64,000 nt of DNA, taken from the IMG/VR virus record IMGVR_UViG_3300045988_176028; one strand, written 5' to 3'. Below, in pieces: positions 1-64,000 of this stretch. Position 1 is the stretch's first letter; each line of letters starts with the position of its first letter. Source of the DNA: a virus. The notes below the pieces were generated by a model, which was not told the DNA's origin, ran no database searches, and worked only from the letters and a program-made list of their open reading frames with translations. Made by a program: the position numbers and the translations under genes.

Positions 1-58
1 CGGGATACTGATGGTCGTATAGCGACTTGGTGTAGGCGTATGAGTATTTTTTGGTCAA
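1..58 (-). CDS. 5' end of an unidentified gene running off the window (TTG start)
   Basis: The box promoter at 83-101 points into it. GAAGGA SD lies 6 nt before TTG (58-56). The frame is open to the window edge (LTKKYSYAYTKSLYDHQYP...). Confidence 0.25.
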   Translation of the reverse strand, partial: MTKKYSYAYTKSLYDHQYP

Positions 59-82
59 CGATTGTCCTTCACTCTTGTATGA

Positions 83-101
83 TGTGAATGTTTCCAGTAT
101 A
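83..101 (-). promoter_or_regulatory. Box promoter copy (TATACTGGAAACATTCACA)
   Basis: Matches the TATACT-N5-nnTTCACA box. Lies directly after the stop of 122-403 and about 25 nt before the SD/TTG of the next minus-strand ORF. Confidence 0.55.
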
Positions 102-121
102 GCAGAGGGAACGGTGAAACG

Positions 122-403
122 TCAGCGGTCAGTGACCTTGACTTTGTTATACGCAAGAATCGACTCGAACAGTCGGAGTGGATTGCGGGAGTCCAGCTTG
201 TACTGATGGTGATTCCTCGCGGTTTCCGTTTCGAGGAATCGTCCGCTCTCGGACGGCTCTTCCACAATCATGGGAACCCAACGCCATTTCTCACGGCCTT
301 TGCTGTTCTCCCAGACGATTTCCCCGTTTTCCAATACCCGCTTGTAGGCGGTCTTGTCGGGGAATGACGAGTCTATTCGTGCGACTAGATTCAATCGGCT
401 CAT
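122..403 (-). CDS. Hypothetical protein (93 aa)
   Basis: Intact ORF. Its ATG overlaps the stop of the upstream small ORF (ATGA coupling). Third gene of the unit driven by the box at 739-759. Confidence 0.6.
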   Translation of the reverse strand: MSRLNLVARIDSSFPDKTAYKRVLENGEIVWENSKGREKWRWVPMIVEEPSESGRFLETETARNHHQYKLDSRNPLRLFESILAYNKVKVTDR

Positions 404-555
404 GGTTTAATTCCTTCTTCTCTCAGTTCTTCATAGTCTTGCGGCGTGAGGAAAAGCCAAGCTCCACAGTAGGGACACTTGACCCTATTGGCATCGACGG
501 TGTTCTTGCAATACCAGCAGGTGACGTACCATCCGTTTACATATCGGTTTTGCAT
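400..555 (-). CDS. Small zinc-ribbon protein (51 aa; CxxC...CxxC)
   Basis: Hand-translated as MQNRYVNGWYVTCWYCKNTVDANRVKCPYCGAWLFLTPQDYEELREEGIKP. Two CxxC pairs. The stop overlaps the next ATG. Below the ORF-track size cutoff. Confidence 0.5.
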   Translation of the reverse strand: MQNRYVNGWYVTCWYCKNTVDANRVKCPYCGAWLFLTPQDYEELREEGIKP

Positions 556-716
556 TGTTGCTCCTTTTTCTTGAAATCAGAAGACAGTGGTCTTCTAATT
601 TTCGCAAAGAAGTCGATGACTTCGATAAGATAGAGGAACATTTCAAGCAGGACAAAGAAAACGAATCCCAGTACGTCAAAAGTCCAGTTTTTCAGTTTTT
701 TGAATATGTTGGACAT
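537..716 (-). CDS. Small membrane protein (59 aa)
   Basis: Internal ATG (MSNIFKKLKNWTFDVLGFVFFVLLEMFLYLI...) lies 37 nt downstream of the box -10. The longer ORF-track start would overlap the promoter box. One hydrophobic helix. Confidence 0.55.
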   Translation of the reverse strand: MSNIFKKLKNWTFDVLGFVFFVLLEMFLYLIEVIDFFAKIRRPLSSDFKKKEQQCKTDM

Positions 717-738
717 TGCTCTCCTTGTCTTAATAGAT

Positions 739-759
739 TGTGTGAACAACCCCAGTATA
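739..759 (-). promoter_or_regulatory. Box promoter copy (TATACTGGGGTTGTTCACACA)
   Basis: Matches the consensus box at 19/21 positions and is oriented into 537-716. Confidence 0.7.
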
Positions 760-832
760 ACCAAAAAAAGCAAGACTGGCAATCACGCCAAAAACCGGAA
801 AACAAACAGGCTAATCGTATCTTCAGGCAACA

Positions 833-1063
833 TCAGCGGATTACTTTCTCGCTCTGATTTGGCACTTCCAACGGCATAGAACCCGAATATCCCAACTGTT
901 CCTCGCAGTGTGCGATGACGGCTTGCAACGCGAACCGTTCCCCTACAAGAAAATTCTCGTCCGAAGCGGTGGGAATCATCTCGTTGATTCGGGCTATCTG
1001 TTCCTTGCACCAGTCTATGGTGTCATGCAGGGTTTTGTCTTTCTGAGTGACGTTCACCGCCAT
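833..1063 (-). CDS. Hypothetical protein (76 aa)
   Basis: ORF with an AAGGAA SD upstream of the ATG. Last gene of the minus-strand unit that starts at the box at 2965-2985. Confidence 0.55.
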   Translation of the reverse strand: MAVNVTQKDKTLHDTIDWCKEQIARINEMIPTASDENFLVGERFALQAVIAHCEEQLGYSGSMPLEVPNQSEKVIR

Positions 1064-1081
1064 CTTGTTTTCCTTTCTTCT

Positions 1082-1128
1082 GTTAACGGGGCTAAAATCG
1101 ACTTTTTGTTGAAAATGACCCCGTTAAC
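1082..1128. promoter_or_regulatory. Inverted repeat GTTAACGGGG-N27-CCCCGTTAAC
   Basis: Perfect 10-bp arms (1082-1091 and 1119-1128) with a 27-nt spacer. Spans the stop of the 37-aa ORF and sits just before the SD of 833-1063. Confidence 0.4.
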
Positions 1129-1237
1129 TTTCATTTTTCTGACGATAGGGGTCAATGTCGGCGTTTTCGACCATGCGTCCGTAGTCTTGACAACGGCACA
1201 TGGATTGGATTTTTCGCATGTACTTTGGGTCTGCCAT
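1124..1237 (-). CDS. Possible small protein (37 aa)
   Basis: Hand-translated as MADPKYMRKIQSMCRCQDYGRMVENADIDPYRQKNES. GAAGGA SD 8 nt upstream. Starts 5 nt after the stop of 1242-1685. Confidence 0.35.
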   Translation of the reverse strand: MADPKYMRKIQSMCRCQDYGRMVENADIDPYRQKNES

Positions 1238-1241
1238 TGAT

Positions 1242-1685
1242 TCAGTCCTTCTTGGACGGGGCTTTCGTCAAGACCGGCTTGACCAGATTCCCTTGAGAAT
1301 CGTACACTCTGACGGTGTTCTTCTCCGAGTCGCCTACCACGGTGATGACCTGCCTCTTACGACCATGATTGGAGTAAGCCACGCACGGGGTGTCTCCGTC
1401 CCGCACGTCACCAACCCCTTTGCATTGTACGGATTCGTACCCGTAGGATGTAGCCAATGCTTCCTCGAAGGTCGGGTGCTGGGTCTTCTCCGCTCCCAGC
1501 GTCATAATCAACGCCACTACACTGATAATGCATCCTACTTCTAACAGTCCGCCTACGATTTTCTTAATCTTTTTATCGTTAAATAAAAAGATAATTCCGG
1601 AAATGAAGGTCACTGTTATAACCAAGGTAAGAAACGCCGCAAAAAGAGCGAAAGGGTCTTGACTCCACTCGTTGAAATCTACCAT
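1242..1685 (-). CDS. Membrane protein (147 aa, 2 predicted TM helices)
   Basis: Two long hydrophobic stretches (FALFAAFLTLVITVTFISGIIFLF and LLEVGCIISVVALIMTLGA), then a soluble C-terminal domain. Confidence 0.65.
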   Translation of the reverse strand: MVDFNEWSQDPFALFAAFLTLVITVTFISGIIFLFNDKKIKKIVGGLLEVGCIISVVALIMTLGAEKTQHPTFEEALATSYGYESVQCKGVGDVRDGDTPCVAYSNHGRKRQVITVVGDSEKNTVRVYDSQGNLVKPVLTKAPSKKD

Positions 1686-1691
1686 GTTTTA

Positions 1692-2072
1692 CTACTCCTT
1701 CTGATTTTGGTTTTGTTGAGGTGGAACCACTTCCAATCGGAAGGTTCTCTTGACGTTTGCCTTAATCTTGTATCTGCCGTTCTTGTCGGTGACGCTTCTG
1801 GCGGGATTGCCGACACTATCTTTGTAGGGAGTGCCATCGTCATGGACGACCGTGACCGTCACGTTGGGAACGGGATTGCCCTGCCAGTCGGTGACGGTGG
1901 CCTCTAAGGTGATTGACCGTCCCCAGATTTCGGTTTTCAACCGATTGAGTCCATTTGTCAATGGTGGTGCGACGATTAGTCCGATAACGCTTAATGCCAC
2001 GACCAGTTGAGCTAGGCTCAAAACCAGTCGTGTCCAGAGTAGGATACCGTCGGTTCTATCATTTTCGTTCAC
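1692..2072 (-). CDS. Membrane-anchored protein with carboxypeptidase-regulatory/Cna-B-like beta-sandwich
   Basis: N-terminal TM helix. The C-terminal part has the motif VTDWQGNPVPNVTVTVV...TDKNGRYKI typical of that fold. Confidence 0.55.
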   Translation of the reverse strand: MNENDRTDGILLWTRLVLSLAQLVVALSVIGLIVAPPLTNGLNRLKTEIWGRSITLEATVTDWQGNPVPNVTVTVVHDDGTPYKDSVGNPARSVTDKNGRYKIKANVKRTFRLEVVPPQQNQNQKE

Positions 2073-2557
2073 TTCCGGCCTGTCCTGCTCAACTCGAAAC
2101 CGTCGAGATACAACTGGAACAGGCTCACATATTGGCCGTCTTCTATATCATCCTCCGGTTTTGCGTACAGTTGAGTGTTCAGAACCGCGACCGGCAGACC
2201 GGTATGCTCCTCCTGTTCGATGTGGAAGGGTATTTCCTCCTGACCGTGAGCGTTCTCGCGGACTGCCACACCGTAATCACCCACCTGTGGTTGGGTGGAT
2301 GAACTGCTATCGTCAATATCCTCATAGGTGAGATAGAACGGCAGAAGCAGTGGATTGGGAACATTCTTCAACGGGATAAATTCTATACCGGCCTGTTGGG
2401 AGTGCTGTTGGCAGACGCCACTGTAACTGTCCCCTTCACCGTAATCCGGCCAGTGGCGGATTGCCACGATGGGTTTACTGCACGGGTATATTTGACCGTC
2501 CGAGTCAACCATGGTTTGGGCGCAACCTACGTCAATGAGTTCCTTAAGATTCAACAT
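2069..2557 (-). CDS. Hypothetical protein (162 aa)
   Basis: Start moved to the internal ATG (MLNLKELIDVG...), which overlaps the stop of 2551-2934 by 7 nt. The Arg-rich upstream extension in the ORF track overlaps that gene in another frame. Confidence 0.6.
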   Translation of the reverse strand: MLNLKELIDVGCAQTMVDSDGQIYPCSKPIVAIRHWPDYGEGDSYSGVCQQHSQQAGIEFIPLKNVPNPLLLPFYLTYEDIDDSSSSTQPQVGDYGVAVRENAHGQEEIPFHIEQEEHTGLPVAVLNTQLYAKPEDDIEDGQYVSLFQLYLDGFELSRTGRK

Positions 2558-2934
2558 GATTCGTCTTCTTCCAAGAGTTTTTCGCAGATGTGAATTATGT
2601 CGCCGTAGGAATTGTGGCCTCCTTGTTCGTCGGGTGACGGTGACTCGTCTGGGGAGGTGAGGTTCCGTATCATACGGTTGTAGCGGAGTTCTTTTTTCTT
2701 CTTGTTCGCATAGTCGATGATTTCCATGAGTGCGGCTGTCCGACTGTCTGTGGTCGGTTGGACTCCATACTGTTTGACGCGGGCGATGGTGAATTCGTAG
2801 GCTGTGGTGAGGCCGTCGTAGAAAGTGTATTTTTCCAGCAGTTCCCCGTCCGGGGTTTCGGAATCTTTGACGGCTTTGTCCCATTGTTGTTCCAACCATG
2901 ATATGAGGTCGGTTTCTGGTTCTGACTGACTCAT
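2551..2934 (-). CDS. Hypothetical acidic protein (127 aa)
   Basis: Intact ORF. SD AAAGGAAC precedes the ATG. First gene after the box at 2965-2985. Confidence 0.65.
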   Translation of the reverse strand: MSQSEPETDLISWLEQQWDKAVKDSETPDGELLEKYTFYDGLTTAYEFTIARVKQYGVQPTTDSRTAALMEIIDYANKKKKELRYNRMIRNLTSPDESPSPDEQGGHNSYGDIIHICEKLLEEDESC

Positions 2935-2964
2935 GTAGTGGTTCCTTTTTATGCGAATGCTTTA

Positions 2965-2985
2965 TGTGTGGACATCCCCACTATA
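2965..2985 (-). promoter_or_regulatory. Box promoter variant (TATAGTGGGGATGTCCACACA)
   Basis: TATAGT-N5-TGTCCACACA lies 31 nt upstream of the ATG at 2934. Confidence 0.55.
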
Positions 2986-3009
2986 CCACAATCAGTTGAG
3001 TGACCCTAA

Positions 3010-3363
3010 TCAGATGATATCATCCAAAGACTCGAACACGTCCTCCAAAAACTCCAATTCCAGTTTCTTCTCCGAAGCGTCTCGACCATTCTTCTCGTCG
3101 GCACGAATCACAGACTCCAACACCTGACGTTTCAAATTCAAACGGTCGTAGACGGCCTCACCCAACTGTCGGCGCGAATCGACGGGATACCTTCTGTTCA
3201 GAACATCCCTCACCTGTTCCGACACGTCATCATCCGGCAAGCCGATGAACACTCCCCCACGGTCGTTGAACTGGAAGGATGGGAGCGGGTCGTATTCACT
3301 GTCCCGCGAGAAAACCAGACCGTATTCGTCGTTACCGTTATCCTCGAAATCGACGTTCAACAT
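3010..3363 (-). CDS. Hypothetical acidic protein (117 aa)
   Basis: Start set at the internal ATG (MLNVDFEDNG...). The longer form would overlap 3386-3571. Confidence 0.6.
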   Translation of the reverse strand: MLNVDFEDNGNDEYGLVFSRDSEYDPLPSFQFNDRGGVFIGLPDDDVSEQVRDVLNRRYPVDSRRQLGEAVYDRLNLKRQVLESVIRADEKNGRDASEKKLELEFLEDVFESLDDII

Positions 3364-3385
3364 TATCTTGTGCTTCTTTTGTTTT

Positions 3386-3571
3386 TCAGTCCGTGTTGCT
3401 GTCGGAAATGTAATACACCGTCTCATTGTCGGTCATTTTGCGGCCTTCTATGAGATAACTCGCGCCGCAAGCGCAGTTAACATGTCCCACCACATCGGAA
3501 GTCCAGTGTATGTCCAGAACATTCAATATCTTGCCGCACTTGGAACAATGCCATTCACCCGCCATCCTCAT
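3386..3571 (-). CDS. Small Cys-rich (zinc-finger-like) protein (61 aa)
   Basis: HCSKCGK...NCACG cysteine pairs. Follows the stop of 3577-4203 closely. Confidence 0.5.
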   Translation of the reverse strand: MRMAGEWHCSKCGKILNVLDIHWTSDVVGHVNCACGASYLIEGRKMTDNETVYYISDSNTD

Positions 3572-3576
3572 TCTCC

Positions 3577-4203
3577 TTATCTCCTAAAGTCGCTAGGTAG
3601 AGCCAAGTTCTTGACTCTGCTTGTATATCCGACTGCCGCGCGTCCTTCGTCGGTCAGCTCGTCATACAAATCGTCCATCCAGTATTTGCGTTTCAGCAAT
3701 CCCATTCCTTGCAGACGCTTGCTCAATTCCTCCGGTTGAACAATCATGAGAGGACGATGATGGGAAAGCGTGTTGAAGTCCTCCTCACTCAACAGCATGG
3801 GCACATCGTCGTTTTGGATGGCGTCACGAAGTTTTTCGGCCTGACTTGAATATCCATCAGCCCTTTTGACCAGATTGTCCGGCATGGGAGTATCATCCCC
3901 GCTAAGCTTCTTCCAACCGTCGCGCACGTCCTCGGCTTTCCGCTCGTACTGGTTGGCAAGACGGCGTATCAGTTCGTGGCGGAACTCTTTGTAGAAAACA
4001 GTCTCAAAAACATTATCTTTCTCGCCAGCCCAAATGGTGAAACGGAACCCTTTCTTATCGTATTCGAGTCCTCCGCCGAACTCTCCGAAGTGGAATTCCG
4101 GCATTCCATCATCTCGCTCGTCCAATACGGCTTCGACACCCATCGAATTCAGTTCGTGTTCCAAATCGCGCAGGTCGGATAGCAGTTGTTCAAGGTCAAG
4201 CAT
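3577..4203 (-). CDS. Hypothetical protein (208 aa)
   Basis: Long intact ORF with consistent minus-strand coding context. No motif recognised. Confidence 0.65.
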   Translation of the reverse strand: MLDLEQLLSDLRDLEHELNSMGVEAVLDERDDGMPEFHFGEFGGGLEYDKKGFRFTIWAGEKDNVFETVFYKEFRHELIRRLANQYERKAEDVRDGWKKLSGDDTPMPDNLVKRADGYSSQAEKLRDAIQNDDVPMLLSEEDFNTLSHHRPLMIVQPEELSKRLQGMGLLKRKYWMDDLYDELTDEGRAAVGYTSRVKNLALPSDFRR

Positions 4204-4268
4204 GGTTCACCACTTCCTTGCGTAGGATTCCATGATGTCCGCGTCGAATTGGGTCGATGAGCTTAATA

Positions 4269-4490
4269 TCATCCGTTACCATAGATTTTTCCTCCCTCGT
4301 CTTTGATGCCTTTTTCGACCAGACTGACAATCGCATACAGGTCGATGCTGCCGTGTTCGCCCACATGGACGATGCCGGTGTCCTTATCGACCGTTGCCGT
4401 CTCGTATAGTCCGTCGCTGAGCCAGCCGCGTTCATTGTTAGCGTCTTCACAGAGCAGTTCCACCGCTCGTTTGTTCGGAAAATATTCCAT
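4269..4490 (-). CDS. Hypothetical protein (73 aa)
   Basis: Intact ORF starting 10 nt after the stop of 4500-5054. Confidence 0.55.
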   Translation of the reverse strand: MEYFPNKRAVELLCEDANNERGWLSDGLYETATVDKDTGIVHVGEHGSIDLYAIVSLVEKGIKDEGGKIYGNG

Positions 4491-4499
4491 CTCAACCCC

Positions 4500-5054
4500 T
4501 TAGTCCTTGTCCAGTTGCCACACGTCGGCCAGCATGTGCAATGCGGTCTGACGGCGCGTCTCATACGGACTGCCAAGCTTCTCACACAGCAGCCATCCTT
4601 TGAACACGGACACCGGGTCGCGTTCGGGGTATTTGTTGAAGTACTCGCAAACATGCATGTACCGTTCGGCCATATCATCGGTGTCCTTCGCCATCTGTTC
4701 GTCGCCAATCGTGTTCCGCCACCATTCAGCGGTCTTGTCGAACTGGTCTTTCAGCCACATGAGCCGGTCGGTGCGCGGCATGGGCGCGGCCAGCAGACGG
4801 GCCAGTTCTGCCAATGCCTGTTCCTCACCCATGTCGGACGTATTGAGGACGGTGTTATCCTCGGCTAGCTCGTACTGCGTGCGGACGATGCGGATAGTGT
4901 CGCGGTCGGGAAGGTTGACGGTAATCTCGTATCGTGCTTGGGGGTCGTACGCGGTGATGCGTCCGAATTGGCGGTCGTTGACCACATGCCAGTCCGGCAG
5001 TGTGTGTGCAACGGTGTTGAGGCCGTTACGTGTTTTCATTTTTGTCAGTTCCAT
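4500..5054 (-). CDS. Hypothetical protein (184 aa)
   Basis: Intact ORF. Its start overlaps the end of 5045-5389 by 10 nt. Confidence 0.65.
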   Translation of the reverse strand: MELTKMKTRNGLNTVAHTLPDWHVVNDRQFGRITAYDPQARYEITVNLPDRDTIRIVRTQYELAEDNTVLNTSDMGEEQALAELARLLAAPMPRTDRLMWLKDQFDKTAEWWRNTIGDEQMAKDTDDMAERYMHVCEYFNKYPERDPVSVFKGWLLCEKLGSPYETRRQTALHMLADVWQLDKD

Positions 5055-5389
5055 TCCTTCGGGGCGACGACAATCCAGCCGTTTGACAGCGGGTATACTT
5101 CGCAGGGTTCGTCCGAGTCCAAATCGTCGTCCAACGGGTTCCAGTCTTCGAGACCGTCGTGGGCGATTTCGTCGTTGAGTGCCCCGCTGTGGATGCGTTC
5201 GGTTTCGACGTGGACATCCTCTGAGGGGAGGAATAGGAACGAGAATGGTTCGAGCATTGGTTCGAAAAGATACGGCAGTCCGTCCTTGGCTCCCCAGTTG
5301 GCGACCATGTTCATGTGTCGTCCGTCATCCGTTTCCACGAGGATTATTCCCGATTCCTGTCCAGTGAGGTCGTGCAGGTTGATGGTCAT
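5045..5389 (-). CDS. Hypothetical acidic protein (114 aa)
   Basis: Start set at MTINLHDL with an AGGAGA SD. The ORF-track start would run through the box at 5415-5435. Confidence 0.6.
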   Translation of the reverse strand: MTINLHDLTGQESGIILVETDDGRHMNMVANWGAKDGLPYLFEPMLEPFSFLFLPSEDVHVETERIHSGALNDEIAHDGLEDWNPLDDDLDSDEPCEVYPLSNGWIVVAPKEWN

Positions 5390-5414
5390 GTTTTTCTCCT
5401 TGGATTTAACTTTT

Positions 5415-5435
5415 TGTGCGAACAACTCCAGTATA
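5415..5435 (-). promoter_or_regulatory. Box promoter copy (TATACTGGAGTTGTTCGCACA)
   Basis: 19/21 match to consensus. The -10 lies 40 nt before the ATG at 5389. Confidence 0.7.
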
Positions 5436-5552
5436 ACCCACAAAAACAGGATTGTCAAACGGAAAGACAAGCAAGGTTCCCCACCCTAGAAAATGACGAA
5501 AACAAAAAAGGGAACTTGTACGTTTCCTGTACAAGTTCCCTCAATTAGGAAA

Positions 5553-6128
5553 TCAATCCCAGTTGCACATGAAGTAGCCATTGGGGTCGATACCATCGAC
5601 AAGATGGGCAGTGGCGCAATCATTCACGGTGAACATAGGGCGGGGCTTCACGTCATAATCACCCCTGATGCGTTTGTTTTTCAACTCCTCCCCCACGAAG
5701 CAGTTCTTGACGGGAACCACACGCCCACCCTGCGGGGAGCAGGTGGCACCATCCACGACCTTGTAGGCGAGCTTGCGGACGTTGACGCTTTTGCCGGTCT
5801 TGCTGACCTTGGTTACTTGATAGAAGTCCACGAGGGTCATGCTGTAACCCCAAGAGCTGACAAAGATGTCCCCCACATGCACTTCCACGTCGGTGGTGGA
5901 GGTCTGTGGCTTGCGGCGTTCCTCTTCGGTGCCGTTGATGCGGAAGTTCTCACGAGTGAGCCAAGGGTAGGTCTTGATGGCCTTGTCGATGAAGTTCTCG
6001 ACGCCCTTCATGGTTCGCCAGTGCTTGCGTCCGCTGAGGTAATTGCGGCTAGTGATGTTGAGGAAGTCGTTGGTGACGTCCACCCAACGATTGGTGTGTT
6101 TGCTGATTTGGACTTCAAGGCTGAGCAT
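5553..6128 (-). CDS. Hypothetical protein, MLSLE-family paralog A (191 aa)
   Basis: Start at MLSLEVQ with an AAGGAGA SD. Alignable by eye with 7621-8148 (MLSLE..., W(R/K)TM(K/R)G(V/L)ENF, VGD...S..GY.M.L...Y.V.KVS..GK.V). Confidence 0.65.
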   Translation of the reverse strand: MLSLEVQISKHTNRWVDVTNDFLNITSRNYLSGRKHWRTMKGVENFIDKAIKTYPWLTRENFRINGTEEERRKPQTSTTDVEVHVGDIFVSSWGYSMTLVDFYQVTKVSKTGKSVNVRKLAYKVVDGATCSPQGGRVVPVKNCFVGEELKNKRIRGDYDVKPRPMFTVNDCATAHLVDGIDPNGYFMCNWD

Positions 6129-6168
6129 TTTTGTCTCCTTTATGTGTGGTGGGTTTTCAACCCCTGTT

Positions 6169-6189
6169 TGTGTGAACAATTCCAGTATA
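6169..6189 (-). promoter_or_regulatory. Box promoter, consensus copy (TATACTGGAATTGTTCACACA)
   Basis: Identical 21-mer to the copies at 6619, 7331 and 8181. Lies 55 nt before the ATG at 6128. Confidence 0.75.
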
Positions 6190-6268
6190 AGCTATGTTTA
6201 AACAAAAGTCAACCCAGAAAAACAGGGGCACAGTTCACCCAAGCAGACCATGACCCAGAGCCTAAAAC

Positions 6269-6580
6269 TCACCGACCAGCCAAGGCGATGGAACGAACCA
6301 TGGAGTCCAGACTTTCGCCTCCCAACGATTTGGTCACATAGTAGCTGTCGTTGTCGAGGTCAAGCCAATAGACGACCTCGTTCTTGTCCTTATGGTACTC
6401 AGAGAAGATATAGCGTTCATCCGGCTCGCTTTTTGGAGACGATTCCTTATGCTCGTCGTAGACGTGCTTCCAGTGCTCTTTCGTCAGCTTATTATGTCGA
6501 ATACACAGCAGAGCGGTGTCATCATCGCTCCAGAATTCCAGTTCGACATCAAACGGCTGGATGGTGTCGCTGATATTCAT
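6269..6580 (-). CDS. Hypothetical protein (103 aa)
   Basis: Start at MNISDTIQPF with an AAGGAGA SD. The upstream ORF-track extension crosses the box. Confidence 0.6.
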   Translation of the reverse strand: MNISDTIQPFDVELEFWSDDDTALLCIRHNKLTKEHWKHVYDEHKESSPKSEPDERYIFSEYHKDKNEVVYWLDLDNDSYYVTKSLGGESLDSMVRSIALAGR

Positions 6581-6618
6581 AGGGGTTCTCCTTTTTTGCT
6601 TGGCTTGTTCGGCCTTTT

Positions 6619-6639
6619 TGTGTGAACAATTCCAGTATA
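6619..6639 (-). promoter_or_regulatory. Box promoter, consensus copy
   Basis: Identical 21-mer, 53 nt before the ATG at 6580. Confidence 0.75.
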
Positions 6640-6706
6640 CCACATGATTGGATGAAAAACAAAGGCGACCAGTCCTAAAAGACCGTCACCCTAAAAAGCC
6701 TCTCAA

Positions 6707-7288
6707 TCAGTCATGAAAATCGACAAACCAGACACGAGCGGAAGAATCATTCCCCAGCCTCTCAAACAGAGCATCCCTTGACACGGGGAACCACACCCCA
6801 CCTTCGTAACCGTCATTGTCGCAGACAACGCTCACATTGCAGTCCAACAGCTCTCTGACCTCGGAATCACCGTCGCTGTAACGTTCTTTGAGTTCGCCGC
6901 AGGTGATTCCCTGAAGCCCGCCTACCATTTCCTCCCAACGACCGCCGAACTCATACCAGTCGTAGAACGAATCGTCGTTGAAAGTAGATACCACATCGCC
7001 GTCTTCGTTCAGACTGTACCCACAGTATTCGGCATAGGCTTCGAGCGCTTCTTCATCATTCAATGCCAGTCGGCGTTCCGCTTTCCCGAAGGCTTCGCTC
7101 GTTCTGTCGTGCTGGTTTTCGCCCTCGCGTTCAATTAGACGCCTGTCGTTCTCTCGATTGTCCTTCAGGAATTCGTCCCGCGTGTAGAGGACGTATTCCT
7201 CGACTTCCTCGTATTCGCTGTATGGGTCGATGATGGCTTCGGCTTCGCTGGTGTTGTTGCCTCCGATGACTGCGCCTAGGAAGTGCAT
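6707..7288 (-). CDS. Hypothetical acidic protein (193 aa; YDWYEFGGRW motif)
   Basis: Start at MHFLGAVIGG with an AAGGAGA SD. The ORF-track extension crosses the box at 7331-7351. Confidence 0.65.
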   Translation of the reverse strand: MHFLGAVIGGNNTSEAEAIIDPYSEYEEVEEYVLYTRDEFLKDNRENDRRLIEREGENQHDRTSEAFGKAERRLALNDEEALEAYAEYCGYSLNEDGDVVSTFNDDSFYDWYEFGGRWEEMVGGLQGITCGELKERYSDGDSEVRELLDCNVSVVCDNDGYEGGVWFPVSRDALFERLGNDSSARVWFVDFHD

Positions 7289-7330
7289 TTTTTCTCCTTG
7301 TTTTTTGGTGGGGTCGTCAAACCTTTTGTT

Positions 7331-7351
7331 TGTGTGAACAATTCCAGTATA
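7331..7351 (-). promoter_or_regulatory. Box promoter, consensus copy
   Basis: Identical 21-mer, 57 nt before the ATG at 7288. Confidence 0.75.
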
Positions 7352-7620
7352 CATCATAGAAAAGGAAAACGCGCCAGCATAACAAAAGAGATAGAAAGGC
7401 ATGATTGCCGCCATTGTTAAAAGCCGTCGGGAACGGTTTCCATGCTTTCGGGAAAAACGTTTGTGTTTCCGTTCGTTCTGACGTGGTTGCCACGGTATCG
7501 TGGTTCAGAAAAAATGTATGGTAGCACCCAAAAAGACAAGGTTTTCAGATAGCTTTCCCCAAAACAACAAAAAAGCCGGAAGCTTGAGGTTTTTTCCTTT
7601 GGTTTCCGGCTTTTTCTGTT

Positions 7621-8148
7621 TTAGTCGTTGTGGTCTTCCATTGACCCGTAGACTGCTTCTTTCATATCCATTGGGTGCGCGTATTCGTAGGTGCTGATTT
7701 TCACGTAGGGTTCGCCGTCATTGTCTACGAGGACGCGATGGCTGTCAGGTTTGCCCGCGAACCGGTTTTCGCTGGTCACGTCGGGGTAGACGGTGCATCC
7801 GGCGATGTCGTTGGGGCTTCCATCATAATTCTTGCGGAGTGGGCGGATTTGCACGGTCTTGCCACTGGGGCTGACCTTGACCACTTCGTAGTAGCTGTTG
7901 AGAATCATGTCGTAGCCGTAGACGGAGTGGAGCACGTCTCCCACTTTGAGGGTTCCCACCGCCTTGGTGTTGTCCTTGCGGGATTCTTCGCCTTTGATTT
8001 TGAAGTCTTCGAGCGTGTAACCGTTATAATCCATGACTTTTTGGCGGAAGTTTTCAAGCCCACGCATGGTCTTCCAAGTACGACGGTAGGTGCCTTGGTA
8101 GGTGCGTTCGCCTTGGCTGTTCTTAGTCCAAAGTTCAAGGCTGAGCAT
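7621..8148 (-). CDS. Hypothetical protein, MLSLE-family paralog B (175 aa)
   Basis: Paralog of 5553-6128. AAGGAGA SD and its own box promoter. Confidence 0.65.
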   Translation of the reverse strand: MLSLELWTKNSQGERTYQGTYRRTWKTMRGLENFRQKVMDYNGYTLEDFKIKGEESRKDNTKAVGTLKVGDVLHSVYGYDMILNSYYEVVKVSPSGKTVQIRPLRKNYDGSPNDIAGCTVYPDVTSENRFAGKPDSHRVLVDNDGEPYVKISTYEYAHPMDMKEAVYGSMEDHND

Positions 8149-8180
8149 TTTGGTTCTCCTTTTTGTTTGCAGTCTTCGCT

Positions 8181-8201
8181 TGTGTGAACAATTCCAGTAT
8201 A
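8181..8201 (-). promoter_or_regulatory. Box promoter, consensus copy
   Basis: Identical 21-mer, 47 nt before the ATG at 8148. Confidence 0.75.
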
Positions 8202-8267
8202 CCTCATGCGAGAACAGCCAAAAAACGGTGAGTCGGAACTTTTCAATTATGATTCAGCCACAAGGGT

Positions 8268-8618
8268 TTAGAAATCTTTTCTTCTCGCCCTCAAATAGGA
8301 CTTAATCGTTTTACGGGGTACTTCTCTGTTAGAAAACAGCACGTCGTGACTGTTAAGTCTGACTAACACCAAAGAGACCACATCGTTGTCCACGTAGTAA
8401 ATCAGTAATAGGTCTGATTCCACGTGCAATTCGCGGAAACCTTTCCAATCACCGGTCAGCTCGTGGTCGGAATACTTGGTTTTGAGTAGGTCAACATCGT
8501 TTTCGATAAGAGCTTGAAGAGGTTCGCGAATCTTGTTAATGTCGTAATGCTTCTTTTTCAGCCGTTTGATGTCATTGTCGAACGGCTGAATGGTTTCCAA
8601 CGTTCGTTTACAAAGCAT
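8268..8618 (-). CDS. Type II toxin, YafQ/RelE-family mRNA interferase
   Basis: F.NDIKRLKKKHYDINKI...YSDHELTGDWKGFRELHVESDLLLIYYVD...RLNSHDVLF matches the YafQ/RelE layout. Overlaps the antitoxin gene by 11 nt. Confidence 0.75.
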   Translation of the reverse strand: MLCKRTLETIQPFDNDIKRLKKKHYDINKIREPLQALIENDVDLLKTKYSDHELTGDWKGFRELHVESDLLLIYYVDNDVVSLVLVRLNSHDVLFSNREVPRKTIKSYLRARRKDF

Positions 8619-8898
8619 TGAGATAATCCATCATGTCGTTTACGTTTTGGGAAGAGTGGGTGTACTCATGATTCAACGCCTGACGGCGAGCCTCCTCATT
8701 GCGCAATGCTTCCACTTCGCATTCAAGCTCACGGAAATGCCTGTAATCATGCTCGTTCAGTATGAAATAGGTTGGCCGATTGTTTTTCATGACTGTGACC
8801 GGAGAATCGTCTGCCACTTTTGAAAACTCCGCGCTTGCGGTTCCTCTTCCAAAACGACTGATGGGAACCATTGTCTCCACCGGTATTGTCAACTGCAT
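8608..8898 (-). CDS. Type II antitoxin, Phd/YefM-like
   Basis: Start at MQLTIPVET (GGGAGGAAAA SD). ISRFGRGTASAEFSKV...PVTVMKNNRPTYFILNEHDY is a Phd/YefM-type N-terminus. Lies immediately upstream of the toxin. Confidence 0.7.
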   Translation of the reverse strand: MQLTIPVETMVPISRFGRGTASAEFSKVADDSPVTVMKNNRPTYFILNEHDYRHFRELECEVEALRNEEARRQALNHEYTHSSQNVNDMMDYLNAL

Positions 8899-8916
8899 TT
8901 TTCCTCCCTTATGTTT

Positions 8917-8934
8917 GCATGTAAAAATACATGC
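8917..8934. promoter_or_regulatory. Palindromic candidate TA operator (GCATGTA-N4-TACATGC)
   Basis: Perfect 7-bp inverted repeat about 20-35 nt upstream of the antitoxin start. Type II TA operons are typically autoregulated at such palindromes. Confidence 0.45.
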
Positions 8935-8970
8935 TATCACATGAGGTGGCTAAAAATCTCAGCAAAAACA

Positions 8971-9014
8971 AAAAGGCTGGACGGGGAGCCGTAATGTTCC
9001 CTATCCAGCCTTTT
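8971..9014 (-). terminator. Rho-independent terminator after the 2610-aa adhesin gene
   Basis: 11-bp stem AAAAGGCTGGA/TCCAGCCTTTT. On the minus strand it is followed by TTTTTGTTTTT. Confidence 0.65.
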
Positions 9015-9031
9015 CACTTATCTGCCGTAAC

Positions 9032-12000
9032 CTACTTCTTGTGGCGTGCGGTCACGGTCGTGTTTCCGCGACAGTGGGCGAGCATCAATCCCATTCCCAC
9101 GAGTGTGAACAGAATGACCGTCATGATAGGCGTGTTCACACCGGTTTGGGCGAGTTGGCGAATCGTCTTCACGATGGCCGGTGTCGCCGGTGGAATGTAC
9201 GAGTTGGTGAACTCAGGTTGGGTTCCAGTGGTTGTGACCATGCTGGGGGTTGTGGTCGGATTGTTCTCATCCTCACCGGCATCCCCGTCGGTCTTGTCGG
9301 CCTTAGCGGTCGGCATGACGGGCATGGTGCTGGAATCCTTCGCCGTATCGTCCGTCGGGTCGTATTGGACTTTGGCGGTCAGGTTGCCTTGCAGGTTGTC
9401 GCTTACGGTGACGGTCACGTGATGTTCCGTCTTGTCGTAGGTGACGTTCTTCTCGCCGGTGTTCTTCTCGCGAATCACATACCGGTATTCACCGCAATCA
9501 TCCACTCCATCATTGTCTCTACCGTAGGTGAGCGGCTTGAACTGGATGTTGCCCTGCTTGTCGTTCTTCTCACTGTCGATGACATTGCCCTTGTCGTCCA
9601 CAAGTTCGAACTCGAATTCGTAGGCTTGCAGTTCACGTCCGGTCAGATTCTTCTTGGCCGACAGTTCGACCAACACGTCTTCCGGCTGGTACGTGTTCTG
9701 GAAGAGGATGCTCTTTTCGCTGGCTTTGCCGTTGGAGTAGGCGACGCTGGCGGCGAGCTTGTGGCTCTTCGTGTCCTCGGTGACGGTGATGGTGACGGTG
9801 TGGCTGGTGGTGTCGTAGGCGACGCCGCCCAATGTTCCGTCCTGTTCGTCAACCGTGTACGTGTACACGCCGGTCTTGTCGAACGTGAGCTTGTCGAATT
9901 CGAGGGTCCCGTCGCCTTCGCGTGCAGTTACCTTGTCGGATTGCGCGTCGCGTGGAACGCGGGCGAACTGTTTGGCTTGGAGCAGGTTGCCGTTGGAATC
10001 CTTCAATTCGGCGGAGAATTCGTTGTCGTTCAGGTCACGTCCGGTCAGATGTTTGGCCGCTTCGAGTCGCACGCTAACCGGTGTCGGAGTATACGTGTTG
10101 TCAAATCGGATGTCATTGGTCTGACGGTCGGCGGTGGCAGCGAGCATGCCGTCTTGGTCGGTGACGGTGACGGTCACATCGTATTCCTGAGTGGAGTAGC
10201 CGATGGTCTTGTCCGTTCCGGCGAGTTCCTTCACGTGATACGTGTATACGCCGGGCATGGTGTAGACCATTTGACCGAATGTGAAACCGCTTCCCTTGTT
10301 GGACACGGTTTGCGTTCCGTTTTGGCTTCCGACTGGCATTGGCATGTCGTTCATGCTGATGGCGTTGCCGTCCGCGTCGCGTGCGGATACCGCGTTCAAC
10401 TGGAACTTGAATTCACCGTCCTGCGGAACGCGGCTGGTTGCCGTATCCGTGTTGACGATGTTTTTCACGCCGCTGATAGAGTATCCGACGTTCTTCGGAC
10501 TGTAATGGTTGGTGAACGTGATGTTCTTGCCGTTAGCGCCGGTGGTCGGGGTGACGGTCTTGGATACGACGGTCAGCTTGCCCGTATGGTCAACATCCTT
10601 GACCACGTAGGTGATGGTCGCAACCGTCCCGTCCTTCGTGACGCCCGGAACGGTCGTATCCTGCTCCGACATGGTGAACACGTAGGTGCCTACGAGCGGG
10701 AACGACAGTTGGTCGAATCGGATGTTGCCCTGCCGGTCGTTCCGTTTCGTCTGGTCGGCGTTCGACACGTTGGCGGGCGCGGACTGTTGTTGGAGCGTGA
10801 ATGCGAAGTCTTCGCCCTTGAGCGTGTACTTGTTGCCCTTGGGGGAGGTCATCTTCTTCACTGCGGTCGGATTGTCCGTGGCGGGTTGGGCATGGTACGT
10901 GTTGGTGAATTCCGGAATGTTGGTTCCGTTATCATACTTCACGTCGGCCAACAGTTGGCCTTCGCCATTGTCGGTGACGGTGACTTTCACATGATGTTTC
11001 GTAGCATCATAGGTGACGCCGCCCCTGTCGCCGTGGACTTCGCTGAGCGTGTAGTCGTACACTCCCGTCTTCTTGTAGGAGATGGTGTCGAACAGGATGT
11101 TGCCCTGCTGGTCGTTGGTTTTCACCGTTCCAGCCTGACCGCCTGTCTTGTCCTCGACGCATTTGAACTCGTATTGTCCGGCTTGCAGTTGGATGCCTGT
11201 ATGGTCGGGGTCGTTGAGGGTCTTGTGCGCACGGAATTGTACGCTGACCGGCTTCGCCTGATACGTGTTCGTGAACGTGGTCGGATAGGCCGCGTTCGTT
11301 CTGGTTTGGGCTTTCAACTGTCCGGTCAAATCGTCGGTGACGGTGATTTGCCACATTCCCATGTGGGAATCGTAGTTGACGCCGCCCGCCGACTGGCGGA
11401 CTTCACGCACCGTGTAGGTGAACGTGCGGGTTTTGGCACCGTTCAACTGTTGGGCGGTGAACGTCAACGGTTGGAAGCTGATGTTTCCGTTTTGGTCGGC
11501 GTTCACGGTTTGCAACGGCTTGCCTACCGCCTGCTCGTTGTCGAACAGTTGGAATTGGAAGTCGGTGAGTTTCGCATGGCTGGCGTTCTTGTTGTCGAAC
11601 GTCTTGTGTGCGGTGAGGCTCACGGTCACGTCCTTCGGCTGATACGTGTTGTGGAAGACCGGGGTCTTGTTCGTATTGTCGTAAGAGGTGGAGGTTTTCA
11701 ACTGTCCGTAACCGTTGTCGGTGACGTTGACGTGCATGGCGTGGACGGTCTGGTCGTAGGTGATGCCTTTGAACTGTCCCGTCTTTTCCACGATACGGTA
11801 ATCGTGTTCACCTACCGTATTGTAGGCGAGCTTGTCGAAGGTTAAGGTTCCGTCCGCATTGTTGGTCTTGGATTGGATGGTCTTGCCATTCTTGTCCTGC
11901 AATTCGAATGTGAACTCGTTGGCGTTCAACAGGCGGAGCGTGTGCTTCGGATTGTCGATTACCTTGCTGGCTTTCGGCGTGACGGACACAGGCTGGCTGG

Positions 12001-15000
12001 AATACGAGTTGACGAACTGGCCGTTGTCAATGGTCTTGCCATTCTTCATGGAGATGGCCGGATTGATGAGCGAGGCTTTCAACTGTCCACTGTTATCGTC
12101 GGTGACGGTCACAGTCCATACGGCGTAATGGTCGTCATATTTGACGCCCGCCGCACCCGTGTTGCGTTCACGAACCGAATAAGAGAAGGTGTCCTTGTCT
12201 TTGCCGTTCAGCTTCGCCTTGGTGAACAGGAGCGGAGAGAACTCCACTTTGCCGTCCGCGCTGGCGTTCACGGTTTGGATAGGAGTTCCGGTCGCCTTGT
12301 CGTTCGCATACAGGTCGAATTGGAAGTCGGTAATCTTGGTGGCCGACTGGTCTGCGTTCGTGAACAGTTTGCTTGCCACGATACGGGCTTGCGTATCCTT
12401 CGGAGCATACGTGTTCGTGAACTGGACGGTGTCGGATTGAATTCCATTATTGGACACGTTGGCCGTGACATGACGGTCGAACGTGTTCAAATCGTCGGTG
12501 ACGGTGACGGTCAGTATCCAAACACGGTCATCATACGTGACTCCAGCATTGTCTCCCTTGCGTTCCTTCACCTCATACTGGTAAGTGCCTTCCTGAGTGA
12601 ACGCGCCGGTGTTAATTCTGACTGTCTGGGTCTTGTTGTCGGTGAACGCGATGGAGGATGGCACCGCGCTCTTCGGAGCATTGTTCAACGGGGTGATGTC
12701 CGCGACATACTTGTCTTTTTCAGTCCAAGCGCCGTTCGGACGACCGTTCAACACTTTGACCGCTTTGACGGCGACCGGAACCGTGGGCATGACCATGCCG
12801 TAAATGCCGTGGTCTTCGTTCAGGTCTTCGTAGATGGCGGCAGTCATCTTGTTCAATGCGGGGAAATCCTTTAATGGGATTACTCCGGCAATCATGTTGC
12901 CGTCCGCATCATCCTCCTCATCACTATCGGAATCGGTCGCCTCGCTGGCGTCCTTCGCGTTTTTGACGGTCGTATGATGCCCGTGCCATGTAATGCCGGT
13001 TTTCGGCGTGAACCTGAGCTTGTAGCCGCTACCGGCTGGAATGGAACCTATCTCGTAGCGTCCGTTCTTGTCGGTCAGAGTGGCGCAGGGTTTGCCGTCC
13101 ACACTGGTGACGGTCTTACCCTTCTTGTCCAAGAGGGTCACGGTCACGTCGGAGAGAAGACGGTCCGAATCCTGTCGGATGCCATCATGATTGACGTCGA
13201 ACCATGCGACACCGTTGACCTTGCGCTCGACTATCTGGGTCAGGGCGTCAACCTTGTTGTCACCGTCAGCCCACCGGTTCATGTACACGTCGCCCGCACT
13301 ATTATTGGTGGGTTTGATGCCCAGTGTGAAGTCGTAGCGGGCGTTGGCGGGAAGGCTGGGCGACGTGAACGCCCATGCCACCGGCTGGTCACAGCCGTCG
13401 GGGATGACGACCTTGCCGGTCGTCGCATCCACTTTCGCTTCCGTCCACTGTTCGACCTGTTCGCGGGTTATCTTCGTCGCATCCACGTTCCGCCACTTCG
13501 GGTCGGTGGTGAAGTAGACTTTGACGCCGCTCATGCTCGCGCCCGCACCGGCCTTGACCGACAGTCCTGTCAATGTGTATTCGCCGTGATAGTCGGACTG
13601 TCCCAACCCCTTGTAGGGCATGATGTCAACCGCATACGGGGCGGGTTTCGCGTCACGGCTGAAGTTGCCCAGCATATTCACGAATCCAAGATTCGACTGG
13701 GTCTCGTTCAACAGGGTCTTCGCACGGGTCGCAAGACTGGACGCGTGCGTACGCGACACGCGGATGGTGTAGGCGGCGGTCTGACCGTAGGCGGCGGACG
13801 GGGTGCCCATCCACCGTTTCGACCTGATTTCCGTGTTCACCGTATACTGCTGGTTGTTCTTCGCGTCCGTCTCCGGGTCGGACGGCTCTCCGATGGTGGT
13901 GGAGAATCTGACGAGCGTGTCCGTCCCGTCCGCCTTCACTCCGTTGACCGTGTACTCCAATGTGGTTGTTCCGTCCTTGTTTGGGGTGACGGTCGGCGTG
14001 ACGGGCGTGCCGCCGGTGACAACGCCCTGCGTTTGTCCTGAATCAGTGTCCTTGTATTCTCCGCCCACGGTCGATGAGCCGTCCGTGTAGGTCAGACCCT
14101 TGGGCAGTGTGACCTTGATGTGGTAGTCGGTCAGATAGTCGCCGCCGGTGCTGCTGTCGCCGGTCTTGGCGGTCGCGTTTATCACCCAGTCGGCGTGACG
14201 CTGTTCCTTGTCCAAATCGTAGATGGTCTTCGACACGGTGTTGGCCGTGTCTTTCTGGCTGGTGTGGATGCCGATTGCCGGACGTTCGCCCACGACGTAC
14301 AGGGTGTCGCCCTTGTTGTTTCCGCCGGTGTCGCCGCCCTGATATACGCCGTCGTCGCTGAACGTGGCCTTCAGATAGGTTTTGCCGTCGTAGTGGAGGC
14401 TGGGCTTGCCTAGTTGTTTGACGAGGCTCGTGTAGTCGTCGCCGGTGATGGAGCGCGCGTATGCCGTCCACGTGGTCAAATCGTCCTCAATGTCGAGGTT
14501 GGCTTTCTTGGCGAGGTCGTTGCGTGTCCAGTAGTCAACCTGTCCGGTGGTCTGCGCCGTCCTGCCTGCGGTCTTGTCGTTGACCTGCATGGGGAGCGTG
14601 GCGCCGACGCTGATACGTGAATCGTATGACGTGTTGGCGGTATCCCATACGCGTGTGTCGATTATCTGCGCGGCGAGTACTTTGCCATGCTTGGCAGCCT
14701 GAGCGTATGTCGGATACCAGTCGAAATCATCATAGTCGGCCTTGGCTTGCGCGGTGTCGGTGGAGAAGTTGACGCCGTTGGGCAATACGCCCCATATGAC
14801 GGGTTCCATGCCGTCATTGGTGCGGGTGTCCGACCACCAGAAGCGCGCGCCCCACGTGCTGTAGCTGTCGTGGACGGTGTATGGTTGGTCGGGATTGTCG
14901 CTTGCGGACAACGGGGTGAGGATGTCGGGGTCCCATTTGACCAAGTGGACGCCGAGCACCCTGCCGTTGCCGGTCGAATTCAGTTTGTTTTCGGCTGCGG

Positions 15001-16864
15001 TGACGATGCCGAACTTGGTGTTTTCCAACACTCGGTCGGAACCTTTGTATCTTTCCGCGTCCTGCCAGCGTCCGGTGGTCGCGTTGTCGCAACGTCCGAC
15101 GGTGCGGGTGGATGCGTTCGTGTAGTACATGCTCTGGATGAATGCTCCGGGCAGTCTTACTGTCCAGTTGCCTGATGCCAAGTCGTCGTCGGCGACCGAT
15201 TGGTTCGTGTTCGTATCGGACGTGTCGAGCGTCATGCCGGATACGCTGGTGGCCGACAGTGCGGTATCGGTGATGGTCACGTTGCCGGTCTGGTCTTTGC
15301 CATAATACTGGGCGGCGGTCTTGCCGTCCGTGGTGGCGGTGGGGAGGATGAACGTGAACTCGTCCACGTGCAGTGCGGCTACCTGCTGTTGGGTGAGGGA
15401 GCCGTCCATGTATGCGGTGGAGCATTTGCCGAATGAGGTGTACTGTCCGGCGTTGGCGCACGGGTAGTTCAACGTGTCGTAGCCGGTGAAGCTTACGTTG
15501 ACGGTGGTGCCTTTGTCGGTAATGGTGCCGTCGTCGTAGACGGTGGTTCCGTCGTTGACGGACTCCTTATCCACGGTGATGGAGCTGGGGAAACTACCAT
15601 TGTGGTCGAACGAGTCGCGCTTCCTGTTGTGAGTGCTCTTTCCGTTCCACTTATAAGTGGTGGTTTGGTGGATTCTGTCCCAAAGTATCGGCTGCCATTG
15701 CTTTTCACCCGCATGCTTCGCATGCTTGTCGTCGTCGTCCTGAAACACGCTGGACACGTTCAGCTTGTAGCCGATGCTTCCGGTGGGCACTTCGATGCCC
15801 TTCAACCCCTTCGACCTGTCCTTCCAACGCATCGCGGTACGGACGAGCACATGCAGTTGGCGTCCCTGAATCTTGCCTTTGCCTTTGTTTGGCGCGGTAG
15901 CGTCACCCGTATTGAAATCGTAGGTGCCGCCGCCCGTAATTTGGTATTGCAGGCTTATGTTCAGGTTGAGTTTCGCGCTTACGGTCACGTCCTTTGGCGT
16001 GTCCGACATTGCCTTGTGTGTTCCGGTGTCGGTGGGATTGTTCTTATTCCATGCTGTCCACGCCTGTACGGTCGGGCGGAATTTGTATCCGTGTGGCGCG
16101 GCTTTGACTTTGACCGCGAGCTGGATGGCGCTGGTGCCGGGGTTGACGGTCGGACTGTTGGAAGTCGGCTCCAACAGGCGATAGCAGGTGTACACTTGCG
16201 TCTTCACACCGTTGATGGTTTCGGTCGTGAGTTTCGGCTGATAGCCGGGAGTCTGGTCTACCCAACCCATTTGGTCGGTGTCGAACGTGACCTTATCCGC
16301 CGGATAAGGCAGTTCGAAATGGAAGCCGACACGGGTACGCTTGTAATAGTCCATGGTCGAATCCGGGGTGACGGTGTAATCGTAGTCGTAGATTACATCA
16401 TCGAACGAGCGGACTATATCATTGCTCGCGTCCTTATCGTCGCCACGCTCATTGTCATTGTCGAATGGTGCGGTTCCAGTGACTCGGTCGGTTAGTTTGA
16501 GTTTCGACACGTATGCGGTGTCCGTGTCGAGCATGTCATGAATGGTAACGTCTTTAGCATCTTCCGGAGCGGATTGCGCTCGGATACTAGTGTCGGCGTG
16601 AACGTCCGACTGTGTTTGACTGTCAGCATTACTACTGCCGGTAATGTCTGACTGGGTGTTGCCACTATTAGTGTCGGCGTTCCCACTATTACTGGTGTCG
16701 GCTTGGACTTGCGTGGACGAATCCACCGTCAAATCGTCAGCCAAAGCGGTAGACGCGGACAATGCGCCACCACCGAACATTGTCGCCGTAGCCAAGATAA
16801 GCGCGGCAACCTTTCTCAGGCCGGGTTTCATAACCTTGAGCTTCCCTTCTGGAGAGTGTGTCAT
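9032..16864 (-). CDS. Giant cell-wall-anchored adhesin (2610 aa) with SdrD-B/Cna-B-like and about 10 tandem pilin-isopeptide-type domains; LAQTG sorting signal
   Basis: Signal peptide MKPGLRKVAALILATATMFGGGALSASTALA (the likely true start is the ATG at 16831). Has an LTDKNGRYEIGSIPAG Cna-B-type motif. Repeated about 140-aa modules each end in F(T/x)N(T/S)Y. The C-terminus is LAQTGVNT + TM + RHKK. Confidence 0.9.
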   Translation of the reverse strand: MTHSPEGKLKVMKPGLRKVAALILATATMFGGGALSASTALADDLTVDSSTQVQADTSNSGNADTNSGNTQSDITGSSNADSQTQSDVHADTSIRAQSAPEDAKDVTIHDMLDTDTAYVSKLKLTDRVTGTAPFDNDNERGDDKDASNDIVRSFDDVIYDYDYTVTPDSTMDYYKRTRVGFHFELPYPADKVTFDTDQMGWVDQTPGYQPKLTTETINGVKTQVYTCYRLLEPTSNSPTVNPGTSAIQLAVKVKAAPHGYKFRPTVQAWTAWNKNNPTDTGTHKAMSDTPKDVTVSAKLNLNISLQYQITGGGTYDFNTGDATAPNKGKGKIQGRQLHVLVRTAMRWKDRSKGLKGIEVPTGSIGYKLNVSSVFQDDDDKHAKHAGEKQWQPILWDRIHQTTTYKWNGKSTHNRKRDSFDHNGSFPSSITVDKESVNDGTTVYDDGTITDKGTTVNVSFTGYDTLNYPCANAGQYTSFGKCSTAYMDGSLTQQQVAALHVDEFTFILPTATTDGKTAAQYYGKDQTGNVTITDTALSATSVSGMTLDTSDTNTNQSVADDDLASGNWTVRLPGAFIQSMYYTNASTRTVGRCDNATTGRWQDAERYKGSDRVLENTKFGIVTAAENKLNSTGNGRVLGVHLVKWDPDILTPLSASDNPDQPYTVHDSYSTWGARFWWSDTRTNDGMEPVIWGVLPNGVNFSTDTAQAKADYDDFDWYPTYAQAAKHGKVLAAQIIDTRVWDTANTSYDSRISVGATLPMQVNDKTAGRTAQTTGQVDYWTRNDLAKKANLDIEDDLTTWTAYARSITGDDYTSLVKQLGKPSLHYDGKTYLKATFSDDGVYQGGDTGGNNKGDTLYVVGERPAIGIHTSQKDTANTVSKTIYDLDKEQRHADWVINATAKTGDSSTGGDYLTDYHIKVTLPKGLTYTDGSSTVGGEYKDTDSGQTQGVVTGGTPVTPTVTPNKDGTTTLEYTVNGVKADGTDTLVRFSTTIGEPSDPETDAKNNQQYTVNTEIRSKRWMGTPSAAYGQTAAYTIRVSRTHASSLATRAKTLLNETQSNLGFVNMLGNFSRDAKPAPYAVDIMPYKGLGQSDYHGEYTLTGLSVKAGAGASMSGVKVYFTTDPKWRNVDATKITREQVEQWTEAKVDATTGKVVIPDGCDQPVAWAFTSPSLPANARYDFTLGIKPTNNSAGDVYMNRWADGDNKVDALTQIVERKVNGVAWFDVNHDGIRQDSDRLLSDVTVTLLDKKGKTVTSVDGKPCATLTDKNGRYEIGSIPAGSGYKLRFTPKTGITWHGHHTTVKNAKDASEATDSDSDEEDDADGNMIAGVIPLKDFPALNKMTAAIYEDLNEDHGIYGMVMPTVPVAVKAVKVLNGRPNGAWTEKDKYVADITPLNNAPKSAVPSSIAFTDNKTQTVRINTGAFTQEGTYQYEVKERKGDNAGVTYDDRVWILTVTVTDDLNTFDRHVTANVSNNGIQSDTVQFTNTYAPKDTQARIVASKLFTNADQSATKITDFQFDLYANDKATGTPIQTVNASADGKVEFSPLLFTKAKLNGKDKDTFSYSVRERNTGAAGVKYDDHYAVWTVTVTDDNSGQLKASLINPAISMKNGKTIDNGQFVNSYSSQPVSVTPKASKVIDNPKHTLRLLNANEFTFELQDKNGKTIQSKTNNADGTLTFDKLAYNTVGEHDYRIVEKTGQFKGITYDQTVHAMHVNVTDNGYGQLKTSTSYDNTNKTPVFHNTYQPKDVTVSLTAHKTFDNKNASHAKLTDFQFQLFDNEQAVGKPLQTVNADQNGNISFQPLTFTAQQLNGAKTRTFTYTVREVRQSAGGVNYDSHMGMWQITVTDDLTGQLKAQTRTNAAYPTTFTNTYQAKPVSVQFRAHKTLNDPDHTGIQLQAGQYEFKCVEDKTGGQAGTVKTNDQQGNILFDTISYKKTGVYDYTLSEVHGDRGGVTYDATKHHVKVTVTDNGEGQLLADVKYDNGTNIPEFTNTYHAQPATDNPTAVKKMTSPKGNKYTLKGEDFAFTLQQQSAPANVSNADQTKRNDRQGNIRFDQLSFPLVGTYVFTMSEQDTTVPGVTKDGTVATITYVVKDVDHTGKLTVVSKTVTPTTGANGKNITFTNHYSPKNVGYSISGVKNIVNTDTATSRVPQDGEFKFQLNAVSARDADGNAISMNDMPMPVGSQNGTQTVSNKGSGFTFGQMVYTMPGVYTYHVKELAGTDKTIGYSTQEYDVTVTVTDQDGMLAATADRQTNDIRFDNTYTPTPVSVRLEAAKHLTGRDLNDNEFSAELKDSNGNLLQAKQFARVPRDAQSDKVTAREGDGTLEFDKLTFDKTGVYTYTVDEQDGTLGGVAYDTTSHTVTITVTEDTKSHKLAASVAYSNGKASEKSILFQNTYQPEDVLVELSAKKNLTGRELQAYEFEFELVDDKGNVIDSEKNDKQGNIQFKPLTYGRDNDGVDDCGEYRYVIREKNTGEKNVTYDKTEHHVTVTVSDNLQGNLTAKVQYDPTDDTAKDSSTMPVMPTAKADKTDGDAGEDENNPTTTPSMVTTTGTQPEFTNSYIPPATPAIVKTIRQLAQTGVNTPIMTVILFTLVGMGLMLAHCRGNTTVTARHKK
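9400..12800 (-). repeat. Tandem domain repeats inside the adhesin gene (about 10 units)
   Basis: Recurrent protein pattern F.F.L.D.NG......N...G...F..L.F...G.Y.Y...E......GV.YD.....V.V.VTD...G.L.A....FTNTY. Boundaries are approximate. Confidence 0.7.
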
Positions 16865-16891
16865 GAAAACGGGAGAAGGGCTGAAAAGAAG

Positions 16892-16901
16892 CCCCCCCCC
16901 C
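16892..16901 (-). repeat. Homopolymeric G10 tract (C10 on + strand) in the adhesin 5' region
   Basis: Ten consecutive C at 16892-16901. Lies 28 nt upstream of the first in-frame ATG (16864) and 61 nt upstream of the signal-peptide ATG (16831). Confidence 0.9.
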
Positions 16902-17074
16902 GCGCGTTTTTTGATTGTTCAGTTATAAGTATGGAAAGCTGGTCTCAAGTACGGTTTGCAGGAGAGTTCCCAAGGCCAGCCTTCCGATTTTTGCCCGCTC
17001 CGACCATGCTTCTTCCAATCTTTGGCAACTGGTTGAAGCATGGTTTCATGTCGGGGAGGGCAAGGCTTTATCTG

Positions 17075-20000
17075 TTATTCGGCTTTATGGGCCGGTTTCT
17101 TCTTGTCCGGGTCGGATTCGGTTTCGGTCTCGGCATTGGATTGACCGTCGGAGGATTCTTCGGTCTGGCTTGCGGTCTTACGTTTGCCAAGCTTCTTGAC
17201 GGCCATGGCCAACAGTCCGCCGACTGCGGCGAGCACGATGATGACCAGTCCGATGATTCCGGTGTTCACGCCGGTCTGCGCGAGGTCGCTTACGCCAGCG
17301 GTTCCAGCGCCTCCGAACAGTTTCTTGGTGACGTGAACCTTGTAATCCTTGGACACGAGTCCATCTCCGGATGTGACGGTGAGTGTCGCATCGGCACCAT
17401 TCTTGTTGATGGTGATGCTCATTCCCGAATCCTTGTCGTATTGACCTACGACCGTCCACTTGTCGGGATTGTCCACAGCCACTTCGTAGGAGGTTTTGTT
17501 CGGGTCGAATCCGTTAATGAGCTTGCCGTCCACGGAGATGCCGGTGAGTTCCGCCTTGTGGGTGGCGGCGGTGATGTAGGTGACGGTGTAGTCATGTTGG
17601 GTGAACGTATTGCCGTCCGGAGAGAGCACGCTGACCGTATACGTGTAGGTCATGCCCTTGTGGGAACTGGACACTACGGCGCTTTGGCCAACCTTCGTCT
17701 CATAGGAGAAGGTGCCGCCTTCCGGAATGTCGAATTTGTCGGATGTGACGGGCACATACTTGCCGTCCTTGCCAACGTAACCGACGGATGCGAGACTCGT
17801 GTCAGTCTGAGAGTCTGGTGTCTTGACCGGAGACTGTTCCACCGGCTCCTTCGGCTGGAATTCGGTGACGGCGGTTTTGACAGGACGGGTTACGGTCACA
17901 CTGTAGGTGCGGCTTGCTCCCGTGGCGGTGTCGGTGACTGTCCATTCCTGTCGGTTGGATTGTGCGCTTTGGGTCACGTTTCCGGCTTTGACGGTTACTC
18001 CTGCCGGGGCTTCCGGTAGCAGGTAGGCGCTGGTGTTCGCGTCTTTCAATGCGACCACATAGTCGAGCCTGTTCGGATTCCAATTGTCGATGAGCGTGCC
18101 TTTTTCGGCTTTGCCGGTGAGATTCACGTAGATGCCGTTGAGTTTGGCGGGACTGTCCGGTTGGATGTCGGAGGTTTGGAAGTTGACTCGTACCGTGTAG
18201 TCCACGCCGTTCACGTTGACTGTGATGATTCGGCTGGTGCCGTCAACACTCAGTTTCGGACGGGATACTTCCGCGTCGAGACCATGTTCGGCGGAGAGGG
18301 AGAAGGAGTCCTTCGCGTCGGAGGCGGGAAGGTCAACGACTTTCTGATGGTTCTCATCAAAGTCCGTCTTATTGATTTCGTAACTCTTGGACTTGCCGTC
18401 GGAGGAAGTCTGGGTGAGCGTCATCTTCGTGAAGTTCTTATCCTCGGGACGAACGTCTCGGGTTCCCACCGTGTAGGCTTGTTCAATCTTGTTGCCGTGT
18501 CCGTCATCGACGGTCACGGTTCCCTCTGCTGTTCCGGAGAGCACGACGATATTATGCTCGTTGTCGGCACCCACCATGGTCTTGGGAGTGGATTCCCATT
18601 TGACGGTGGCTTTGTCCTTGTTGGACAGTGTGACCTCATGGTAGGAAGGACTGTTGTCCTTGTCGGACAGGCCCGTTGCGGAATATCCGGCGTGATAGGA
18701 ACCATCTTCGTACTTGCTGAAAGGAGTCCCCTTATCGGTGCCATTGTTCAACGTGATTTCCTCGCCAATCGAATATTCGAATGGTACGGTGATGTCGAAC
18801 TGCGGCAAGCCTTTATCCGGGTTCGCGTCGGCATGGTAGACGGCTGTGCCGGATACGATTGCTGTGCCGAGCTTATCGCCCGAAGTGATGTGTTGTTCCC
18901 TGAAGGTCGGTTCAATCGTAAACTTGGTGTTGTCGTCTTCGTTCAGTGAGCCGATGGTCACGGTGGTCGGACGGACGTTCACGGTCGGAGTGGTGAGGGA
19001 CTGGTTACCACCCGCGTTCGGAAGATTTATGAGCGGAATCTGCTTATCTCCAACCTGCGCGTACCAAGTGTTGGTACGTGAATAATCTCCCAAGTTGACG
19101 GTCATATGCCAGATTTTGGTTTGTTCGGTCTGAACGTCCGTGTACTCGTAGTTGCCTGTGGCGACGCCGGTTGCGGATGTCACGTGAGTGGCGTTGTCCA
19201 CGCTGACGTTCCATGCGATGTTCAGGCTTTTGCCGTTGGACAGTTTGACTGTCTTGACCTCATTGCCGTCCTTGTCAACGACCTTGCGGTCTTTGCTCAC
19301 ATGATAGGACTTGTTGGCGGGCACATTGGCTACGGCTTCCACGGTTCCGTCCGGGTTTTCTCCGGATACGGTGAACTGGGTGCCGTCGGCCAGAGTGATG
19401 TTCTCACCCGTGGAATATTTGAACTGGATGGAAACGTCGAACGCCGGATTGCCGTTCTTAGCGCCGACATGGTAGACGGCTGTGCCGGTCACGTCCACTT
19501 TGGCGAACGTGCCGTTGGCTGTGAGGCGTACGTCCTTCAGGTCGCCGTGGTTCAACGTGAACGTGTCGTCGGAGTCGTTCGTACGCACGGTGATACGTCC
19601 CGGAACCTTGTCGGACGGTTCGCTGGCCGTGTAGGATTGGTCGCCGGTTTCCGGATTGTTCGTGAACTGGAACGTCTTCCCTTCTACCTCACCGCTCCAA
19701 GTGTCGGTACGGGAGTAGGATTGGTTGACTTGAATCGTCCACTCGTATTCGGCTTTGGTTTCCGGGTCGATGGTCTTGTACTTCTGGTTGACGGTTCCCA
19801 CGACGGTGGTCACATGGGTTTTGGAGTCAGTGGTCTTAGACCATGTGATTGGCAGTTCTGTGCCGTCGGACAGTTTCAGGCTGGTGATTTCCCTGCCGTC
19901 CTTGCCGACGACCTTGCCCGCCTTGTTGACGGTGTAGTCCTTGTTCGCGTAGTCCAACACGGCGGTCCTGCCGTTCTGTCGGATGGTGAACGGGGTGCCG

Positions 20001-21091
20001 TCCTTCAAGGTGACTTCCTTGCCGTAATCCTTCGTATAGTTCACGGTCGCGGCGAATTCGGGGAGGATTCCTCCTGCTTCCTTGGAGTATCCGGCTGTGC
20101 CGGTCTCGTGAATCATGCCGAGTTTGCCCGCGCCGGTGGTGGCTCCCGGCGTGATGGTCGGATTGGTGAGGGTCACGTTGCTGCCGTTGCTGCCGGTAAC
20201 TTCCAGTCGTTGAGGAATGGTGTTGCCGGTCATGGACGCGAGCTGTTTTCCATCCTCGTCGGATGTGGTGAATGGGATGTCGTTGCCCTCATAGTTAGTT
20301 GACCAGCTGGCGGTGTTGGATGCGGTCACGCTCGTGTGCGTGTTCCAACCGTAGGCGTCGATTCGGGTTCCGCTGTCCCAGTTGAAGTCCATGATTTCGA
20401 CTCTGGCGGTCGCGGTTCCGGTTTTGGTGACGGTGTAGCCGTTCCTGTAATCGTATGTGGGTTTCGACCAGTCGATTGCGGCTGTGGTGCCGTCCGACAG
20501 GCGGACGGTGTTTTCGGACGGATTGCCGTCCTTGTCCAAGGTCACGCCGTTCAGTGTGGCGTTCGCGGTGTTGGTGTCGCCTTGCACGACGAACTTCGTC
20601 CCGTTCTTTAGGGTGACTTCCTTGCCGTAGGTTTCGTCCACGTTCACGGTCAGTGTGACCTTGCGGCTTACGGTGTCAGACTCATCGAATGTGCCATTGT
20701 AGGTGACGGTGCCGGTCAGATGGCTGACGCCGACTTTACTGTGGTCGATGTTGAGGGTCGGGGTTTCAGCAGACAATGCGATAGGCTTGTCCTCGCCGTC
20801 AAGCGTGGCGGTGGCGGCTTCCAACGGGTCGCCGTCGTACTTGTCGATGGTGGCCGTATAGTTGCCGTCGCCGTCCTTCTCGTAGGTGACGGTCTGCTTT
20901 CCGTAGGTGGTTTGGAGTTTACGGCTTGTCGTGGTGGTCTCGCCGCCGGAAGTGGATAGCGGGGTCGTCGTATTGGCGTCGTCAACGGCCAACGCCGTCA
21001 CAGCTCCCGTTCCCATGGAGCCGACGGCCATCACGGCAGCAAGACCCACGCCACCGATTTTCTTGGCGGCATTGTTCCAATTGTCACTCAT
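17075..21091 (-). CDS. Large cell-wall-anchored surface protein (1338 aa); LAQTG sorting signal
   Basis: N-terminal signal peptide (KKIGGVGLAAVMAVGSMGTGAVTALAVDD). Four about 170-aa modules sharing (K/E)(E/N)(V/I)TL.(N/D)GT.F. Two cadherin-like segments (L.GI.V.G..I.GF.P....Y.V). The C-terminus is LAQTGVNTGIIGLVIIVLAAVGGLLAMAVKKLGKRK plus a 33-aa acidic tail. Confidence 0.9.
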   Translation of the reverse strand: MSDNWNNAAKKIGGVGLAAVMAVGSMGTGAVTALAVDDANTTTPLSTSGGETTTTSRKLQTTYGKQTVTYEKDGDGNYTATIDKYDGDPLEAATATLDGEDKPIALSAETPTLNIDHSKVGVSHLTGTVTYNGTFDESDTVSRKVTLTVNVDETYGKEVTLKNGTKFVVQGDTNTANATLNGVTLDKDGNPSENTVRLSDGTTAAIDWSKPTYDYRNGYTVTKTGTATARVEIMDFNWDSGTRIDAYGWNTHTSVTASNTASWSTNYEGNDIPFTTSDEDGKQLASMTGNTIPQRLEVTGSNGSNVTLTNPTITPGATTGAGKLGMIHETGTAGYSKEAGGILPEFAATVNYTKDYGKEVTLKDGTPFTIRQNGRTAVLDYANKDYTVNKAGKVVGKDGREITSLKLSDGTELPITWSKTTDSKTHVTTVVGTVNQKYKTIDPETKAEYEWTIQVNQSYSRTDTWSGEVEGKTFQFTNNPETGDQSYTASEPSDKVPGRITVRTNDSDDTFTLNHGDLKDVRLTANGTFAKVDVTGTAVYHVGAKNGNPAFDVSIQFKYSTGENITLADGTQFTVSGENPDGTVEAVANVPANKSYHVSKDRKVVDKDGNEVKTVKLSNGKSLNIAWNVSVDNATHVTSATGVATGNYEYTDVQTEQTKIWHMTVNLGDYSRTNTWYAQVGDKQIPLINLPNAGGNQSLTTPTVNVRPTTVTIGSLNEDDNTKFTIEPTFREQHITSGDKLGTAIVSGTAVYHADANPDKGLPQFDITVPFEYSIGEEITLNNGTDKGTPFSKYEDGSYHAGYSATGLSDKDNSPSYHEVTLSNKDKATVKWESTPKTMVGADNEHNIVVLSGTAEGTVTVDDGHGNKIEQAYTVGTRDVRPEDKNFTKMTLTQTSSDGKSKSYEINKTDFDENHQKVVDLPASDAKDSFSLSAEHGLDAEVSRPKLSVDGTSRIITVNVNGVDYTVRVNFQTSDIQPDSPAKLNGIYVNLTGKAEKGTLIDNWNPNRLDYVVALKDANTSAYLLPEAPAGVTVKAGNVTQSAQSNRQEWTVTDTATGASRTYSVTVTRPVKTAVTEFQPKEPVEQSPVKTPDSQTDTSLASVGYVGKDGKYVPVTSDKFDIPEGGTFSYETKVGQSAVVSSSHKGMTYTYTVSVLSPDGNTFTQHDYTVTYITAATHKAELTGISVDGKLINGFDPNKTSYEVAVDNPDKWTVVGQYDKDSGMSITINKNGADATLTVTSGDGLVSKDYKVHVTKKLFGGAGTAGVSDLAQTGVNTGIIGLVIIVLAAVGGLLAMAVKKLGKRKTASQTEESSDGQSNAETETESDPDKKKPAHKAE
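18600..20610 (-). repeat. Four tandem about 170-aa modules in the 1338-aa surface protein
   Basis: Recurring KEVTLKNGTKF / KEVTLKDGTPF / ENITLADGTQF / EEITLNNGT plus (R/K)LSDGT...I.W blocks. Boundaries are approximate. Confidence 0.6.
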
Positions 21092-21206
21092 TCAATGTCC
21101 TATCCGAAATGTGAAACGTTTCCTTTGCGGATTTCGTCTACCACCTTAGCGGACATGTATGCCGTCAACCTCGTATAGGTGGGAAAATACCTTGAAAAAA
21201 ATTTCA

Positions 21207-21245
21207 GGGTGGACGGTATCCAGACTTTTGCCGGATTGTCCACCC
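21207..21245 (-). terminator. Hairpin terminator after the 481-aa gene
   Basis: 8-bp arms GGGTGGAC/GTCCACCC. On the minus strand it is followed by AAATTTTTTT. Confidence 0.5.
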
Positions 21246-21268
21246 CGAAAAAATCGTTTTGGGAAATG

Positions 21269-22714
21269 TCATGCCCTCTGGGGAAGGTTCGCTTTAAGCA
21301 GGGGTTCGGTGTCGGTGTGGTGTCCGCGCTTGTTGTACCAAGACACGACGCTCATGCCGCTGGCCTTGTCGCGTAGGGTGATGCCGTACTGTCCCTCATG
21401 CTTGCCGGTGCCGACATGCACGGCTTGGGCGGGTACCGGATTGTTCTGGTGCGAATAGTTGAACATGCTACGGAATCCGTCGGCGTCGTTCGCCTCGTAT
21501 CCGACACGGGAACCGTATCCGTCGTAAAGGGTGTTGGTATGCTCTCCGCGAACCGCGAAGGACACTTCCTTGTCCTGATGGCGCATTTCGATGCTGTCCT
21601 GTGGAATGTTCATGTTGCCGGTCTTACGGCGCATGAGCTTGGCGGCGCTTTCGCTGTCCACCGGATGATAGTAGTTGGATGCGGCTTTGTTTCGACGGTC
21701 TGCGACTTTCGACTTGTAGTCCGCGTACTCCTTGTCGCTGCTGAACTCGCCACGGGCCTTCTCGACCTCGGTGCCTTTGTTGTTCATTTCGATGGTTCCC
21801 CAAGAGGTCACATGGTCTCCACTGGTCTTATTGCGGTAGAACTCCTTGCGGAAGTGCAGGGCGTTCTGCGGATGGCCGTTCGCCTGTTTGCCGGTACCGG
21901 CGCTGATGGCGCATTGCACGTCGTCCAGTCCTTCGGCTTGCATGGCGCGGGTCATTCGGGTCAAATCGTCGCCCGGAACGATAGCCATTGGGGAGCCACC
22001 CTCATTATGCGGGCGGGGGGCACGTTTCAGAAGACCGGTCTTCGAGTCTCGCTTCAAGGCTGGTGCGACGTGCGTCTTGCCTTCCTTGTCCATGTAGACG
22101 AACACTTCTGCGGAACGCGCGTCGGCATTGTTCAGACCAAGCTTATTCTCGTAGTAGTGGCGGGCTTTGACCTCCGCCTCCGCGAAGTCCTTCGGGTCGA
22201 TGTGGTACACCTTCGCGTTCTCGCCTTCGAACGCGGCACGGTTGACCTGCTCGTTCGTTCGGGCGTTCAGGGTGTCGTACACCTTACCGTCCTTACGCCC
22301 CTCCAATTGTGCGGCACGACCGCCGAAACTGGTCTCGTCCAACGGCAGGTTCTCGCTGACCGGCTGGAACTTGTTTCCACGACACATGCTCAACGTGTGT
22401 TCCGGGGCCTCACGGTCATGGTTGATGACTCCGAAGCAGGTGTTGCCGGTGGACGCAATGGCGAGCTGTTCGCCGTCCTCGGTGCCGGTGATATGCACTC
22501 GTTCGTGAACCTCATGGTTTTTGAGCGTGCTGAAATTACGTCCGCTCGCGCCGACGTGCATCATCTCATAGCCGCTGGGCATTTGGGAGAGATTGTTCTT
22601 GTAGTACTTGCGCACGTTGCCGCGACGGTCAACGTACTCATGCCAGCCGACAGTCAAACCCCATTCAGTCCACTGTCCGATGGGGTTTCGCGGCTGTGCC
22701 GGATTGTAGGCCAT
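21269..22714 (-). CDS. Hypothetical protein (481 aa) with N-terminal YNPxQPRNPxGxW motif
   Basis: Long intact ORF. The N-terminus MAYNPAQPRNPIGQWTE resembles the N-termini of 49153-50376 and of the IS-split paralog. Confidence 0.7.
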   Translation of the reverse strand: MAYNPAQPRNPIGQWTEWGLTVGWHEYVDRRGNVRKYYKNNLSQMPSGYEMMHVGASGRNFSTLKNHEVHERVHITGTEDGEQLAIASTGNTCFGVINHDREAPEHTLSMCRGNKFQPVSENLPLDETSFGGRAAQLEGRKDGKVYDTLNARTNEQVNRAAFEGENAKVYHIDPKDFAEAEVKARHYYENKLGLNNADARSAEVFVYMDKEGKTHVAPALKRDSKTGLLKRAPRPHNEGGSPMAIVPGDDLTRMTRAMQAEGLDDVQCAISAGTGKQANGHPQNALHFRKEFYRNKTSGDHVTSWGTIEMNNKGTEVEKARGEFSSDKEYADYKSKVADRRNKAASNYYHPVDSESAAKLMRRKTGNMNIPQDSIEMRHQDKEVSFAVRGEHTNTLYDGYGSRVGYEANDADGFRSMFNYSHQNNPVPAQAVHVGTGKHEGQYGITLRDKASGMSVVSWYNKRGHHTDTEPLLKANLPQRA

Positions 22715-22762
22715 GTCTTGTCCTTCCTCGACCTGATTCCTCCCCGAACGGGAGGTTTTTCC

Positions 22763-22781
22763 AACATCAGATTCCAGTCTA
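22763..22781 (-). promoter_or_regulatory. Weak box relative (TAGACTGGAATCTGATGTT)
   Basis: Shares the TAnACTGGAAT core only. Lies 49 nt upstream of the ATG at 22714. Confidence 0.35.
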
Positions 22782-22818
22782 CAATCCTCAAGGTCTATAA
22801 AAGGCGAAAGAAGGTAAT

Positions 22819-23112
22819 CTACCGGTTTTTCTTACGCTTCGACTTCTTGGGAAAATGGTCGGAAACGTGGACGAACACGGTTTCAGCGAACACGCCCACA
22901 TCCTTGGTGAGAATCCTCAAACCCTTCCACAGCAATCGTCCCCACGTCTCCCCCAATATCCAGAAGCCTACTATCAGGCCGAAAAGGGACAGGATGGATT
23001 CACGAATGTCCAGTCTGCCATCTGCGGGAACGTCGAACGACATGTAGATGACGGTCGCAAACAGGATACTCGCCCCGAGCAGGGTCTTGCCCAATACGCT
23101 TTTCCAACTCAT
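22819..23112 (-). CDS. Small membrane protein (97 aa, 2 TM)
   Basis: Two hydrophobic helices and a basic C-terminal tail KKSKRKKNR. Overlaps the stop of 23109-24143 by 4 nt. Confidence 0.55.
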   Translation of the reverse strand: MSWKSVLGKTLLGASILFATVIYMSFDVPADGRLDIRESILSLFGLIVGFWILGETWGRLLWKGLRILTKDVGVFAETVFVHVSDHFPKKSKRKKNR

Positions 23113-24143
23113 TTCAACCTCCGGTCGTGTTCCTCCCAGCTCGCGTCCGCTGAATCCGCTATCGCTTCCAACATTTGGAACCCGTCCGGCACGGGGAACA
23201 CGAGCAGTCTGACCAAATGCCGTCCGCCATGGTTCAGATTCTTAGACCGGACGAACGCCACGCCCTTGCAATAGTTCGACGTGGTGCCATGCCATGCGCC
23301 GACGTTCGTTCCCGCTTTCAGAATCGCGTTCACGCTTTCTGCGGTATTGTCCGGGTCGGCCTGCGCCACGCCATACGGGTAGGCGATGCTGGCGATGACG
23401 ATGTACTTGCCGTACCCGCAGTAGGGTTGGCGTTTCCAACACTCCTCCGCGTAGGCGATGAGCTGTGAGCCGACCTTCTCACGCACGCCCAACGTGTTGC
23501 CCCTACCCCACGTGGTCGCCTTGCGTTGACCATGCTGGCGGGCTTTCAAATCCGAATCCGTGTAATTGCTGGTAATCCAGATTTTGTCCGGCACGCTGAA
23601 CTTCACCTCATAGCCGTCACACCATGCGGGACGCTCCCCCACGGGAATGTTCCTCCACATGCCGACCACGCTCGACGCCAATCCGCCCGTAATCTGATAC
23701 TGCGGGTTCTCGTCGGAAATCGGAATGATGAGAATGTCCAGCAGATAACAGCCGGAAGGCGCTTCGATGGGCGATTGCAGGTAGATGGTCGAATGCCGGT
23801 GCAGACTATCATCATCGTCCCACAGGCGCACGTCGGAACCGGCGTCGATTATCGGCTTCACGGTTTCGGCGGCTCGTGCTGGGAACACGTTCCCGCCGTG
23901 GGGTGCCGACACCGTGACCACGGCCAGAAACCGTTCCACCTTCCACGCCTGTTTCATCGTTTTCAGATTCCGCCACTTGTCTTTCGCATACCGACGGATT
24001 CTCGCACGCCGTAAGGCACGCGTCTTTTCGGTCTGCACGGTGTCGGTGCCGCTCCACCATTCGACGGGGATGGTGATGGTCAGACGGTATCCGCCGCGTT
24101 TAACCGCTACGGTTTGACGAACCATGACGCTCCTCCGAACCAT
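23109..24143 (-). CDS. Hypothetical protein (344 aa) with two degenerate RusA-like repeats
   Basis: AETVKPIIDAGSDVRLWDDDDS and DPDNTAESVNAILKAGTNVGAW each resemble the RusA core D.DN..K...DAL...G.W.DD. This is eye alignment only. Confidence 0.6.
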   Translation of the reverse strand: MVRRSVMVRQTVAVKRGGYRLTITIPVEWWSGTDTVQTEKTRALRRARIRRYAKDKWRNLKTMKQAWKVERFLAVVTVSAPHGGNVFPARAAETVKPIIDAGSDVRLWDDDDSLHRHSTIYLQSPIEAPSGCYLLDILIIPISDENPQYQITGGLASSVVGMWRNIPVGERPAWCDGYEVKFSVPDKIWITSNYTDSDLKARQHGQRKATTWGRGNTLGVREKVGSQLIAYAEECWKRQPYCGYGKYIVIASIAYPYGVAQADPDNTAESVNAILKAGTNVGAWHGTTSNYCKGVAFVRSKNLNHGGRHLVRLLVFPVPDGFQMLEAIADSADASWEEHDRRLK

Positions 24144-24292
24144 GACGATTCTCCGAACGGACGGTGGCTGCCGGACTCATGCACGCCCAGACAGTGCTGG
24201 CACATGGTCTCCCCGTCGTATGGGGTTTTCCTGACGCCGCAGCGGACGCAACGGCTGGTTCCCTTGTCGGTCGGATGCAGTGTGAATCTCAT
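24107..24292 (-). CDS. Small zinc-ribbon protein (61 aa)
   Basis: CVRCG...CQHC pairs. Overlaps neighbouring genes at both ends in an operon-like arrangement. Confidence 0.45.
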   Translation of the reverse strand: MRFTLHPTDKGTSRCVRCGVRKTPYDGETMCQHCLGVHESGSHRPFGESSWFGGASWFVKP

Positions 24293-24564
24293 TTTCGGCT
24301 CCCCATCTCCAATGCGCTGATATCGGCTTTTAGAAGGTCGATGATGTCCTTACGGGTATGGTTGGTCTCGATTTTGCCGGAAACCCCGTGAAGGGCCTTT
24401 AAAGCGACGATACGGTCATGTTCGGCAAGCCACTCATCGTAATCCTTTTCGTCTGCGGGAAGACCGGTCTGAACGTAGGCACCATCGCAATACCGGCCAC
24501 GAACGGTCTCATCATCAAGAGGCCGAACCGGCGAACCAGTCGGAAGCGCGATAGGCAAAAGCAT
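24289..24564 (-). CDS. Hypothetical protein (91 aa)
   Basis: First ORF after the box variant at 24588-24606. Confidence 0.55.
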   Translation of the reverse strand: MLLPIALPTGSPVRPLDDETVRGRYCDGAYVQTGLPADEKDYDEWLAEHDRIVALKALHGVSGKIETNHTRKDIIDLLKADISALEMGSRK

Positions 24565-24587
24565 GTTTTCTCTTTTCCGCTAGCCAA

Positions 24588-24606
24588 TGTGGACTAATCC
24601 AGTCTA
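24588..24606 (-). promoter_or_regulatory. Box promoter variant (TAGACTGGATTAGTCCACA)
   Basis: TAGACT-N5-AGTCCACA lies 37 nt upstream of the ATG at 24564. Confidence 0.5.
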
Positions 24607-24868
24607 ACGGAAACAACATTGGAAGAATCTGAAAAGCACGGAAATACGACGAAGAGAAAAAACAGCGAAACGGGAGGGGCGGGCTTTTTCTTCTTTAGGG
24701 AACCCGGGGTAAAGGATTCTCGCTTGTTAACGGTTCACACGGTTTCAGATTTTATCCGGTTTTCTTAAGCAATGAGAAAAGCCAGTGAGCGGTAATCTAA
24801 GTTAAGGATTAACCCGTCTCCATTCCCCGACATAGGGGGGTCACGTCTGTTGGCCTCTACCCAGCAAA

Positions 24869-24962
24869 AGCATTTTTCCTATATTTTTTGCTTTTTCAAA
24901 TTTTTTAAAATTTGAGCCCATATATATTATGTATTAGTTATGTATGTTATGTATATTTATGG
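24869..24962. other. AT-rich stretch, candidate DNA-unwinding element of oriV
   Basis: About 90 bp of almost pure A/T (ttttttgctttttcaaattttttaaaattt...tatatattatgtattagttatgtatgttatgtatatttat) immediately left of the iterons. Confidence 0.6.
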
Positions 24963-25008
24963 GGATGCCTGAAAGCCCTTGTGGCAGTAAGGCTGAGAGA
25001 CTGTTCTT

Positions 25009-25135
25009 ATATTCAAATTGTGAACTTTTCATATTCAAATTGTGAACTTTCATATCTAAATCATAAACTTTTATATTCAAATCATAAGTCAAAAATAGGC
25101 AAAAAATGTTTTTCCATACTCAAATTGTGAACAAT
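25009..25135 (+). repeat. Iteron array (four abutting 21-22 bp direct repeats plus one spaced copy)
   Basis: ATATTCAAATTGTGAACTTTT (25009), ATATTCAAATTGTGAACTTT (25031), ATATCTAAATCATAAACTTTT (25052), ATATTCAAATCATAAGTCAAA (25073), CATACTCAAATTGTGAACAAT (25115). Lies directly upstream of the repA-like gene. Confidence 0.8.
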
Positions 25136-25269
25136 AGGGTGCTGTAGACAGTGTTGTTGAAAACCTCATAAAATACAGCCCACAGCCTACAATAAAGAAA
25201 AAGAGAACCCCTCTGCAATAGGCAGAACAGGGGGGTTCGCTAAAAACCAGAGTAAAAGGAAGTGGTTTC

Positions 25270-26178
25270 ATGTCCAATGATACACCAGCCGTCAACAAAA
25301 AAGACATCAGCTATTCCCCTAGCCTCATGTCGCAGATTGCCATGTTCCCTCTCAAGAACCCCGGTGACGTCCGATTCGTGGAAAGGACGAACGGATGCGT
25401 GTCCGTGGCGGTAATGCAATCGATGTGGGGTTGGACATATGGGAAGATACCCCGCCTATTTCTGATTTATACTCGTTCTTTGGTGCAAACAGGCTCCGAC
25501 AAAGTGGATATGGAGCACCATATCGTCAAGATAGATAAGTCTTTCCACTTATTCTGTGAACAGGTTGGATTGGCGGCTGGAACCAGTGTCAAAGATGTCG
25601 AACAGTCTCTTCTTTGCTTATCCGGAACGACTTTCACGATTTCCCTAATCGGCAAAAGTCCTAATGGGAGACATTTCATAGAGGGGCGTAACCTACGTCT
25701 TGTGAGTCAATTCCATCTGCGTTTCAATAACTCCAAGTTCGACTATCCGGGTTTTAAAGATGATGGAGACCCGTCTTCTTATATCCAGTTCTCTGAGGAG
25801 ATGTGGAGTATGTTCACTGACAATCCGGTGCCGTTGAACAAGAGAATCACCTTCGAGCTTGGCAAGTCGGCTAGAGCATTGGATATCTACCAGTGGCTTG
25901 CCTATAGAGCTTATGGGTTGAAGAAGCCTTTGTTTGTTCCATGGCAGTCTCTCAAGGCTCAATTCGACATATCGGATACGCCCATGTATTCATTTAAACA
26001 AAAGTTCAGTAGAGCCTTAAACAAGGTATGTAAGGCTTGGCCTGAAATCAAAGTCATATGCGGGAAAAACGGGCTAACCTTATACCCCTGCAAGAGTTCT
26101 CTGGACTCCGAGGAACCAGTCCAAAAGACTCCCCAACCGGTGAAGCCAAGGCAGGTGGAACTAAACCCGTTTGCCTAA
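25270..26178 (+). CDS. repA: Plasmid replication initiator, RepA-like (RepA_C-type), copy 1
   Basis: SARALDIYQWLAYRAYGLKKPLFVPW... matches the (A)LDxYxWLxxR signature remembered for plasmid RepA_C initiators. Preceded by iterons and an AT-rich region. Confidence 0.75.
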   Translation: MSNDTPAVNKKDISYSPSLMSQIAMFPLKNPGDVRFVERTNGCVSVAVMQSMWGWTYGKIPRLFLIYTRSLVQTGSDKVDMEHHIVKIDKSFHLFCEQVGLAAGTSVKDVEQSLLCLSGTTFTISLIGKSPNGRHFIEGRNLRLVSQFHLRFNNSKFDYPGFKDDGDPSSYIQFSEEMWSMFTDNPVPLNKRITFELGKSARALDIYQWLAYRAYGLKKPLFVPWQSLKAQFDISDTPMYSFKQKFSRALNKVCKAWPEIKVICGKNGLTLYPCKSSLDSEEPVQKTPQPVKPRQVELNPFA

Positions 26179-26274
26179 TCCAGCCTTCTCAATGAGTAGA
26201 AACGTATTCTCCTGTTTTCTATCGTCGGGCTTACACGTGGCAAACCGTTAATTAGTTAAGAAAAGAGCGGTCAT

Positions 26275-27165
26275 ATGATTGACAATAGCAACGAAGGCTA
26301 CCTTCTGAAAGTTGCCGACAATCTGAAACTTATACCCATCGCTGGCGTCTTCCCTATAGAGAATACGGGAGCTGAGTTCTTTGAGAAAAGGAACGGAACG
26401 GTCACGGTCAATATTGCCCCGGAAAGAGGAAAGTGGGCTTATGGGAAGATTCCTAGGCTTATTCTTCTCTACTTGAGTTCTTTAATCATGGAAAGGTCTG
26501 AGAAAGTCGATTTCGACAAAAAGACTATAGTCTTTAACGAATCATTCCGTTCTTTTTGCAAGCACTCTGGCCTAACATATTACGGCGGTTTGGCCGAAAA
26601 AGTAGACGAGATGCTGAATCGTATACTGAATACGACTATCCAGTTTAGGGGCCGGTTCGACGCGAAGGAAGAACGAATACTGGCCGTGGGAAACTATCGG
26701 ATTTTCGATTACGGAGAATTCCACTTTCACGACGTGGACACTTCTCGGAAAACATATATCAGATTATCTGACTTGCTGTGGCGGATTCTTACGGAGAATT
26801 GCGTCCCCTTGAACAGAGGTATCGCCGCCCAATTAGGACGTTCCCCCAGAGCTTTGGATATCTACCAGTGGCTTGCCTATCGAACATATGCCCTGAAAAA
26901 GCCCGTCGTCGTTTCTTGGGAGAATCTTCGGAGTCAGTTCGATTCAGCGGATACGCCGATGTACTCTTTCAGACGGAGGTTTTGCCGGTCGTTGGAGAAG
27001 GTGTCGGACGCGTGGCCGGAGCTGGCGACTTCCGTTGGGGAAAAAGGATTGACGCTCTATCCCAGCAGAAGCTCCCTCACTTCGGGAAAAGGAAAGGAAA
27101 AGGCTTTCGGACAGGGGGCCGTCTCTTCCGCAAAGGAGTCCGCCATGACGGAAAACCCGTTCTAA
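26275..27165 (+). CDS. Plasmid replication initiator, RepA-like, copy 2 (tandem paralog)
   Basis: Collinear similarity to copy 1 (IPRL.L.Y..SL, SPRALDIYQWLAYRTYALKKP, DTPMYSF, GLTLYP). Confidence 0.75.
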   Translation: MIDNSNEGYLLKVADNLKLIPIAGVFPIENTGAEFFEKRNGTVTVNIAPERGKWAYGKIPRLILLYLSSLIMERSEKVDFDKKTIVFNESFRSFCKHSGLTYYGGLAEKVDEMLNRILNTTIQFRGRFDAKEERILAVGNYRIFDYGEFHFHDVDTSRKTYIRLSDLLWRILTENCVPLNRGIAAQLGRSPRALDIYQWLAYRTYALKKPVVVSWENLRSQFDSADTPMYSFRRRFCRSLEKVSDAWPELATSVGEKGLTLYPSRSSLTSGKGKEKAFGQGAVSSAKESAMTENPF

Positions 27166-27166
27166 C

Positions 27167-27208
27167 AAAAAGCTTGGGGCACCGGTTTTTCGATGCCCCA
27201 AGCTTTTT
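27167..27208. terminator. Bidirectional hairpin terminator between convergent genes
   Basis: 15-bp perfect stem AAAAAGCTTGGGGCA/TGCCCCAAGCTTTTT with A/T runs on both sides. Confidence 0.7.
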
Positions 27209-27231
27209 GTTGGGAAACGGAGGGGAAAGAG

Positions 27232-28146
27232 CTATGCGACAACGTCGTTGTACATGGCGAAGTTTTGCGCGTCGGCCATATCCCATGCTGTGAATTCGAC
27301 TTCCTTCAAGGACTTGTCGTATCCGCAGTTTCGGAGCGCGTAGCGTGCCGCCGCGTCGATGCCTTTGCCGTAGTGCCCGTCGGCTTCCGCCTTGTCACGG
27401 AGTTCGGCAATGCCATGCAAGGCCGCGCTGATAGCCATTCCGGCCATTTTCGTCACGTCATTGTCCGCGCTGATGGAGAACGGTTGCCAATCGCATGCGC
27501 CGCTTTTCTCGAACACCCAGAATTGCATAGCCACAGGCTTGCGTCTGGTGCGTTGGAATGCTTCCGCCGGACAGTTCGCAACCGCCTGACGGTAGAACGA
27601 CGCCTGAATGTGATAACCGTATTCGATGACATGCTTGTGGAAGTCCGTGGCGCTGGCACTGCTCGCGGTCTTCAAATCCACGAGATAGTCAACGCCGGTC
27701 GGAATCAAATCCGGCTTGGCTTTCAATCCCAAGCCGGTATCGTCATCCGTCCACACGATGCACTGTTCGCATGTGCCTTTGCCGATAAGGTCGTACATGT
27801 CGGGACGGGAGTCGATGATGTTCTGCTTCATGCGTTTGAGCAACTGCATATCCTTGTAGGATACGACGATGTTGTCCATCGCCTCTTGCGCTTCACGCCA
27901 TGCTTTGTTGGCTTTGTTTTGGAAGGTCTGCCCCTCGTCAAGGCATACGACCTCGCTCGTGTTCAACAGGTAGGCGTGGAATGCGGTTCCGAACTTCATC
28001 GCGTCAGTCGGCGTATGGTCGCCCAACAGTCGGTCGTAAGCCCATTCCTTCGGATTTTTCAGGAACGCTTTCAACTGGCTCTGGTCGAGCGCGTCCATGG
28101 CGAAGTATTCCTCGTCGGTCGCGTCGATGATTTTCGCTTGGCTCAT
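27232..28146 (-). CDS. PD-(D/E)XK nuclease (RecE/exonuclease VIII-like, DUF3799-type)
   Basis: Motifs GLKAKPDLI, YLVDLKT and YGYHIQASFY fit the D...(D/E)xK...QxxxY arrangement of phage/plasmid PDDEXK exonucleases. Confidence 0.7.
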   Translation of the reverse strand: MSQAKIIDATDEEYFAMDALDQSQLKAFLKNPKEWAYDRLLGDHTPTDAMKFGTAFHAYLLNTSEVVCLDEGQTFQNKANKAWREAQEAMDNIVVSYKDMQLLKRMKQNIIDSRPDMYDLIGKGTCEQCIVWTDDDTGLGLKAKPDLIPTGVDYLVDLKTASSASATDFHKHVIEYGYHIQASFYRQAVANCPAEAFQRTRRKPVAMQFWVFEKSGACDWQPFSISADNDVTKMAGMAISAALHGIAELRDKAEADGHYGKGIDAAARYALRNCGYDKSLKEVEFTAWDMADAQNFAMYNDVVA

Positions 28147-28152
28147 GGAGGA

Positions 28153-28815
28153 TTACTCCTCTTCGTCTCCGGTGATGGAAGTGTCTTCGCCTCGCGCTTC
28201 GGCGTCGGCCTTGACCGCGTCTTCGTCGGGCAGATGCACTTCGACCTTGTTGGTTTCGGCGTTCTGGAAGATAACAGGCTCCTCATAGTCGATGGGTTCG
28301 CCGGTCTGCGGGTCGAACTCCGGCTGGAGCTTCATGTTGTCAACGTAGTTGTAGGGGTTTCCATCGGCTTCGGCCTGTGCCCGGTCGATTTCCTCCCACG
28401 CGTCCTGCCATGCGGCGTACTCCTCCGCATAACCCGGATATGGTTCGATGTGGCGAATCTCCCAGTCGAGGAATTGTTTATCGGTGATGGGCTGGGATGG
28501 TTCGAAACTGTTGGTCAGAGAGTCCGGAATCGGAACCGTGTATGATGCTCGGTTCCTTTCCTCCTCCTCGTCGGTCATCGGTTCGTCGAATACTACTTCG
28601 GAGTGGCCGTAATCGGTTGCCATTTTGGTCTTCTTTCTGATTTGCGCGGACATTTCCAAATATTGGACGGTTTCCAACCACATGCCGTGTGGCATTTCAA
28701 GTGGGTTTTTCTCCCACCGTTTATATGTGCTTGTTGACACGTCCAGTACTTCGGCTGTTTCAGCCTGTGTTTTTCCCGCTTGTATTCGAAGGTTGCGTAA
28801 TGAGATGTTTCCCAT
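28153..28815 (-). CDS. XRE-family HTH transcriptional regulator with long acidic C-terminal region
   Basis: N-terminus LRNLRIQAGKTQAETAEVLDVSTSTYKRWEKNP is a canonical Cro/C1-type HTH. Confidence 0.75.
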   Translation of the reverse strand: MGNISLRNLRIQAGKTQAETAEVLDVSTSTYKRWEKNPLEMPHGMWLETVQYLEMSAQIRKKTKMATDYGHSEVVFDEPMTDEEEERNRASYTVPIPDSLTNSFEPSQPITDKQFLDWEIRHIEPYPGYAEEYAAWQDAWEEIDRAQAEADGNPYNYVDNMKLQPEFDPQTGEPIDYEEPVIFQNAETNKVEVHLPDEDAVKADAEARGEDTSITGDEEE

Positions 28816-28837
28816 TTTTTAGACAACTCCTTTCCTA

Positions 28838-28857
28838 CAAGTTTCAACCCAACTATA
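28838..28857 (-). promoter_or_regulatory. Weak box relative (TATAGTTGGGTTGAAACTTG) upstream of the XRE gene
   Basis: The TATAGT -10 lies 37 nt before the ATG at 28815. The downstream part only loosely resembles the box. Confidence 0.35.
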
Positions 28858-28957
28858 GCATTGGTTCACTTTTGAGCCAAATCGTATGATTGAGTATGCT
28901 GATAATCGTTGAAATTCAAGGGGACACGCTTGATTTCACAATAGTTCAAATATGACC

Positions 28958-28977
28958 TATACTTGGACATGTCCACA
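28958..28977 (+). promoter_or_regulatory. Box promoter variant on + strand (TATACTTGGACATGTCCACA)
   Basis: Same architecture as the minus-strand boxes but points into the + strand SSB gene. Contains the perfect palindrome TGGACATGTCCA. Confidence 0.55.
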
Positions 28978-29095
28978 TAAAAGAACTGACTTCCTCCACT
29001 CATGTCAGAGCATGTTCAAACTGTTTCCCGAATGGAAAAGGTTCATGCCTGATATTGGTGTGAGAGGAAAACGAAAATAAAGGAGAAAGCCAAAA

Positions 29096-30217
29096 ATGGC
29101 AGAGCAAGAGCAGTCCGCGTCAGTGCCGTCCACGCTCGACGTGTTCCTCCCCCATATCACTCTTGGACGTTGCTCCCTCTTCGAGCCTTACGTTTTCAAG
29201 CAGAGCGACGATGACAAGAACAAGGACAAGACTCCAAGCAAGCCGTCCTACATGTTCCGTGCGATTCTCGACAAGCGTCGTGACAGTGCTATCATCAAGA
29301 AGATTTCCGGCTATCAGAACGCATATATCGAAGAGCTGAAAGCCAAGCGCATGTTCGACAAGCGTGCCGCAATCCACTTCGCCCTCGTTGACTGCGATAG
29401 TGAGGAAGTCGAGGACAAGGACACCGGCGAACTGGTAATCATGTCCGAACGTGATTCCTCGCTGAGGGGCAAGTACATGCTTTCCGCCAAGTCTCGCGCA
29501 ACCGAACCGCCGAGCGTAGGCTGGGTCGATGACAAGAACATCCTCCACCCCATGCCGAAACATTTCATCGTGAACGAGGAAGACCCCGATTCCGTTGAAG
29601 AGTACGAACGCCGACTCGACTTCTGGAAAGACAAGGTGTATGCGGGACAGTATGCGAGTGCCGTGCTTCGTCTTTCCGGCTGGCATCAGGCCAAGATTGG
29701 TCAGGGTGTGACCGGTCGAATCAAGAGCGTTGTCATTATCGGCGGTGGTACTCCGGCTGGCATCATGTCCCTTGAGGATGCTTTCACCGAAGAGCAGATT
29801 GCTGAAATGGTCGCATGGCGTGACCAGATGGTGCCGGATTACGAGTCGGGCGACGACCCGTGGAACAAGCGTGTCAAGCTTCGTTCCAGTTCTGACGTTG
29901 ACGATTATGCTGAGGATGACGATGTGGAGGAAGAGGAGACTCCGAAGCCGCGTCGCAAGGCGAAGCCGGTCAAGCCGGTCGAACCGGAACCGGAAGAAGA
30001 GGACGACTACGAGTATGAGGAGGAGGCTCCGAAGCCGCGTCGTAAGACCAAGCCCGCCCGTAAGGTGAAGCCGGTCGAACCGGAAGAGGAATACGACGGC
30101 GTGGAGGAAGAGGAGGTTCCCGCTCCCCGACCGCGTAAGACCCGTAAGCCTGTCAAGGAAACGGTCGAAGACGATTACGACTCCGACTTTGACGAGGGTG
30201 CGGACACCGAATGGTGA
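29096..30217 (+). CDS. ssDNA-binding protein, DUF2815-like, with basic/acidic repeat tail
   Basis: N-terminal HITLGRCSLFEPYVF and later VYAGQYASAVLRLSGW...GVTGRIKSVVIIGGGTP fit the DUF2815 phage SSB pattern. Three PKPRRK-KP-VEPE repeats. Acidic tip DSDFDEGADTEW. Confidence 0.6.
   Translation: MAEQEQSASVPSTLDVFLPHITLGRCSLFEPYVFKQSDDDKNKDKTPSKPSYMFRAILDKRRDSAIIKKISGYQNAYIEELKAKRMFDKRAAIHFALVDCDSEEVEDKDTGELVIMSERDSSLRGKYMLSAKSRATEPPSVGWVDDKNILHPMPKHFIVNEEDPDSVEEYERRLDFWKDKVYAGQYASAVLRLSGWHQAKIGQGVTGRIKSVVIIGGGTPAGIMSLEDAFTEEQIAEMVAWRDQMVPDYESGDDPWNKRVKLRSSSDVDDYAEDDDVEEEETPKPRRKAKPVKPVEPEPEEEDDYEYEEEAPKPRRKTKPARKVKPVEPEEEYDGVEEEEVPAPRPRKTRKPVKETVEDDYDSDFDEGADTEW
29939..30150 (+). repeat. Direct repeats encoding (E)TPKPRRK.KP.KPVEPE-acidic units (3 copies)
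   Basis: actccgaagccgcgtcgcaaggcgaagccggtcaagccggtcgaaccgga recurs as gctccgaagccgcgtcgtaagaccaag...gtgaagccggtcgaaccgga, plus a third degenerate unit. Confidence 0.7.
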
Positions 30218-30229
30218 TTGACTGATTCT

Positions 30230-30280
30230 AAAGAGTTATCCCAACCTACAAGTTTCTGTTGTAGGTTGGGATAACTCTTT
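30230..30280. terminator. Bidirectional hairpin terminator (22-bp perfect stem)
   Basis: AAAGAGTTATCCCAACCTACAA-gtttctg-TTGTAGGTTGGGATAACTCTTT, between convergent genes and flanked by A/T runs. Confidence 0.8.
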
Positions 30281-30285
30281 TTAGG

Positions 30286-32970
30286 CTAGAACATCACGCC
30301 GCTGTTGCCGTCACCACCGGTGGACGGTTGCGACGGTGTAGCCGGTGTGGATGGAGTCGATGGTGTGGACGGGGTTGACGGCGTGGACTGCTGTTGCCTT
30401 GGAGCCGTATACTGCCGTTGCGGCGTATACGTGTACGTGTATTGCCGTTGCGGCGTGTAAGTCGGCTGGGACTGCTGTTGCTGTTGGGCCTGCTGATTTT
30501 TGGCCTCCTCCTCGGCTTTCTTCTTATCCTCTTCCGCCTTCTTCGCATTATCCGCGTCGGTCTTGGCCTTGCTGACCTTGCCCACCACATCTTGCAGACT
30601 GGACACCGCCTTGTTGGCGTCGGCCACATTGTCAGCCGTCACCTGCGTATCTTTCCACTGTTTGACGAGACTGTTCATGGTCTTCTTATCCGACGAATCC
30701 GGAGCGTCGCCAAGTTTTCCGGCTTGGTCGATGAGACTCTTCAACTTATTGGACACGTCCACGCTCTTCGACTGCAACGCCTTCCGATACGCGTTGTCGG
30801 TCGCCTTGTATTGAGCGTTCAACGCCTTCATTTTCTTGCCGATTGCCGCTTCGGTCATCGGATTTCCTTCCGTGGCCTTGCTGAGCTTGTCACACTCCCC
30901 CAGCGTGGTCTTGTCGTCCTTCACGAGACTGTTCTTGATTTCCTTAATCAGGTCTTTCGCGTCGGCCACACGCTTGTCCCAATTGTTTTGGGCTTTCGTG
31001 AGCGAATCCTGCTTCTTTTGGATTTCAACCTGCCGGGCCTTCTCGGCTTGGGCGTGAGTGTATGTCGAATAAGCGTAATAGCCACCACCGCATAGAAGCG
31101 CGATACCGGCCAGAATCACCACGACCATGATAATGATTTTACGGATTCTGCCACCATCGCCTTCACCGTCGGTGGTGTTTTCGGCTTCGGCATCATCCGC
31201 ATAATCCGGCAGTTCGCCGTCGAATTGTTGCGGCGGAAAACCGGAGGACTGTTCTACGGGCGTACTGTCGAACTGGTTTGCCTGTATACTGTCATCCCAG
31301 AAACCGTCATCCTCCTGTTGTGGCGCGGATTGTTGTTGCTGGGGTGCCGACTGTTCCTGACCGTTGGAACCATCCTCCCACCATTGGCCTTCACCATGGT
31401 CGTTGAAGATGCTGTTTCGACGGTAGAAGTCATCATCCGGCTGGTTGGACTGTTCGCCGTTCTGCTGGTTCGCCGGTTCGGTGTCGGATTGGCTCACCGG
31501 CGTATTGTCGTACTGGTTTTCCTGTCCGCCGTCGAATGGGCTTGCCTGTCCGCCGTCATCCGGTTCAGGCTGTTGGGCTGGAATCTCATCTCCCCAAATA
31601 TCATCGTAGGCTACCGGAGCGGCGTTCTGTCCATACGGCGAATTGTCGTCACTGCTCCCCCATATATCCGGCTCGTTGGACGGCTGGCTTTCCGGCATAC
31701 CGTTCAACTGGTTTGCTGTTTCGCCTGTGGGATTGTCTCCCCAAATATCCTGCTCACCGTCCGACTGGATTGCCTGTCCGCTGTCCGACTGTTGAACCGG
31801 CTGAACGTCGGATTCATCTCCCCAGAAGTCTTGTTCGCTGGCCTGCCTGTCCGCCGTTTCACCATTCGACTGTTGGACTTGCCTGCCTGTGGGATTGTCT
31901 CCCCAGATATCCTGTTCGCCGTTCTGTTGGAACGCCTGAACGTCATCGGACTGTTGTTCAGGCATACTGGTCTGCTGTTGCGCCGGTTCGCCGGTATTCC
32001 AGAAATCATCATTTGACTGGTTTGCCGTTTCGCCGTTCGACTGTTGCGCCTGACCGTCGGCATACTGTTGTTCCGGCGAATCAACACTCCAAATATCCGC
32101 TTGACTGTCCTGCTGGCTGGCCGGATAATCGGCTTGTTGCGGTTCCGCCTGTTGTGGCATGTCATCCATCCGCCAGATGGAATCCTGTTCCGCCTGTCCA
32201 ACGTTCTGCCTGTCCGCCGTTTCGCTGTTCTGTCGCCCATCCGGATTGACGGTATTCTGTCCTACCGTGGAGGCATCGGACTGTTCCCGCATGTTCCACA
32301 TGGAGAACGGGTCTATGTCATCTTCAGACTGCTGGTTTCCCGCTACACCGGTTTGCTGTTCTGCCGGTTCGCCGTAAAACTGTTGTTCCTGCTGGAAAGC
32401 TGACTGCTCTTCCGTTCCAACAGCCGACTGTCCGACCGGCTCACCGTAGTATTGCTCAGCCGGTACGCCGTTTTCGACGGGGGACTGTCCGACCGGCATA
32501 CCGGAATCCTGTTCAACCGTTTCGCCTGTATCGGACGATGGGGAACCCCACGGGTCTTCCAACAGACTGTCGATATCGATGGAATCCTCATCGACCGTAC
32601 CATCATTCTGCTGGCTGACCGGTTTCACATCGACCGGCTCCACCGGTTGACTGTTGAAACGTGGAGGCGGCGTTGTGGAGGACTGGTTTTCACTATCGGA
32701 CGGTACGGCGTCATTCCGTTCCGCCTGTCCACCGTTCCGCCTGTTCGACGTACCATCATCGTTCCGGGAAGACGATTCTCCACTCGACTGCTTCGCCGTC
32801 GCACTGTTTTTCTTCCTCACAGTCGAAGAGGTGTTCCGCTTCGCCGGAGACTTCTTTTTCCTGCCCGCCGGTTTAGCGGCGGACTGCTCCACCGGCATGT
32901 CGGACATGTCCATCAAAAGAGACTCATCCAACCGGTTGTTGCCAATCAGAAAATCATCCTGCTCAGACAT
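30286..32970 (-). CDS. Bitopic membrane protein (894 aa): about 600-aa disordered acidic/Q-rich N-terminal region with repeated D-(I/F)-W motifs, one TM, coiled-coil ectodomain, (S/T)P tail
   Basis: TM helix IIIMVVVILAGIALLCGGGYYAY. At least 12 acidic-aromatic motifs (QDIWGDNP x2, QDFWGDES, PDIWGSSD, DDIWGDEI, DDFWNTGE, ADIWSVDS...). C-terminus TPSTPSTPSTPSTPATPSQP. Confidence 0.8.
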   Translation of the reverse strand: MSEQDDFLIGNNRLDESLLMDMSDMPVEQSAAKPAGRKKKSPAKRNTSSTVRKKNSATAKQSSGESSSRNDDGTSNRRNGGQAERNDAVPSDSENQSSTTPPPRFNSQPVEPVDVKPVSQQNDGTVDEDSIDIDSLLEDPWGSPSSDTGETVEQDSGMPVGQSPVENGVPAEQYYGEPVGQSAVGTEEQSAFQQEQQFYGEPAEQQTGVAGNQQSEDDIDPFSMWNMREQSDASTVGQNTVNPDGRQNSETADRQNVGQAEQDSIWRMDDMPQQAEPQQADYPASQQDSQADIWSVDSPEQQYADGQAQQSNGETANQSNDDFWNTGEPAQQQTSMPEQQSDDVQAFQQNGEQDIWGDNPTGRQVQQSNGETADRQASEQDFWGDESDVQPVQQSDSGQAIQSDGEQDIWGDNPTGETANQLNGMPESQPSNEPDIWGSSDDNSPYGQNAAPVAYDDIWGDEIPAQQPEPDDGGQASPFDGGQENQYDNTPVSQSDTEPANQQNGEQSNQPDDDFYRRNSIFNDHGEGQWWEDGSNGQEQSAPQQQQSAPQQEDDGFWDDSIQANQFDSTPVEQSSGFPPQQFDGELPDYADDAEAENTTDGEGDGGRIRKIIIMVVVILAGIALLCGGGYYAYSTYTHAQAEKARQVEIQKKQDSLTKAQNNWDKRVADAKDLIKEIKNSLVKDDKTTLGECDKLSKATEGNPMTEAAIGKKMKALNAQYKATDNAYRKALQSKSVDVSNKLKSLIDQAGKLGDAPDSSDKKTMNSLVKQWKDTQVTADNVADANKAVSSLQDVVGKVSKAKTDADNAKKAEEDKKKAEEEAKNQQAQQQQQSQPTYTPQRQYTYTYTPQRQYTAPRQQQSTPSTPSTPSTPSTPATPSQPSTGGDGNSGVMF
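31230..32300 (-). repeat. Imperfect tandem DNA/protein repeats in the 894-aa gene
   Basis: For example, gggattgtctccccaaatatcctg (about 31730) and gggattgtctccccagatatcctg (about 31884), plus recurrent QSNGETA(N/D)(Q/R) units. Confidence 0.65.
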
Positions 32971-33005
32971 CTGCGAAACACCTCCAGACTATGATGGTCG
33001 GACTC

Positions 33006-34934
33006 TTACAAGCCCTGCTGTGCGGACTCTTTGGCAAGACTACGAGCGGCGGCTACCGCGCTCACGTGGGGCACGTCAACTCCAGCCGCATACAGTTTGC
33101 TCGCATGAGCTGCGGCGGCGGCACCTTTCAACGGTTCGTCCCGGTCTGCCACGTCACGACCGTCTTCACCGAATCCGCCTTCGGTCTCCAACCGGCTGGG
33201 GGAGTGGCTGTCATCCTCGTACATGGCACCGTCGTCGGGTTTTTCTGCGGCGGCGGGCACGGCCACGATGATGTCATCCCATGACCAGTGACCGGCCTCA
33301 TCATTGCCTTTCGGGGGATTGTTCTCCAACATGTGCTCGCGAAGGATATCGCTCCAGCTTTTCCCATGCTTGTGGTCGTCCTCGTAGAAGCCCTTGTAAA
33401 CGCAAGCCTCCTGACCGACAAGCTCGGCTATGCCGCAACCACGGGACACTCCAGCCTCGATAAGATAACTCGGCACAGTTGGAGCGTTCTTCGCATCATT
33501 CAGCACGGTGCCACGAACGGTATCGTTGACCTTGTCGCCCAACAGAATCTTCGACGGAAGATTGGTCCGGACACTCGGGTCAAGACCATTCTGGCTGGTT
33601 GCGGACTGGGCCGCATACATGAAGAAGATACCGCTGAAACGAACCGTCTGGCAGATTTTCAGCAACGCCATATAATTCATCGCACGGATACCCTTCTCGT
33701 ATTCGGCTTTGATACGGGTCGGATTATCCTTCGACAATCCCGGCGGAACGGTCAACGGTGCCGCCCATTGCGCAATCTCATCGCACACCAACAGAATCGG
33801 CGGATACTGTTTACGGACTGCCTCCGGCAGACCCCACCAATTCTCCTTGCCATACTGGTTGATGACATTCGCACGAACCGTGCTCAAGTCCAGAATGTGT
33901 TGCAAGGTGGCCGCGCAGGATTCCATGCTGTCGCAACCCCAACCATGGTCGATGACCCACGGACGGCACCATTTGAAATCGACGCTCTTGTACTTGTCGT
34001 CGCATACCGCGAGTTGGCATCCGGCTGATACTGCGGCATATACAAGACAGTTGATGACCACACTCTTACCGCCATTGGAAGCGCCCGCGACCAGCACTCC
34101 GGACGCGTCCTTCCAATCGTTGTACAACAGGTCACCGGTCTCACGTCCACGGTCGGGAAGCTTCATACCAAAGTAGGCGTGGCGCAAATCGCTTTTCTTC
34201 CAGAACTCCTTCGGCGGATTGATGACCGCAGGGAAGGTCGGCGGCACTCCCGGATACACGGTGATGACACCGTTCTCGGCATCAGCCTTGAAGAACCAGC
34301 CTTCACCGCCGATAATCTCAACGGTCTCCTGAATCTTCGTATCATGCTTGGAAGGACGATACGTGGCCGCATTGCCTTTGATACGGATTTTCCAACCACC
34401 CTCAGCGGTCGGCGTCAGACGAATAAGCCACGGATACTTCTGCAAGCCCAACGCCTCAGCGAACTGTTGGCGAATCGAAATGGTCTTATCGTCCATCAAC
34501 TGCAACAGCACGACGCTCTTGGAACTGGTGCGCGGAATGAAATCGATTACCTTCCATGTCATGCCCGGCACATGTTTGATGGTCGGGTCTGTACTGTTGG
34601 CATAATTCAGTTCGATACGGGCGACGGTATCCTTCTGACGGGCTTCGCCCATACAGTCGGCGGCGTCGATTTCATCACCGTGTGCCATACCCTCCGTGAG
34701 AAGCTTCTGCATCTCCTTATCGTCGGTAGACATAGCCATCGGAGCGATGTAGGCGTAGAGTCCGTCCGGGCTGATGCTGTCAATGAGATAGCCTTCATAT
34801 TTTTCAGGCTGGCGTGCGGCCTTCTCCTGAATTTTTCGGGTCAGACGCATCATATCGTCGGGATTGTGCGCGTCGAACCCGTCAGGGAACATTTTGGATA
34901 ATCCGATTTTGATTTTCGGTCTGGTTTCAGGCAT
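33006..34934 (-). CDS. FtsK/SpoIIIE-HerA-type P-loop ATPase (642 aa, soluble)
   Basis: Walker A VAGASNGGKS and Walker B PPILLVCDEIAQW. No TM segments. Confidence 0.8.
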   Translation of the reverse strand: MPETRPKIKIGLSKMFPDGFDAHNPDDMMRLTRKIQEKAARQPEKYEGYLIDSISPDGLYAYIAPMAMSTDDKEMQKLLTEGMAHGDEIDAADCMGEARQKDTVARIELNYANSTDPTIKHVPGMTWKVIDFIPRTSSKSVVLLQLMDDKTISIRQQFAEALGLQKYPWLIRLTPTAEGGWKIRIKGNAATYRPSKHDTKIQETVEIIGGEGWFFKADAENGVITVYPGVPPTFPAVINPPKEFWKKSDLRHAYFGMKLPDRGRETGDLLYNDWKDASGVLVAGASNGGKSVVINCLVYAAVSAGCQLAVCDDKYKSVDFKWCRPWVIDHGWGCDSMESCAATLQHILDLSTVRANVINQYGKENWWGLPEAVRKQYPPILLVCDEIAQWAAPLTVPPGLSKDNPTRIKAEYEKGIRAMNYMALLKICQTVRFSGIFFMYAAQSATSQNGLDPSVRTNLPSKILLGDKVNDTVRGTVLNDAKNAPTVPSYLIEAGVSRGCGIAELVGQEACVYKGFYEDDHKHGKSWSDILREHMLENNPPKGNDEAGHWSWDDIIVAVPAAAEKPDDGAMYEDDSHSPSRLETEGGFGEDGRDVADRDEPLKGAAAAAHASKLYAAGVDVPHVSAVAAARSLAKESAQQGL

Positions 34935-35649
34935 TGTGGTTTCCTCCTTCGAATGCGTGGGGTTGACTGATTGGTTTCAACGCTCCGAACCGGTCTTCGT
35001 AGAAGCCTTGTCCGGGTAGCAGTTGGAAGCTGTGGTTTGCGAGACGGGTGATGAGATGGCTCGCCTGTTCCCTGTTGGATGGGAGTACATATTCCTCGAT
35101 GGGGGAGTACCCTAAGTGGACGTGACCACTATGGGAGATGACGTTCTTCAAAAGGGAATGCTCCTCCATGGGGAACGTGGATGATACAAGCACCAGATAC
35201 ACGCGCAGTCCGGAGATTCCGGTTTCGACTTCCCGTAGGCGTTCCTCGACGGCACGTAGATAATATCGGTCTTCGGTCTCTATGAGCGTGTCCAAGTCCT
35301 CGAAGACAAGCAGAAGCGGACGTGGGGTCGGGTCTCCTTCCACTCCATGCTTTTCGAGGCATGTTCCACGCCGTCTGATTTCAGCCACCGTCCGGTCAAG
35401 CACCTCCAACGTTTCGGCCTTTGCTTCATAGTCAACCTGACTGACGATGGGGGAGGGGAGCGGCTTGCCCTCGAAGTCGAAACGAATGACCGCATACTGT
35501 GCGGACAAAGCCTGCAACATGATGGAATCCGCAAGCATGGTCTTGCCCGAACCATGATTGCCGCTGATGGTCAGCATGTTCTGATTGCCTTCTTCAGTAC
35601 GCCATTCGACCGGAAGGCCGTGAATATCATCACCTAGAATGAACGACAT
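34927..35649 (-). CDS. Small FtsK-like P-loop ATPase (240 aa), degenerate Walker B
   Basis: Walker A ISGNHGSGKT. Walker B-like PLLLVFEDLD. Overlaps the downstream gene by 8 nt. Confidence 0.65.
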   Translation of the reverse strand: MSFILGDDIHGLPVEWRTEEGNQNMLTISGNHGSGKTMLADSIMLQALSAQYAVIRFDFEGKPLPSPIVSQVDYEAKAETLEVLDRTVAEIRRRGTCLEKHGVEGDPTPRPLLLVFEDLDTLIETEDRYYLRAVEERLREVETGISGLRVYLVLVSSTFPMEEHSLLKNVISHSGHVHLGYSPIEEYVLPSNREQASHLITRLANHSFQLLPGQGFYEDRFGALKPISQPHAFEGGNHNA

Positions 35650-35709
35650 TTTTCTGGAATTCCCCTCCTTTGGGATTGTTGGAAAAGACGAGCCGGAAGA
35701 GCGGGATGA

Positions 35710-38700
35710 TTACCATTCCTCTTCCTCCACGTCCTCGTCCTCGACGTTTTCCGAACCGTTGTTGGAAGTGAAGATTTCCTTGATATCCTCCACGTCGAGC
35801 TTTGTGAACTGTTCCGCAGCTCGCGGCATGTACTGCTGGTAGTCGATGGGTTCCGGGTTCGGAATGTCGGCAACGAGCTTAGCCAGTTCGTCCTGACCGC
35901 CCGAATACCATGTCTGCACGGCCATCAGAGTGCCTTGCATGCTTTCGTACATTCCACGACCGACCGGGATTAGACCATCCTCGTTCTTCAACGACTTCTG
36001 GGTGCGGTTCGCTTCGGAGAGATTCTGGGCGCTGACCACGCCTGCGGGGGAGTCCATTCCCAAGAGGATGCGGCCCAACGAACGGAAGAACGCGTTGCCG
36101 TTGTACTTCTTCATATCGTCCATCGTCAAACGCTGAGCGCCGAAAATGCATCGGATGCCAGCGGTACGACCCTGCACGATAATCTTGCTCAACGCGCTCA
36201 TCGTCCGGGCGATGGAAGCGTTCGTGGCGGACACGGCGGCATTGTCGTTGGCAATCTGCATGTCCTTCTGAGGATTCTGCGTGGTTTTGCCGGTCTCCTG
36301 CAAGTACGAGTTGAACTCATCGAACAGGATGTTCAACGGTTTCAGATGCTTGCGGTCTGCCTCCTCCACGTCATCCGGATTCAGTTCGAAGATGTTGCCC
36401 ACGCCATACTTGTTGTTGATGCGCACGCGTTCGGCCATCTCCTCACGCGCCCAAGAAATCACAGCCTCCGTCTCACGCAACTGGTACAGGCCGACGAACG
36501 CCAGAGCCTTCGGCTTCGCCCACTGGGTGAAATCGATGCAACCCTTCGACGGGTCGATGAGAATGATGTCCTCGCCTTTCAGCAAAGCCTCCGCAATGAC
36601 AATCTGCGACGCGGACGACTTGCCACTACCGCTCTTACCGCTGATGAGCAGATGTGGCGTGGTCTTCGTATCCCAATACACGGGATTACCCAAATCGTCC
36701 ACGCCAATCGGGAACTTGCGACGGTCGCACTTCTTGGCCGCGTTCCAATCGGCCATGACGCTTGTCGGGAACGGACTCTTCTTCGCCAACACCATGGAGA
36801 AATCCGTGCCGTAGGCTTGGATGATTCGACCATACGGATAATTCGCTTCGGTGAGGAATTTGCCGATATTGTATTGGGGTTTGTCCAAATCCAATCCGCC
36901 CGGAATCTGGAATTTGGCGAGCAGGACTTCCTTGTTGTTCGGAAGCACACCCAACGATTCGACGGTCGGCGTCTTGCCGGAACTGTCCTGAACTCCGGCC
37001 ACACCCCAAGCGTCAGACAAGGCTAGTTGAATGAGTTCCTTTTGGGCGGCTCTAATCTTCCAATGGGACACACTGTCCGGGTCGGTGCCCAAATACGGGT
37101 TGGAGCACAGCCAGACGGTCGCACGGTCCGCCGACTGCCAATCCCAATACACTCGTTCGGAACCGACGGCGGCACTGATGTTCGCGCTTTTCCTGCGCAC
37201 GTCGGCAACGGTTCCGCCACGTCCCAAATGGAATCCGATACGCCAGATGGCCGTGTCCTTGCCCATCTGCTGACAGGAGTCGATGACCACTTCCGCACGG
37301 GATGGCATCACGTCCATGAGCGCCTTGTAGATGAGCGCCTGAGCGTAACGACGGTATTCCGGACGGGAACCGGTCAGACGGTCGATTCTCAAAGGGGCGT
37401 TGTCCGCCATGACCAGCGAGGTGATGCCGTTTTCCTCGATGAGTCCGACGAAATCCTTGGACGGGTCTAGACTCGATAGGTCGTAGCGCATGAAGTCGGA
37501 CGTGCGGTCTGGTGCCGTCAGCATTTCCGGCATGAACGAGATAGACCAGCCCTCACTGGTTTCGGCAATCTTCTCTTCGTCGTAATTGCAGACGGGAAGA
37601 TTCAGTTTCGAGCCGACGATATCCTGCCAAGCCTTCTGGTCTTGCTTGAACCGGCGGGACAGCTCGATATACCGGTTGAACGATTTGCTTTGCGTCAAAC
37701 CCGCCGGACGATACTTGTTGCCCTTGTCGTTCAGTCTCGTTTCGGGTTGTGCGGCGAGCATGAACGAGTTCTCCAAGTCGGAGAAGATAGGCATTTTGAT
37801 GATGTCGGCGGGGCTGAACGGGTTCGCCAGCCATTCCAATCCCAATTGGGTGATGAGAGCGCCACCACTGGGAGGATTGTGCAACAGCATCAGCCATGCC
37901 GCCTCCTCCTCATCGTCTGCGGCGGCGTCGATGACCTGAACGAGCGGCGGACGTTTATGCCATTCGTTCTGAGCGCAATAATCGTAGGCGATGTCGGCAA
38001 CCAGTTGGGCGATTTTTGCTCCGACCTTCTTCTTGGTGATGTCGGGAATGCAGGACTCGTCCTTGCCGTATACGATTCGCACTAGGCTTGGGTCGAACTG
38101 CCAGCCGTTCTCCTTGATGGTTTTGGCGGCGAGCAGGGCTATGAAATTGTATCCGCTGGAAGTGGCGGAGGAGCGCAATGGTTCCACACCGGCCTTCAAT
38201 ACCTTCTCATTGCTTCTTGGGGCGTCATACTGGTCTTGCAAGCGGACGCGCATGACGTGCATCGGATTCTTGCGATGGCCGACCTTCTTGACTTGGGTGA
38301 CGTAGGCTCCTCCCCACATCTTTGCCAAGTCGTCGCTTTTGACCCAACCGTCCAGCATGCGTTGCGCTTTTACAAGTTCACGCCAATATGCGGTCTGCTT
38401 CTTCTTGTCGAATTTCGTCACGAGCGACAGGAACAGAAGTGCGGGAAGACTGAGCGTCGTGGGAATGTCCACGAACCCCAAATATGCGCAAGCTCCCAGT
38501 ATAACAAGAAGAATAACAGCGGAGACGATGGCGGTGGTCTTCTGCGACGGTTTACCTTTTTGCAGGAAGGCGAACACGCTCACACCCTGATAGATATGCC
38601 GACGGTCTACAAGACGGTCACGCCAATGGATGACGCCCATGACCGACATGAAACCGAATATCATGTTGAACGGTATCGTCCACAATCCGCATCCACGACT

Positions 38701-39114
38701 GGCGTACAGGCCGACGAACCAGCCGACCCACCATGAGACCCTATGCACGGCAAGCCAGTCGGACTTGGACATGAGGTCTGTGAATGTCTCGGGGTTCTCA
38801 TCGAACTCGTCGTCCTTTTCGGGACGGGAGTAAGGTTTCAGCCCGGAGAACATATCTTTCCAACGGTAGTAGACGTTGAGTTTCTTCGGGTCTATGGGGT
38901 CTGTCTTACGTGCGGGCGTCGGATAGGTGGCCGTGGTTCCTCCTACGAGGATTCCCAGCCAGATGAACGGCATGAGCGGAAGTCTCAGTAAAGTCCAGAG
39001 GATTACGCCGATGATGATTATGAGTCCACACCAGAAGCCGCTCCAGATATGGGTCGGCTCTTTGCTTCTACTGCGGCTTCGTCCACCGCGATTCTGTGCC
39101 ATCGAGGACTCCAT
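35710..39114 (-). CDS. Membrane-bound FtsK/SpoIIIE-type ATPase, candidate type IV coupling protein (TcpA-like, 1134 aa)
   Basis: Several N-terminal TM helices. Walker A ISGKSGSGKS and Walker B LNILFDEFNSY. The likely true start is the ATG at 39102 (GGAG 8 nt upstream). Confidence 0.8.
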   Translation of the reverse strand: MESSMAQNRGGRSRSRSKEPTHIWSGFWCGLIIIIGVILWTLLRLPLMPFIWLGILVGGTTATYPTPARKTDPIDPKKLNVYYRWKDMFSGLKPYSRPEKDDEFDENPETFTDLMSKSDWLAVHRVSWWVGWFVGLYASRGCGLWTIPFNMIFGFMSVMGVIHWRDRLVDRRHIYQGVSVFAFLQKGKPSQKTTAIVSAVILLVILGACAYLGFVDIPTTLSLPALLFLSLVTKFDKKKQTAYWRELVKAQRMLDGWVKSDDLAKMWGGAYVTQVKKVGHRKNPMHVMRVRLQDQYDAPRSNEKVLKAGVEPLRSSATSSGYNFIALLAAKTIKENGWQFDPSLVRIVYGKDESCIPDITKKKVGAKIAQLVADIAYDYCAQNEWHKRPPLVQVIDAAADDEEEAAWLMLLHNPPSGGALITQLGLEWLANPFSPADIIKMPIFSDLENSFMLAAQPETRLNDKGNKYRPAGLTQSKSFNRYIELSRRFKQDQKAWQDIVGSKLNLPVCNYDEEKIAETSEGWSISFMPEMLTAPDRTSDFMRYDLSSLDPSKDFVGLIEENGITSLVMADNAPLRIDRLTGSRPEYRRYAQALIYKALMDVMPSRAEVVIDSCQQMGKDTAIWRIGFHLGRGGTVADVRRKSANISAAVGSERVYWDWQSADRATVWLCSNPYLGTDPDSVSHWKIRAAQKELIQLALSDAWGVAGVQDSSGKTPTVESLGVLPNNKEVLLAKFQIPGGLDLDKPQYNIGKFLTEANYPYGRIIQAYGTDFSMVLAKKSPFPTSVMADWNAAKKCDRRKFPIGVDDLGNPVYWDTKTTPHLLISGKSGSGKSSASQIVIAEALLKGEDIILIDPSKGCIDFTQWAKPKALAFVGLYQLRETEAVISWAREEMAERVRINNKYGVGNIFELNPDDVEEADRKHLKPLNILFDEFNSYLQETGKTTQNPQKDMQIANDNAAVSATNASIARTMSALSKIIVQGRTAGIRCIFGAQRLTMDDMKKYNGNAFFRSLGRILLGMDSPAGVVSAQNLSEANRTQKSLKNEDGLIPVGRGMYESMQGTLMAVQTWYSGGQDELAKLVADIPNPEPIDYQQYMPRAAEQFTKLDVEDIKEIFTSNNGSENVEDEDVEEEEW

Positions 39115-39287
39115 TCATTATCTGTTTTTTGAATGTCGGAAATCTATTAACGACACTAATGGACTGTTTGTTGTAAACCTTTTGAAAACAGGAAAATTGT
39201 TTGGGGGAGTTTGGGGCTGGTTGGGGTGTTTTCTTGGCGTGTCGTCGTCTTGGGTGGCGAGTTATTGTAGAAAGTTTAGGTTCGTGC

Positions 39288-39306
39288 TATACTGAGAATG
39301 TCCACA
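39288..39306 (+). promoter_or_regulatory. Box promoter variant on + strand (TATACTGAGAATGTCCACA) with TTGTAG -35 17 nt upstream
   Basis: TTGTAG (39265-39270), 17-nt spacer, then TATACT (39288-39293), then GAGAA-TGTCCACA. Lies 70 nt before the ATG at 39363. Confidence 0.6.
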
Positions 39307-39362
39307 AAAAAGAGTCGCCATAAGGAAACAAATTATGACCTAAAGAAAAAGGAGAAAACAAA

Positions 39363-39830
39363 ATGGCAACGCTACTTATCTCGATTGGCACGTTCATCGT
39401 CTACTCGATTTGCGTCATCGTCCTCGCAATCGGAGGACTGTCCATGACCAGTGCAGGACAGACGTTCGAAACGATGTTCAACAACTTCTTCGGAACAGTC
39501 ATCCCCTCAATCGCCGTCGGAGCATTCGACATCTTCACGTTCCTCATCTTCGTTGCCATCCTCCAAACCATCATCTGGTGCTTCCGAATCGAATTCCATG
39601 AGGGCAAACTGCGTGATATCCCCATCGACTGCGTGCTCATGGCAATCGTTCCAATGCTCTACGTTCACTGGAACCCCGGAGATAATTTCTGCCTCCTGCT
39701 CGCACTTATCGGATACCTCATCCCCACGGGTGTCATGTGGATGAACACCATCCTGCTTCGCCTCGGAAAGAACGGGTTGGATGGAAGGGAATCCCAGTAC
39801 AAGAAGGCCGACGGCAGGGTTTCTCGCTAA
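39363..39830 (+). CDS. Integral membrane protein (155 aa, about 4 TM)
   Basis: Four hydrophobic segments and an AAGGAGAAAA SD. Sits inside the T4SS cluster, so it could be a small channel subunit, but no motif supports that. Confidence 0.65.
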   Translation: MATLLISIGTFIVYSICVIVLAIGGLSMTSAGQTFETMFNNFFGTVIPSIAVGAFDIFTFLIFVAILQTIIWCFRIEFHEGKLRDIPIDCVLMAIVPMLYVHWNPGDNFCLLLALIGYLIPTGVMWMNTILLRLGKNGLDGRESQYKKADGRVSR

Positions 39831-39885
39831 GATTCTTCTAGATGTTCGAACACCCGTCCGAACTTCCTAGCAAAAGGCTGAACTC

Positions 39886-40881
39886 ATGTCCCACAACAAA
39901 AAAACCATCACCATAATCACAGCAGTCGTCCTAGTGTTGGCGCTCGTCATCGGATGGTGCGCATGGCGCAAGCACGTCACGTCCACCAAAGAGACCCAAG
40001 CCAGTGCCAACACCAGCTCCTCCAGCTCCACCAACAAGGCCAAAAAGAAAACCCCAGTCTTGTCCGACAAACAAAAGGAACAGAACAAGACCATCGCCCT
40101 CCAAATGGAAAAAGACATGCGCAATTGGGGAGTGGACTCGCTCGCAGACCCACACCAGTGGGCCAAACAGCCAGCCGACCAAGTATTGGCCGCATTAAGA
40201 ACACCAGACAATATCGAGACTCCGGCGGACATGCCCACCTCCATGAAAATCAATCAAGGATGGGGAGGCAACGCCCCCTCCTACGTGTGCAACACCTCCG
40301 ACTACCAGTCCTTATGCGACACCATGCCCACTTCCCAAGCATGGTGGAAGAACGAAGTATGGGGCACCGGAGCCAGATGGGTCAAAGACCCGACGGCCAC
40401 AGTGCTCGAAAACGGCAAGGTAAGAGTCAAAGGCAAGGTTCGTTCCATCCTCGTCACTAGCGGCGACACTTATTCTATGGGCGGCTACAATGCGCTCACC
40501 CCGGCATGGCGGGATTATCAGATTGACGACATCCTCACCATCAAAAATGGAAAGGTCTCCGACATCGAATATGTAGGAAACCAGAATTGGTGGATTAACC
40601 CGTTCCTGACCGCATGGACTCCCGACCGGGTGGCCGACAGTATCGGTGAGGGCAACAGAATCGCCATTCCAGTTTCAGGCGCATTAAATTGGAATGGTAT
40701 GAATCCAACCGGCATCACCCGCGTACTGAACGCGCCCACCAGCATGGGAGGCATGGATGGAAAAGTCGATTGGAGCATGTGGGACGATTTGATTCAGGCC
40801 GGAAACACAGCCAACGGTCAGCAACAGGCACCAGACCTTGACCCGGCGAAGGATGCGGCCACCATCCACGACAGAGAATAG
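39886..40881 (+). CDS. Membrane-anchored extracytoplasmic protein (331 aa)
   Basis: Single N-terminal TM (ITIITAVVLVLALVIGWCAW), an S/K-rich linker and a W-rich globular domain. Confidence 0.7.
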   Translation: MSHNKKTITIITAVVLVLALVIGWCAWRKHVTSTKETQASANTSSSSSTNKAKKKTPVLSDKQKEQNKTIALQMEKDMRNWGVDSLADPHQWAKQPADQVLAALRTPDNIETPADMPTSMKINQGWGGNAPSYVCNTSDYQSLCDTMPTSQAWWKNEVWGTGARWVKDPTATVLENGKVRVKGKVRSILVTSGDTYSMGGYNALTPAWRDYQIDDILTIKNGKVSDIEYVGNQNWWINPFLTAWTPDRVADSIGEGNRIAIPVSGALNWNGMNPTGITRVLNAPTSMGGMDGKVDWSMWDDLIQAGNTANGQQQAPDLDPAKDAATIHDRE

Positions 40882-40893
40882 TGCATTACACAA

Positions 40894-40931
40894 GCAAAAA
40901 GAGAAGGAATCTACATTCCTTCTCTTTTTGC
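40894..40931. terminator. Bidirectional hairpin terminator (17-bp perfect stem)
   Basis: GCAAAAAGAGAAGGAAT-ctac-ATTCCTTCTCTTTTTGC, between convergent genes. Confidence 0.8.
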
Positions 40932-40942
40932 TATAACTCAAA

Positions 40943-43276
40943 CTACTTCTTCCAGTTGGAATTACGGAAGAATTGGCAGTCAGTGCTGGAAAGCTGGGAT
41001 TTCGTCAGCCATCGAGAACCATAGGAGGAGAACGACGCGGAACCATCACGGTTGCCTTCACTAATACGAATCTTCCAACCGGACGGGTCGGAGGACACTT
41101 CCTCAACCACGGCCACGTGACCACAATCACCACCACCGGCGAACGGGCTACCACGACCTGATATACCGTCACCGGGTTTAGGGTTCCCATCGACCGTCCA
41201 ACCGGATTGGCCTTTCAAATTGTTGGCGATGTCACCACCGTTACCCATAACCCAAGACCAGCCTTCGTTGCCGTGAATCATGGCAAGACGGTTCCATGCA
41301 TACCAGACGCACTGATGACCATATTCCAAATGCGGGTAGAACACACCAGCGTCAGACGCGCTACAAATCTTCTGATTGCCCGAACACATCCAAGAAAAGT
41401 CCCCATCCTTGGTAGGCGCACCGCCGACGGAACCATACGAAGTACTACCGCTATCGTCACTCACAGGGCACGTGGTGTTCGCGTCGGAATCGTCTGAGGA
41501 ACCGCTTGAGGAACCACCCGTGTCAGCCGGGGGAGCGGAATCAAACTGCACTTCTGACGATGGCGGGAACTTGTTTGTCTGCTTGATGTAAGCAATGAAC
41601 TGTTGTGTCACACCCCAAACGGTCGAGACGTAATTATTGTCCGTGGCATATCCGGCATTCTTTAACTCCTGAATGTACGCGTGAGGGTCGGTACGCTTCT
41701 GCAATGCCGTCGCATAACGGGAATTCTCGGTGATGAACTTGCCATAACCGGCGAAACCATCCTCGTCGGAATCGTAGACCGCGAAATCACCGGTCGTATC
41801 GTAACATCCACCTTGATTGCATTCCTTGGTGGCAAGCTTGACCGACTTTTGACCATTGACCGCCTTGATGCCAAAGAAGTTATGATATTTGGTCGTCAGA
41901 TTGGAAGCGCCCCAAGCGCTTTCCACTGCGGACTGTCCAAGAATCGCCTCATATGGGATACCGTACTTCTTGCCAATGTCAAATGCGGCCTGACCATACT
42001 TATCCGTATATGCTTGAACGGAATTGGTTACTGTCACATTGGCCGACGTGGTATCGGTGGTTCCGTCCGTATCGTCGGATTGTGTGCAACATTGGGAACT
42101 GTCATCATCGGAGTCTCCACTCTTGCCGTTGAAGGAGATGTCGTTCAATCCTTTGTCGTAATAGTTCTTGGCTACCTGTTTTCGGTTATCCTCATTACGG
42201 GATGCCCAATTTGGCCTTTCCCATCCGGCCATCCATGCGACTGCGGCCACTTCCGGGTCGCTGGCTTCATGCCAAGTATCATACAGACTGTCGTTCTTGA
42301 CGGTTATCTCGGCCTTGGCTTCCGACAAGTAATGATTGTTGAAGGAGCTTTTCGCGGTTGCCACAAGCATTTTTATCTGCCCGTCCTCGTCCGAATCAGG
42401 CGTGCCCTCCAGTCCGTTGGCGTCCATCCAAGTGCGGATTTTGCTTCGGGGAGTCCATTGTCCGAGACCGTATCCATTGTCGGGGCTGCTTCTGTCCGCT
42501 ACGAAACCGGATTCGGCATACACATTGCCCAATACTCCAGCCGTGGCCGCTTTGGAGAATCCTGCTGACGCGAACGCCTTGGCGATTTTGATTGCTACAT
42601 CATTGGTTTTGAAATCAGAAGATGAACTGGAGCTACTGGAGTCCGAAGAGGAGGAGTCGGAGGAGCTGGACGCGGAAGAGTCGGAAAGACGATAGTAGGA
42701 AGTGTATTTACCGCCACCGTAATCAAACGGGACTTCCGACACCTCGTCCCCCTTGCTGTCACCATCCTTGCCATCGGTATCCTCGTGAGCGCCAACGGTC
42801 TTATTATCCCCGATATAGATTTCCGTATGGCCGTCCCGCCATACAACATCACCTTTCTGGAGCTTGTCTGCGGAACCATCGAAGTCGGTTTTGGTGAAAC
42901 CGGCCTTGCTCATCGGGTCATCCATACTGGACGTATTAAATGGGGAGTCGCCCAGATTCTTGACGCCCCCCTTTGTCAGCGCATAGTAGACGAAACTCGA
43001 ACAGTCAACATCAGGATTGAGTTTTCGTTTCGACTGGCTATAGCCGATTTTGTCGTCCTTAGCCATTTCCTCGGCCTTGGCTATGTACTTGTCTATGAGA
43101 CTGTTCCCACTGTCCGAACTGCTTTGGGCAGAGGTCTTCTTGCATCCGTTGGAGCGAATGGACATCATGGTCGTATCGGACACGGTACTCATACTGGTCA
43201 CGCCGACCGCTATCATCATGTCGAAGAGGAGTAGGCCAGCCATCCCCGTCGCCGCCATTTTTCCAAAACTTTGCAC
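40943..43276 (-). CDS. Multidomain peptidoglycan hydrolase (777 aa): NlpC/P60-like + tail-lysozyme-like + glucosaminidase + CHAP
   Basis: DCSSFVYYAL...GHTEIYIG (NlpC/P60). AATAGVLGNVYAESGF...GYGLGQW (phage-tail-lysozyme-like). AILGQSAVESAWGAS...FFGIKA (glucosaminidase). QCVWYAWNR...GHVAVVEEV (CHAP). N-terminal TM/signal and Ser-rich linkers. Confidence 0.85.
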   Translation of the reverse strand: MQSFGKMAATGMAGLLLFDMMIAVGVTSMSTVSDTTMMSIRSNGCKKTSAQSSSDSGNSLIDKYIAKAEEMAKDDKIGYSQSKRKLNPDVDCSSFVYYALTKGGVKNLGDSPFNTSSMDDPMSKAGFTKTDFDGSADKLQKGDVVWRDGHTEIYIGDNKTVGAHEDTDGKDGDSKGDEVSEVPFDYGGGKYTSYYRLSDSSASSSSDSSSSDSSSSSSSSDFKTNDVAIKIAKAFASAGFSKAATAGVLGNVYAESGFVADRSSPDNGYGLGQWTPRSKIRTWMDANGLEGTPDSDEDGQIKMLVATAKSSFNNHYLSEAKAEITVKNDSLYDTWHEASDPEVAAVAWMAGWERPNWASRNEDNRKQVAKNYYDKGLNDISFNGKSGDSDDDSSQCCTQSDDTDGTTDTTSANVTVTNSVQAYTDKYGQAAFDIGKKYGIPYEAILGQSAVESAWGASNLTTKYHNFFGIKAVNGQKSVKLATKECNQGGCYDTTGDFAVYDSDEDGFAGYGKFITENSRYATALQKRTDPHAYIQELKNAGYATDNNYVSTVWGVTQQFIAYIKQTNKFPPSSEVQFDSAPPADTGGSSSGSSDDSDANTTCPVSDDSGSTSYGSVGGAPTKDGDFSWMCSGNQKICSASDAGVFYPHLEYGHQCVWYAWNRLAMIHGNEGWSWVMGNGGDIANNLKGQSGWTVDGNPKPGDGISGRGSPFAGGGDCGHVAVVEEVSSDPSGWKIRISEGNRDGSASFSSYGSRWLTKSQLSSTDCQFFRNSNWKK

Positions 43277-43290
43277 TGTACCCGCCTTAC

Positions 43291-43327
43291 AAAAAACTTG
43301 GAAGAGATTTTTGCCATCTCTTCCAAG
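43291..43327 (-). terminator. Strong rho-independent terminator inside the T4SS cluster
   Basis: 12-bp perfect stem CTTGGAAGAGAT/ATCTCTTCCAAG followed on the minus strand by TTTTTT. Sits between 43360-44130 and the hydrolase gene. Confidence 0.7.
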
Positions 43328-43359
43328 TTAACAGAATTTTTTAGGTAAGGGGAGGGAAA

Positions 43360-44130
43360 TCAGTGGAATGGTTCGAATGGTATGCTGAACACCATATTGT
43401 AAAGGTCTTCCACATCGCCCGCCGCGGTCTGCGCGTCGGATAGAATCTGTTGCGGTTCCCGTTCCTCCCCCCAAAGGTCGAACAGGTTCACGACCGTATC
43501 GACTTCCTTCTCGCTTTTACTGTTGATGGCGAAACCCAATAGTCGGCCACGATTAAGGTCGGACAATGGTTTGCTGATTTCCTTAGACCATTCGCAAGCG
43601 GTTTTCCACGCGTCATCGTCCATCGTATAATCTCCGTCCACACCATAGGTGAGCAGGTCTCCTTCGGTGCTTTCCTGAGCAATGTCATGGATGACGAACA
43701 TGTATTCGATGGCGAGGAGATACTCGTCCAGACTGATTTCGTCCGCATTCCAGTCATGGTTCGTCGGGAAATGCAGATACGGGTAACGGTTCACTGTCTC
43801 ATTGCCGATTTTGTCTCCCTCATGGAGCAGTGCCACGGGGAGTGTGAAGATAGGCGACAGGTAGACCCTTCCCTCGACCCCACCGTACTGGTCGTTCTCC
43901 GGAATGGCGATAATCTGCTTCATCGAATTGACGATACGATTCACATACTTGGTGGGCCGTTCCAACAGCAACGGTCTTCCACTGGAGAAGCCTTGGAAAG
44001 ACATCACATCATATTTTTCAACGACCGGCGTGGTGTCGAACGTCGGCGGAGACAATGGTGTGATGTTCTGCTCATCCTCCGTCTTATGGGGCGTCGGACG
44101 GTTCTCTCCGAAGAAATCCTTGTAACTCAC
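43360..44130 (-). CDS. Hypothetical protein (256 aa), T4SS-cluster associated
   Basis: Intact ORF overlapping the VirB4-like gene stop by 4 nt (coupled). Confidence 0.65.
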   Translation of the reverse strand: MSYKDFFGENRPTPHKTEDEQNITPLSPPTFDTTPVVEKYDVMSFQGFSSGRPLLLERPTKYVNRIVNSMKQIIAIPENDQYGGVEGRVYLSPIFTLPVALLHEGDKIGNETVNRYPYLHFPTNHDWNADEISLDEYLLAIEYMFVIHDIAQESTEGDLLTYGVDGDYTMDDDAWKTACEWSKEISKPLSDLNRGRLLGFAINSKSEKEVDTVVNLFDLWGEEREPQQILSDAQTAAGDVEDLYNMVFSIPFEPFH

Positions 44131-46787
44131 TGTTCTTGTCCTTCCTGTGTTTCTGACGCTTGCATTGCTTTCTTCTTTTCCTCTTCACGGCGAATCTTAT
44201 CGGTTGCGGTCGTGGAGATTTCCTTCAACAGGTCTGGCGGAATGATGACTTCGACGGGTACCGGCTGTTTGCTGGAATCCTTGAAGTAGGCGACGGCACC
44301 ACGAATGGTCTTGTCCTTGCCGGTCTCCTTGTCCTTGATACGCAGACGCCTCATGCCAGCCCAGTTCGGCTCATCGTTCTCCTTCGTATCACCCATGCTC
44401 ATACGGGAGCGGATACGATTGCCGGAATCCTCAATCTGCAACAGTCGCAAAGCGTCACGGGCAGGAGAATCCTGAATCGGGTCGTCCAAAGCCAGCAGGA
44501 ACGCTCGGCCGATACCGCCTGTCATACCAGCGTTGATGAACTCCTTGACCTTCTGGGAGGCGAACACCGGAGTGAAACGGCGGGAACGTGCGGTACGCAT
44601 CCACTCGTTCACCTTGGCGGCACCCTTGTCCTCGCCTAGGATTGCCCAAGCCTCATCGATGCCGACCATTCCGTCTCGTTCGCTTACTGCGGCACCCGCG
44701 CCGAACACAATCATACGAAGCACCCAACGTTGGATACGTCCTGTAACGGTGTTCTCGGCTCCCTGTTCCGGAATCATGGAACGGTTTCCAGCGTTGATAA
44801 GGGTAAGGTTCTGACTGACACGCAAAGGGGTCACGTTATCGTTCGTACCGAAGATAAGACGCAACGACTGGTTCGTATTGACGCTCATCGTAATCAGTTT
44901 GAACACGTCCAACGTGTCCGGATACAAGTTGTATTGCGAAGGGTCTTTCCCCGCTTGCTGGAGAGCACGGAAGTCGGTAGCCGCCTTGTACAGGATTGTC
45001 CCGCAACAGCGGCCACCCTTCTTGTAACCGTAATCCAGCATGGCCTTAACGGTAAGCTCATAGGAGGTATCGCCGTCAGGTTTCAGAATATCGGAAATCA
45101 TGATAGCGGCCATATCCTTGGCCTCTTCCTCGCTTCGGAGCACATTGTACGGGTCGAATGTTCCGTCAGCGATGTCGGAATCCATTCGGAGCACTGTTCC
45201 GTTACGGGACAGGACGGCATCCTCGAAGTCGTTGCCTTCCTTCGGGTTGACGAGAATACAAGGCGTTTTGCCCTTGCCGCTACGGGAGTCAATCAGCATC
45301 CACTGGAGGAACAGGCTCACCAACAGCATGGACTTTCCGGAACCGGTTTCACCGATGACCAGAATGCCCGGTCGGGTATCCTTATCCTGCACGGTGGTAG
45401 TGCCCACGTAAACGGGTTGCCGGTTCGCTTCGGTCAATCCGACCAGTGCTCCAGTATCATCACCGGCCTTGGCGAAACTACTCACGCCGCCACCAGCCAC
45501 GCAGGTCGCAGACCAGTGAATCTCATACGGTGTCATACGCACCGGAGAACACGCCTGCATGCTTTTGAACGCCATCAACTGTTCGTTGGCCGTGGTCAGA
45601 TTCGTGAACTCGAAATTCTGGATGTTCTGCAACGAGTCCACGGCAATCTGAGCGTTACCTGCCACACAGGTGGCGACACTCAAATCGATGATGCTCGGCG
45701 GCATTTCGGGAGAATTGTAAATGGCCTTCTTATAGTCCAGACGATATTTCAAATCGGTCATATCGGCGGAAGCCTCACGGCCATGCTGATAACGTTCCTT
45801 GATGTTCTCGTCAATCGTGCGGGCGTTACGGCGAATCGTGTCAGCCGTCACCTTGCCGGGTTCGACCTTGCCGCGAATGGACGTTCCGACGGCGTTCGCG
45901 CCACCCGCCGTAGCGACTTCCATCAGTTTCGCAATCCACAGGTTGGACGGGTCGGTGATGTCCGATTGTGCGAACTGGGTTGTTCGGGCGAAGCAGATGG
46001 ACGCCGGATACTCGCTGTCGATGTTCCACTGGTCGCAATCGATTCCCTCATCGTATAGTCGTTTCGCGTTCTGGCAGACCTTACTGTTCGGGAAGAAATG
46101 CAGGTGGTCGTTCTCGGCAATGATGGGAAGGGCGGACGCGGACGCTCGACTCACCCACCAAGTCTCCATCATCGCAACCATCTGCTCGCGTTCGCTTTCC
46201 TCCATGATGGTGAACGGGATAAGACCGGCGTTCAACATGATGCGTTCGATACGATGCGCGTCCGGCAGATACTCCTCAAACATGGCGTAACCGTTCGCCA
46301 TGGAGAAGCTAAGCTGATTGAACTTCGTGGTGACTTTCCGAAGAAGCGACTGTTTACGGCCTTTCCTACCGGCTTCGCCACCCAGTTTCAACGGGACTCC
46401 GATGACAGCGAACTGCTTGCACACGTTCAGATTACGGTAATAGTAAGCCTGATAGCTTTTCAAATCATCCTGTTGCATTACCGGCGGACGGTAGGGGATA
46501 GGCATGGAACCCGTAAGCAGATGGAATTCACGGTATTCGCTTTTCAGCAAATCCCTGTAGCGCATGCCCGCCACGCTGACCTCACCGGCCAGCCCGTCGA
46601 AGAAAGCCATGAAGCTTTGCTCGGCTTCCTTCCTTTTGGAGTCGCCCGCACCATCCAATAGTGCGCTCGTCCAAGGAATCTTCGCATACAGCCATACCGT
46701 TCTGTCCGGTGTCGCCGCTCGGAGCAGACCGTATTCGCTACCGGGGCTGATGAAGCTTTCCGGACGATAGAAACCGTCTCTTGCCAT
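44127..46787 (-). CDS. virB4: VirB4/TcpF-like conjugative type IV secretion ATPase (886 aa)
   Basis: Walker A ILVIGETGSGKS and Walker B MVGIDEAWAILG. Size and position next to the hydrolase and coupling ATPases fit a Gram-positive VirB4 homolog. Confidence 0.85.
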   Translation of the reverse strand: MARDGFYRPESFISPGSEYGLLRAATPDRTVWLYAKIPWTSALLDGAGDSKRKEAEQSFMAFFDGLAGEVSVAGMRYRDLLKSEYREFHLLTGSMPIPYRPPVMQQDDLKSYQAYYYRNLNVCKQFAVIGVPLKLGGEAGRKGRKQSLLRKVTTKFNQLSFSMANGYAMFEEYLPDAHRIERIMLNAGLIPFTIMEESEREQMVAMMETWWVSRASASALPIIAENDHLHFFPNSKVCQNAKRLYDEGIDCDQWNIDSEYPASICFARTTQFAQSDITDPSNLWIAKLMEVATAGGANAVGTSIRGKVEPGKVTADTIRRNARTIDENIKERYQHGREASADMTDLKYRLDYKKAIYNSPEMPPSIIDLSVATCVAGNAQIAVDSLQNIQNFEFTNLTTANEQLMAFKSMQACSPVRMTPYEIHWSATCVAGGGVSSFAKAGDDTGALVGLTEANRQPVYVGTTTVQDKDTRPGILVIGETGSGKSMLLVSLFLQWMLIDSRSGKGKTPCILVNPKEGNDFEDAVLSRNGTVLRMDSDIADGTFDPYNVLRSEEEAKDMAAIMISDILKPDGDTSYELTVKAMLDYGYKKGGRCCGTILYKAATDFRALQQAGKDPSQYNLYPDTLDVFKLITMSVNTNQSLRLIFGTNDNVTPLRVSQNLTLINAGNRSMIPEQGAENTVTGRIQRWVLRMIVFGAGAAVSERDGMVGIDEAWAILGEDKGAAKVNEWMRTARSRRFTPVFASQKVKEFINAGMTGGIGRAFLLALDDPIQDSPARDALRLLQIEDSGNRIRSRMSMGDTKENDEPNWAGMRRLRIKDKETGKDKTIRGAVAYFKDSSKQPVPVEVIIPPDLLKEISTTATDKIRREEEKKKAMQASETQEGQEQ

Positions 46788-46810
46788 TTCGGGTCAACCA
46801 CTTTCGATTC

Positions 46811-46830
46811 TGTGGAATCTTTCCTGTATC
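46811..46830 (-). promoter_or_regulatory. Degenerate box relative (GATACAGGAAAGATTCCACA) upstream of virB4-like operon
   Basis: Lies 38 nt before the ATG at 46787. Retains ATAC.GGAA...TCCACA. Flanked upstream by two TGGTTTCGACT direct repeats (46833 and 46848) and a TTGACA (46861-46866, minus strand). Confidence 0.35.
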
Positions 46831-46883
46831 ACTGGTTTCGACTCTAATGGTTTCGACTGTTGTCAACCTTCGGAAAACGGAAA

Positions 46884-46922
46884 AATCCCTCCCCCAACGG
46901 ATATTCCAATAGGGGAGGGATT
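46884..46922 (-). terminator. Rho-independent terminator after the LRV-gene fragment
   Basis: 11-bp stem AATCCCTCCCC/GGGGAGGGATT followed on the minus strand by TTTTCCGTTTTCC. Confidence 0.65.
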
Positions 46923-46940
46923 CAGAATCGGCGGATTGAA

Positions 46941-47309
46941 TCAGTCGTTCAGACCGAAGTATTCCATCGGGTCGAAATCGGCGCTCATGTATTTTCCGGG
47001 ATTGTCGTCTTCGACCGGCTTGGCCGGTTTGAATGGCTTGTCGATAGGTTTCTCACCTTTCTGCTTCAATCCGGAATAAGCCAACTGTCTCACGGACTTA
47101 TCCGAATCGTGGGACAGTTTCTTCAACGTTTCAACGGACGTGTTCGAGTTCGTCGCGATAGCACGCTTCACATGGGGACTCCACTGGTCGGACATATAGT
47201 CCAATGTTTCCGTCGAAGTATTCGGATTACCGGCGACGTTGATGCGGGTCTGAGTCCAACCGTCATCGGCCAGAACGTTCAATGTTTCCGGCGAGGCATG
47301 GGGAGTCAA
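46941..47309 (-). pseudogene. 3' fragment of an LRV-repeat gene split by the IS200/IS605 element
   Basis: The frame opens immediately after a TAG at the IS right end (the ORF-track start is TTG, not ATG). Encodes LRV-type repeats (ETL..LA.D....R..VA.NPNTS.ETL). The missing N-terminus is at 49055-49135. Confidence 0.65.
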
Positions 47310-47480
47310 CTACCGCGATGACGAGCGTCGCGGCTTGGACGTGGGCGTGACCCCCGCGACTCTCGTAAGGGAGGTCGTCGCGGGCACCCCATCCATCATG
47401 GGTGGTTGACGGCACCCTGACCTTGGATCTATCCAAGGTTTTGTATGGCTCTGTCTCGGATGTTCAACGCGGCGTTATGG
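47310..47480 (-). ncRNA. Putative TnpB guide RNA (omega/reRNA) scaffold spanning tnpB 3' end and right end
   Basis: Dense hairpins (CCTTGGAT-cta-ATCCAAGG at 47421-47438; CACCCAT/ATGGGGTG; CCCGCGAC/GTCGCGGG) lie directly at and after the tnpB stop, where omega RNAs are encoded in characterised IS200/IS605 elements. Extent not determined. Confidence 0.4.
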
Positions 47481-48586
47481 TCGGCGTTGTCGCTGTGCCC
47501 GCAACGGAGGCAGTCGAATCTCGCGTGATTGCGGTTTCTCGCGTCCACGTATCCGCAACGGTTGCATTTCTGACTCGTGTAGGCGGGGTCTACCATTAGG
47601 ATTCTGACGCCGTTCCTTGCGGCCTTGTAGGCGGTGAACTCTTGCAGTTGGGCGAACGGCCACTGGTTGAGCATGTTGCGGCGTCTTCTGCCGGTCTTGG
47701 TTCCTTTCCTCGCCTGACGGCGGATGTACGCCAAGTCCTCGAACGCTATGACACTCACGTTCGGAGTGTTCGCCAATCTTTTGGACGCGCGATGGTTGAC
47801 GTCACGGATGAACCGCTCTTCCCGATGTCTCATCGCCTTCAACCGGCGGCGGGCGCTTCGGGTGCCTTTTTCCTGCAATGTCTTCCTGTTGTGCGCGTAA
47901 CGGCGTCTGATTCCCTGCATGCGGGAATAGGAGGTCTCACCTCCTCTCGAATCCATGGTGAGGGAGTGCTGTCCCAAGTCAACGCCCAGTACGTCCCCAT
48001 GTTCGATTGGAGTGGACTGGGGTAGGCGGTATACGAGCATGACGCTCGCGTTTCGCCCGTCCGGGTCGAGGACGAGTTTGGCCGCGTTCAATTTGCGTTC
48101 GGGGTATCTGCGGTCGAACCATTCGGGAATGTCCGGCAACAGTATCCGCTGTCTTTTCTCGCCGTGCGTGACGCTCAACGACAGCAGGTTGCCACGCAGG
48201 GACATGACCCTCAAATCGTAGTTGATGGTCTTTTTCCTGCGTGACGCCTTGAGGTTCCACCGGCGTTTCGGATGGTTCGAGTTCCACGAGCGCACCGCTC
48301 CGGCGGCGTCGCGCATGGCTATGCAGACGAACTGGGATGGCAGTTCCGGATATTCGGCGCGGAGTCTCGCGTAATTGTCCTTCTGCATTCTGGTGCGGTT
48401 GACCGAACGGTTGCTGTCGCACCATGAGACAAGCGAACCCCACATGCGGTTGTAGGAGTCGGCCAATCCCTCGAAGATTCCGTACTGTTCAGGTGAGATG
48501 TCCAATGGGAGTACGAGGGTGCGTTGGGGTGTGGCATTCACCATGCTTTCCCTATGTTGCGCCGTCTTGCTTTTCCCAATGGTCAT
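47429..48586 (-). CDS. tnpB: TnpB (RNA-guided RuvC-like nuclease, OrfB_IS605 + Zn ribbon)
   Basis: RuvC residues in GVDLGQH, IAFEDL and NADHNAALNI. CNRCG...CLRCG zinc ribbon. The start could be the ATG at 48586 or 48544. The ORF-track start at 48796 would overlap tnpA. Confidence 0.85.
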   Translation of the reverse strand: MTIGKSKTAQHRESMVNATPQRTLVLPLDISPEQYGIFEGLADSYNRMWGSLVSWCDSNRSVNRTRMQKDNYARLRAEYPELPSQFVCIAMRDAAGAVRSWNSNHPKRRWNLKASRRKKTINYDLRVMSLRGNLLSLSVTHGEKRQRILLPDIPEWFDRRYPERKLNAAKLVLDPDGRNASVMLVYRLPQSTPIEHGDVLGVDLGQHSLTMDSRGGETSYSRMQGIRRRYAHNRKTLQEKGTRSARRRLKAMRHREERFIRDVNHRASKRLANTPNVSVIAFEDLAYIRRQARKGTKTGRRRRNMLNQWPFAQLQEFTAYKAARNGVRILMVDPAYTSQKCNRCGYVDARNRNHARFDCLRCGHSDNADHNAALNIRDRAIQNLG

Positions 48587-48610
48587 GCCTCTTATGATAC
48601 CATAGGTTTT

Positions 48611-49015
48611 ATGAGCATGCAACGAAATAGTCACCAAGTCTATGAACTCGGCTACCACATTATCTTCTGCACCAAATACAGGCACAAGATACTCACCGGA
48701 GAAGTCGAAATCGCATGCCGCAACGCCATAGCCGAGACCTGCGCCGCATACGGATGGACGTTGGAGGAGATAGAGGTCATGCCCGACCACGTCCACATGT
48801 TCGTCACCGCCAACCCGCAGACCGCCCCTGCCGAAATCGCCAGAACGGTCAAATCAATCAGCGCCGTCCGCATATTCACCCAATTCCCCGCACTCAAAGG
48901 AAGAAAATTCTGGGGAAGTGGCCTATGGTCGCCATCGACCTACTTCGGAAGCGTCGGACACATCAGCGAGGACACCGTCAGACGATACATACAAACCCAA
49001 AAGGAACGAGCCTAG
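48611..49015 (+). CDS. tnpA: IS200/IS605 Y1 (HUH) transposase TnpA
   Basis: YHIIFCTKYRHKIL, the HUH motif PDHVHMFV and C-terminal ...VRRYIQTQ with the catalytic Tyr. About 134 aa from the ATG at 48611. Confidence 0.85.
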   Translation: MSMQRNSHQVYELGYHIIFCTKYRHKILTGEVEIACRNAIAETCAAYGWTLEEIEVMPDHVHMFVTANPQTAPAEIARTVKSISAVRIFTQFPALKGRKFWGSGLWSPSTYFGSVGHISEDTVRRYIQTQKERA

Positions 49016-49054
49016 AACGGCGATTCCTCCCCGCCCACAAGAGGCGGGGAATCC

Positions 49055-49135
49055 TCACCTAACAAATCTTGAAGCGCCGCCATGCTCCTTGACCCATTTG
49101 CCCAGCGGGTCTCTTGCTTGTAAAGGATTGTACAT
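49055..49135 (-). pseudogene. 5' fragment of the IS-split LRV gene (MYNPLQARDPLGKWVKEHGGA...)
   Basis: GGAGGAGGA SD plus ATG at 49135. The first 20 aa parallel the N-terminus of the intact paralog (MVYNPSEPRDPLGKWMKAHGG). The frame then runs into the IS left end and stops at 49055. Confidence 0.6.
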
Positions 49136-49152
49136 TCCTCCTCCAATTTCTT

Positions 49153-50376
49153 TTAGTATTCGAATTGGATATCGTCGTATCCGCTGTCATCGTTGAAATC
49201 GACTCCCGCGTATTCGTCCGAAAGCCTTTGATTCTCACGGCAATGTTCAAGATTCATGACGGCCCTACGGCTGACTTTCTCGTCCTTGTCTTCGCTTAGC
49301 GTCTCCAACGTGTGAAGGCTGGTGTTCGAATTGCCCGCCACATGAAGTCTCGTCTCTGAGTCCTTCGACTGGGAGAGCCTGTCGAGCCTGTCCGGCACCG
49401 TGCAGTGTTCCGCCATGGGGCGGGTGCTGATGGTGTTGGTCATGTCGAAACGGTTCAGTATGCCCTGCGCCGACGAATCGTAGCCTAGCTCATGGAGTTT
49501 TTCGCACTGCTCGGACGAGGCGTGGTAGAGGAACTGGTCAGCCAATTTCGTCTCCGCGTCGATAGCCATGGCGGGGCATTTCATCCTGCCTTTGCTAAGG
49601 GGGAAGGTGGTTCCCGCCCTGTCGTCTGTCCATTCGCTGTGACCGGCCTCGAAGATTTGCAAGGCTGCGTCGTAGTCGCCGTTCCTAGCCGCCTCCGTGG
49701 CTATCTCCGACGTGTACGCGTCGCAGACATGCAGTTTCTCGTTGGTCTCGATATAGTCGTTGTAACCGTCCTGCCCCGGTAGCGGCATGGGGTCTCTCAC
49801 ATCGTCGTAGTCCATAAGCTCTTCGAGCCTCAGTGTTTGATGGTATCTGTTCTGCCCGAGCAGGACGCTGGGATTACCGTAATCGCCTTCCTTACAGTAT
49901 TCCAGCGAACGGTTCCGACACCATGCCATGAGAGCGTAGTCGGCAATGTCCTTGTCGGCATCACCTTCGAGCCGTTCCAGAGTGTTGGTCGGGGTGTTGC
50001 GGTTGAGGGCCACGGCACGTTTCACATAGAAGTTGTCATCGTCCGCCATCATGTCGAGCGTCTTGCCGTCCAGTTTCGGATTGGACGCGACTGCCGTGCG
50101 CTCCCTCACGTCGTCGCTGTACTTGAACGAGTCAAGCGTCTCGTCGCTGATGTTCGGGTTCATCAGCGCCTCCAGCCGGTTGTCCTCGTCTTTGCCGGTC
50201 TTGGCTATCTGGTCAATTACCGCTGTCGGCGTGTTTTTGGTATCGACAGCCGCCCCATGCTCTTCCGCATAGTTGAGATTTTTGACATTATCGGCAAGAC
50301 TCGCCTTCGGATTGCCACCATGCGCTTTCATCCACTTGCCCAGCGGGTCACGCGGTTCTGACGGATTATAAACCAT
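49153..50376 (-). CDS. Leucine-rich-repeat-variant (LRV) protein with N-terminal YNPxEPRDPLGKW motif (407 aa)
   Basis: Start at the ATG at 50376 (GGAGG 10 nt upstream). LRV-like units (NPNISDETLDSF...VRERTAVASNPKL..KTLDMMADD...VKRAVALNRNTPTNTLERL; ...RLHVAGNSNTSLHTLETLSEDKDEKVSRRA). Confidence 0.75.
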   Translation of the reverse strand: MVYNPSEPRDPLGKWMKAHGGNPKASLADNVKNLNYAEEHGAAVDTKNTPTAVIDQIAKTGKDEDNRLEALMNPNISDETLDSFKYSDDVRERTAVASNPKLDGKTLDMMADDDNFYVKRAVALNRNTPTNTLERLEGDADKDIADYALMAWCRNRSLEYCKEGDYGNPSVLLGQNRYHQTLRLEELMDYDDVRDPMPLPGQDGYNDYIETNEKLHVCDAYTSEIATEAARNGDYDAALQIFEAGHSEWTDDRAGTTFPLSKGRMKCPAMAIDAETKLADQFLYHASSEQCEKLHELGYDSSAQGILNRFDMTNTISTRPMAEHCTVPDRLDRLSQSKDSETRLHVAGNSNTSLHTLETLSEDKDEKVSRRAVMNLEHCRENQRLSDEYAGVDFNDDSGYDDIQFEY

Positions 50377-50383
50377 AAAAGAA

Positions 50384-50426
50384 AACCTCCGTTTCGCTGT
50401 AAACAACCTTACGCGAAAGGGAGGTT
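50384..50426 (-). terminator. Hairpin (terminator-like) whose 3' arm contains the SD of the LRV gene
   Basis: Minus strand: AACCTCCCTTTCGC-N15-GCGAAACGGAGGTT, then TTCTTTT-ATG. The stem is 14 bp with one mismatch. The GGAGG is inside the descending arm. Confidence 0.5.
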
Positions 50427-50450
50427 CTATTCTTGCTGTTTTGGTAAAAA

Positions 50451-50768
50451 TCAGGCTCCGGCTTGAGTGGTGTCTTTTTTGACTATGGACACGTATTCGT
50501 TTACCAGTTTCTTGAGTTCAGGATTCTGGTCGAGACGGATTTCCACTCCAAGCTTGGTGTTCTTGTAGAACGCGTAATTTTCCTTGGCAGCGATGGAAAG
50601 GCTGAAATCCTCGACCTTCCAATTATCGCCTGTCCCACGGTTCAGACTAAGGAACATGGCTCGGGCGAACCATTCCCTGCCGGTCGTATCCTTGACTGTA
50701 ATCATAGGTTGAATCTTATGGGTGACATCCGCCGTGAGACGTTTGCCCGGCACGATGATTTTAGGCAT
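50451..50768 (-). CDS. Hypothetical protein (105 aa)
   Basis: Intact ORF overlapping the stop of 50761-51300 by 8 nt. Confidence 0.55.
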   Translation of the reverse strand: MPKIIVPGKRLTADVTHKIQPMITVKDTTGREWFARAMFLSLNRGTGDNWKVEDFSLSIAAKENYAFYKNTKLGVEIRLDQNPELKKLVNEYVSIVKKDTTQAGA

Positions 50769-51300
50769 CTTCCTTACCCTCCTCCTTATATACGAACATG
50801 ACGTTCATGTGACTGTTCTTCAAGGCTGCATCCAACGGTGTCTTGCTACGAGCGCGATGACGGTATGCTTCGATATACCATTTCTCGAACGGGAAGTCAT
50901 CCCCGCTTTTGATGTTCTTGACCTTCACCCAGCGGGACGCGGTTTTCGCCCGCAGTGCGGTCGGTGCGGTGTAGCCGTCACGGTCGTCCATACCGTACTT
51001 GTAGTCCTCTCCGGACTCGTACAGTTTGCCGATGAGATATCTGCCGTCGGTGCGCCAGAGGATGAACTGGGAGCAGGTGTCGAGCGAGCGGACTGAGACG
51101 ATGCTGTCGAACGGGATGATGGCTTTGCCATCGTTCTGTTCCGCATGGTTGATGATTTCATCCATCATGCTTTCCGCCTGTCGCCAGTTGTAGCGGATGA
51201 TGGTGTCTTCGTCGGGTTTGACGCTGGCTTTTCCAATGAGGTCTGATTCCGAACTGATGCGCATGAATACTGCGCGTCTGTCCATGAGTGTTTCGGTCAT
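50761..51300 (-). CDS. Hypothetical protein (179 aa)
   Basis: Intact ORF 33 nt downstream of the box at 51320-51338. Confidence 0.6.
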   Translation of the reverse strand: MTETLMDRRAVFMRISSESDLIGKASVKPDEDTIIRYNWRQAESMMDEIINHAEQNDGKAIIPFDSIVSVRSLDTCSQFILWRTDGRYLIGKLYESGEDYKYGMDDRDGYTAPTALRAKTASRWVKVKNIKSGDDFPFEKWYIEAYRHRARSKTPLDAALKNSHMNVMFVYKEEGKEDA

Positions 51301-51319
51301 GGTGTTATCCTTACTCTTA

Positions 51320-51338
51320 TGTGACTACTTCCAGTATA
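51320..51338 (-). promoter_or_regulatory. Box promoter variant (TATACTGGAAGTAGTCACA)
   Basis: TATACTGG...TCACA architecture oriented into 50761-51300. Confidence 0.55.
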
Positions 51339-51374
51339 GGGTGTTTTTGCGAATGTGTCCAATACTGGAACCAT

Positions 51375-51908
51375 TCACACCTCACGTAGTCGAATACGGG
51401 TAAGCCCCGAACGTCGGGAAGTGGTAGCGGACTTGCGTTTGCCCTCGGCGTCGGCCATGGTCAGCATGGGTACCTTGCGTTCGAACACCAAGGACAATGG
51501 TTTGCCCTTGTCCTTACCTGCGGCGAGTTCATACAGGTCTGGGTTGAACCCTTCCAATGGTCTCAGGTTGTCCAACGCTATCCAGTATTTGGCTGGTTCT
51601 TTAGACCATGGTTTGGGACATTGGTAGAAGCTTCCTTCGTCCCATGTCCTTGGATTGTATGGGCTTCCGAAGCCAGTCACCTCGCCTATGAGCATGAGGT
51701 CTTCGTCGTGCGCGTACAGGATTACCTGCTCCACGTTTTTCATGACGCCTATGATTCCGCATTTCCATAGGACGTGGTTGTCGTGTTCTTTGCTGAATCG
51801 GAGATATTCCTGCATCACGGTGTGTGGTTGGAAGTATACGCGGCCTTGTCGGGGTGCGTATCCGATTCGTATCATCAGGATTTCTTTTGAGTGTGTTGTA
51901 CCAGTCAT
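51375..51908 (-). CDS. Hypothetical protein (177 aa)
   Basis: Intact ORF after the box at 51926-51944. The start could be the ATG at 51908 or the internal MIRIGY. Confidence 0.6.
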   Translation of the reverse strand: MTGTTHSKEILMIRIGYAPRQGRVYFQPHTVMQEYLRFSKEHDNHVLWKCGIIGVMKNVEQVILYAHDEDLMLIGEVTGFGSPYNPRTWDEGSFYQCPKPWSKEPAKYWIALDNLRPLEGFNPDLYELAAGKDKGKPLSLVFERKVPMLTMADAEGKRKSATTSRRSGLTRIRLREV

Positions 51909-51925
51909 GCTCCCATATTACCATA

Positions 51926-51944
51926 TGTGGACAATTCCAATATA
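51926..51944 (-). promoter_or_regulatory. Box promoter variant (TATATTGGAATTGTCCACA)
   Basis: Differs from consensus at 2 positions. Oriented into 51375-51908. Confidence 0.6.
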
Positions 51945-52164
51945 ACGTGTAGCACGTTAGGGGTAGCCTAAACTCAGTGCGCGTCACCCTTCTTCGACTT
52001 GCCGGACTTGCGAGAAGCCTTCAAAACGGCGGCAAACATACGAGCATCGTCCATCACCAGTTTTCGGGCGGGGATGCCCGGTATTTCAATGCCGGGAGGA
52101 ACTGCCCCCTCCTTTCGGTCTAAGTCTTCTTTCATTATACGCGCGTAGTGATATAATCGGAATC

Positions 52165-53607
52165 ATGTCCCAGAAGGTCGTGATAGAACGAGTGCAGGTG
52201 CGGGGTGCCGCACCATATCTCGGCATGAGTGCGACCCCAGACGGGCAGCAGGCCCCCTTGTATTCGACCAACCCGGACATCGTGATGCGCTGGCTGTGCG
52301 ACGGATGGCGTTGCAGGTACAATCAGCTGCGCTCCCGTCGCACCAAGTGGGACAGGGAATCCCAGACGGCCGTCCCGTTGAACGGGAGGCCGGACATGCG
52401 TTCCGACCGTCAGGTTAGATTGGAATGCTCTTGGCTTGCGGCCATCCCCTCCATGGTGTTGCAATCCCCGAACAGGATAGAGAACACGGACTGGTGGAGT
52501 GCGAACAAGCGTCGTAGGACGTTGAAGAAAAAGCATAGGAATCCGGGCATGATGCCACGGTTCAAATCACGTCATGACGACCTGTATTTCGTCTGCTGGC
52601 ACAATAAGGGCGCGAACGCGAACTACCGGCAGTTGAACCGGAATCACGGCGAGGTCGTCATCACCGGACAGAATCCGGGCGCGTATCGTCTGGACGGGCA
52701 ATCATGCCGTTACAGCATCCATATCCGTGTCCGGGTCAGCCAGCCCGTCCGTGACTATACGAGCGTGGGAGTGAATTGGACTAGACGAACCCTCGTCTTC
52801 ATCAACAATCCGTTGCCGATAAAACGTGAACGCACGGGGGCCATGGTCGGCTTGGACAGGGGTTGCGTCCACACGCTCGCCACGTCCGACAACACTTTCA
52901 TCGACCTTCCCAAGGAACGGTTGAACCGTATCGACAGGGAGATACGCCGCCGCCAGAAAGCACAGGCGAGACGCGTGAGCATGTCCGGCAAAACATTGAA
53001 ACAATACCGTCAGCATGCAAGCCGCACCTATGAGCGCACCGGCAGGGAAATCGGCCGACTGTACGCGAAAGCCCACCGAATCATAGACGATTGGCAACAC
53101 AAGACCACCACCGGTCTCGTCAAACAATACGACCTCATCGTATTGGAAAACCTCAACCTGCAAGACATGAGCCGTAAGGCGAAAGCCAAACCAGACCCGG
53201 AAAGGCCGGGCGCGTACCCGCATAACAGCCAGTCGGCAAAACGTGGACTCAACCGTAGTCTACGTGCGGCAAGCCTTGGCGGAATCGTCGGCAAACTCGA
53301 ATACAAAACACAGTTAACCGGACGAAACCGTCTCATACTCGTCAACCCCGCGTACACAAGCCAGACATGCAGTGAATGCGGTTATTGCGACAGTCGAAAC
53401 CGTGAAAGCCAAGCGGACTTCGAATGCAAGCAATGCCACATGAGCATGAACGCCGACTTGAACGCGGCCAACAACATCCTCAAACGGGGATTGGACCATC
53501 TCATCGGCTTGGACGAAGCCGAGCACGCCGAAACGGAATCAGCCGTCCAACCCGCTTATCGCGGGAAGAACGCTTCCACCATGACGTGCAAAACCTCAAC
53601 ACGATAA
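52165..53607 (+). CDS. tnpB: TnpB (RNA-guided RuvC-like nuclease), second, divergent copy (480 aa)
   Basis: RuvC residues in VGLDRGC, IVLENL and NADLNAANNI. CSECG...CKQC zinc ribbon. All catalytic motifs are intact. Confidence 0.85.
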   Translation: MSQKVVIERVQVRGAAPYLGMSATPDGQQAPLYSTNPDIVMRWLCDGWRCRYNQLRSRRTKWDRESQTAVPLNGRPDMRSDRQVRLECSWLAAIPSMVLQSPNRIENTDWWSANKRRRTLKKKHRNPGMMPRFKSRHDDLYFVCWHNKGANANYRQLNRNHGEVVITGQNPGAYRLDGQSCRYSIHIRVRVSQPVRDYTSVGVNWTRRTLVFINNPLPIKRERTGAMVGLDRGCVHTLATSDNTFIDLPKERLNRIDREIRRRQKAQARRVSMSGKTLKQYRQHASRTYERTGREIGRLYAKAHRIIDDWQHKTTTGLVKQYDLIVLENLNLQDMSRKAKAKPDPERPGAYPHNSQSAKRGLNRSLRAASLGGIVGKLEYKTQLTGRNRLILVNPAYTSQTCSECGYCDSRNRESQADFECKQCHMSMNADLNAANNILKRGLDHLIGLDEAEHAETESAVQPAYRGKNASTMTCKTSTR

Positions 53608-53647
53608 GTGTTGGAATCCCGGTGTTTCAACACCGGGAGGACGTCAA
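53480..53647 (+). ncRNA. Putative omega/reRNA scaffold of the second TnpB element
   Basis: The 3' end of tnpB plus the terminal hairpin CCCGGTGTTTCAACACCGGG, located as in characterised TnpB elements. The 5' extent is unknown. Confidence 0.35.
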
Positions 53648-53952
53648 GGAAGAATCCTCAGATTTTTAGAAAAAGTTCCTTCGGGGGGTTCTATGCCAGC
53701 TTGCTCATACGTGACATCCCCTGCAAGGAACTCAAACAGAAAATCCAAAGCCGCCAGCAGGGCCTCGATAATCACCACGACGGACGGAATGGCCAGAAGC
53801 CCGACCGCATACGTTCCAAATACGAGATGAAGCAACACAATCGCCAGCAACGTGAACACGAACACCGCCAGCAACAGGCTGAAACCCCGATGGAAAGCTT
53901 TCAACAATTCGGCTTCGATTCTACGAAACCTTAATCTCGTTTTCTTCGACAT
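53644..53952 (-). CDS. Small membrane protein (102 aa as read); 3' end probably altered by the TnpB-element insertion
   Basis: Two TM helices. The last codons and the stop lie at or inside the inferred IS right end. A compatible open frame (VMDDARMFAAVLKASRKSGKSKKGDAH*) resumes at the other IS flank (about 52058 down to 51975). Confidence 0.5.
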   Translation of the reverse strand: MSKKTRLRFRRIEAELLKAFHRGFSLLLAVFVFTLLAIVLLHLVFGTYAVGLLAIPSVVVIIEALLAALDFLFEFLAGDVTYEQAGIEPPEGTFSKNLRILP

Positions 53953-54190
53953 GCTTTTCTTGCCTCCAATCGTCCACCGACAGGAGAAACAACGCCAGTG
54001 GAAACACGACTAGAAACAGTATGCCGCATACGACGAAAGGCAAACCCCAATACCAAGAAAATCGTTTCAGCAGAAAAGAGCCGACAAGCCCCAACAGGGA
54101 CACCATTCCGGACAGCAAGTACAAACCCAGACCATACCGGAACATAGCATAGGACGCTCGCTCAAGGAACGTTTCGTTCTCCTCCTTCAT
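53921..54190 (-). CDS. Small membrane protein (89 aa)
   Basis: Start at the ATG at 54190 (MKEENETF), 1 nt after the stop of 54192-54764. Three hydrophobic segments. Confidence 0.5.
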   Translation of the reverse strand: MKEENETFLERASYAMFRYGLGLYLLSGMVSLLGLVGSFLLKRFSWYWGLPFVVCGILFLVVFPLALFLLSVDDWRQEKHVEENEIKVS

Positions 54191-54191
54191 G

Positions 54192-54764
54192 TCAGCGCTC
54201 CTTTCCGGTCGGATTCCACACGCCATCAGACTTGTCCAGTTTCGCAAGACCACGGGCTTGCAGACGGTAGGCGATTCGATTCTGCGATTCGGTCAGCTCC
54301 TTGTCCTGCCAGACGGCGGACAGGACGGTCTGTTCCTCGTCGGTCAGCATGGACTCCAATAGTCGGATTCGACGTTCCAAAGTCTTCTTGGCGCGGGTGT
54401 AACCGGACTTGTGGTCGCAAGCGAGTTCGGCCATGCCCTTCCAGAATCCTCGCATATTCTGCCAGTTGAGCCGGGCGAGCTTCCTCAGCATACGCACTGC
54501 TTCATCATCTGTGTGGAAGTCACAGTAAGGTGGAACAAACGAGTCGAGAGGATAGAGTCCAAGAGGCTCGTAGGGGCTTTCCTCCTTCGCACGGTTCAGA
54601 TACCAAAGGGCTTTCTTCAAGTCTTCCAGACCGTTCTTGCCCTGCCAGCGGTACACGTATTTGATTGCGTTGCCTCCTAGGAACGGGTATCGTGATGTCA
54701 GTTCGATGCACTCGAACGGGCCTGACGTGTAGTGGCTGGGGTGGTTGACGTTATCGTTGCTCAA
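54192..54764 (-). CDS. DUF3310 (SaV-like) domain protein (190 aa)
   Basis: NHPSHYTSGPFECIEL...LGGNAIKYVYRWQGKNGLEDLKKALWYLNR matches the phage-associated DUF3310 signature as I remember it. Confidence 0.65.
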   Translation of the reverse strand: MSNDNVNHPSHYTSGPFECIELTSRYPFLGGNAIKYVYRWQGKNGLEDLKKALWYLNRAKEESPYEPLGLYPLDSFVPPYCDFHTDDEAVRMLRKLARLNWQNMRGFWKGMAELACDHKSGYTRAKKTLERRIRLLESMLTDEEQTVLSAVWQDKELTESQNRIAYRLQARGLAKLDKSDGVWNPTGKER

Positions 54765-54790
54765 ATTTCTCTCCTAAACAGTAGGCTGTA

Positions 54791-54809
54791 TGTGAACGCT
54801 TCCAGTATA
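54791..54809 (-). promoter_or_regulatory. Box promoter variant (TATACTGGAAGCGTTCACA)
   Basis: Lies 40 nt upstream of the ATG at 54764. Confidence 0.65.
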
Positions 54810-54814
54810 GCATA

Positions 54815-55321
54815 CTATTTTCTAACGGGGGCAAGAGCCTTGCGATACGCCTTGGAAAGCTCATCATACGAACGCTTCAAAGACATCGCCTTCCGCTTGT
54901 CGCCATCCAAATCCGTGGAGCAACGCAGATTCTCATATTCCTTCGGCTTCTTGCCTTGCAAAGCAGCCAACGTGTCCAAATCATATGATTCGTCCAACTC
55001 GTTGAACTTGGAAGACACCTGAGCATACAGCCGGAGCGACTTATTATACGATTCCGTCATCCTGCTGACTTGTTGGAAACAGTCGTTCTCCGCCTCAACA
55101 TGGGCACGCTTCGCCTTGCCTTGGGTATCCCACCAATAGTATCCGCCGCCACAACACAAGGACAGGGCGACAAGAACGGACAGTACGGCGGCTATCCTTT
55201 TCTGCACACGCTGTCTCGCCCATTCCTCACCATCCCTCACCCCGGCGGCGATAAGACTATCAAAAGAAGGCGTCTCGCCTATCGTCGTCGGTCGGGCTTG
55301 TCTGTTTGAATGCCTTCCCAA
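54815..55321 (-). CDS. Bitopic membrane protein (168 aa), paralog of the TM/ectodomain part of the 894-aa protein
   Basis: Shares LSLCCGGGYYWW (vs LLCGGGYYAY) and SKAYRKAL (vs DNAYRKAL) with 30286-32970. Confidence 0.6.
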   Translation of the reverse strand: MGRHSNRQARPTTIGETPSFDSLIAAGVRDGEEWARQRVQKRIAAVLSVLVALSLCCGGGYYWWDTQGKAKRAHVEAENDCFQQVSRMTESYNKSLRLYAQVSSKFNELDESYDLDTLAALQGKKPKEYENLRCSTDLDGDKRKAMSLKRSYDELSKAYRKALAPVRK

Positions 55322-55327
55322 TTATGG

Positions 55328-55717
55328 TCAGTCCTTGAAACTTGGGAAAGATAAGTCCAGCCTCGGCTCAAACTCCGAACAATACACGGGAGAGCCTTCA
55401 CAGAGGGCACGGTTGAGGTTTTCAGCGAACTTGTATGCCTGTAGTCTCCGTTCAGGCTCACTGCCTCGCAAGCATTTGCTGGCGGGAGTGTCTTGGAACC
55501 CGTGGGCGTCCTTCTGTGCCTTGGTGAGAAGGTTCTGCAACTGTCCGACGGTCAGCGAAGTGGCCTTCCCCGCTTCCAGTCTTCCGGTCTCACGCAGTTT
55601 TTGGATGGCATACTCGTTGTGGGACAAGTCCAAGCATGTATGCCATTGAGTTTTTCCTTCCGGATTGTCTCCCAGTAGAAGCGTTACCCTTCTGGTGTCC
55701 TCTGCGAGTTCCGACAT
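55328..55717 (-). CDS. Hypothetical protein (129 aa)
   Basis: Start at the internal ATG (MSELAEDTRR). The Arg/His-rich upstream extension overlaps 55735-56004 in another frame. Confidence 0.55.
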   Translation of the reverse strand: MSELAEDTRRVTLLLGDNPEGKTQWHTCLDLSHNEYAIQKLRETGRLEAGKATSLTVGQLQNLLTKAQKDAHGFQDTPASKCLRGSEPERRLQAYKFAENLNRALCEGSPVYCSEFEPRLDLSFPSFKD

Positions 55718-55734
55718 TATGTTTTTGTTTCCTT

Positions 55735-56004
55735 TCAGTTTTTCAGGCCGTAGTAGACGACCCCGTTTGTTTCTTTTGTGCGGTCGAACAGTTCGTGGCC
55801 GCGTTGTGTGGTTTCGATGCTCCTGATTACGACTTCCGGCGCGTCGAAAATGGTCATGGGTTCCTGTCCTGCAAGTTTCGCCCACTGGTTTTGGATGACG
55901 GTGAGCGTGACCCGGCTGTTGGAGTCGAGTTGTCGGCATTGTCGCTCGTGCTGGTGTTTGCGCACGTAGTCGGATGCGACATCGGCCAGTGTGGTTCTAG
56001 GCAT
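55735..56004 (-). CDS. Hypothetical protein (89 aa)
   Basis: Start at MPRTTLADV, downstream of the box at 56029-56047. Confidence 0.55.
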   Translation of the reverse strand: MPRTTLADVASDYVRKHQHERQCRQLDSNSRVTLTVIQNQWAKLAGQEPMTIFDAPEVVIRSIETTQRGHELFDRTKETNGVVYYGLKN

Positions 56005-56028
56005 GTGTTTTCCTTGCTTTTGCTTGAA

Positions 56029-56047
56029 TGTGGTTGATTCCAGTATA
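56029..56047 (-). promoter_or_regulatory. Box promoter variant (TATACTGGAATCAACCACA)
   Basis: TATACTGGAAT core plus CCACA. Oriented into 55735-56004. Confidence 0.55.
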
Positions 56048-56060
56048 ACAAGGAAATGTT

Positions 56061-56363
56061 TCAAATTTGGCTTTTACATAAATTCCGACGCCAACGGGCG
56101 AAATATATCCAAGCCGGAATGTCGGCGGAAACCGCCGCCACACCAATCAAGCCAGTCAGAATAGGTCGGACAATCATATCCTCTGGTTCCGAAACCGGCA
56201 TGAACCAGAGAAGCGGCACCGTTCCAGCCAAGACAACAATACTTACGGCGAGCATGACGAATAGCATGACCTGTTCTATGGGATGTTTGGGTTTATCTGT
56301 TTTAGTCCGCGACCTTTTGATTTTTGGCGGCTTACCGTCATGCTTGCCATGTCTGCCATACAT
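56061..56363 (-). CDS. Small membrane protein (100 aa)
   Basis: Start at MYGRHGKHDGK (AGGGAG SD). Basic N-terminus then 3 TM segments. The ORF-track start overlaps the box at 56482-56500. Confidence 0.5.
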   Translation of the reverse strand: MYGRHGKHDGKPPKIKRSRTKTDKPKHPIEQVMLFVMLAVSIVVLAGTVPLLWFMPVSEPEDMIVRPILTGLIGVAAVSADIPAWIYFARWRRNLCKSQI

Positions 56364-56481
56364 GGTGGTCTCCCTGTTGTCTGGATGGCTGGACGCCATG
56401 CGTGTGATGGACGCGGGGTTGATGACGGTGGTGAGTTCCCCGGTGTCTTCTGATTGTGGTCTCAAAAATACTCCCTCTCTA

Positions 56482-56500
56482 TGTAGATAATCCCAGTATA
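56482..56500 (-). promoter_or_regulatory. Box promoter variant (TATACTGGGATTATCTACA)
   Basis: TATACTGG core. Oriented into 56061-56363. Confidence 0.45.
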
Positions 56501-56611
56501 GTACGTGATAGTACATAGTTTTTTCTCGCGCATCACAAAACGGATAGTCAAAGTCGATAACAGAAAGGAGCGTGTCCAAAAACGCGCTCCTTAAAAACAA
56601 GCCAACAGACA

Positions 56612-57145
56612 CTACCAGTCGACGAGCATGTCGCCGTGGACGATTTCTCTCGCATACTTAATCAGGTCGGCGTCCGATTCGACACTGGGGTCGTCCACCA
56701 GCCTTTTCAGAGTGTGTAACACCGCTTGCTCGTATCCTTCCCAAAACTCTTTCGGAAGATATTTGCTCCAAAAATATTCCCCCATGAAAGCCACGCAGGG
56801 TTTGCACATTCGGACTATTGGAATATGCTCTTTCGGAGCGTTCTCGTCTCCCATGGTGAGGACTTCCAGATAAACGTACTTTTTATCCGCTTTGAAGAAC
56901 AGAATGTTCTCTTTTGCTGGATTAGGGTCGCCTTCCAGTACGAAGTCCGGGTCTCCGAAATGCATCCCGAATACGATTCCAGCATCGTAATTGTTGAGCC
57001 GATTGACGCAATCGCGGAGTGCTGAACTGTTGCATCGACACCAGTTCGGATAATCCGATAACGACACCTCGCATCTGGCACATGCGGGGCATTCTTTTTC
57101 TTCGTTTTCCAATATTATTCCTCTCTTTTTAGATAGCCGTTTCAA
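56612..57145 (-). CDS. Cys-rich hypothetical protein (177 aa)
   Basis: CPACARC...CRC...C plus CKPC motifs. Overlaps the ATP-grasp gene end by 17 nt. Confidence 0.6.
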   Translation of the reverse strand: MKRLSKKRGIILENEEKECPACARCEVSLSDYPNWCRCNSSALRDCVNRLNNYDAGIVFGMHFGDPDFVLEGDPNPAKENILFFKADKKYVYLEVLTMGDENAPKEHIPIVRMCKPCVAFMGEYFWSKYLPKEFWEGYEQAVLHTLKRLVDDPSVESDADLIKYAREIVHGDMLVDW

Positions 57146-58127
57146 GCAGAACCGGGGGAAGACACTGTTTCCAATTGACTCGCAACGCGCTCGTCAAATC
57201 GTTCATGTTCAATGCGAACAGTCCGGAATTCATTAAACCGTTCAATTCCACGATTGACACTTCACCGTTGATAAGACACAGGTCGAGCGTGTACGCGCCG
57301 TAACCGCAGTGGGCGAACATGCGTCCGGCTCGCGTGGCGAACTCACGGTATCGTTCCGCCAAGTCCGGTCTGAGTTCAACGTTCTTAACGGTGGTGTCGT
57401 CACGATGCTTCTGCATTTGATGGTCGAATCTCGTATGCATGTTGTCGATTGGTGTTTTCAACCCGATATTGCCAGCGCCGCAGACAGGCTGGTCGCCAAC
57501 CATGAACATGCGATACTCATATTGGATATCGACATTCTCCTGAATAAGCAGAGCATTCGGGTCATCATCCGCATGAACAAACGCCCAACCTCCCCACTCC
57601 TGCACCTGCTGTTCAAGCTCGTCAAGATTAGTTCCGGAGATTTTCAAATTCGGTAGCAGTTTGGCTTGGTTCATGAATTTGATGAAGAACGACGAGACAC
57701 CGTCACTAATAAGAGAAGCGAACGCATGTTTGATGTCATCCTCGTAGATGGAACTGAGTTTCGTCTTCCGATGCATGAGCATGCGCACGTTGGGATTGAT
57801 GGCGTAACGGTCGGCATGGGACGGGTCTGCATACTGGTCGATTGGCGGCATGTCCAACACTTGTCCGAAGTGCGGTAATCCGATTAGCCTCTTCGAGTCG
57901 AGGTCGGTTTTCCCATGCACTCGGACTATGGCGTCCTCACCTAGATTGCGGACGCCCCAGTAGAGTCGGGAACAGGTTTCAATCCAATCCTCACGGTCTC
58001 CACCTTCCGGCTTGACCTTGCCGACGTACTTTTCCCATATTTGAATGTAATAGTTAGGGATGCCGGTCATGTCGTCAGGGCATTTGACGGGTGGAATGGA
58101 AATGACCCACGGTTTCCTCTTGGTCAA
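57129..58127 (-). CDS. ATP-grasp-like protein (R2K-clade-like, 332 aa)
   Basis: LLIQENVDIQYEYRMFMVGDQPV and YTLDLCLINGEVSIVELNGLMNSG resemble the C-terminal ATP-grasp core. Assignment is from memory only. Confidence 0.5.
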   Translation of the reverse strand: MTKRKPWVISIPPVKCPDDMTGIPNYYIQIWEKYVGKVKPEGGDREDWIETCSRLYWGVRNLGEDAIVRVHGKTDLDSKRLIGLPHFGQVLDMPPIDQYADPSHADRYAINPNVRMLMHRKTKLSSIYEDDIKHAFASLISDGVSSFFIKFMNQAKLLPNLKISGTNLDELEQQVQEWGGWAFVHADDDPNALLIQENVDIQYEYRMFMVGDQPVCGAGNIGLKTPIDNMHTRFDHQMQKHRDDTTVKNVELRPDLAERYREFATRAGRMFAHCGYGAYTLDLCLINGEVSIVELNGLMNSGLFALNMNDLTSALRVNWKQCLPPVLLETAI

Positions 58128-58321
58128 TTTGTGGCTCCTTTTTGATTGTTGTTGGCGTATTCGATTCCAGCCTTGAAAGCTTCCACGGCATAATCGTGGA
58201 GTATTTCAAGCTGTCTGAGACTGAACCCGTCCTCCAAATGCGGGGACAGGTCTGGCAGGTTTTCTTCTATCGCCTCTTCCGACATGTTGGAGATATTCAA
58301 TTCGCCACTTCTTTGTTTCAT
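58124..58321 (-). CDS. Small hypothetical protein (about 65 aa; start uncertain)
   Basis: The ORF-track ATG overlaps the box -10, so the first ATG downstream (58321) is used. The ATG at 58285 is an alternative. Confidence 0.4.
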   Translation of the reverse strand: MKQRSGELNISNMSEEAIEENLPDLSPHLEDGFSLRQLEILHDYAVEAFKAGIEYANNNQKGATN

Positions 58322-58329
58322 CCGGCGTT

Positions 58330-58348
58330 TGTAAACATCCCCAGTATA
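58330..58348 (-). promoter_or_regulatory. Box promoter variant (TATACTGGGGATGTTTACA)
   Basis: TATACTGG-N3-TGTTTACA. Oriented into the 58124-56612 unit. Confidence 0.55.
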
Positions 58349-58378
58349 ACAAGACATGAATGATATGAAAGATGAAAC

Positions 58379-58413
58379 AGGGGTCTGAACACAAAACTAA
58401 GCCCAGACCCCCT
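58379..58413 (-). terminator. Hairpin after the RNA ligase gene
   Basis: 8-9 bp stem GGGGTCTG/CAGACCCC with a 16-nt loop. The sequence after it on the minus strand is T-rich. Confidence 0.4.
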
Positions 58414-58421
58414 ATTCACCA

Positions 58422-59477
58422 TCAAAGACCATGCTTGGTTAGATACTTATTGTTGATGATTTTAAAGCAACGATTACGGCCCAACTCGTTGAATAGTTCA
58501 TCGCTCAACTGTTCATCCTCTTTCGCATGCCAGACGATACCCTCGTCCAACAGGTTCGGAGTCACATTGCCGCGCAAACCGTCCACTTTCGCAATCATGT
58601 CCATCACATCGCCGGTCGGCTTCCACTCGGTCTCATCCAACAGTGGGACGGCGTTGTCAAGCATGGCTTTCGGCCAATCCCTACGGTCGAGTTTCATATT
58701 GTCACGCCATACGGCGAACACGAATGGACGATAGGACGCCAGCTTCAACCTGTTGCCGTTGACACTTGGACCGCACAGCTCGAACTGGCAGACCATGCCT
58801 TTCTCCAACGCGTCAACCAATCCGGTTTTCACCGCCACCTGCATGTTCGTGCATTCCGGCTTCAACTCCCAATTGCGAGAGTAGACGTGAACCATATCAT
58901 CCATATCACGGTAGATTGTGGTGCTGGTACCATCCACCTTCACGGTCGGAGTCCACGCAATCCGCCTGATTTCATCCCAATACGCGGTGAGATTCTGCAC
59001 TCGCGTAGCGTCGGACTTGGAGCATGGCGCGTTGAAAGCGCCAACCATATCCCCGCCTTTCAAAGGCGGTAGTTCCTCGAATTTCCACACGTTCGCCTGC
59101 AAGGTGACGTCGGTGCCGACTGGAGTATCCTCCGGCACGCCAATAGCCGAGAGCGGCATGACCAAACCCTGACTGTATACGCCTCGCAGTCTTGCGGTCT
59201 TCAACACATGTCCGGTGATTTCGCGTCCTTCGCCGGTAATCGTGTTGGACACTGGCACGGTACGCTGCCCACGTTTCTGCAATTCCGCATACCGTGGGTC
59301 GTCGGCGGGCAGCATGGAGTCGATTTCGAAATATGCCACATGGTCGCCGGGCTTTAATCCCATGTCCTTGCCTACTACGACAATCCATCCGCCAATGCGA
59401 GCCTTCTCGATACGGTCTGCGTTCTCGATAGGGTACACTCCCTCAATCTTTTGAACGCTTACCATTTTTCTAACCAT
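58422..59477 (-). CDS. ATP-dependent RNA ligase, DRB0094 (Rnl5)-like
   Basis: N-terminal module VQKIEGVYPIENADRIEKARIGGWIVVVGKDMGLKPGDHVAYFEIDSMLP. Nucleotidyltransferase motif I VKVDGTS. Overall about 350 aa, as in that family. Confidence 0.7.
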   Translation of the reverse strand: MVRKMVSVQKIEGVYPIENADRIEKARIGGWIVVVGKDMGLKPGDHVAYFEIDSMLPADDPRYAELQKRGQRTVPVSNTITGEGREITGHVLKTARLRGVYSQGLVMPLSAIGVPEDTPVGTDVTLQANVWKFEELPPLKGGDMVGAFNAPCSKSDATRVQNLTAYWDEIRRIAWTPTVKVDGTSTTIYRDMDDMVHVYSRNWELKPECTNMQVAVKTGLVDALEKGMVCQFELCGPSVNGNRLKLASYRPFVFAVWRDNMKLDRRDWPKAMLDNAVPLLDETEWKPTGDVMDMIAKVDGLRGNVTPNLLDEGIVWHAKEDEQLSDELFNELGRNRCFKIINNKYLTKHGL

Positions 59478-59538
59478 CAGGTTTTCCTTTCTAACAGTAA
59501 GAGGGGAGAAGATGATATCGGCTCCTCCCCGAAAAATG

Positions 59539-60426
59539 TCAGTCCTTTTCGGACAGTGGAGTCAACCGCAACGGGAATTGTTCCTCCAGTTCGAGGGCGA
59601 TAAGAACCCTCTCGTCCACCGGAACATCATGTGAGGCCAGCTTGTCCAGCAAAGTTGACAGGCTGTAAGGGTCTCCCAGATGATACTGTTTGCCACGATA
59701 CTGTTCCGGCAATGCCACGGGAGTGCGATGCTCCTTGCTCCACGGCTCGCTACGCAGAACATCCAACGTGAGGGGAGTGTTGGATTCTTCCATCTTGCGA
59801 CGCGCGTTCCAATACGTTTCGTCGCACTGGTATCGGCATTCCGGAACATCCACCTCATACTTTCCGTCCTTGTAACGGATGACCGTCACATAGCCGTGAA
59901 TGTGGGAGTCCTCCTCCCATGGCGTGTAGATGAGCGTCTGATAATCCAATTCGTCGTACATTTGGTCGAGGCTGACGTTCAAGTAGACGGATAGAAGCCT
60001 GACGGTGCCGAAGGAAGCGTGTTCGAGCGCATGCTGGTCGTGGCTCCAACGGTTGATATCCTCGATAATCTCGTCCACTGGCTTCAACTGTTCCGGGTCG
60101 AGGTCGCGGATTTCGTCAACGGAATACGAATCGTATTCGTCGCATGCGATTTCCTCGGCAATCTCACGGACGGTCATGCCGCTGGTTGCGAGAATGGTTT
60201 CCAATCCGGACTGCGTGTCATGGCATAGCGGACAACCGCAGTATCGGATATTGCGCAGATTGCGCATCAACTCCGTATAATCCTTGCCTGTCGCATAATG
60301 GGTGCCGTCCGGCATGGCGTATCCGGGCTTCAAATGAGTGCGAAGCCCATCCTTGGTTTCCTGCGGGATGGTGTCGGAAACGTATTTGGCGTTCTCTCCG
60401 ATAATCTGCTTTTCACTGGTGTCCAT
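59539..60426 (-). CDS. Hypothetical protein (295 aa)
   Basis: Long intact ORF. No motif recognised apart from a CGCPLCH cluster. Confidence 0.65.
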   Translation of the reverse strand: MDTSEKQIIGENAKYVSDTIPQETKDGLRTHLKPGYAMPDGTHYATGKDYTELMRNLRNIRYCGCPLCHDTQSGLETILATSGMTVREIAEEIACDEYDSYSVDEIRDLDPEQLKPVDEIIEDINRWSHDQHALEHASFGTVRLLSVYLNVSLDQMYDELDYQTLIYTPWEEDSHIHGYVTVIRYKDGKYEVDVPECRYQCDETYWNARRKMEESNTPLTLDVLRSEPWSKEHRTPVALPEQYRGKQYHLGDPYSLSTLLDKLASHDVPVDERVLIALELEEQFPLRLTPLSEKD

Positions 60427-60434
60427 AAAACGGT

Positions 60435-60707
60435 TCAGCCTTTCTTCTCGCTGGTTTTCTTGGTGGACGTTTTTCGGGTTTTCGGTGGTCTGTGGAATTC
60501 AAGAACGTTTTCCTCATTCAAGGATTTGCGTTGCAAGGTCATGACGGTTTTATGCGTGCGCATGCAATGCTGGCAGATGACCAATGTTCGAGCGTATGAG
60601 CATCGACCGTGACCGCCTGTTTGGACGACGGAGATGATGTACTTGTAGCCGGTGTCCAAGTCGGTGACTCTTCCGCACAACATGCATGTGTATTTGGAAC
60701 AAATCAC
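60435..60707 (-). CDS. Small zinc-ribbon protein with basic tail (90 aa)
   Basis: CMLCG...CQHC pairs. C-terminus KTRKTSTKKTSEKKG. Confidence 0.55.
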   Translation of the reverse strand: MICSKYTCMLCGRVTDLDTGYKYIISVVQTGGHGRCSYARTLVICQHCMRTHKTVMTLQRKSLNEENVLEFHRPPKTRKTSTKKTSEKKG

Positions 60708-60883
60708 GATTCGTTCTCGCCATCTTTATCGAGTTCATTGCGAAGGATTTCCAAAGCCATGTCGATAGCCTCGTCCCAGCCTTTCCGCCATCCGATGACA
60801 AACGCTTCCGCCGGGGCGACTTTACCAAGCTTCGATTGGAGCAATGAGTGTACGGCCCTTTCTTTCAGTTCGTTTTCGTTCAA
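60704..60883 (-). CDS. Small hypothetical protein (about 59 aa, TTG start)
   Basis: The TTG overlaps the upstream TGA (TTGA) with GGAAAGGAG 7 nt upstream. The ORF-track start lies inside the upstream gene. Confidence 0.45.
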   Translation of the reverse strand: MNENELKERAVHSLLQSKLGKVAPAEAFVIGWRKGWDEAIDMALEILRNELDKDGENES

Positions 60884-61506
60884 ACTTTCTGCTCCTTTCC
60901 CTTGTCGGCCATCAGTGCGACGGCCAACCATGCCGGTAGTGGTGTATTCTGTAATTTCTGTGCTTCCTTCCGGGTTTCAGCCACGCGAAGGAACGGCTCC
61001 TTGTCTTCGGTGAGCATGTCGCCCGCCATTTTGACCGTTTTTTTCGAAGTGGATAGAAGCTGTTCGGCCTTCTGGTCTCCGCCCCTCCACATGACTTGGA
61101 ATCTAAGAGTTGCCCACAACCATGGATTGTCCCAAGAGTCCTTCGGAATATCGTTAGCCGCGAACAAGTGGAGCAAATGTCGGACACGTCGGGTCAGGCT
61201 GGCTTTGCTTGCGGAATATTTGCCGCGTTTGGAACCAGAGAGGAACGCTTTCATTCCTGTGTCGAACGCGTCTGGATTGGTGTGTTGGAGCACGCTCCCG
61301 GACAGGATGGTGTCGTTCACGGTTTCGGCGCTGGTCAGATGCCATCCGTGGCAGACGGGGCAATGGTATGCGCGTTTCTCAGTGTGTTTCGGATTTCCTC
61401 GTCCTTTGATGACGGCCAAGGCGAGTTGGGCTTCCTTTTGGTTGGGGTAACGCACTTTGTTTCGGTTGAGAGTGCATTTACCTGCGGTCTTGTATAAGCT
61501 GTGCAT
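60880..61506 (-). CDS. Hypothetical protein (208 aa) with N-terminal CPVCHGWH zinc knuckle
   Basis: Intact ORF with SD AGAGGAGA. YPNQKEAQLAL...AYHCPVCHGWHLTS motif. Confidence 0.6.
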   Translation of the reverse strand: MHSLYKTAGKCTLNRNKVRYPNQKEAQLALAVIKGRGNPKHTEKRAYHCPVCHGWHLTSAETVNDTILSGSVLQHTNPDAFDTGMKAFLSGSKRGKYSASKASLTRRVRHLLHLFAANDIPKDSWDNPWLWATLRFQVMWRGGDQKAEQLLSTSKKTVKMAGDMLTEDKEPFLRVAETRKEAQKLQNTPLPAWLAVALMADKGKEQKV

Positions 61507-61528
61507 GATGTCCGTCTCCTCTTACTGT

Positions 61529-61606
61529 TCAGCAAAAGGAAGTAGTAATACGGCAGTATTCCAATCCCAATCGTGCATGAGTTCGTATGGGTCGATGTTT
61601 TTTCAT
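61529..61606 (-). CDS. Possible 25-aa leader peptide (MKKHRPIRTHARLGLEYCRITTSFC)
   Basis: AAGGAGAACACC-ATG lies 31 nt downstream of the box -10. Ends 22 nt before the next gene. Too short to score. Confidence 0.3.
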   Translation of the reverse strand: MKKHRPIRTHARLGLEYCRITTSFC

Positions 61607-61636
61607 GGTGTTCTCCTTTTTTGGAATGGTTTTTTA

Positions 61637-61655
61637 TGTGAACACCCCCAGTATA
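61637..61655 (-). promoter_or_regulatory. Box promoter copy (TATACTGGGGGTGTTCACA)
   Basis: Strong match. Heads the unit 61606-58422. Confidence 0.65.
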
Positions 61656-61678
61656 ACATAAACCATTAAAGAGGGCAA

Positions 61679-61939
61679 CTACCCCCTCTTCACAACCTTC
61701 GCACCATACTTATCAGCCCACTGACGAGCCAACGTCTTCGCCTGTTCCCTACAAGCACGACGACTGAAAGCCGCACTGAACGTATGAGAACGCTTCATAT
61801 CCCAAACCTTCCCATTCTCACTATCATGCCGACGATACAATACAACCTTCAAAGCGATGACGGAACCATACTTGTCCCGCACCTTCTCAATGACCACGAC
61901 CTTCTTGTTCTTGTGGCTTTTGTCGCTATGCTGGGACAT
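61679..61939 (-). CDS. Hypothetical basic protein (86 aa)
   Basis: Intact ORF with a GGAGGAGCC SD. Confidence 0.55.
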   Translation of the reverse strand: MSQHSDKSHKNKKVVVIEKVRDKYGSVIALKVVLYRRHDSENGKVWDMKRSHTFSAAFSRRACREQAKTLARQWADKYGAKVVKRG

Positions 61940-61979
61940 TCCGGCTCCTCCTAAAAAAGAAAAACAGCGAGCACAATAT

Positions 61980-62000
61980 TGTGCCCACTGTTCCAGTGTA
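61980..62000 (-). promoter_or_regulatory. Weak box relative (TACACTGGAACAGTGGGCACA)
   Basis: TACACTGGAA...CACA lies 41 nt upstream of the ATG at 61939. Confidence 0.35.
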
Positions 62001-62029
62001 ACAATAGAGATTTGGAAAACGCTAAGAAC

Positions 62030-62233
62030 TCAGTAATCCGACTCCAACCTCCGTGCGGCACCAAGCCCATGGTCGGTCAGCCTGATGCCCTCGTGTCCCA
62101 ACAGAGTACGCCAATAGTCGGCATACCCGTTATCTATAAGGGACATAGCCGCGTCCTGATTATGTTCGTTAACCTCCGCTAAGCGTCCACGATGGTATGC
62201 GTCGCAGAGGAGCCTTTCGGCTTTTTTATCCAA
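62030..62233 (-). CDS. Possible small protein (about 67 aa from TTG; start uncertain)
   Basis: The C-terminal part of the 139-aa ORF-track frame that is not overlapped by 62179-62748. GAAAGG lies 8 nt before the TTG at 62233. The internal ATG (MSLIDNGY) is an alternative. Confidence 0.3.
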   Translation of the reverse strand: MDKKAERLLCDAYHRGRLAEVNEHNQDAAMSLIDNGYADYWRTLLGHEGIRLTDHGLGAARRLESDY

Positions 62234-62748
62234 TGCATTCGCCTTTCGATATAATACGAGAACATGTACTTCCGACGCTCCCAGACCGGCGAATAAATCA
62301 CATACTTGATGGTGTCCGTATCCCGCAGGATGACGCTGATTTCGCCAACACTGTCCCGTTGGATGAACTGCACGATACCTCGAACGGTTAGAGAACGCCG
62401 ACTCAATAATATCCGGTCGCCAAGCTGAATTCGCTGCCCAACGAAACAATCATCTAATTCGGTCAGCAGTTCCGCACCGGTCTCGATGGACGAGTGGAAA
62501 CTGTTCAGCGGGTTACGGAGAAAACTTCCAACCTTACAGTTCCAGTCGCGCTGTGCGTCGTGCAAGGTTTGGAAGCCGACTCCGCCAGATGTTTGCAAAC
62601 CATTATCCACTGGACAAAAGTGGGAGTATCCCCAACCTTTCGGCAGAAAATATTGCTCGTCGTCCCAAGTGCAGTGGAGTTCAGATTTAGCCCGATACTT
62701 AAATTCGGGAATGCTGTTACAGCATGGGCATGTAAGAAGGTTTCTCAC
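62179..62748 (-). CDS. Hypothetical protein (189 aa) with N-terminal CPCC cluster
   Basis: Intact ORF overlapping the stop of 62745-63002 by 4 nt. Confidence 0.6.
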   Translation of the reverse strand: MRNLLTCPCCNSIPEFKYRAKSELHCTWDDEQYFLPKGWGYSHFCPVDNGLQTSGGVGFQTLHDAQRDWNCKVGSFLRNPLNSFHSSIETGAELLTELDDCFVGQRIQLGDRILLSRRSLTVRGIVQFIQRDSVGEISVILRDTDTIKYVIYSPVWERRKYMFSYYIERRMHWIKKPKGSSATHTIVDA

Positions 62749-63002
62749 CCCAGTCCTTTCTGAGTCCTTAAGAGTTCGTCCAGTTTTTCCTCGATGCTTT
62801 CCAACCTCAAGCGCAACGCCTTCTGGCTTTCGTAGATGGCCGCAACCTCTCCTGAGACTTCGTAGAGGGTTTTGTTGCCATACATGTCATGCTTCTTGTC
62901 GGCCTGTTTCTCAAGCTTCGCTATCTCCCGCTCCCGTTGCGACGGCTTGCGTGATTTCAGATAGTCCCTGCATTCGGGACTGAACATGTCCTCGTATCCC
63001 AT
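62745..63002 (-). CDS. Hypothetical coiled-coil protein (85 aa)
   Basis: Starts directly after the stop of the exonuclease gene. Heptad-like KALRLRLESIEEKLDELL. Confidence 0.55.
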   Translation of the reverse strand: MGYEDMFSPECRDYLKSRKPSQREREIAKLEKQADKKHDMYGNKTLYEVSGEVAAIYESQKALRLRLESIEEKLDELLRTQKGLG

Positions 63003-63587
63003 TTAGCGGCCAAATTCCTCTCTGCGCATGGCTTCATACAGCATGTTTTCCTGAGTCGCGTCGGACAAGGCGCGATGCTCTTCCACGTCACCGATACCAT
63101 AGTCGCGGATAAGCACGGCAACCTTATGGCTTGGCTTTTCGGGATGGATTTTCCGGCTCATTTCCAACGTGTCCACGAACCGGTGTGGAAAGAAGAACAT
63201 TCCACCGTTCACGGTTTTCATGGCCGCGTCCAAGAAACTTAAATCGAATGACGCGTTATGCGCCATGATGATGGTTCGCGGGCCAAGCCACTTGTCGAAT
63301 CGGATGATGGCTTGGCTTACGTCGGGTTGTCCGATGACCATGCTGTCGTTGATTCCGGTGAGCGAGGTGATGTATTCGGGGATTGGCTGGTGTGGGTCAA
63401 TCAGTTGCTCGTATCGGTCTACGAGTTTTCCGTCATGGATTTTCACGGCTCCGATTTCGATGAGTTTAGCCCCGTTTTCGGGTTTGAAGCCGGTGGTTTC
63501 GGTATCCAAGACCACGTAATCGTAGAGTGGTGTTTTCATTGGGTCGATTCTTCTGGGGTCTCGACTTTGGTATTTGTCCCAGCTCAT
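63003..63587 (-). CDS. DnaQ-like DEDDh 3'-5' exonuclease (DNA Pol III epsilon family)
   Basis: ExoI VVLDTETTG, ExoII AHNASFDLSFL and ExoIII HRALSDA. Confidence 0.8.
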   Translation of the reverse strand: MSWDKYQSRDPRRIDPMKTPLYDYVVLDTETTGFKPENGAKLIEIGAVKIHDGKLVDRYEQLIDPHQPIPEYITSLTGINDSMVIGQPDVSQAIIRFDKWLGPRTIIMAHNASFDLSFLDAAMKTVNGGMFFFPHRFVDTLEMSRKIHPEKPSHKVAVLIRDYGIGDVEEHRALSDATQENMLYEAMRREEFGR

Positions 63588-63613
63588 GGTGTGGTCTCCT
63601 TGGATAAGTGAAT

Positions 63614-63634
63614 GTGTGGACGTTTCTAGTATAA
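63614..63634 (-). promoter_or_regulatory. Box promoter variant (TATACTAGAAACGTCCACACA)
   Basis: TATACT-N5-CGTCCACACA lies 42 nt upstream of the ATG at 63587. Confidence 0.55.
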
Positions 63635-63637
63635 CGC

Positions 63638-63907
63638 CTATTTGGTGATGGCCTTGACACGCCCGTCCAGAACTGTTCTTACGACATCCTCGAAGTCCGT
63701 GCCATCAGGCAATAAGTGGGAGTCTTGGAGGTTTCCGATAATCTCCACCAGTTCCGTATGCCCGTGCGGAGTGCGCTTATAGTCGCGGGTCGCACCCGCC
63801 TTGTATGCGCGACGCAACTGTAACGCCAACTGTTCCCGTGTGAGCGTGATGCAATCGCCTTCCTCGATGGGATACCGTTCTTCCAATTCCTCGTTGAGAA
63901 TGCTCAT
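63638..63907 (-). CDS. Hypothetical protein (89 aa)
   Basis: Intact ORF with an AAAGGAAAAACA SD region. No box was seen in the remaining 90 bp upstream. Confidence 0.55.
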   Translation of the reverse strand: MSILNEELEERYPIEEGDCITLTREQLALQLRRAYKAGATRDYKRTPHGHTELVEIIGNLQDSHLLPDGTDFEDVVRTVLDGRVKAITK

Positions 63908-64000
63908 TTTTTTTGTTTTTCCTTTCTGTTTTTTCAGACGTACATTCCCTCATGCCAGCCGTGTAGCAAACCCCATTCGGATAGTTTCCGGAACCATTTC

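Follow-up and report, generated by a model that had tools for sequence, protein, structure and literature searches.

Global operator regulons are known from conjugative plasmids and include the CUP regulon of IncN pKM101, the network of IncW R388, and KorA of IncP-1, for which seven promoters have the operator at their -10. Cluster A mycobacteriophages have stoperators (L5 gp71), sites that block elongation in the silenced prophage and are not fused to a -10 element. Phage T5 early promoters carry a conserved downstream region that governs late initiation steps, while Thermus phage P23-45 has extended -10 middle and late promoters that come into use once recognition of the -35 has been blocked by a phage factor. 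Frpo-type single-stranded DNA promoters, found in plasmid leading regions, need a long imperfect hairpin.

In 2024, Dineen et al. described a plasmid-specific promoter motif in the Bifidobacterium megaplasmid pMP7017, 34 bp long and present in 19 copies that overlap the -10 and command about 56 genes (PMC10832533). RNA-seq showed that the motif heads highly transcribed units, the promoters that match it best ranking among those with the highest transcription in cells that carry the plasmid; it is absent from bifidobacterial chromosomes, and the authors proposed that it is a transcription-factor site (PMC10832533). A WhiB-family gene lies within this regulon.

The pMP7017 motif in a diverged megaplasmid relative

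We analysed a 64,000-nt stretch of IMG/VR record IMGVR_UViG_3300045988_176028 (hereafter the window), which is a diverged relative of the B. breve megaplasmid pMP7017, syntenic with it and encoding proteins 30-67% identical. The original prediction held that a promoter-plus-leader box recurs at least 23 times across the whole element. This box, 21-28 bp long in the window, is the published pMP7017 motif, so that the earlier observation was sound, though not new: the published consensus AWAYATGY-TATACT-GAATATGTCCACATAAAAWA and the window form tGn-TATACT-GGAATTGTTCACACAAA describe the same element, and a position weight matrix (PWM) built from the window sites alone retrieves 26 sites in pMP7017, every one aimed into a gene. 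The fixed spacing, the extended -10, the lineage variants and the site upstream of tmRNA, which PMC10832533 does not discuss, are added here.

The window contains 19 strong copies (Table 1). In a PWM scan, 18 of them reach 24-37 bits, compared with 17.2 bits for the best of 30 Markov shuffles; the nineteenth, at 28958(+), is a 1-nt insertion variant and was checked by eye instead. The sequence TATACTGGAATTGTTCACACA occurs exactly at 6169, 6619, 7331 and 8181, each on the - strand, and with two mismatches at 739 and 5415, and at up to three mismatches the window holds 8 occurrences where 0 are expected. All the exact and near-identical copies claimed beforehand were thus found, as were the 13 listed variants, all at the coordinates given. 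The four weaker relatives are not supported: those at 22763, 28838 and 46811 each score below 7 bits, and the one at 61980 (10.7 bits) belongs to a 15-bp terminator hairpin, of which it is the 5' arm. The repeat is genuine, and its defensible count is therefore 19, not 23. Nor is it element-wide, since boxes are absent from the adhesin block (9-22.7 kb) and the transfer blocks (30.3-39.1 and 40.9-50.4 kb), the doubtful site at 38503 aside.

Table 1. Strong box copies in the window, followed by two further sites
Position	Strand	Box	Gene or unit	Remarks
81..104	-	TGC TATACT GGAAACATTCACATC	ORF from TTG at 58, leaving the window edge	29.7 bits
739..762	-	GGT TATACT GGGGTTGTTCACACA	537-716	-35 TTGCCA at 17 bp
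2965..2988	-	TGG TATAGT GGGGATGTCCACACA	start codon 2934	
5415..5438	-		5045-5389	perfect -35 TTGACA at 17 bp; 14-bp terminator hairpin (5542-5508) immediately upstream; no box at the orthologous pMP7017 junction
6169..6192	-	exact 21-mer	5553-6128 (phrog_37844)	-35 TTGACT
6619..6642	-	exact 21-mer, TGG extended -10	6269-6580	top score, 37.1 bits
7331..7354	-	exact 21-mer	6707-7288	
8181..8204	-	exact 21-mer	7621-8148	
24586..24609	-	CGT TAGACT GGATTAGTCCACATT	24289-24564, next 23109-24143	pMP7017 ortholog operon likewise boxed (108558)
28955..28979	+	variant, TATACT T GGACATGTCCACATAAAA	Enc34-type ssDNA-binding gene 29096-30217	7-nt, not 6-nt, spacing; contains palindrome GGACATGTCC; divergent from XRE gene 28153-28815; pMP7017 ortholog (106704) deviates identically
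39285..39308	+	TGC TATACT GAGAATGTCCACAAA	39363-39830	
51318..51341	-		50761-51300	-35 TGGACA; pMP7017 ortholog 83862-84401 likewise boxed
51924..51947	-	CGT TATATT GGAATTGTCCACATA	51375-51908	
54789..54812	-	TGC TATACT GGAAGCGTTCACATA	DUF3310 gene 54192-54764	
56027..56050	-	TGT TATACT GGAATCAACCACATT	55735-56004	
56480..56503	-	TAC TATACT GGGATTATCTACATA	56061-56465	
58328..58351	-	TGT TATACT GGGGATGTTTACAAA	unit includes ATP-grasp gene 57129-58127	
61635..61658	-	TGT TATACT GGGGGTGTTCACATA	unit includes 60880-61506	preceded by terminator hairpin 61692-61667
63613..63636	-	CGT TATACT AGAAACGTCCACACA	RNase_T 3'-5' exonuclease gene 63003-63587	pMP7017 ortholog 82026-82622 likewise boxed
51358..51381	+	partial inverted copy		18.8 bits; back-to-back with box 51318-51341; conserved in L215; function doubtful
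38483..38506	-	box-like, without GTYCACA	intragenic, in FtsK/SpoIIIE gene	21 bits; probably not a member

Beyond the window, the box is restricted to six Bifidobacterium megaplasmids among the 72,556 plasmids of PLSDB, its 19-mer has no match in Bifidobacterium among 185,579 species-representative genomes, and a search in phages gave no real matches. The window's own lineage was found only among metagenome and IMG/VR contigs, not in PLSDB. The idea that the box is no more than the host's usual promoter consensus, or a repeat arisen by chance, draws on the fit of TATACT to the generic TAnnnT; it is refuted by the shuffle scores, the occurrence counts and this distribution, and deserves practically no credence, the published host consensus being TTGACA-17-TATAAT without the block that follows the -10 in the box (PMC5746004).

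Boxes are retained before orthologous genes of the window and pMP7017 despite unalignable flanks and the low protein identity. Between orthologous junctions, boxes also come and go in the manner of moron units, in some cases with a terminator directly upstream. Genes 7621-8148 and 5553-6128 are paralogs with 36% amino acid identity and identical 21-mer boxes. Each lineage has its own box sub-variants, that of the window (GG..TT..GTTCACAC) differing from the pMP7017 form, yet G-C-T forms occur in both; the sub-variants thus overlap and do not demonstrate that the box co-evolved with a specificity factor.

Architecture and placement of the box

Built from 183 non-redundant sites, the motif reads TGn-TATACT-G-N5-GTYCACAYAAA. 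The TG of an extended -10 is present at -15/-14 in 130 of these sites, and a canonical TGn in 8 of the 19 window boxes; together with the geometry and the pMP7017 RNA-seq (PMC10832533), this supports the proposals that TATACT is a -10 element and that the box as a whole is a promoter signal. The accompanying claim that no -35 is conserved stands in part: matches of at least 4/6 occur at 58/183 sites against 13-39/183 at control offsets, a modest enrichment, and the element is weak overall, but 6/19 window boxes do carry such a match at a 17-18 bp spacer.

Conservation continues well past the hexamer, as had been noticed, at 0.9-1.8 bits per position as far as +20 from its first T in the window boxes. 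The distance from the hexamer to GTYCACA is 6 nt in 276/282 cases, and the two halves occur together: GTYCACAYA lies within boxes in all 11 of its window occurrences and TATACTGR in 14 of 16, solo half-boxes appear at about the chance rate, and neither half is enriched by itself. One solo downstream half without a -10, situated 30 nt before an internal start codon, is conserved in pMP7017 and six relatives. By inspection, the block past the -10 is asymmetric, without dyad or direct repeat.

All 19 strong copies are intergenic and aimed into a same-strand ORF, in agreement with the orientation first proposed. The expected distance of 25-70 nt to a start with a Shine-Dalgarno (SD) sequence also holds, in that 12 of 18 boxes are followed at 30-69 nt by an SD and a start codon with an ORF of at least 40 aa, a configuration seen at 8.4% of random positions (P = 1.5e-9). 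Measured from the hexamer's first T, the start codon lies at a median distance of 46 nt. The 5'UTR lengths of box-headed genes are tightly distributed, and their leaders are rich in A and lack structure (mean z +0.27), with no Rfam family found for them. In six family members, a box lies 331-578 nt upstream of a tmRNA-tRNA array, which argues for a role at the level of transcription over one in translation.

Possible readers of the downstream block

Our tentative reading, to which we give slightly less than an even chance, is that the box combines an extended -10 promoter for host sigma-A with a conserved element at +1 to +11, the latter most likely serving as operator of a plasmid-encoded factor. 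The box would then be a private promoter class of the pMP7017-family Bifidobacterium conjugative megaplasmids. Its upstream half (TGn, TATACT and G) may provide an extended -10 core for the housekeeping sigma-A holoenzyme, and the -35 would therefore be weak or dispensable. The most likely start site, a predicted position, is the invariant G that follows the hexamer by 7 nt (T at -1, G at +1); the error on RNA-seq starts is about 20 nt in the source papers. Each transcript would begin GUYCACAYAAA and continue through a short A-rich unstructured leader to the SD and start codon, and each box would launch one to five genes, mainly small accessory, DNA-metabolism and unknown ones, consistent with the expectation of units of one to few genes under a common signal. 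The block from -6 to about +11 appears too specific for RNA polymerase's own needs, and would be a DNA-level cis-element read by a putative plasmid-encoded factor that overlaps the polymerase footprint.

The operator reading is favoured by the coupled halves, the fixed spacing, the canonical extended -10, the retention of boxes at orthologous genes and on diverged paralogs, and the restriction to plasmids. It also agrees with the transcription-factor site proposed for the 19 pMP7017 promoters of highly expressed units (PMC10832533). The repA and repB promoters of the same plasmid family, with mapped starts, lack the block (PMC8313286), as does the plain host consensus, so the polymerase does not need it. 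On the other side, the block is asymmetric and short, which is unusual for a dimeric regulator; the overlap of lineage sub-variants also weighs against it. Of the binders suggested earlier, RepA is an unlikely one, since the repeats that belong to it do not vary in step with the box variant, and the XRE protein is conserved beside one deviant box, with no link to the others.

The box resembles the IncP-1 KorA, IncN CUP and IncW R388 systems in placing one plasmid-specific sequence at many strong promoters, with some operators fixed over the -10, and in coordinating accessory, establishment and maintenance genes; in those systems the operators are palindromic or consist of longer repeats, and a plasmid repressor is identified, whereas the box block is asymmetric and lies at +1 to +11. 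With Cluster A stoperators it shares the host phylum Actinobacteria, a short asymmetric site in 20-30 copies, an orientation that follows transcription and lineage-specific variants, but unlike them it is a promoter of highly expressed genes. Frpo elements are alike in serving ssb and anti-restriction-type genes of conjugative plasmids, but the boxes have no hairpin.

At +1 to +9 the site would occupy the position of a repressor, yet the best matches are among the most highly transcribed promoters, and the strict -10 register with a block beginning at the predicted +1 fits a function in the RNA or the initial-transcribed region at least equally well. The +1 to +11 element may instead need no dedicated factor and act as an initial-transcribed sequence optimised to fix the start and speed promoter escape. 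In that case the boxes would simply be the strongest constitutive promoters that the plasmid has, and cassette exchange and short-patch conversion would have spread and homogenised them. The high transcription of the best matches, the fixed register, the downstream half that is never enriched alone, the A-rich leaders, the box heading a non-coding tmRNA-tRNA operon, the moron-like gain and loss, and the T5 early promoters as precedent all speak for it. We nevertheless consider it rather unlikely: across 183 independent contexts, positions +2 and +4 to +7 hold about 2 bits each, far more than any known preference of the polymerase, the C at -8 is invariant yet departs from the host optimum TATAAT, and identical boxes on 36%-identical paralogs demand strong selection or ongoing conversion. 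T5 and P23-45 are similar as mobile elements with their own class of host-polymerase promoters that use an extended -10 and/or the initial-transcribed region; conservation in the box is much tighter, and a sigma-region-4-binding switch factor would be hypothetical there, the WhiB-family gene of the pMP7017 regulon notwithstanding.

An RNA-level role, in which GUYCACAYAAA is a shared 5' leader tag read by a plasmid or host RNA-binding or -processing factor, with effects on stability, on translation or on discrimination of self from non-self, would account for a block that begins exactly at the predicted +1 and extends to about +11, for its asymmetry, and for a spacing and conserved discriminator that would set a unique 5' end. 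The tight 5'UTR lengths, the conserved solo copy, and the RNA ligase, exonuclease, tmRNA and tRNA array that pMP7017-family plasmids encode point the same way. We regard it as unlikely, since it has no RNA structure, Rfam family or candidate reader protein and leaves the invariant C at -8 unexplained, and since the block also stands before the tmRNA-tRNA operon with its 330-580 nt spacer, where translation could play no meaningful part. We know of no bacterial precedent.

Two of the three mechanisms first offered, operator and RNA leader, remain live beside the initial-transcribed element, while the third, a plasmid-encoded sigma factor or dedicated RNA polymerase, is unsupported and in our judgement very improbable. 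The motif is contiguous and asymmetric and, with the start site inside its roughly 25 bp, recalls the promoters of phage single-subunit polymerases, and the weak -35 and many copies per replicon would fit; the canonical spacing of TGn and TAnnnT, as well as the -35 that about one third of sites have at 17 bp, are instead hallmarks of the housekeeping sigma. The pMP7017 annotation contains no sigma factor or RNA polymerase, the large window ORFs have no sigma or polymerase Pfam matches (FtsK, VirB4-like, hydrolase and TnpB domains, or nothing), and the DxDGD catalytic motif was not found in large unassigned ORFs of the window or pMP7017. If the operator reading is true, about a quarter of the plasmid's genes would stand under one common control.

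Copies of the box in the window

The 21-mer TATACTGGAATTGTTCACACA occurs four times exactly and twice with two mismatches in the window, always on the minus strand, as the original prediction had counted, and the eight matches found at up to three mismatches compare with none expected. The 13 further variants that it listed are likewise all present. Alignment of the 19 strong copies, a density of 19 in 64 kb, yields tGn-TATACT-GGRRtTGTYCACAyA, each position between the hexamer and +20 carrying 0.9-2.1 bits of information; the window consensus is TATACT-G-GAATT-GTTCACACAAA. Under a position weight matrix built from window sites, 18 of the 19 reach 24-37 bits, compared with 17.2 bits for the best of 30 Markov shuffles. 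By contrast with these, four weaker relatives that had been proposed fail; the highest scoring of them is an arm of a 15-bp terminator hairpin and was rejected as a box. Two further partial sites were found (see table).

Every strong copy is intergenic and lies on the same strand as the ORF ahead, which bears out the claim that the copies point into the downstream gene. A Shine-Dalgarno sequence, a start codon and an ORF follow at 30-69 nt in 12 of 18 boxes, against 8.4% of random positions (P = 1.5e-9). The claim that no -35 is conserved holds for the alignment, which shows no strong -35, but six of the 19 boxes do have a -35 matching at least four of six positions at 17-18 bp. The canonical extended -10 TGn is present in 8 of the 19. 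The feature is real, rightly located and largely rightly read as a promoter signal, its copies standing before ORFs and its upstream half reading as an extended -10.

Positions of boxes, box-like sites and associated features in the window and in pMP7017
Replicon	Position	Strand	Feature
Window	5415-8204		Five boxes
Window	9032-16864		Pilin- or adhesin-like surface protein of 2610 aa, nine FctA/Spy0128 isopeptide domains
Window	22763; 28838; 46811		Proposed weaker relatives, each below 7 bits
Window	23109-24143		Operon headed by a retained box
Window	25009-25082, copy near 25117		21-22-bp direct repeats, ATATTCAAATTGTGAACTTTTC, 3.5 copies
Window	25270-26178; 26275-27165		Tandem RepA_C paralogs
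Window	28153-28815		XRE protein
Window	28955-28979 (copy 28958)	+	Box of the Enc34-type ssDNA-binding gene, 1-nt insertion
Window	38503	-	Partial site, intragenic
Window	47429-49015		IS200/IS605 unit (TnpB/Cas12f-like gene and TnpA)
Window	50761-51300		Member of a gene family headed by a retained box
Window	51318-51341	-	Full box
Window	51358-51381 (site 51361)	+	Partial box
Window	52165-53607		Second TnpB
Window	61980		Proposed weaker relative, 10.7 bits, terminator arm
pMP7017	19606-22335		Homologue of the 1338-aa window protein
pMP7017	60373 (L006 10373)		Solo TGTCCACATAAAAAAC
pMP7017	106704		Box of the Enc34-type ssDNA-binding gene
pMP7017	120545		Box 5' of the tmRNA-tRNA array

A published motif confined to one megaplasmid family

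The box is the element already described for the pMP7017 plasmid family, here in a diverged lineage. In 2024, Dineen et al. (PMC10832533) reported the consensus AWAYATGY-TATACT-GAATATGTCCACATAAAAWA, a motif overlapping the -10. Six highly expressed genes supplied the initial sites and a further 13 followed; together they were predicted to drive 56 genes, about 24% of the coding capacity of pMP7017. The authors read the motif as a transcription-factor binding site, found it in pMP7017 homologues and not in bifidobacterial chromosomes, and showed by RNA-seq, for pMP7017 only, that it heads actively transcribed units (PMC10832533). Our literature search found no follow-up identifying the factor. 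The window boxes set the hexamer in a block continuing G-N5-GTCCACATAAAA, are co-oriented with translation starts and mostly lie within about 60 bp 5' of them. A matrix derived from the window recovers 26 sites in pMP7017 at 18 bits or more, the published consensus included, all pointing into a downstream ORF whose start codon is mostly 40-54 nt from the hexamer's first T.

The box is restricted to the pMP7017 plasmid family, occurring in many copies on related megaplasmids and being absent from chromosomes, the latter taken for pMP7017-type sequence from PMC10832533. The rival of an ordinary host promoter consensus, raised in the original prediction, is refuted: the window-type 19-mer gave four single matches among 185,579 species-representative genomes, all in unrelated taxa and none in Bifidobacterium. 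In PLSDB a 40-nt pMP7017-type box matches six records and no others, each of them a Bifidobacterium megaplasmid (169-198 kb) with 15-20 places, and 50,697 phage records returned only chance single matches, in Bacillus phages. Stretches matched by a degenerate 21-mer number more than 117 in human-gut metagenomes and more than 89 in IMG/VR.

For a 4-kb stretch of the window the sole match is pMP7017, the 190-kb megaplasmid of B. breve (10% coverage), and no phage matches. At the protein level the two are syntenic at 30-67% identity, sharing genes for a VirB4-like protein, FtsK/SpoIIIE, a cell-wall hydrolase, RepA, the XRE protein, an Enc34-type ssDNA-binding protein, a PD-(D/E)XK nuclease, an RNA ligase, an exonuclease and TnpB. 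The nearest relatives of the window, which covers only a third of its plasmid, are IMG/VR contigs of 110-205 kb with VirB4 97-100% identical. The whole family is filed as viral in IMG/VR (loci L126-L243, e.g. IMGVR_UViG_3300045988_172980; contigs of 40-205 kb); the window carries conjugation genes (VirB4-like, FtsK/SpoIIIE and a CHAP/glucosaminidase hydrolase), and no capsid or terminase match was seen in it, nor any tRNA. Its transfer and accessory regions are interrupted by the IS200/IS605 unit and the second TnpB, the 2610-aa protein is followed by a 1338-aa protein with a pMP7017 homologue, and the plasmid carries an MmeI-like system, which had prompted the idea, since set aside, of the box as a methylation target. 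Two loci, one matching pMP7017 at 99.9% identity (L095) and the other at 92-99% (L098), lie 75 kb apart in metagenome contig OKVT01000001.1 (549,176 bp), an arrangement that could reflect integration, concatemerization or misassembly.

Gain, loss and divergence of the boxes

Between the window and pMP7017, boxes are retained before orthologs although the flanks are unalignable, as seen for the exonuclease, the 50761-51300 family, the ssDNA-binding gene and the 23109-24143 operon. In pMP7017, where the homologous genes abut, nothing corresponds to the five boxes at 5415-8204; boxes, sometimes with a terminator, are thus gained and lost like moron units. Recent duplication was rejected as the origin of the four identical copies, since the genes that follow them include just one pair of paralogs, 36% identical. 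In locus L168, a relative of the 5.4-kb region of the window, two boxes stand in tandem at a distance of about 60 nt; in the window a gene separates them, which suggests cassette loss beside boxes.

Sub-variants of the box are linked to lineage. The A..C..T and G..x..C forms share a locus in 0 of 115 cases, and in a third lineage (L228, L229, L243 and L196), whose VirB4 is 64% identical, the box takes the form ACGTGA-TAYACT-G-N5-GTCCACACAAAA and its spacer varies. One reading would have the plasmid family encode a polymerase-associated specificity factor that recognizes the bipartite TATACTG / GTYCACA from -10 through +7, defining a private promoter class for the host polymerase whose lineage variants co-evolve with the factor; such a factor may be a sigma-A-binding protein, for example a WhiB-like protein, or one of the unassigned small proteins. 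A WhiB-family gene lies inside the pMP7017 regulon, and none was found in the window or in window-type loci. G-C-T forms occur in the window and in pMP7017 alike, so there is no clean specificity switch and the split is partly a continuum; strict dialects therefore do not stand as proof of a co-evolving factor, and the split may reflect descent. We consider the specificity factor improbable.

Anatomy of the box and its possible readers

Across 183 non-redundant family sites, the motif from -3 to +24, counted from the hexamer's first T, is T G n T A T A C T G R A W W T G T Y C A C A Y A A A a a. Judged by sequence, its upstream half reads as a classic promoter of the extended -10 type used by the housekeeping sigma: TG at -15/-14 from the predicted start stands one base 5' of a TAnnnT hexamer in 130 of the 183 sites, and 58 have a -35 of at least 4/6 at 16-18 bp, compared with 13-39 at control offsets. 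An invariant T-G step follows the hexamer at 6-7 nt, and its position suggests that transcription would start there; published starts carry an error of about 20 nt (PMC10832533, PMC5746004). A private sigma factor or polymerase is highly improbable; neither gene was found in the pMP7017 annotation, window Pfam scans or a catalytic-motif scan, in a plasmid of which the window is a third and with many ORFs of no assignable function.

The hexamer and GTYCACA are separated by 6 nt in 276 of 282 cases, and the six 7-nt spacings are all copies of a single orthologous promoter, which serves the Enc34-type ssDNA-binding gene beside the XRE gene. In both lineages its boxes, divergent from the XRE gene, are the only ones with this spacing and a T after the hexamer; within the window copy stands the perfect palindrome GGACATGTCC, a possible local operator for XRE. 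The XRE protein, conserved at 40% identity, was rejected as a general box binder: it adjoins only this deviant box, is not itself transcribed from a box-type promoter and shows no connection with the other sites. Elsewhere, a partial box stands back-to-back and inverted with a full box (51318-51341), an arrangement kept in L215, a relative with 100% VirB4 identity.

The two halves are coupled, 11 of 11 GTYCACAYA and 14 of 16 TATACTGR in the window falling inside boxes. Independent half-sites were rejected, as solo half-boxes, GTYCACAYA among them, occur in pMP7017 at about chance level, with one conserved exception. This is the solo copy of pMP7017 and six relatives, which lacks a -10 hexamer and lies 30 nt 5' of an internal start codon with the leader geometry of full boxes. 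Such a copy before an internal gene would fit a shared RNA 5' leader, as might the start codons found 33-65 nt from the hexamer's first T (median 46) at 146 of 183 sites. The leaders are A-rich and unstructured (mean z +0.27), and neither box nor leader has an Rfam match, so a known RNA element or structured leader was rejected. In pMP7017 and five relatives (L211, L118, L037, L083 and L085), a box lies 331-578 nt 5' of the tmRNA, behind which comes an array of about 20 tRNAs that itself contains no box; this placement before non-coding genes favours a transcription-level role for the whole box, and we regard a shared leader as unlikely.

The host promoter consensus is a plain TTGACA-17-TATAAT (PMC5746004), and the pMP7017 repA and repB promoters, with mapped starts, are ordinary (PMC8313286). 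The block from -6 to +11 relative to the predicted start would therefore be unnecessary for the polymerase, which points, as in the published proposal, to a plasmid-encoded DNA-binding factor. We follow that proposal tentatively, as the block is asymmetric, keeps strict register with the -10 and occupies a repressor-type position yet accompanies high expression. KorA- and CUP-type operators have a dyad or repeated half-sites and a known plasmid-encoded binding protein, whereas the box lacks this arrangement and no candidate binder was found; by eye, the window consensus shows no dyad and the pMP7017 variant 5 of 10 symmetric pairs. None of the LexA, CRP, PhoP and MtrA sites fits the box in a comparison made by eye. 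Frpo-type ssDNA promoters rely on a long imperfect hairpin recreating -35 and -10, whereas folding of -60..+60 around the boxes gives a mean z of -0.6, the low values being due to upstream terminators, with no hairpin around the box and no inverted-repeat signal. That the block is instead an intrinsic initial-transcribed element, for which phage T5 early promoters offer a precedent, seems rather unlikely.

RepA was also considered as a binder. The direct repeats 5' of the two tandem RepA_C paralogs probably correspond to the repeats that RepA binds in pMP7017, and they contain GTTCACA in reverse. The pMP7017 repeats, GGTGTCARAATTCTAAG, lack that plasmid's own GTCCACA, so the resemblance is due to chance, and RepA was rejected because its repeats do not track the box variant.

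The discovery itself is not new, and the residual interest lies in the mechanism and in the reader of the +1 block. In a megaplasmid family reported from roughly 10% of the gut metagenomes of infants and mothers (PMC10832533), about a quarter of the genes depend on one signal, among them genes for anti-restriction and defence, DNA metabolism and the tmRNA-tRNA array. To learn what recognizes the block beyond the -10 would reveal how plasmid establishment and expression tuning proceed in Bifidobacterium, and would also provide this genus, which is difficult to engineer, with a promoter-leader cassette that is compact, strong and possibly switchable.
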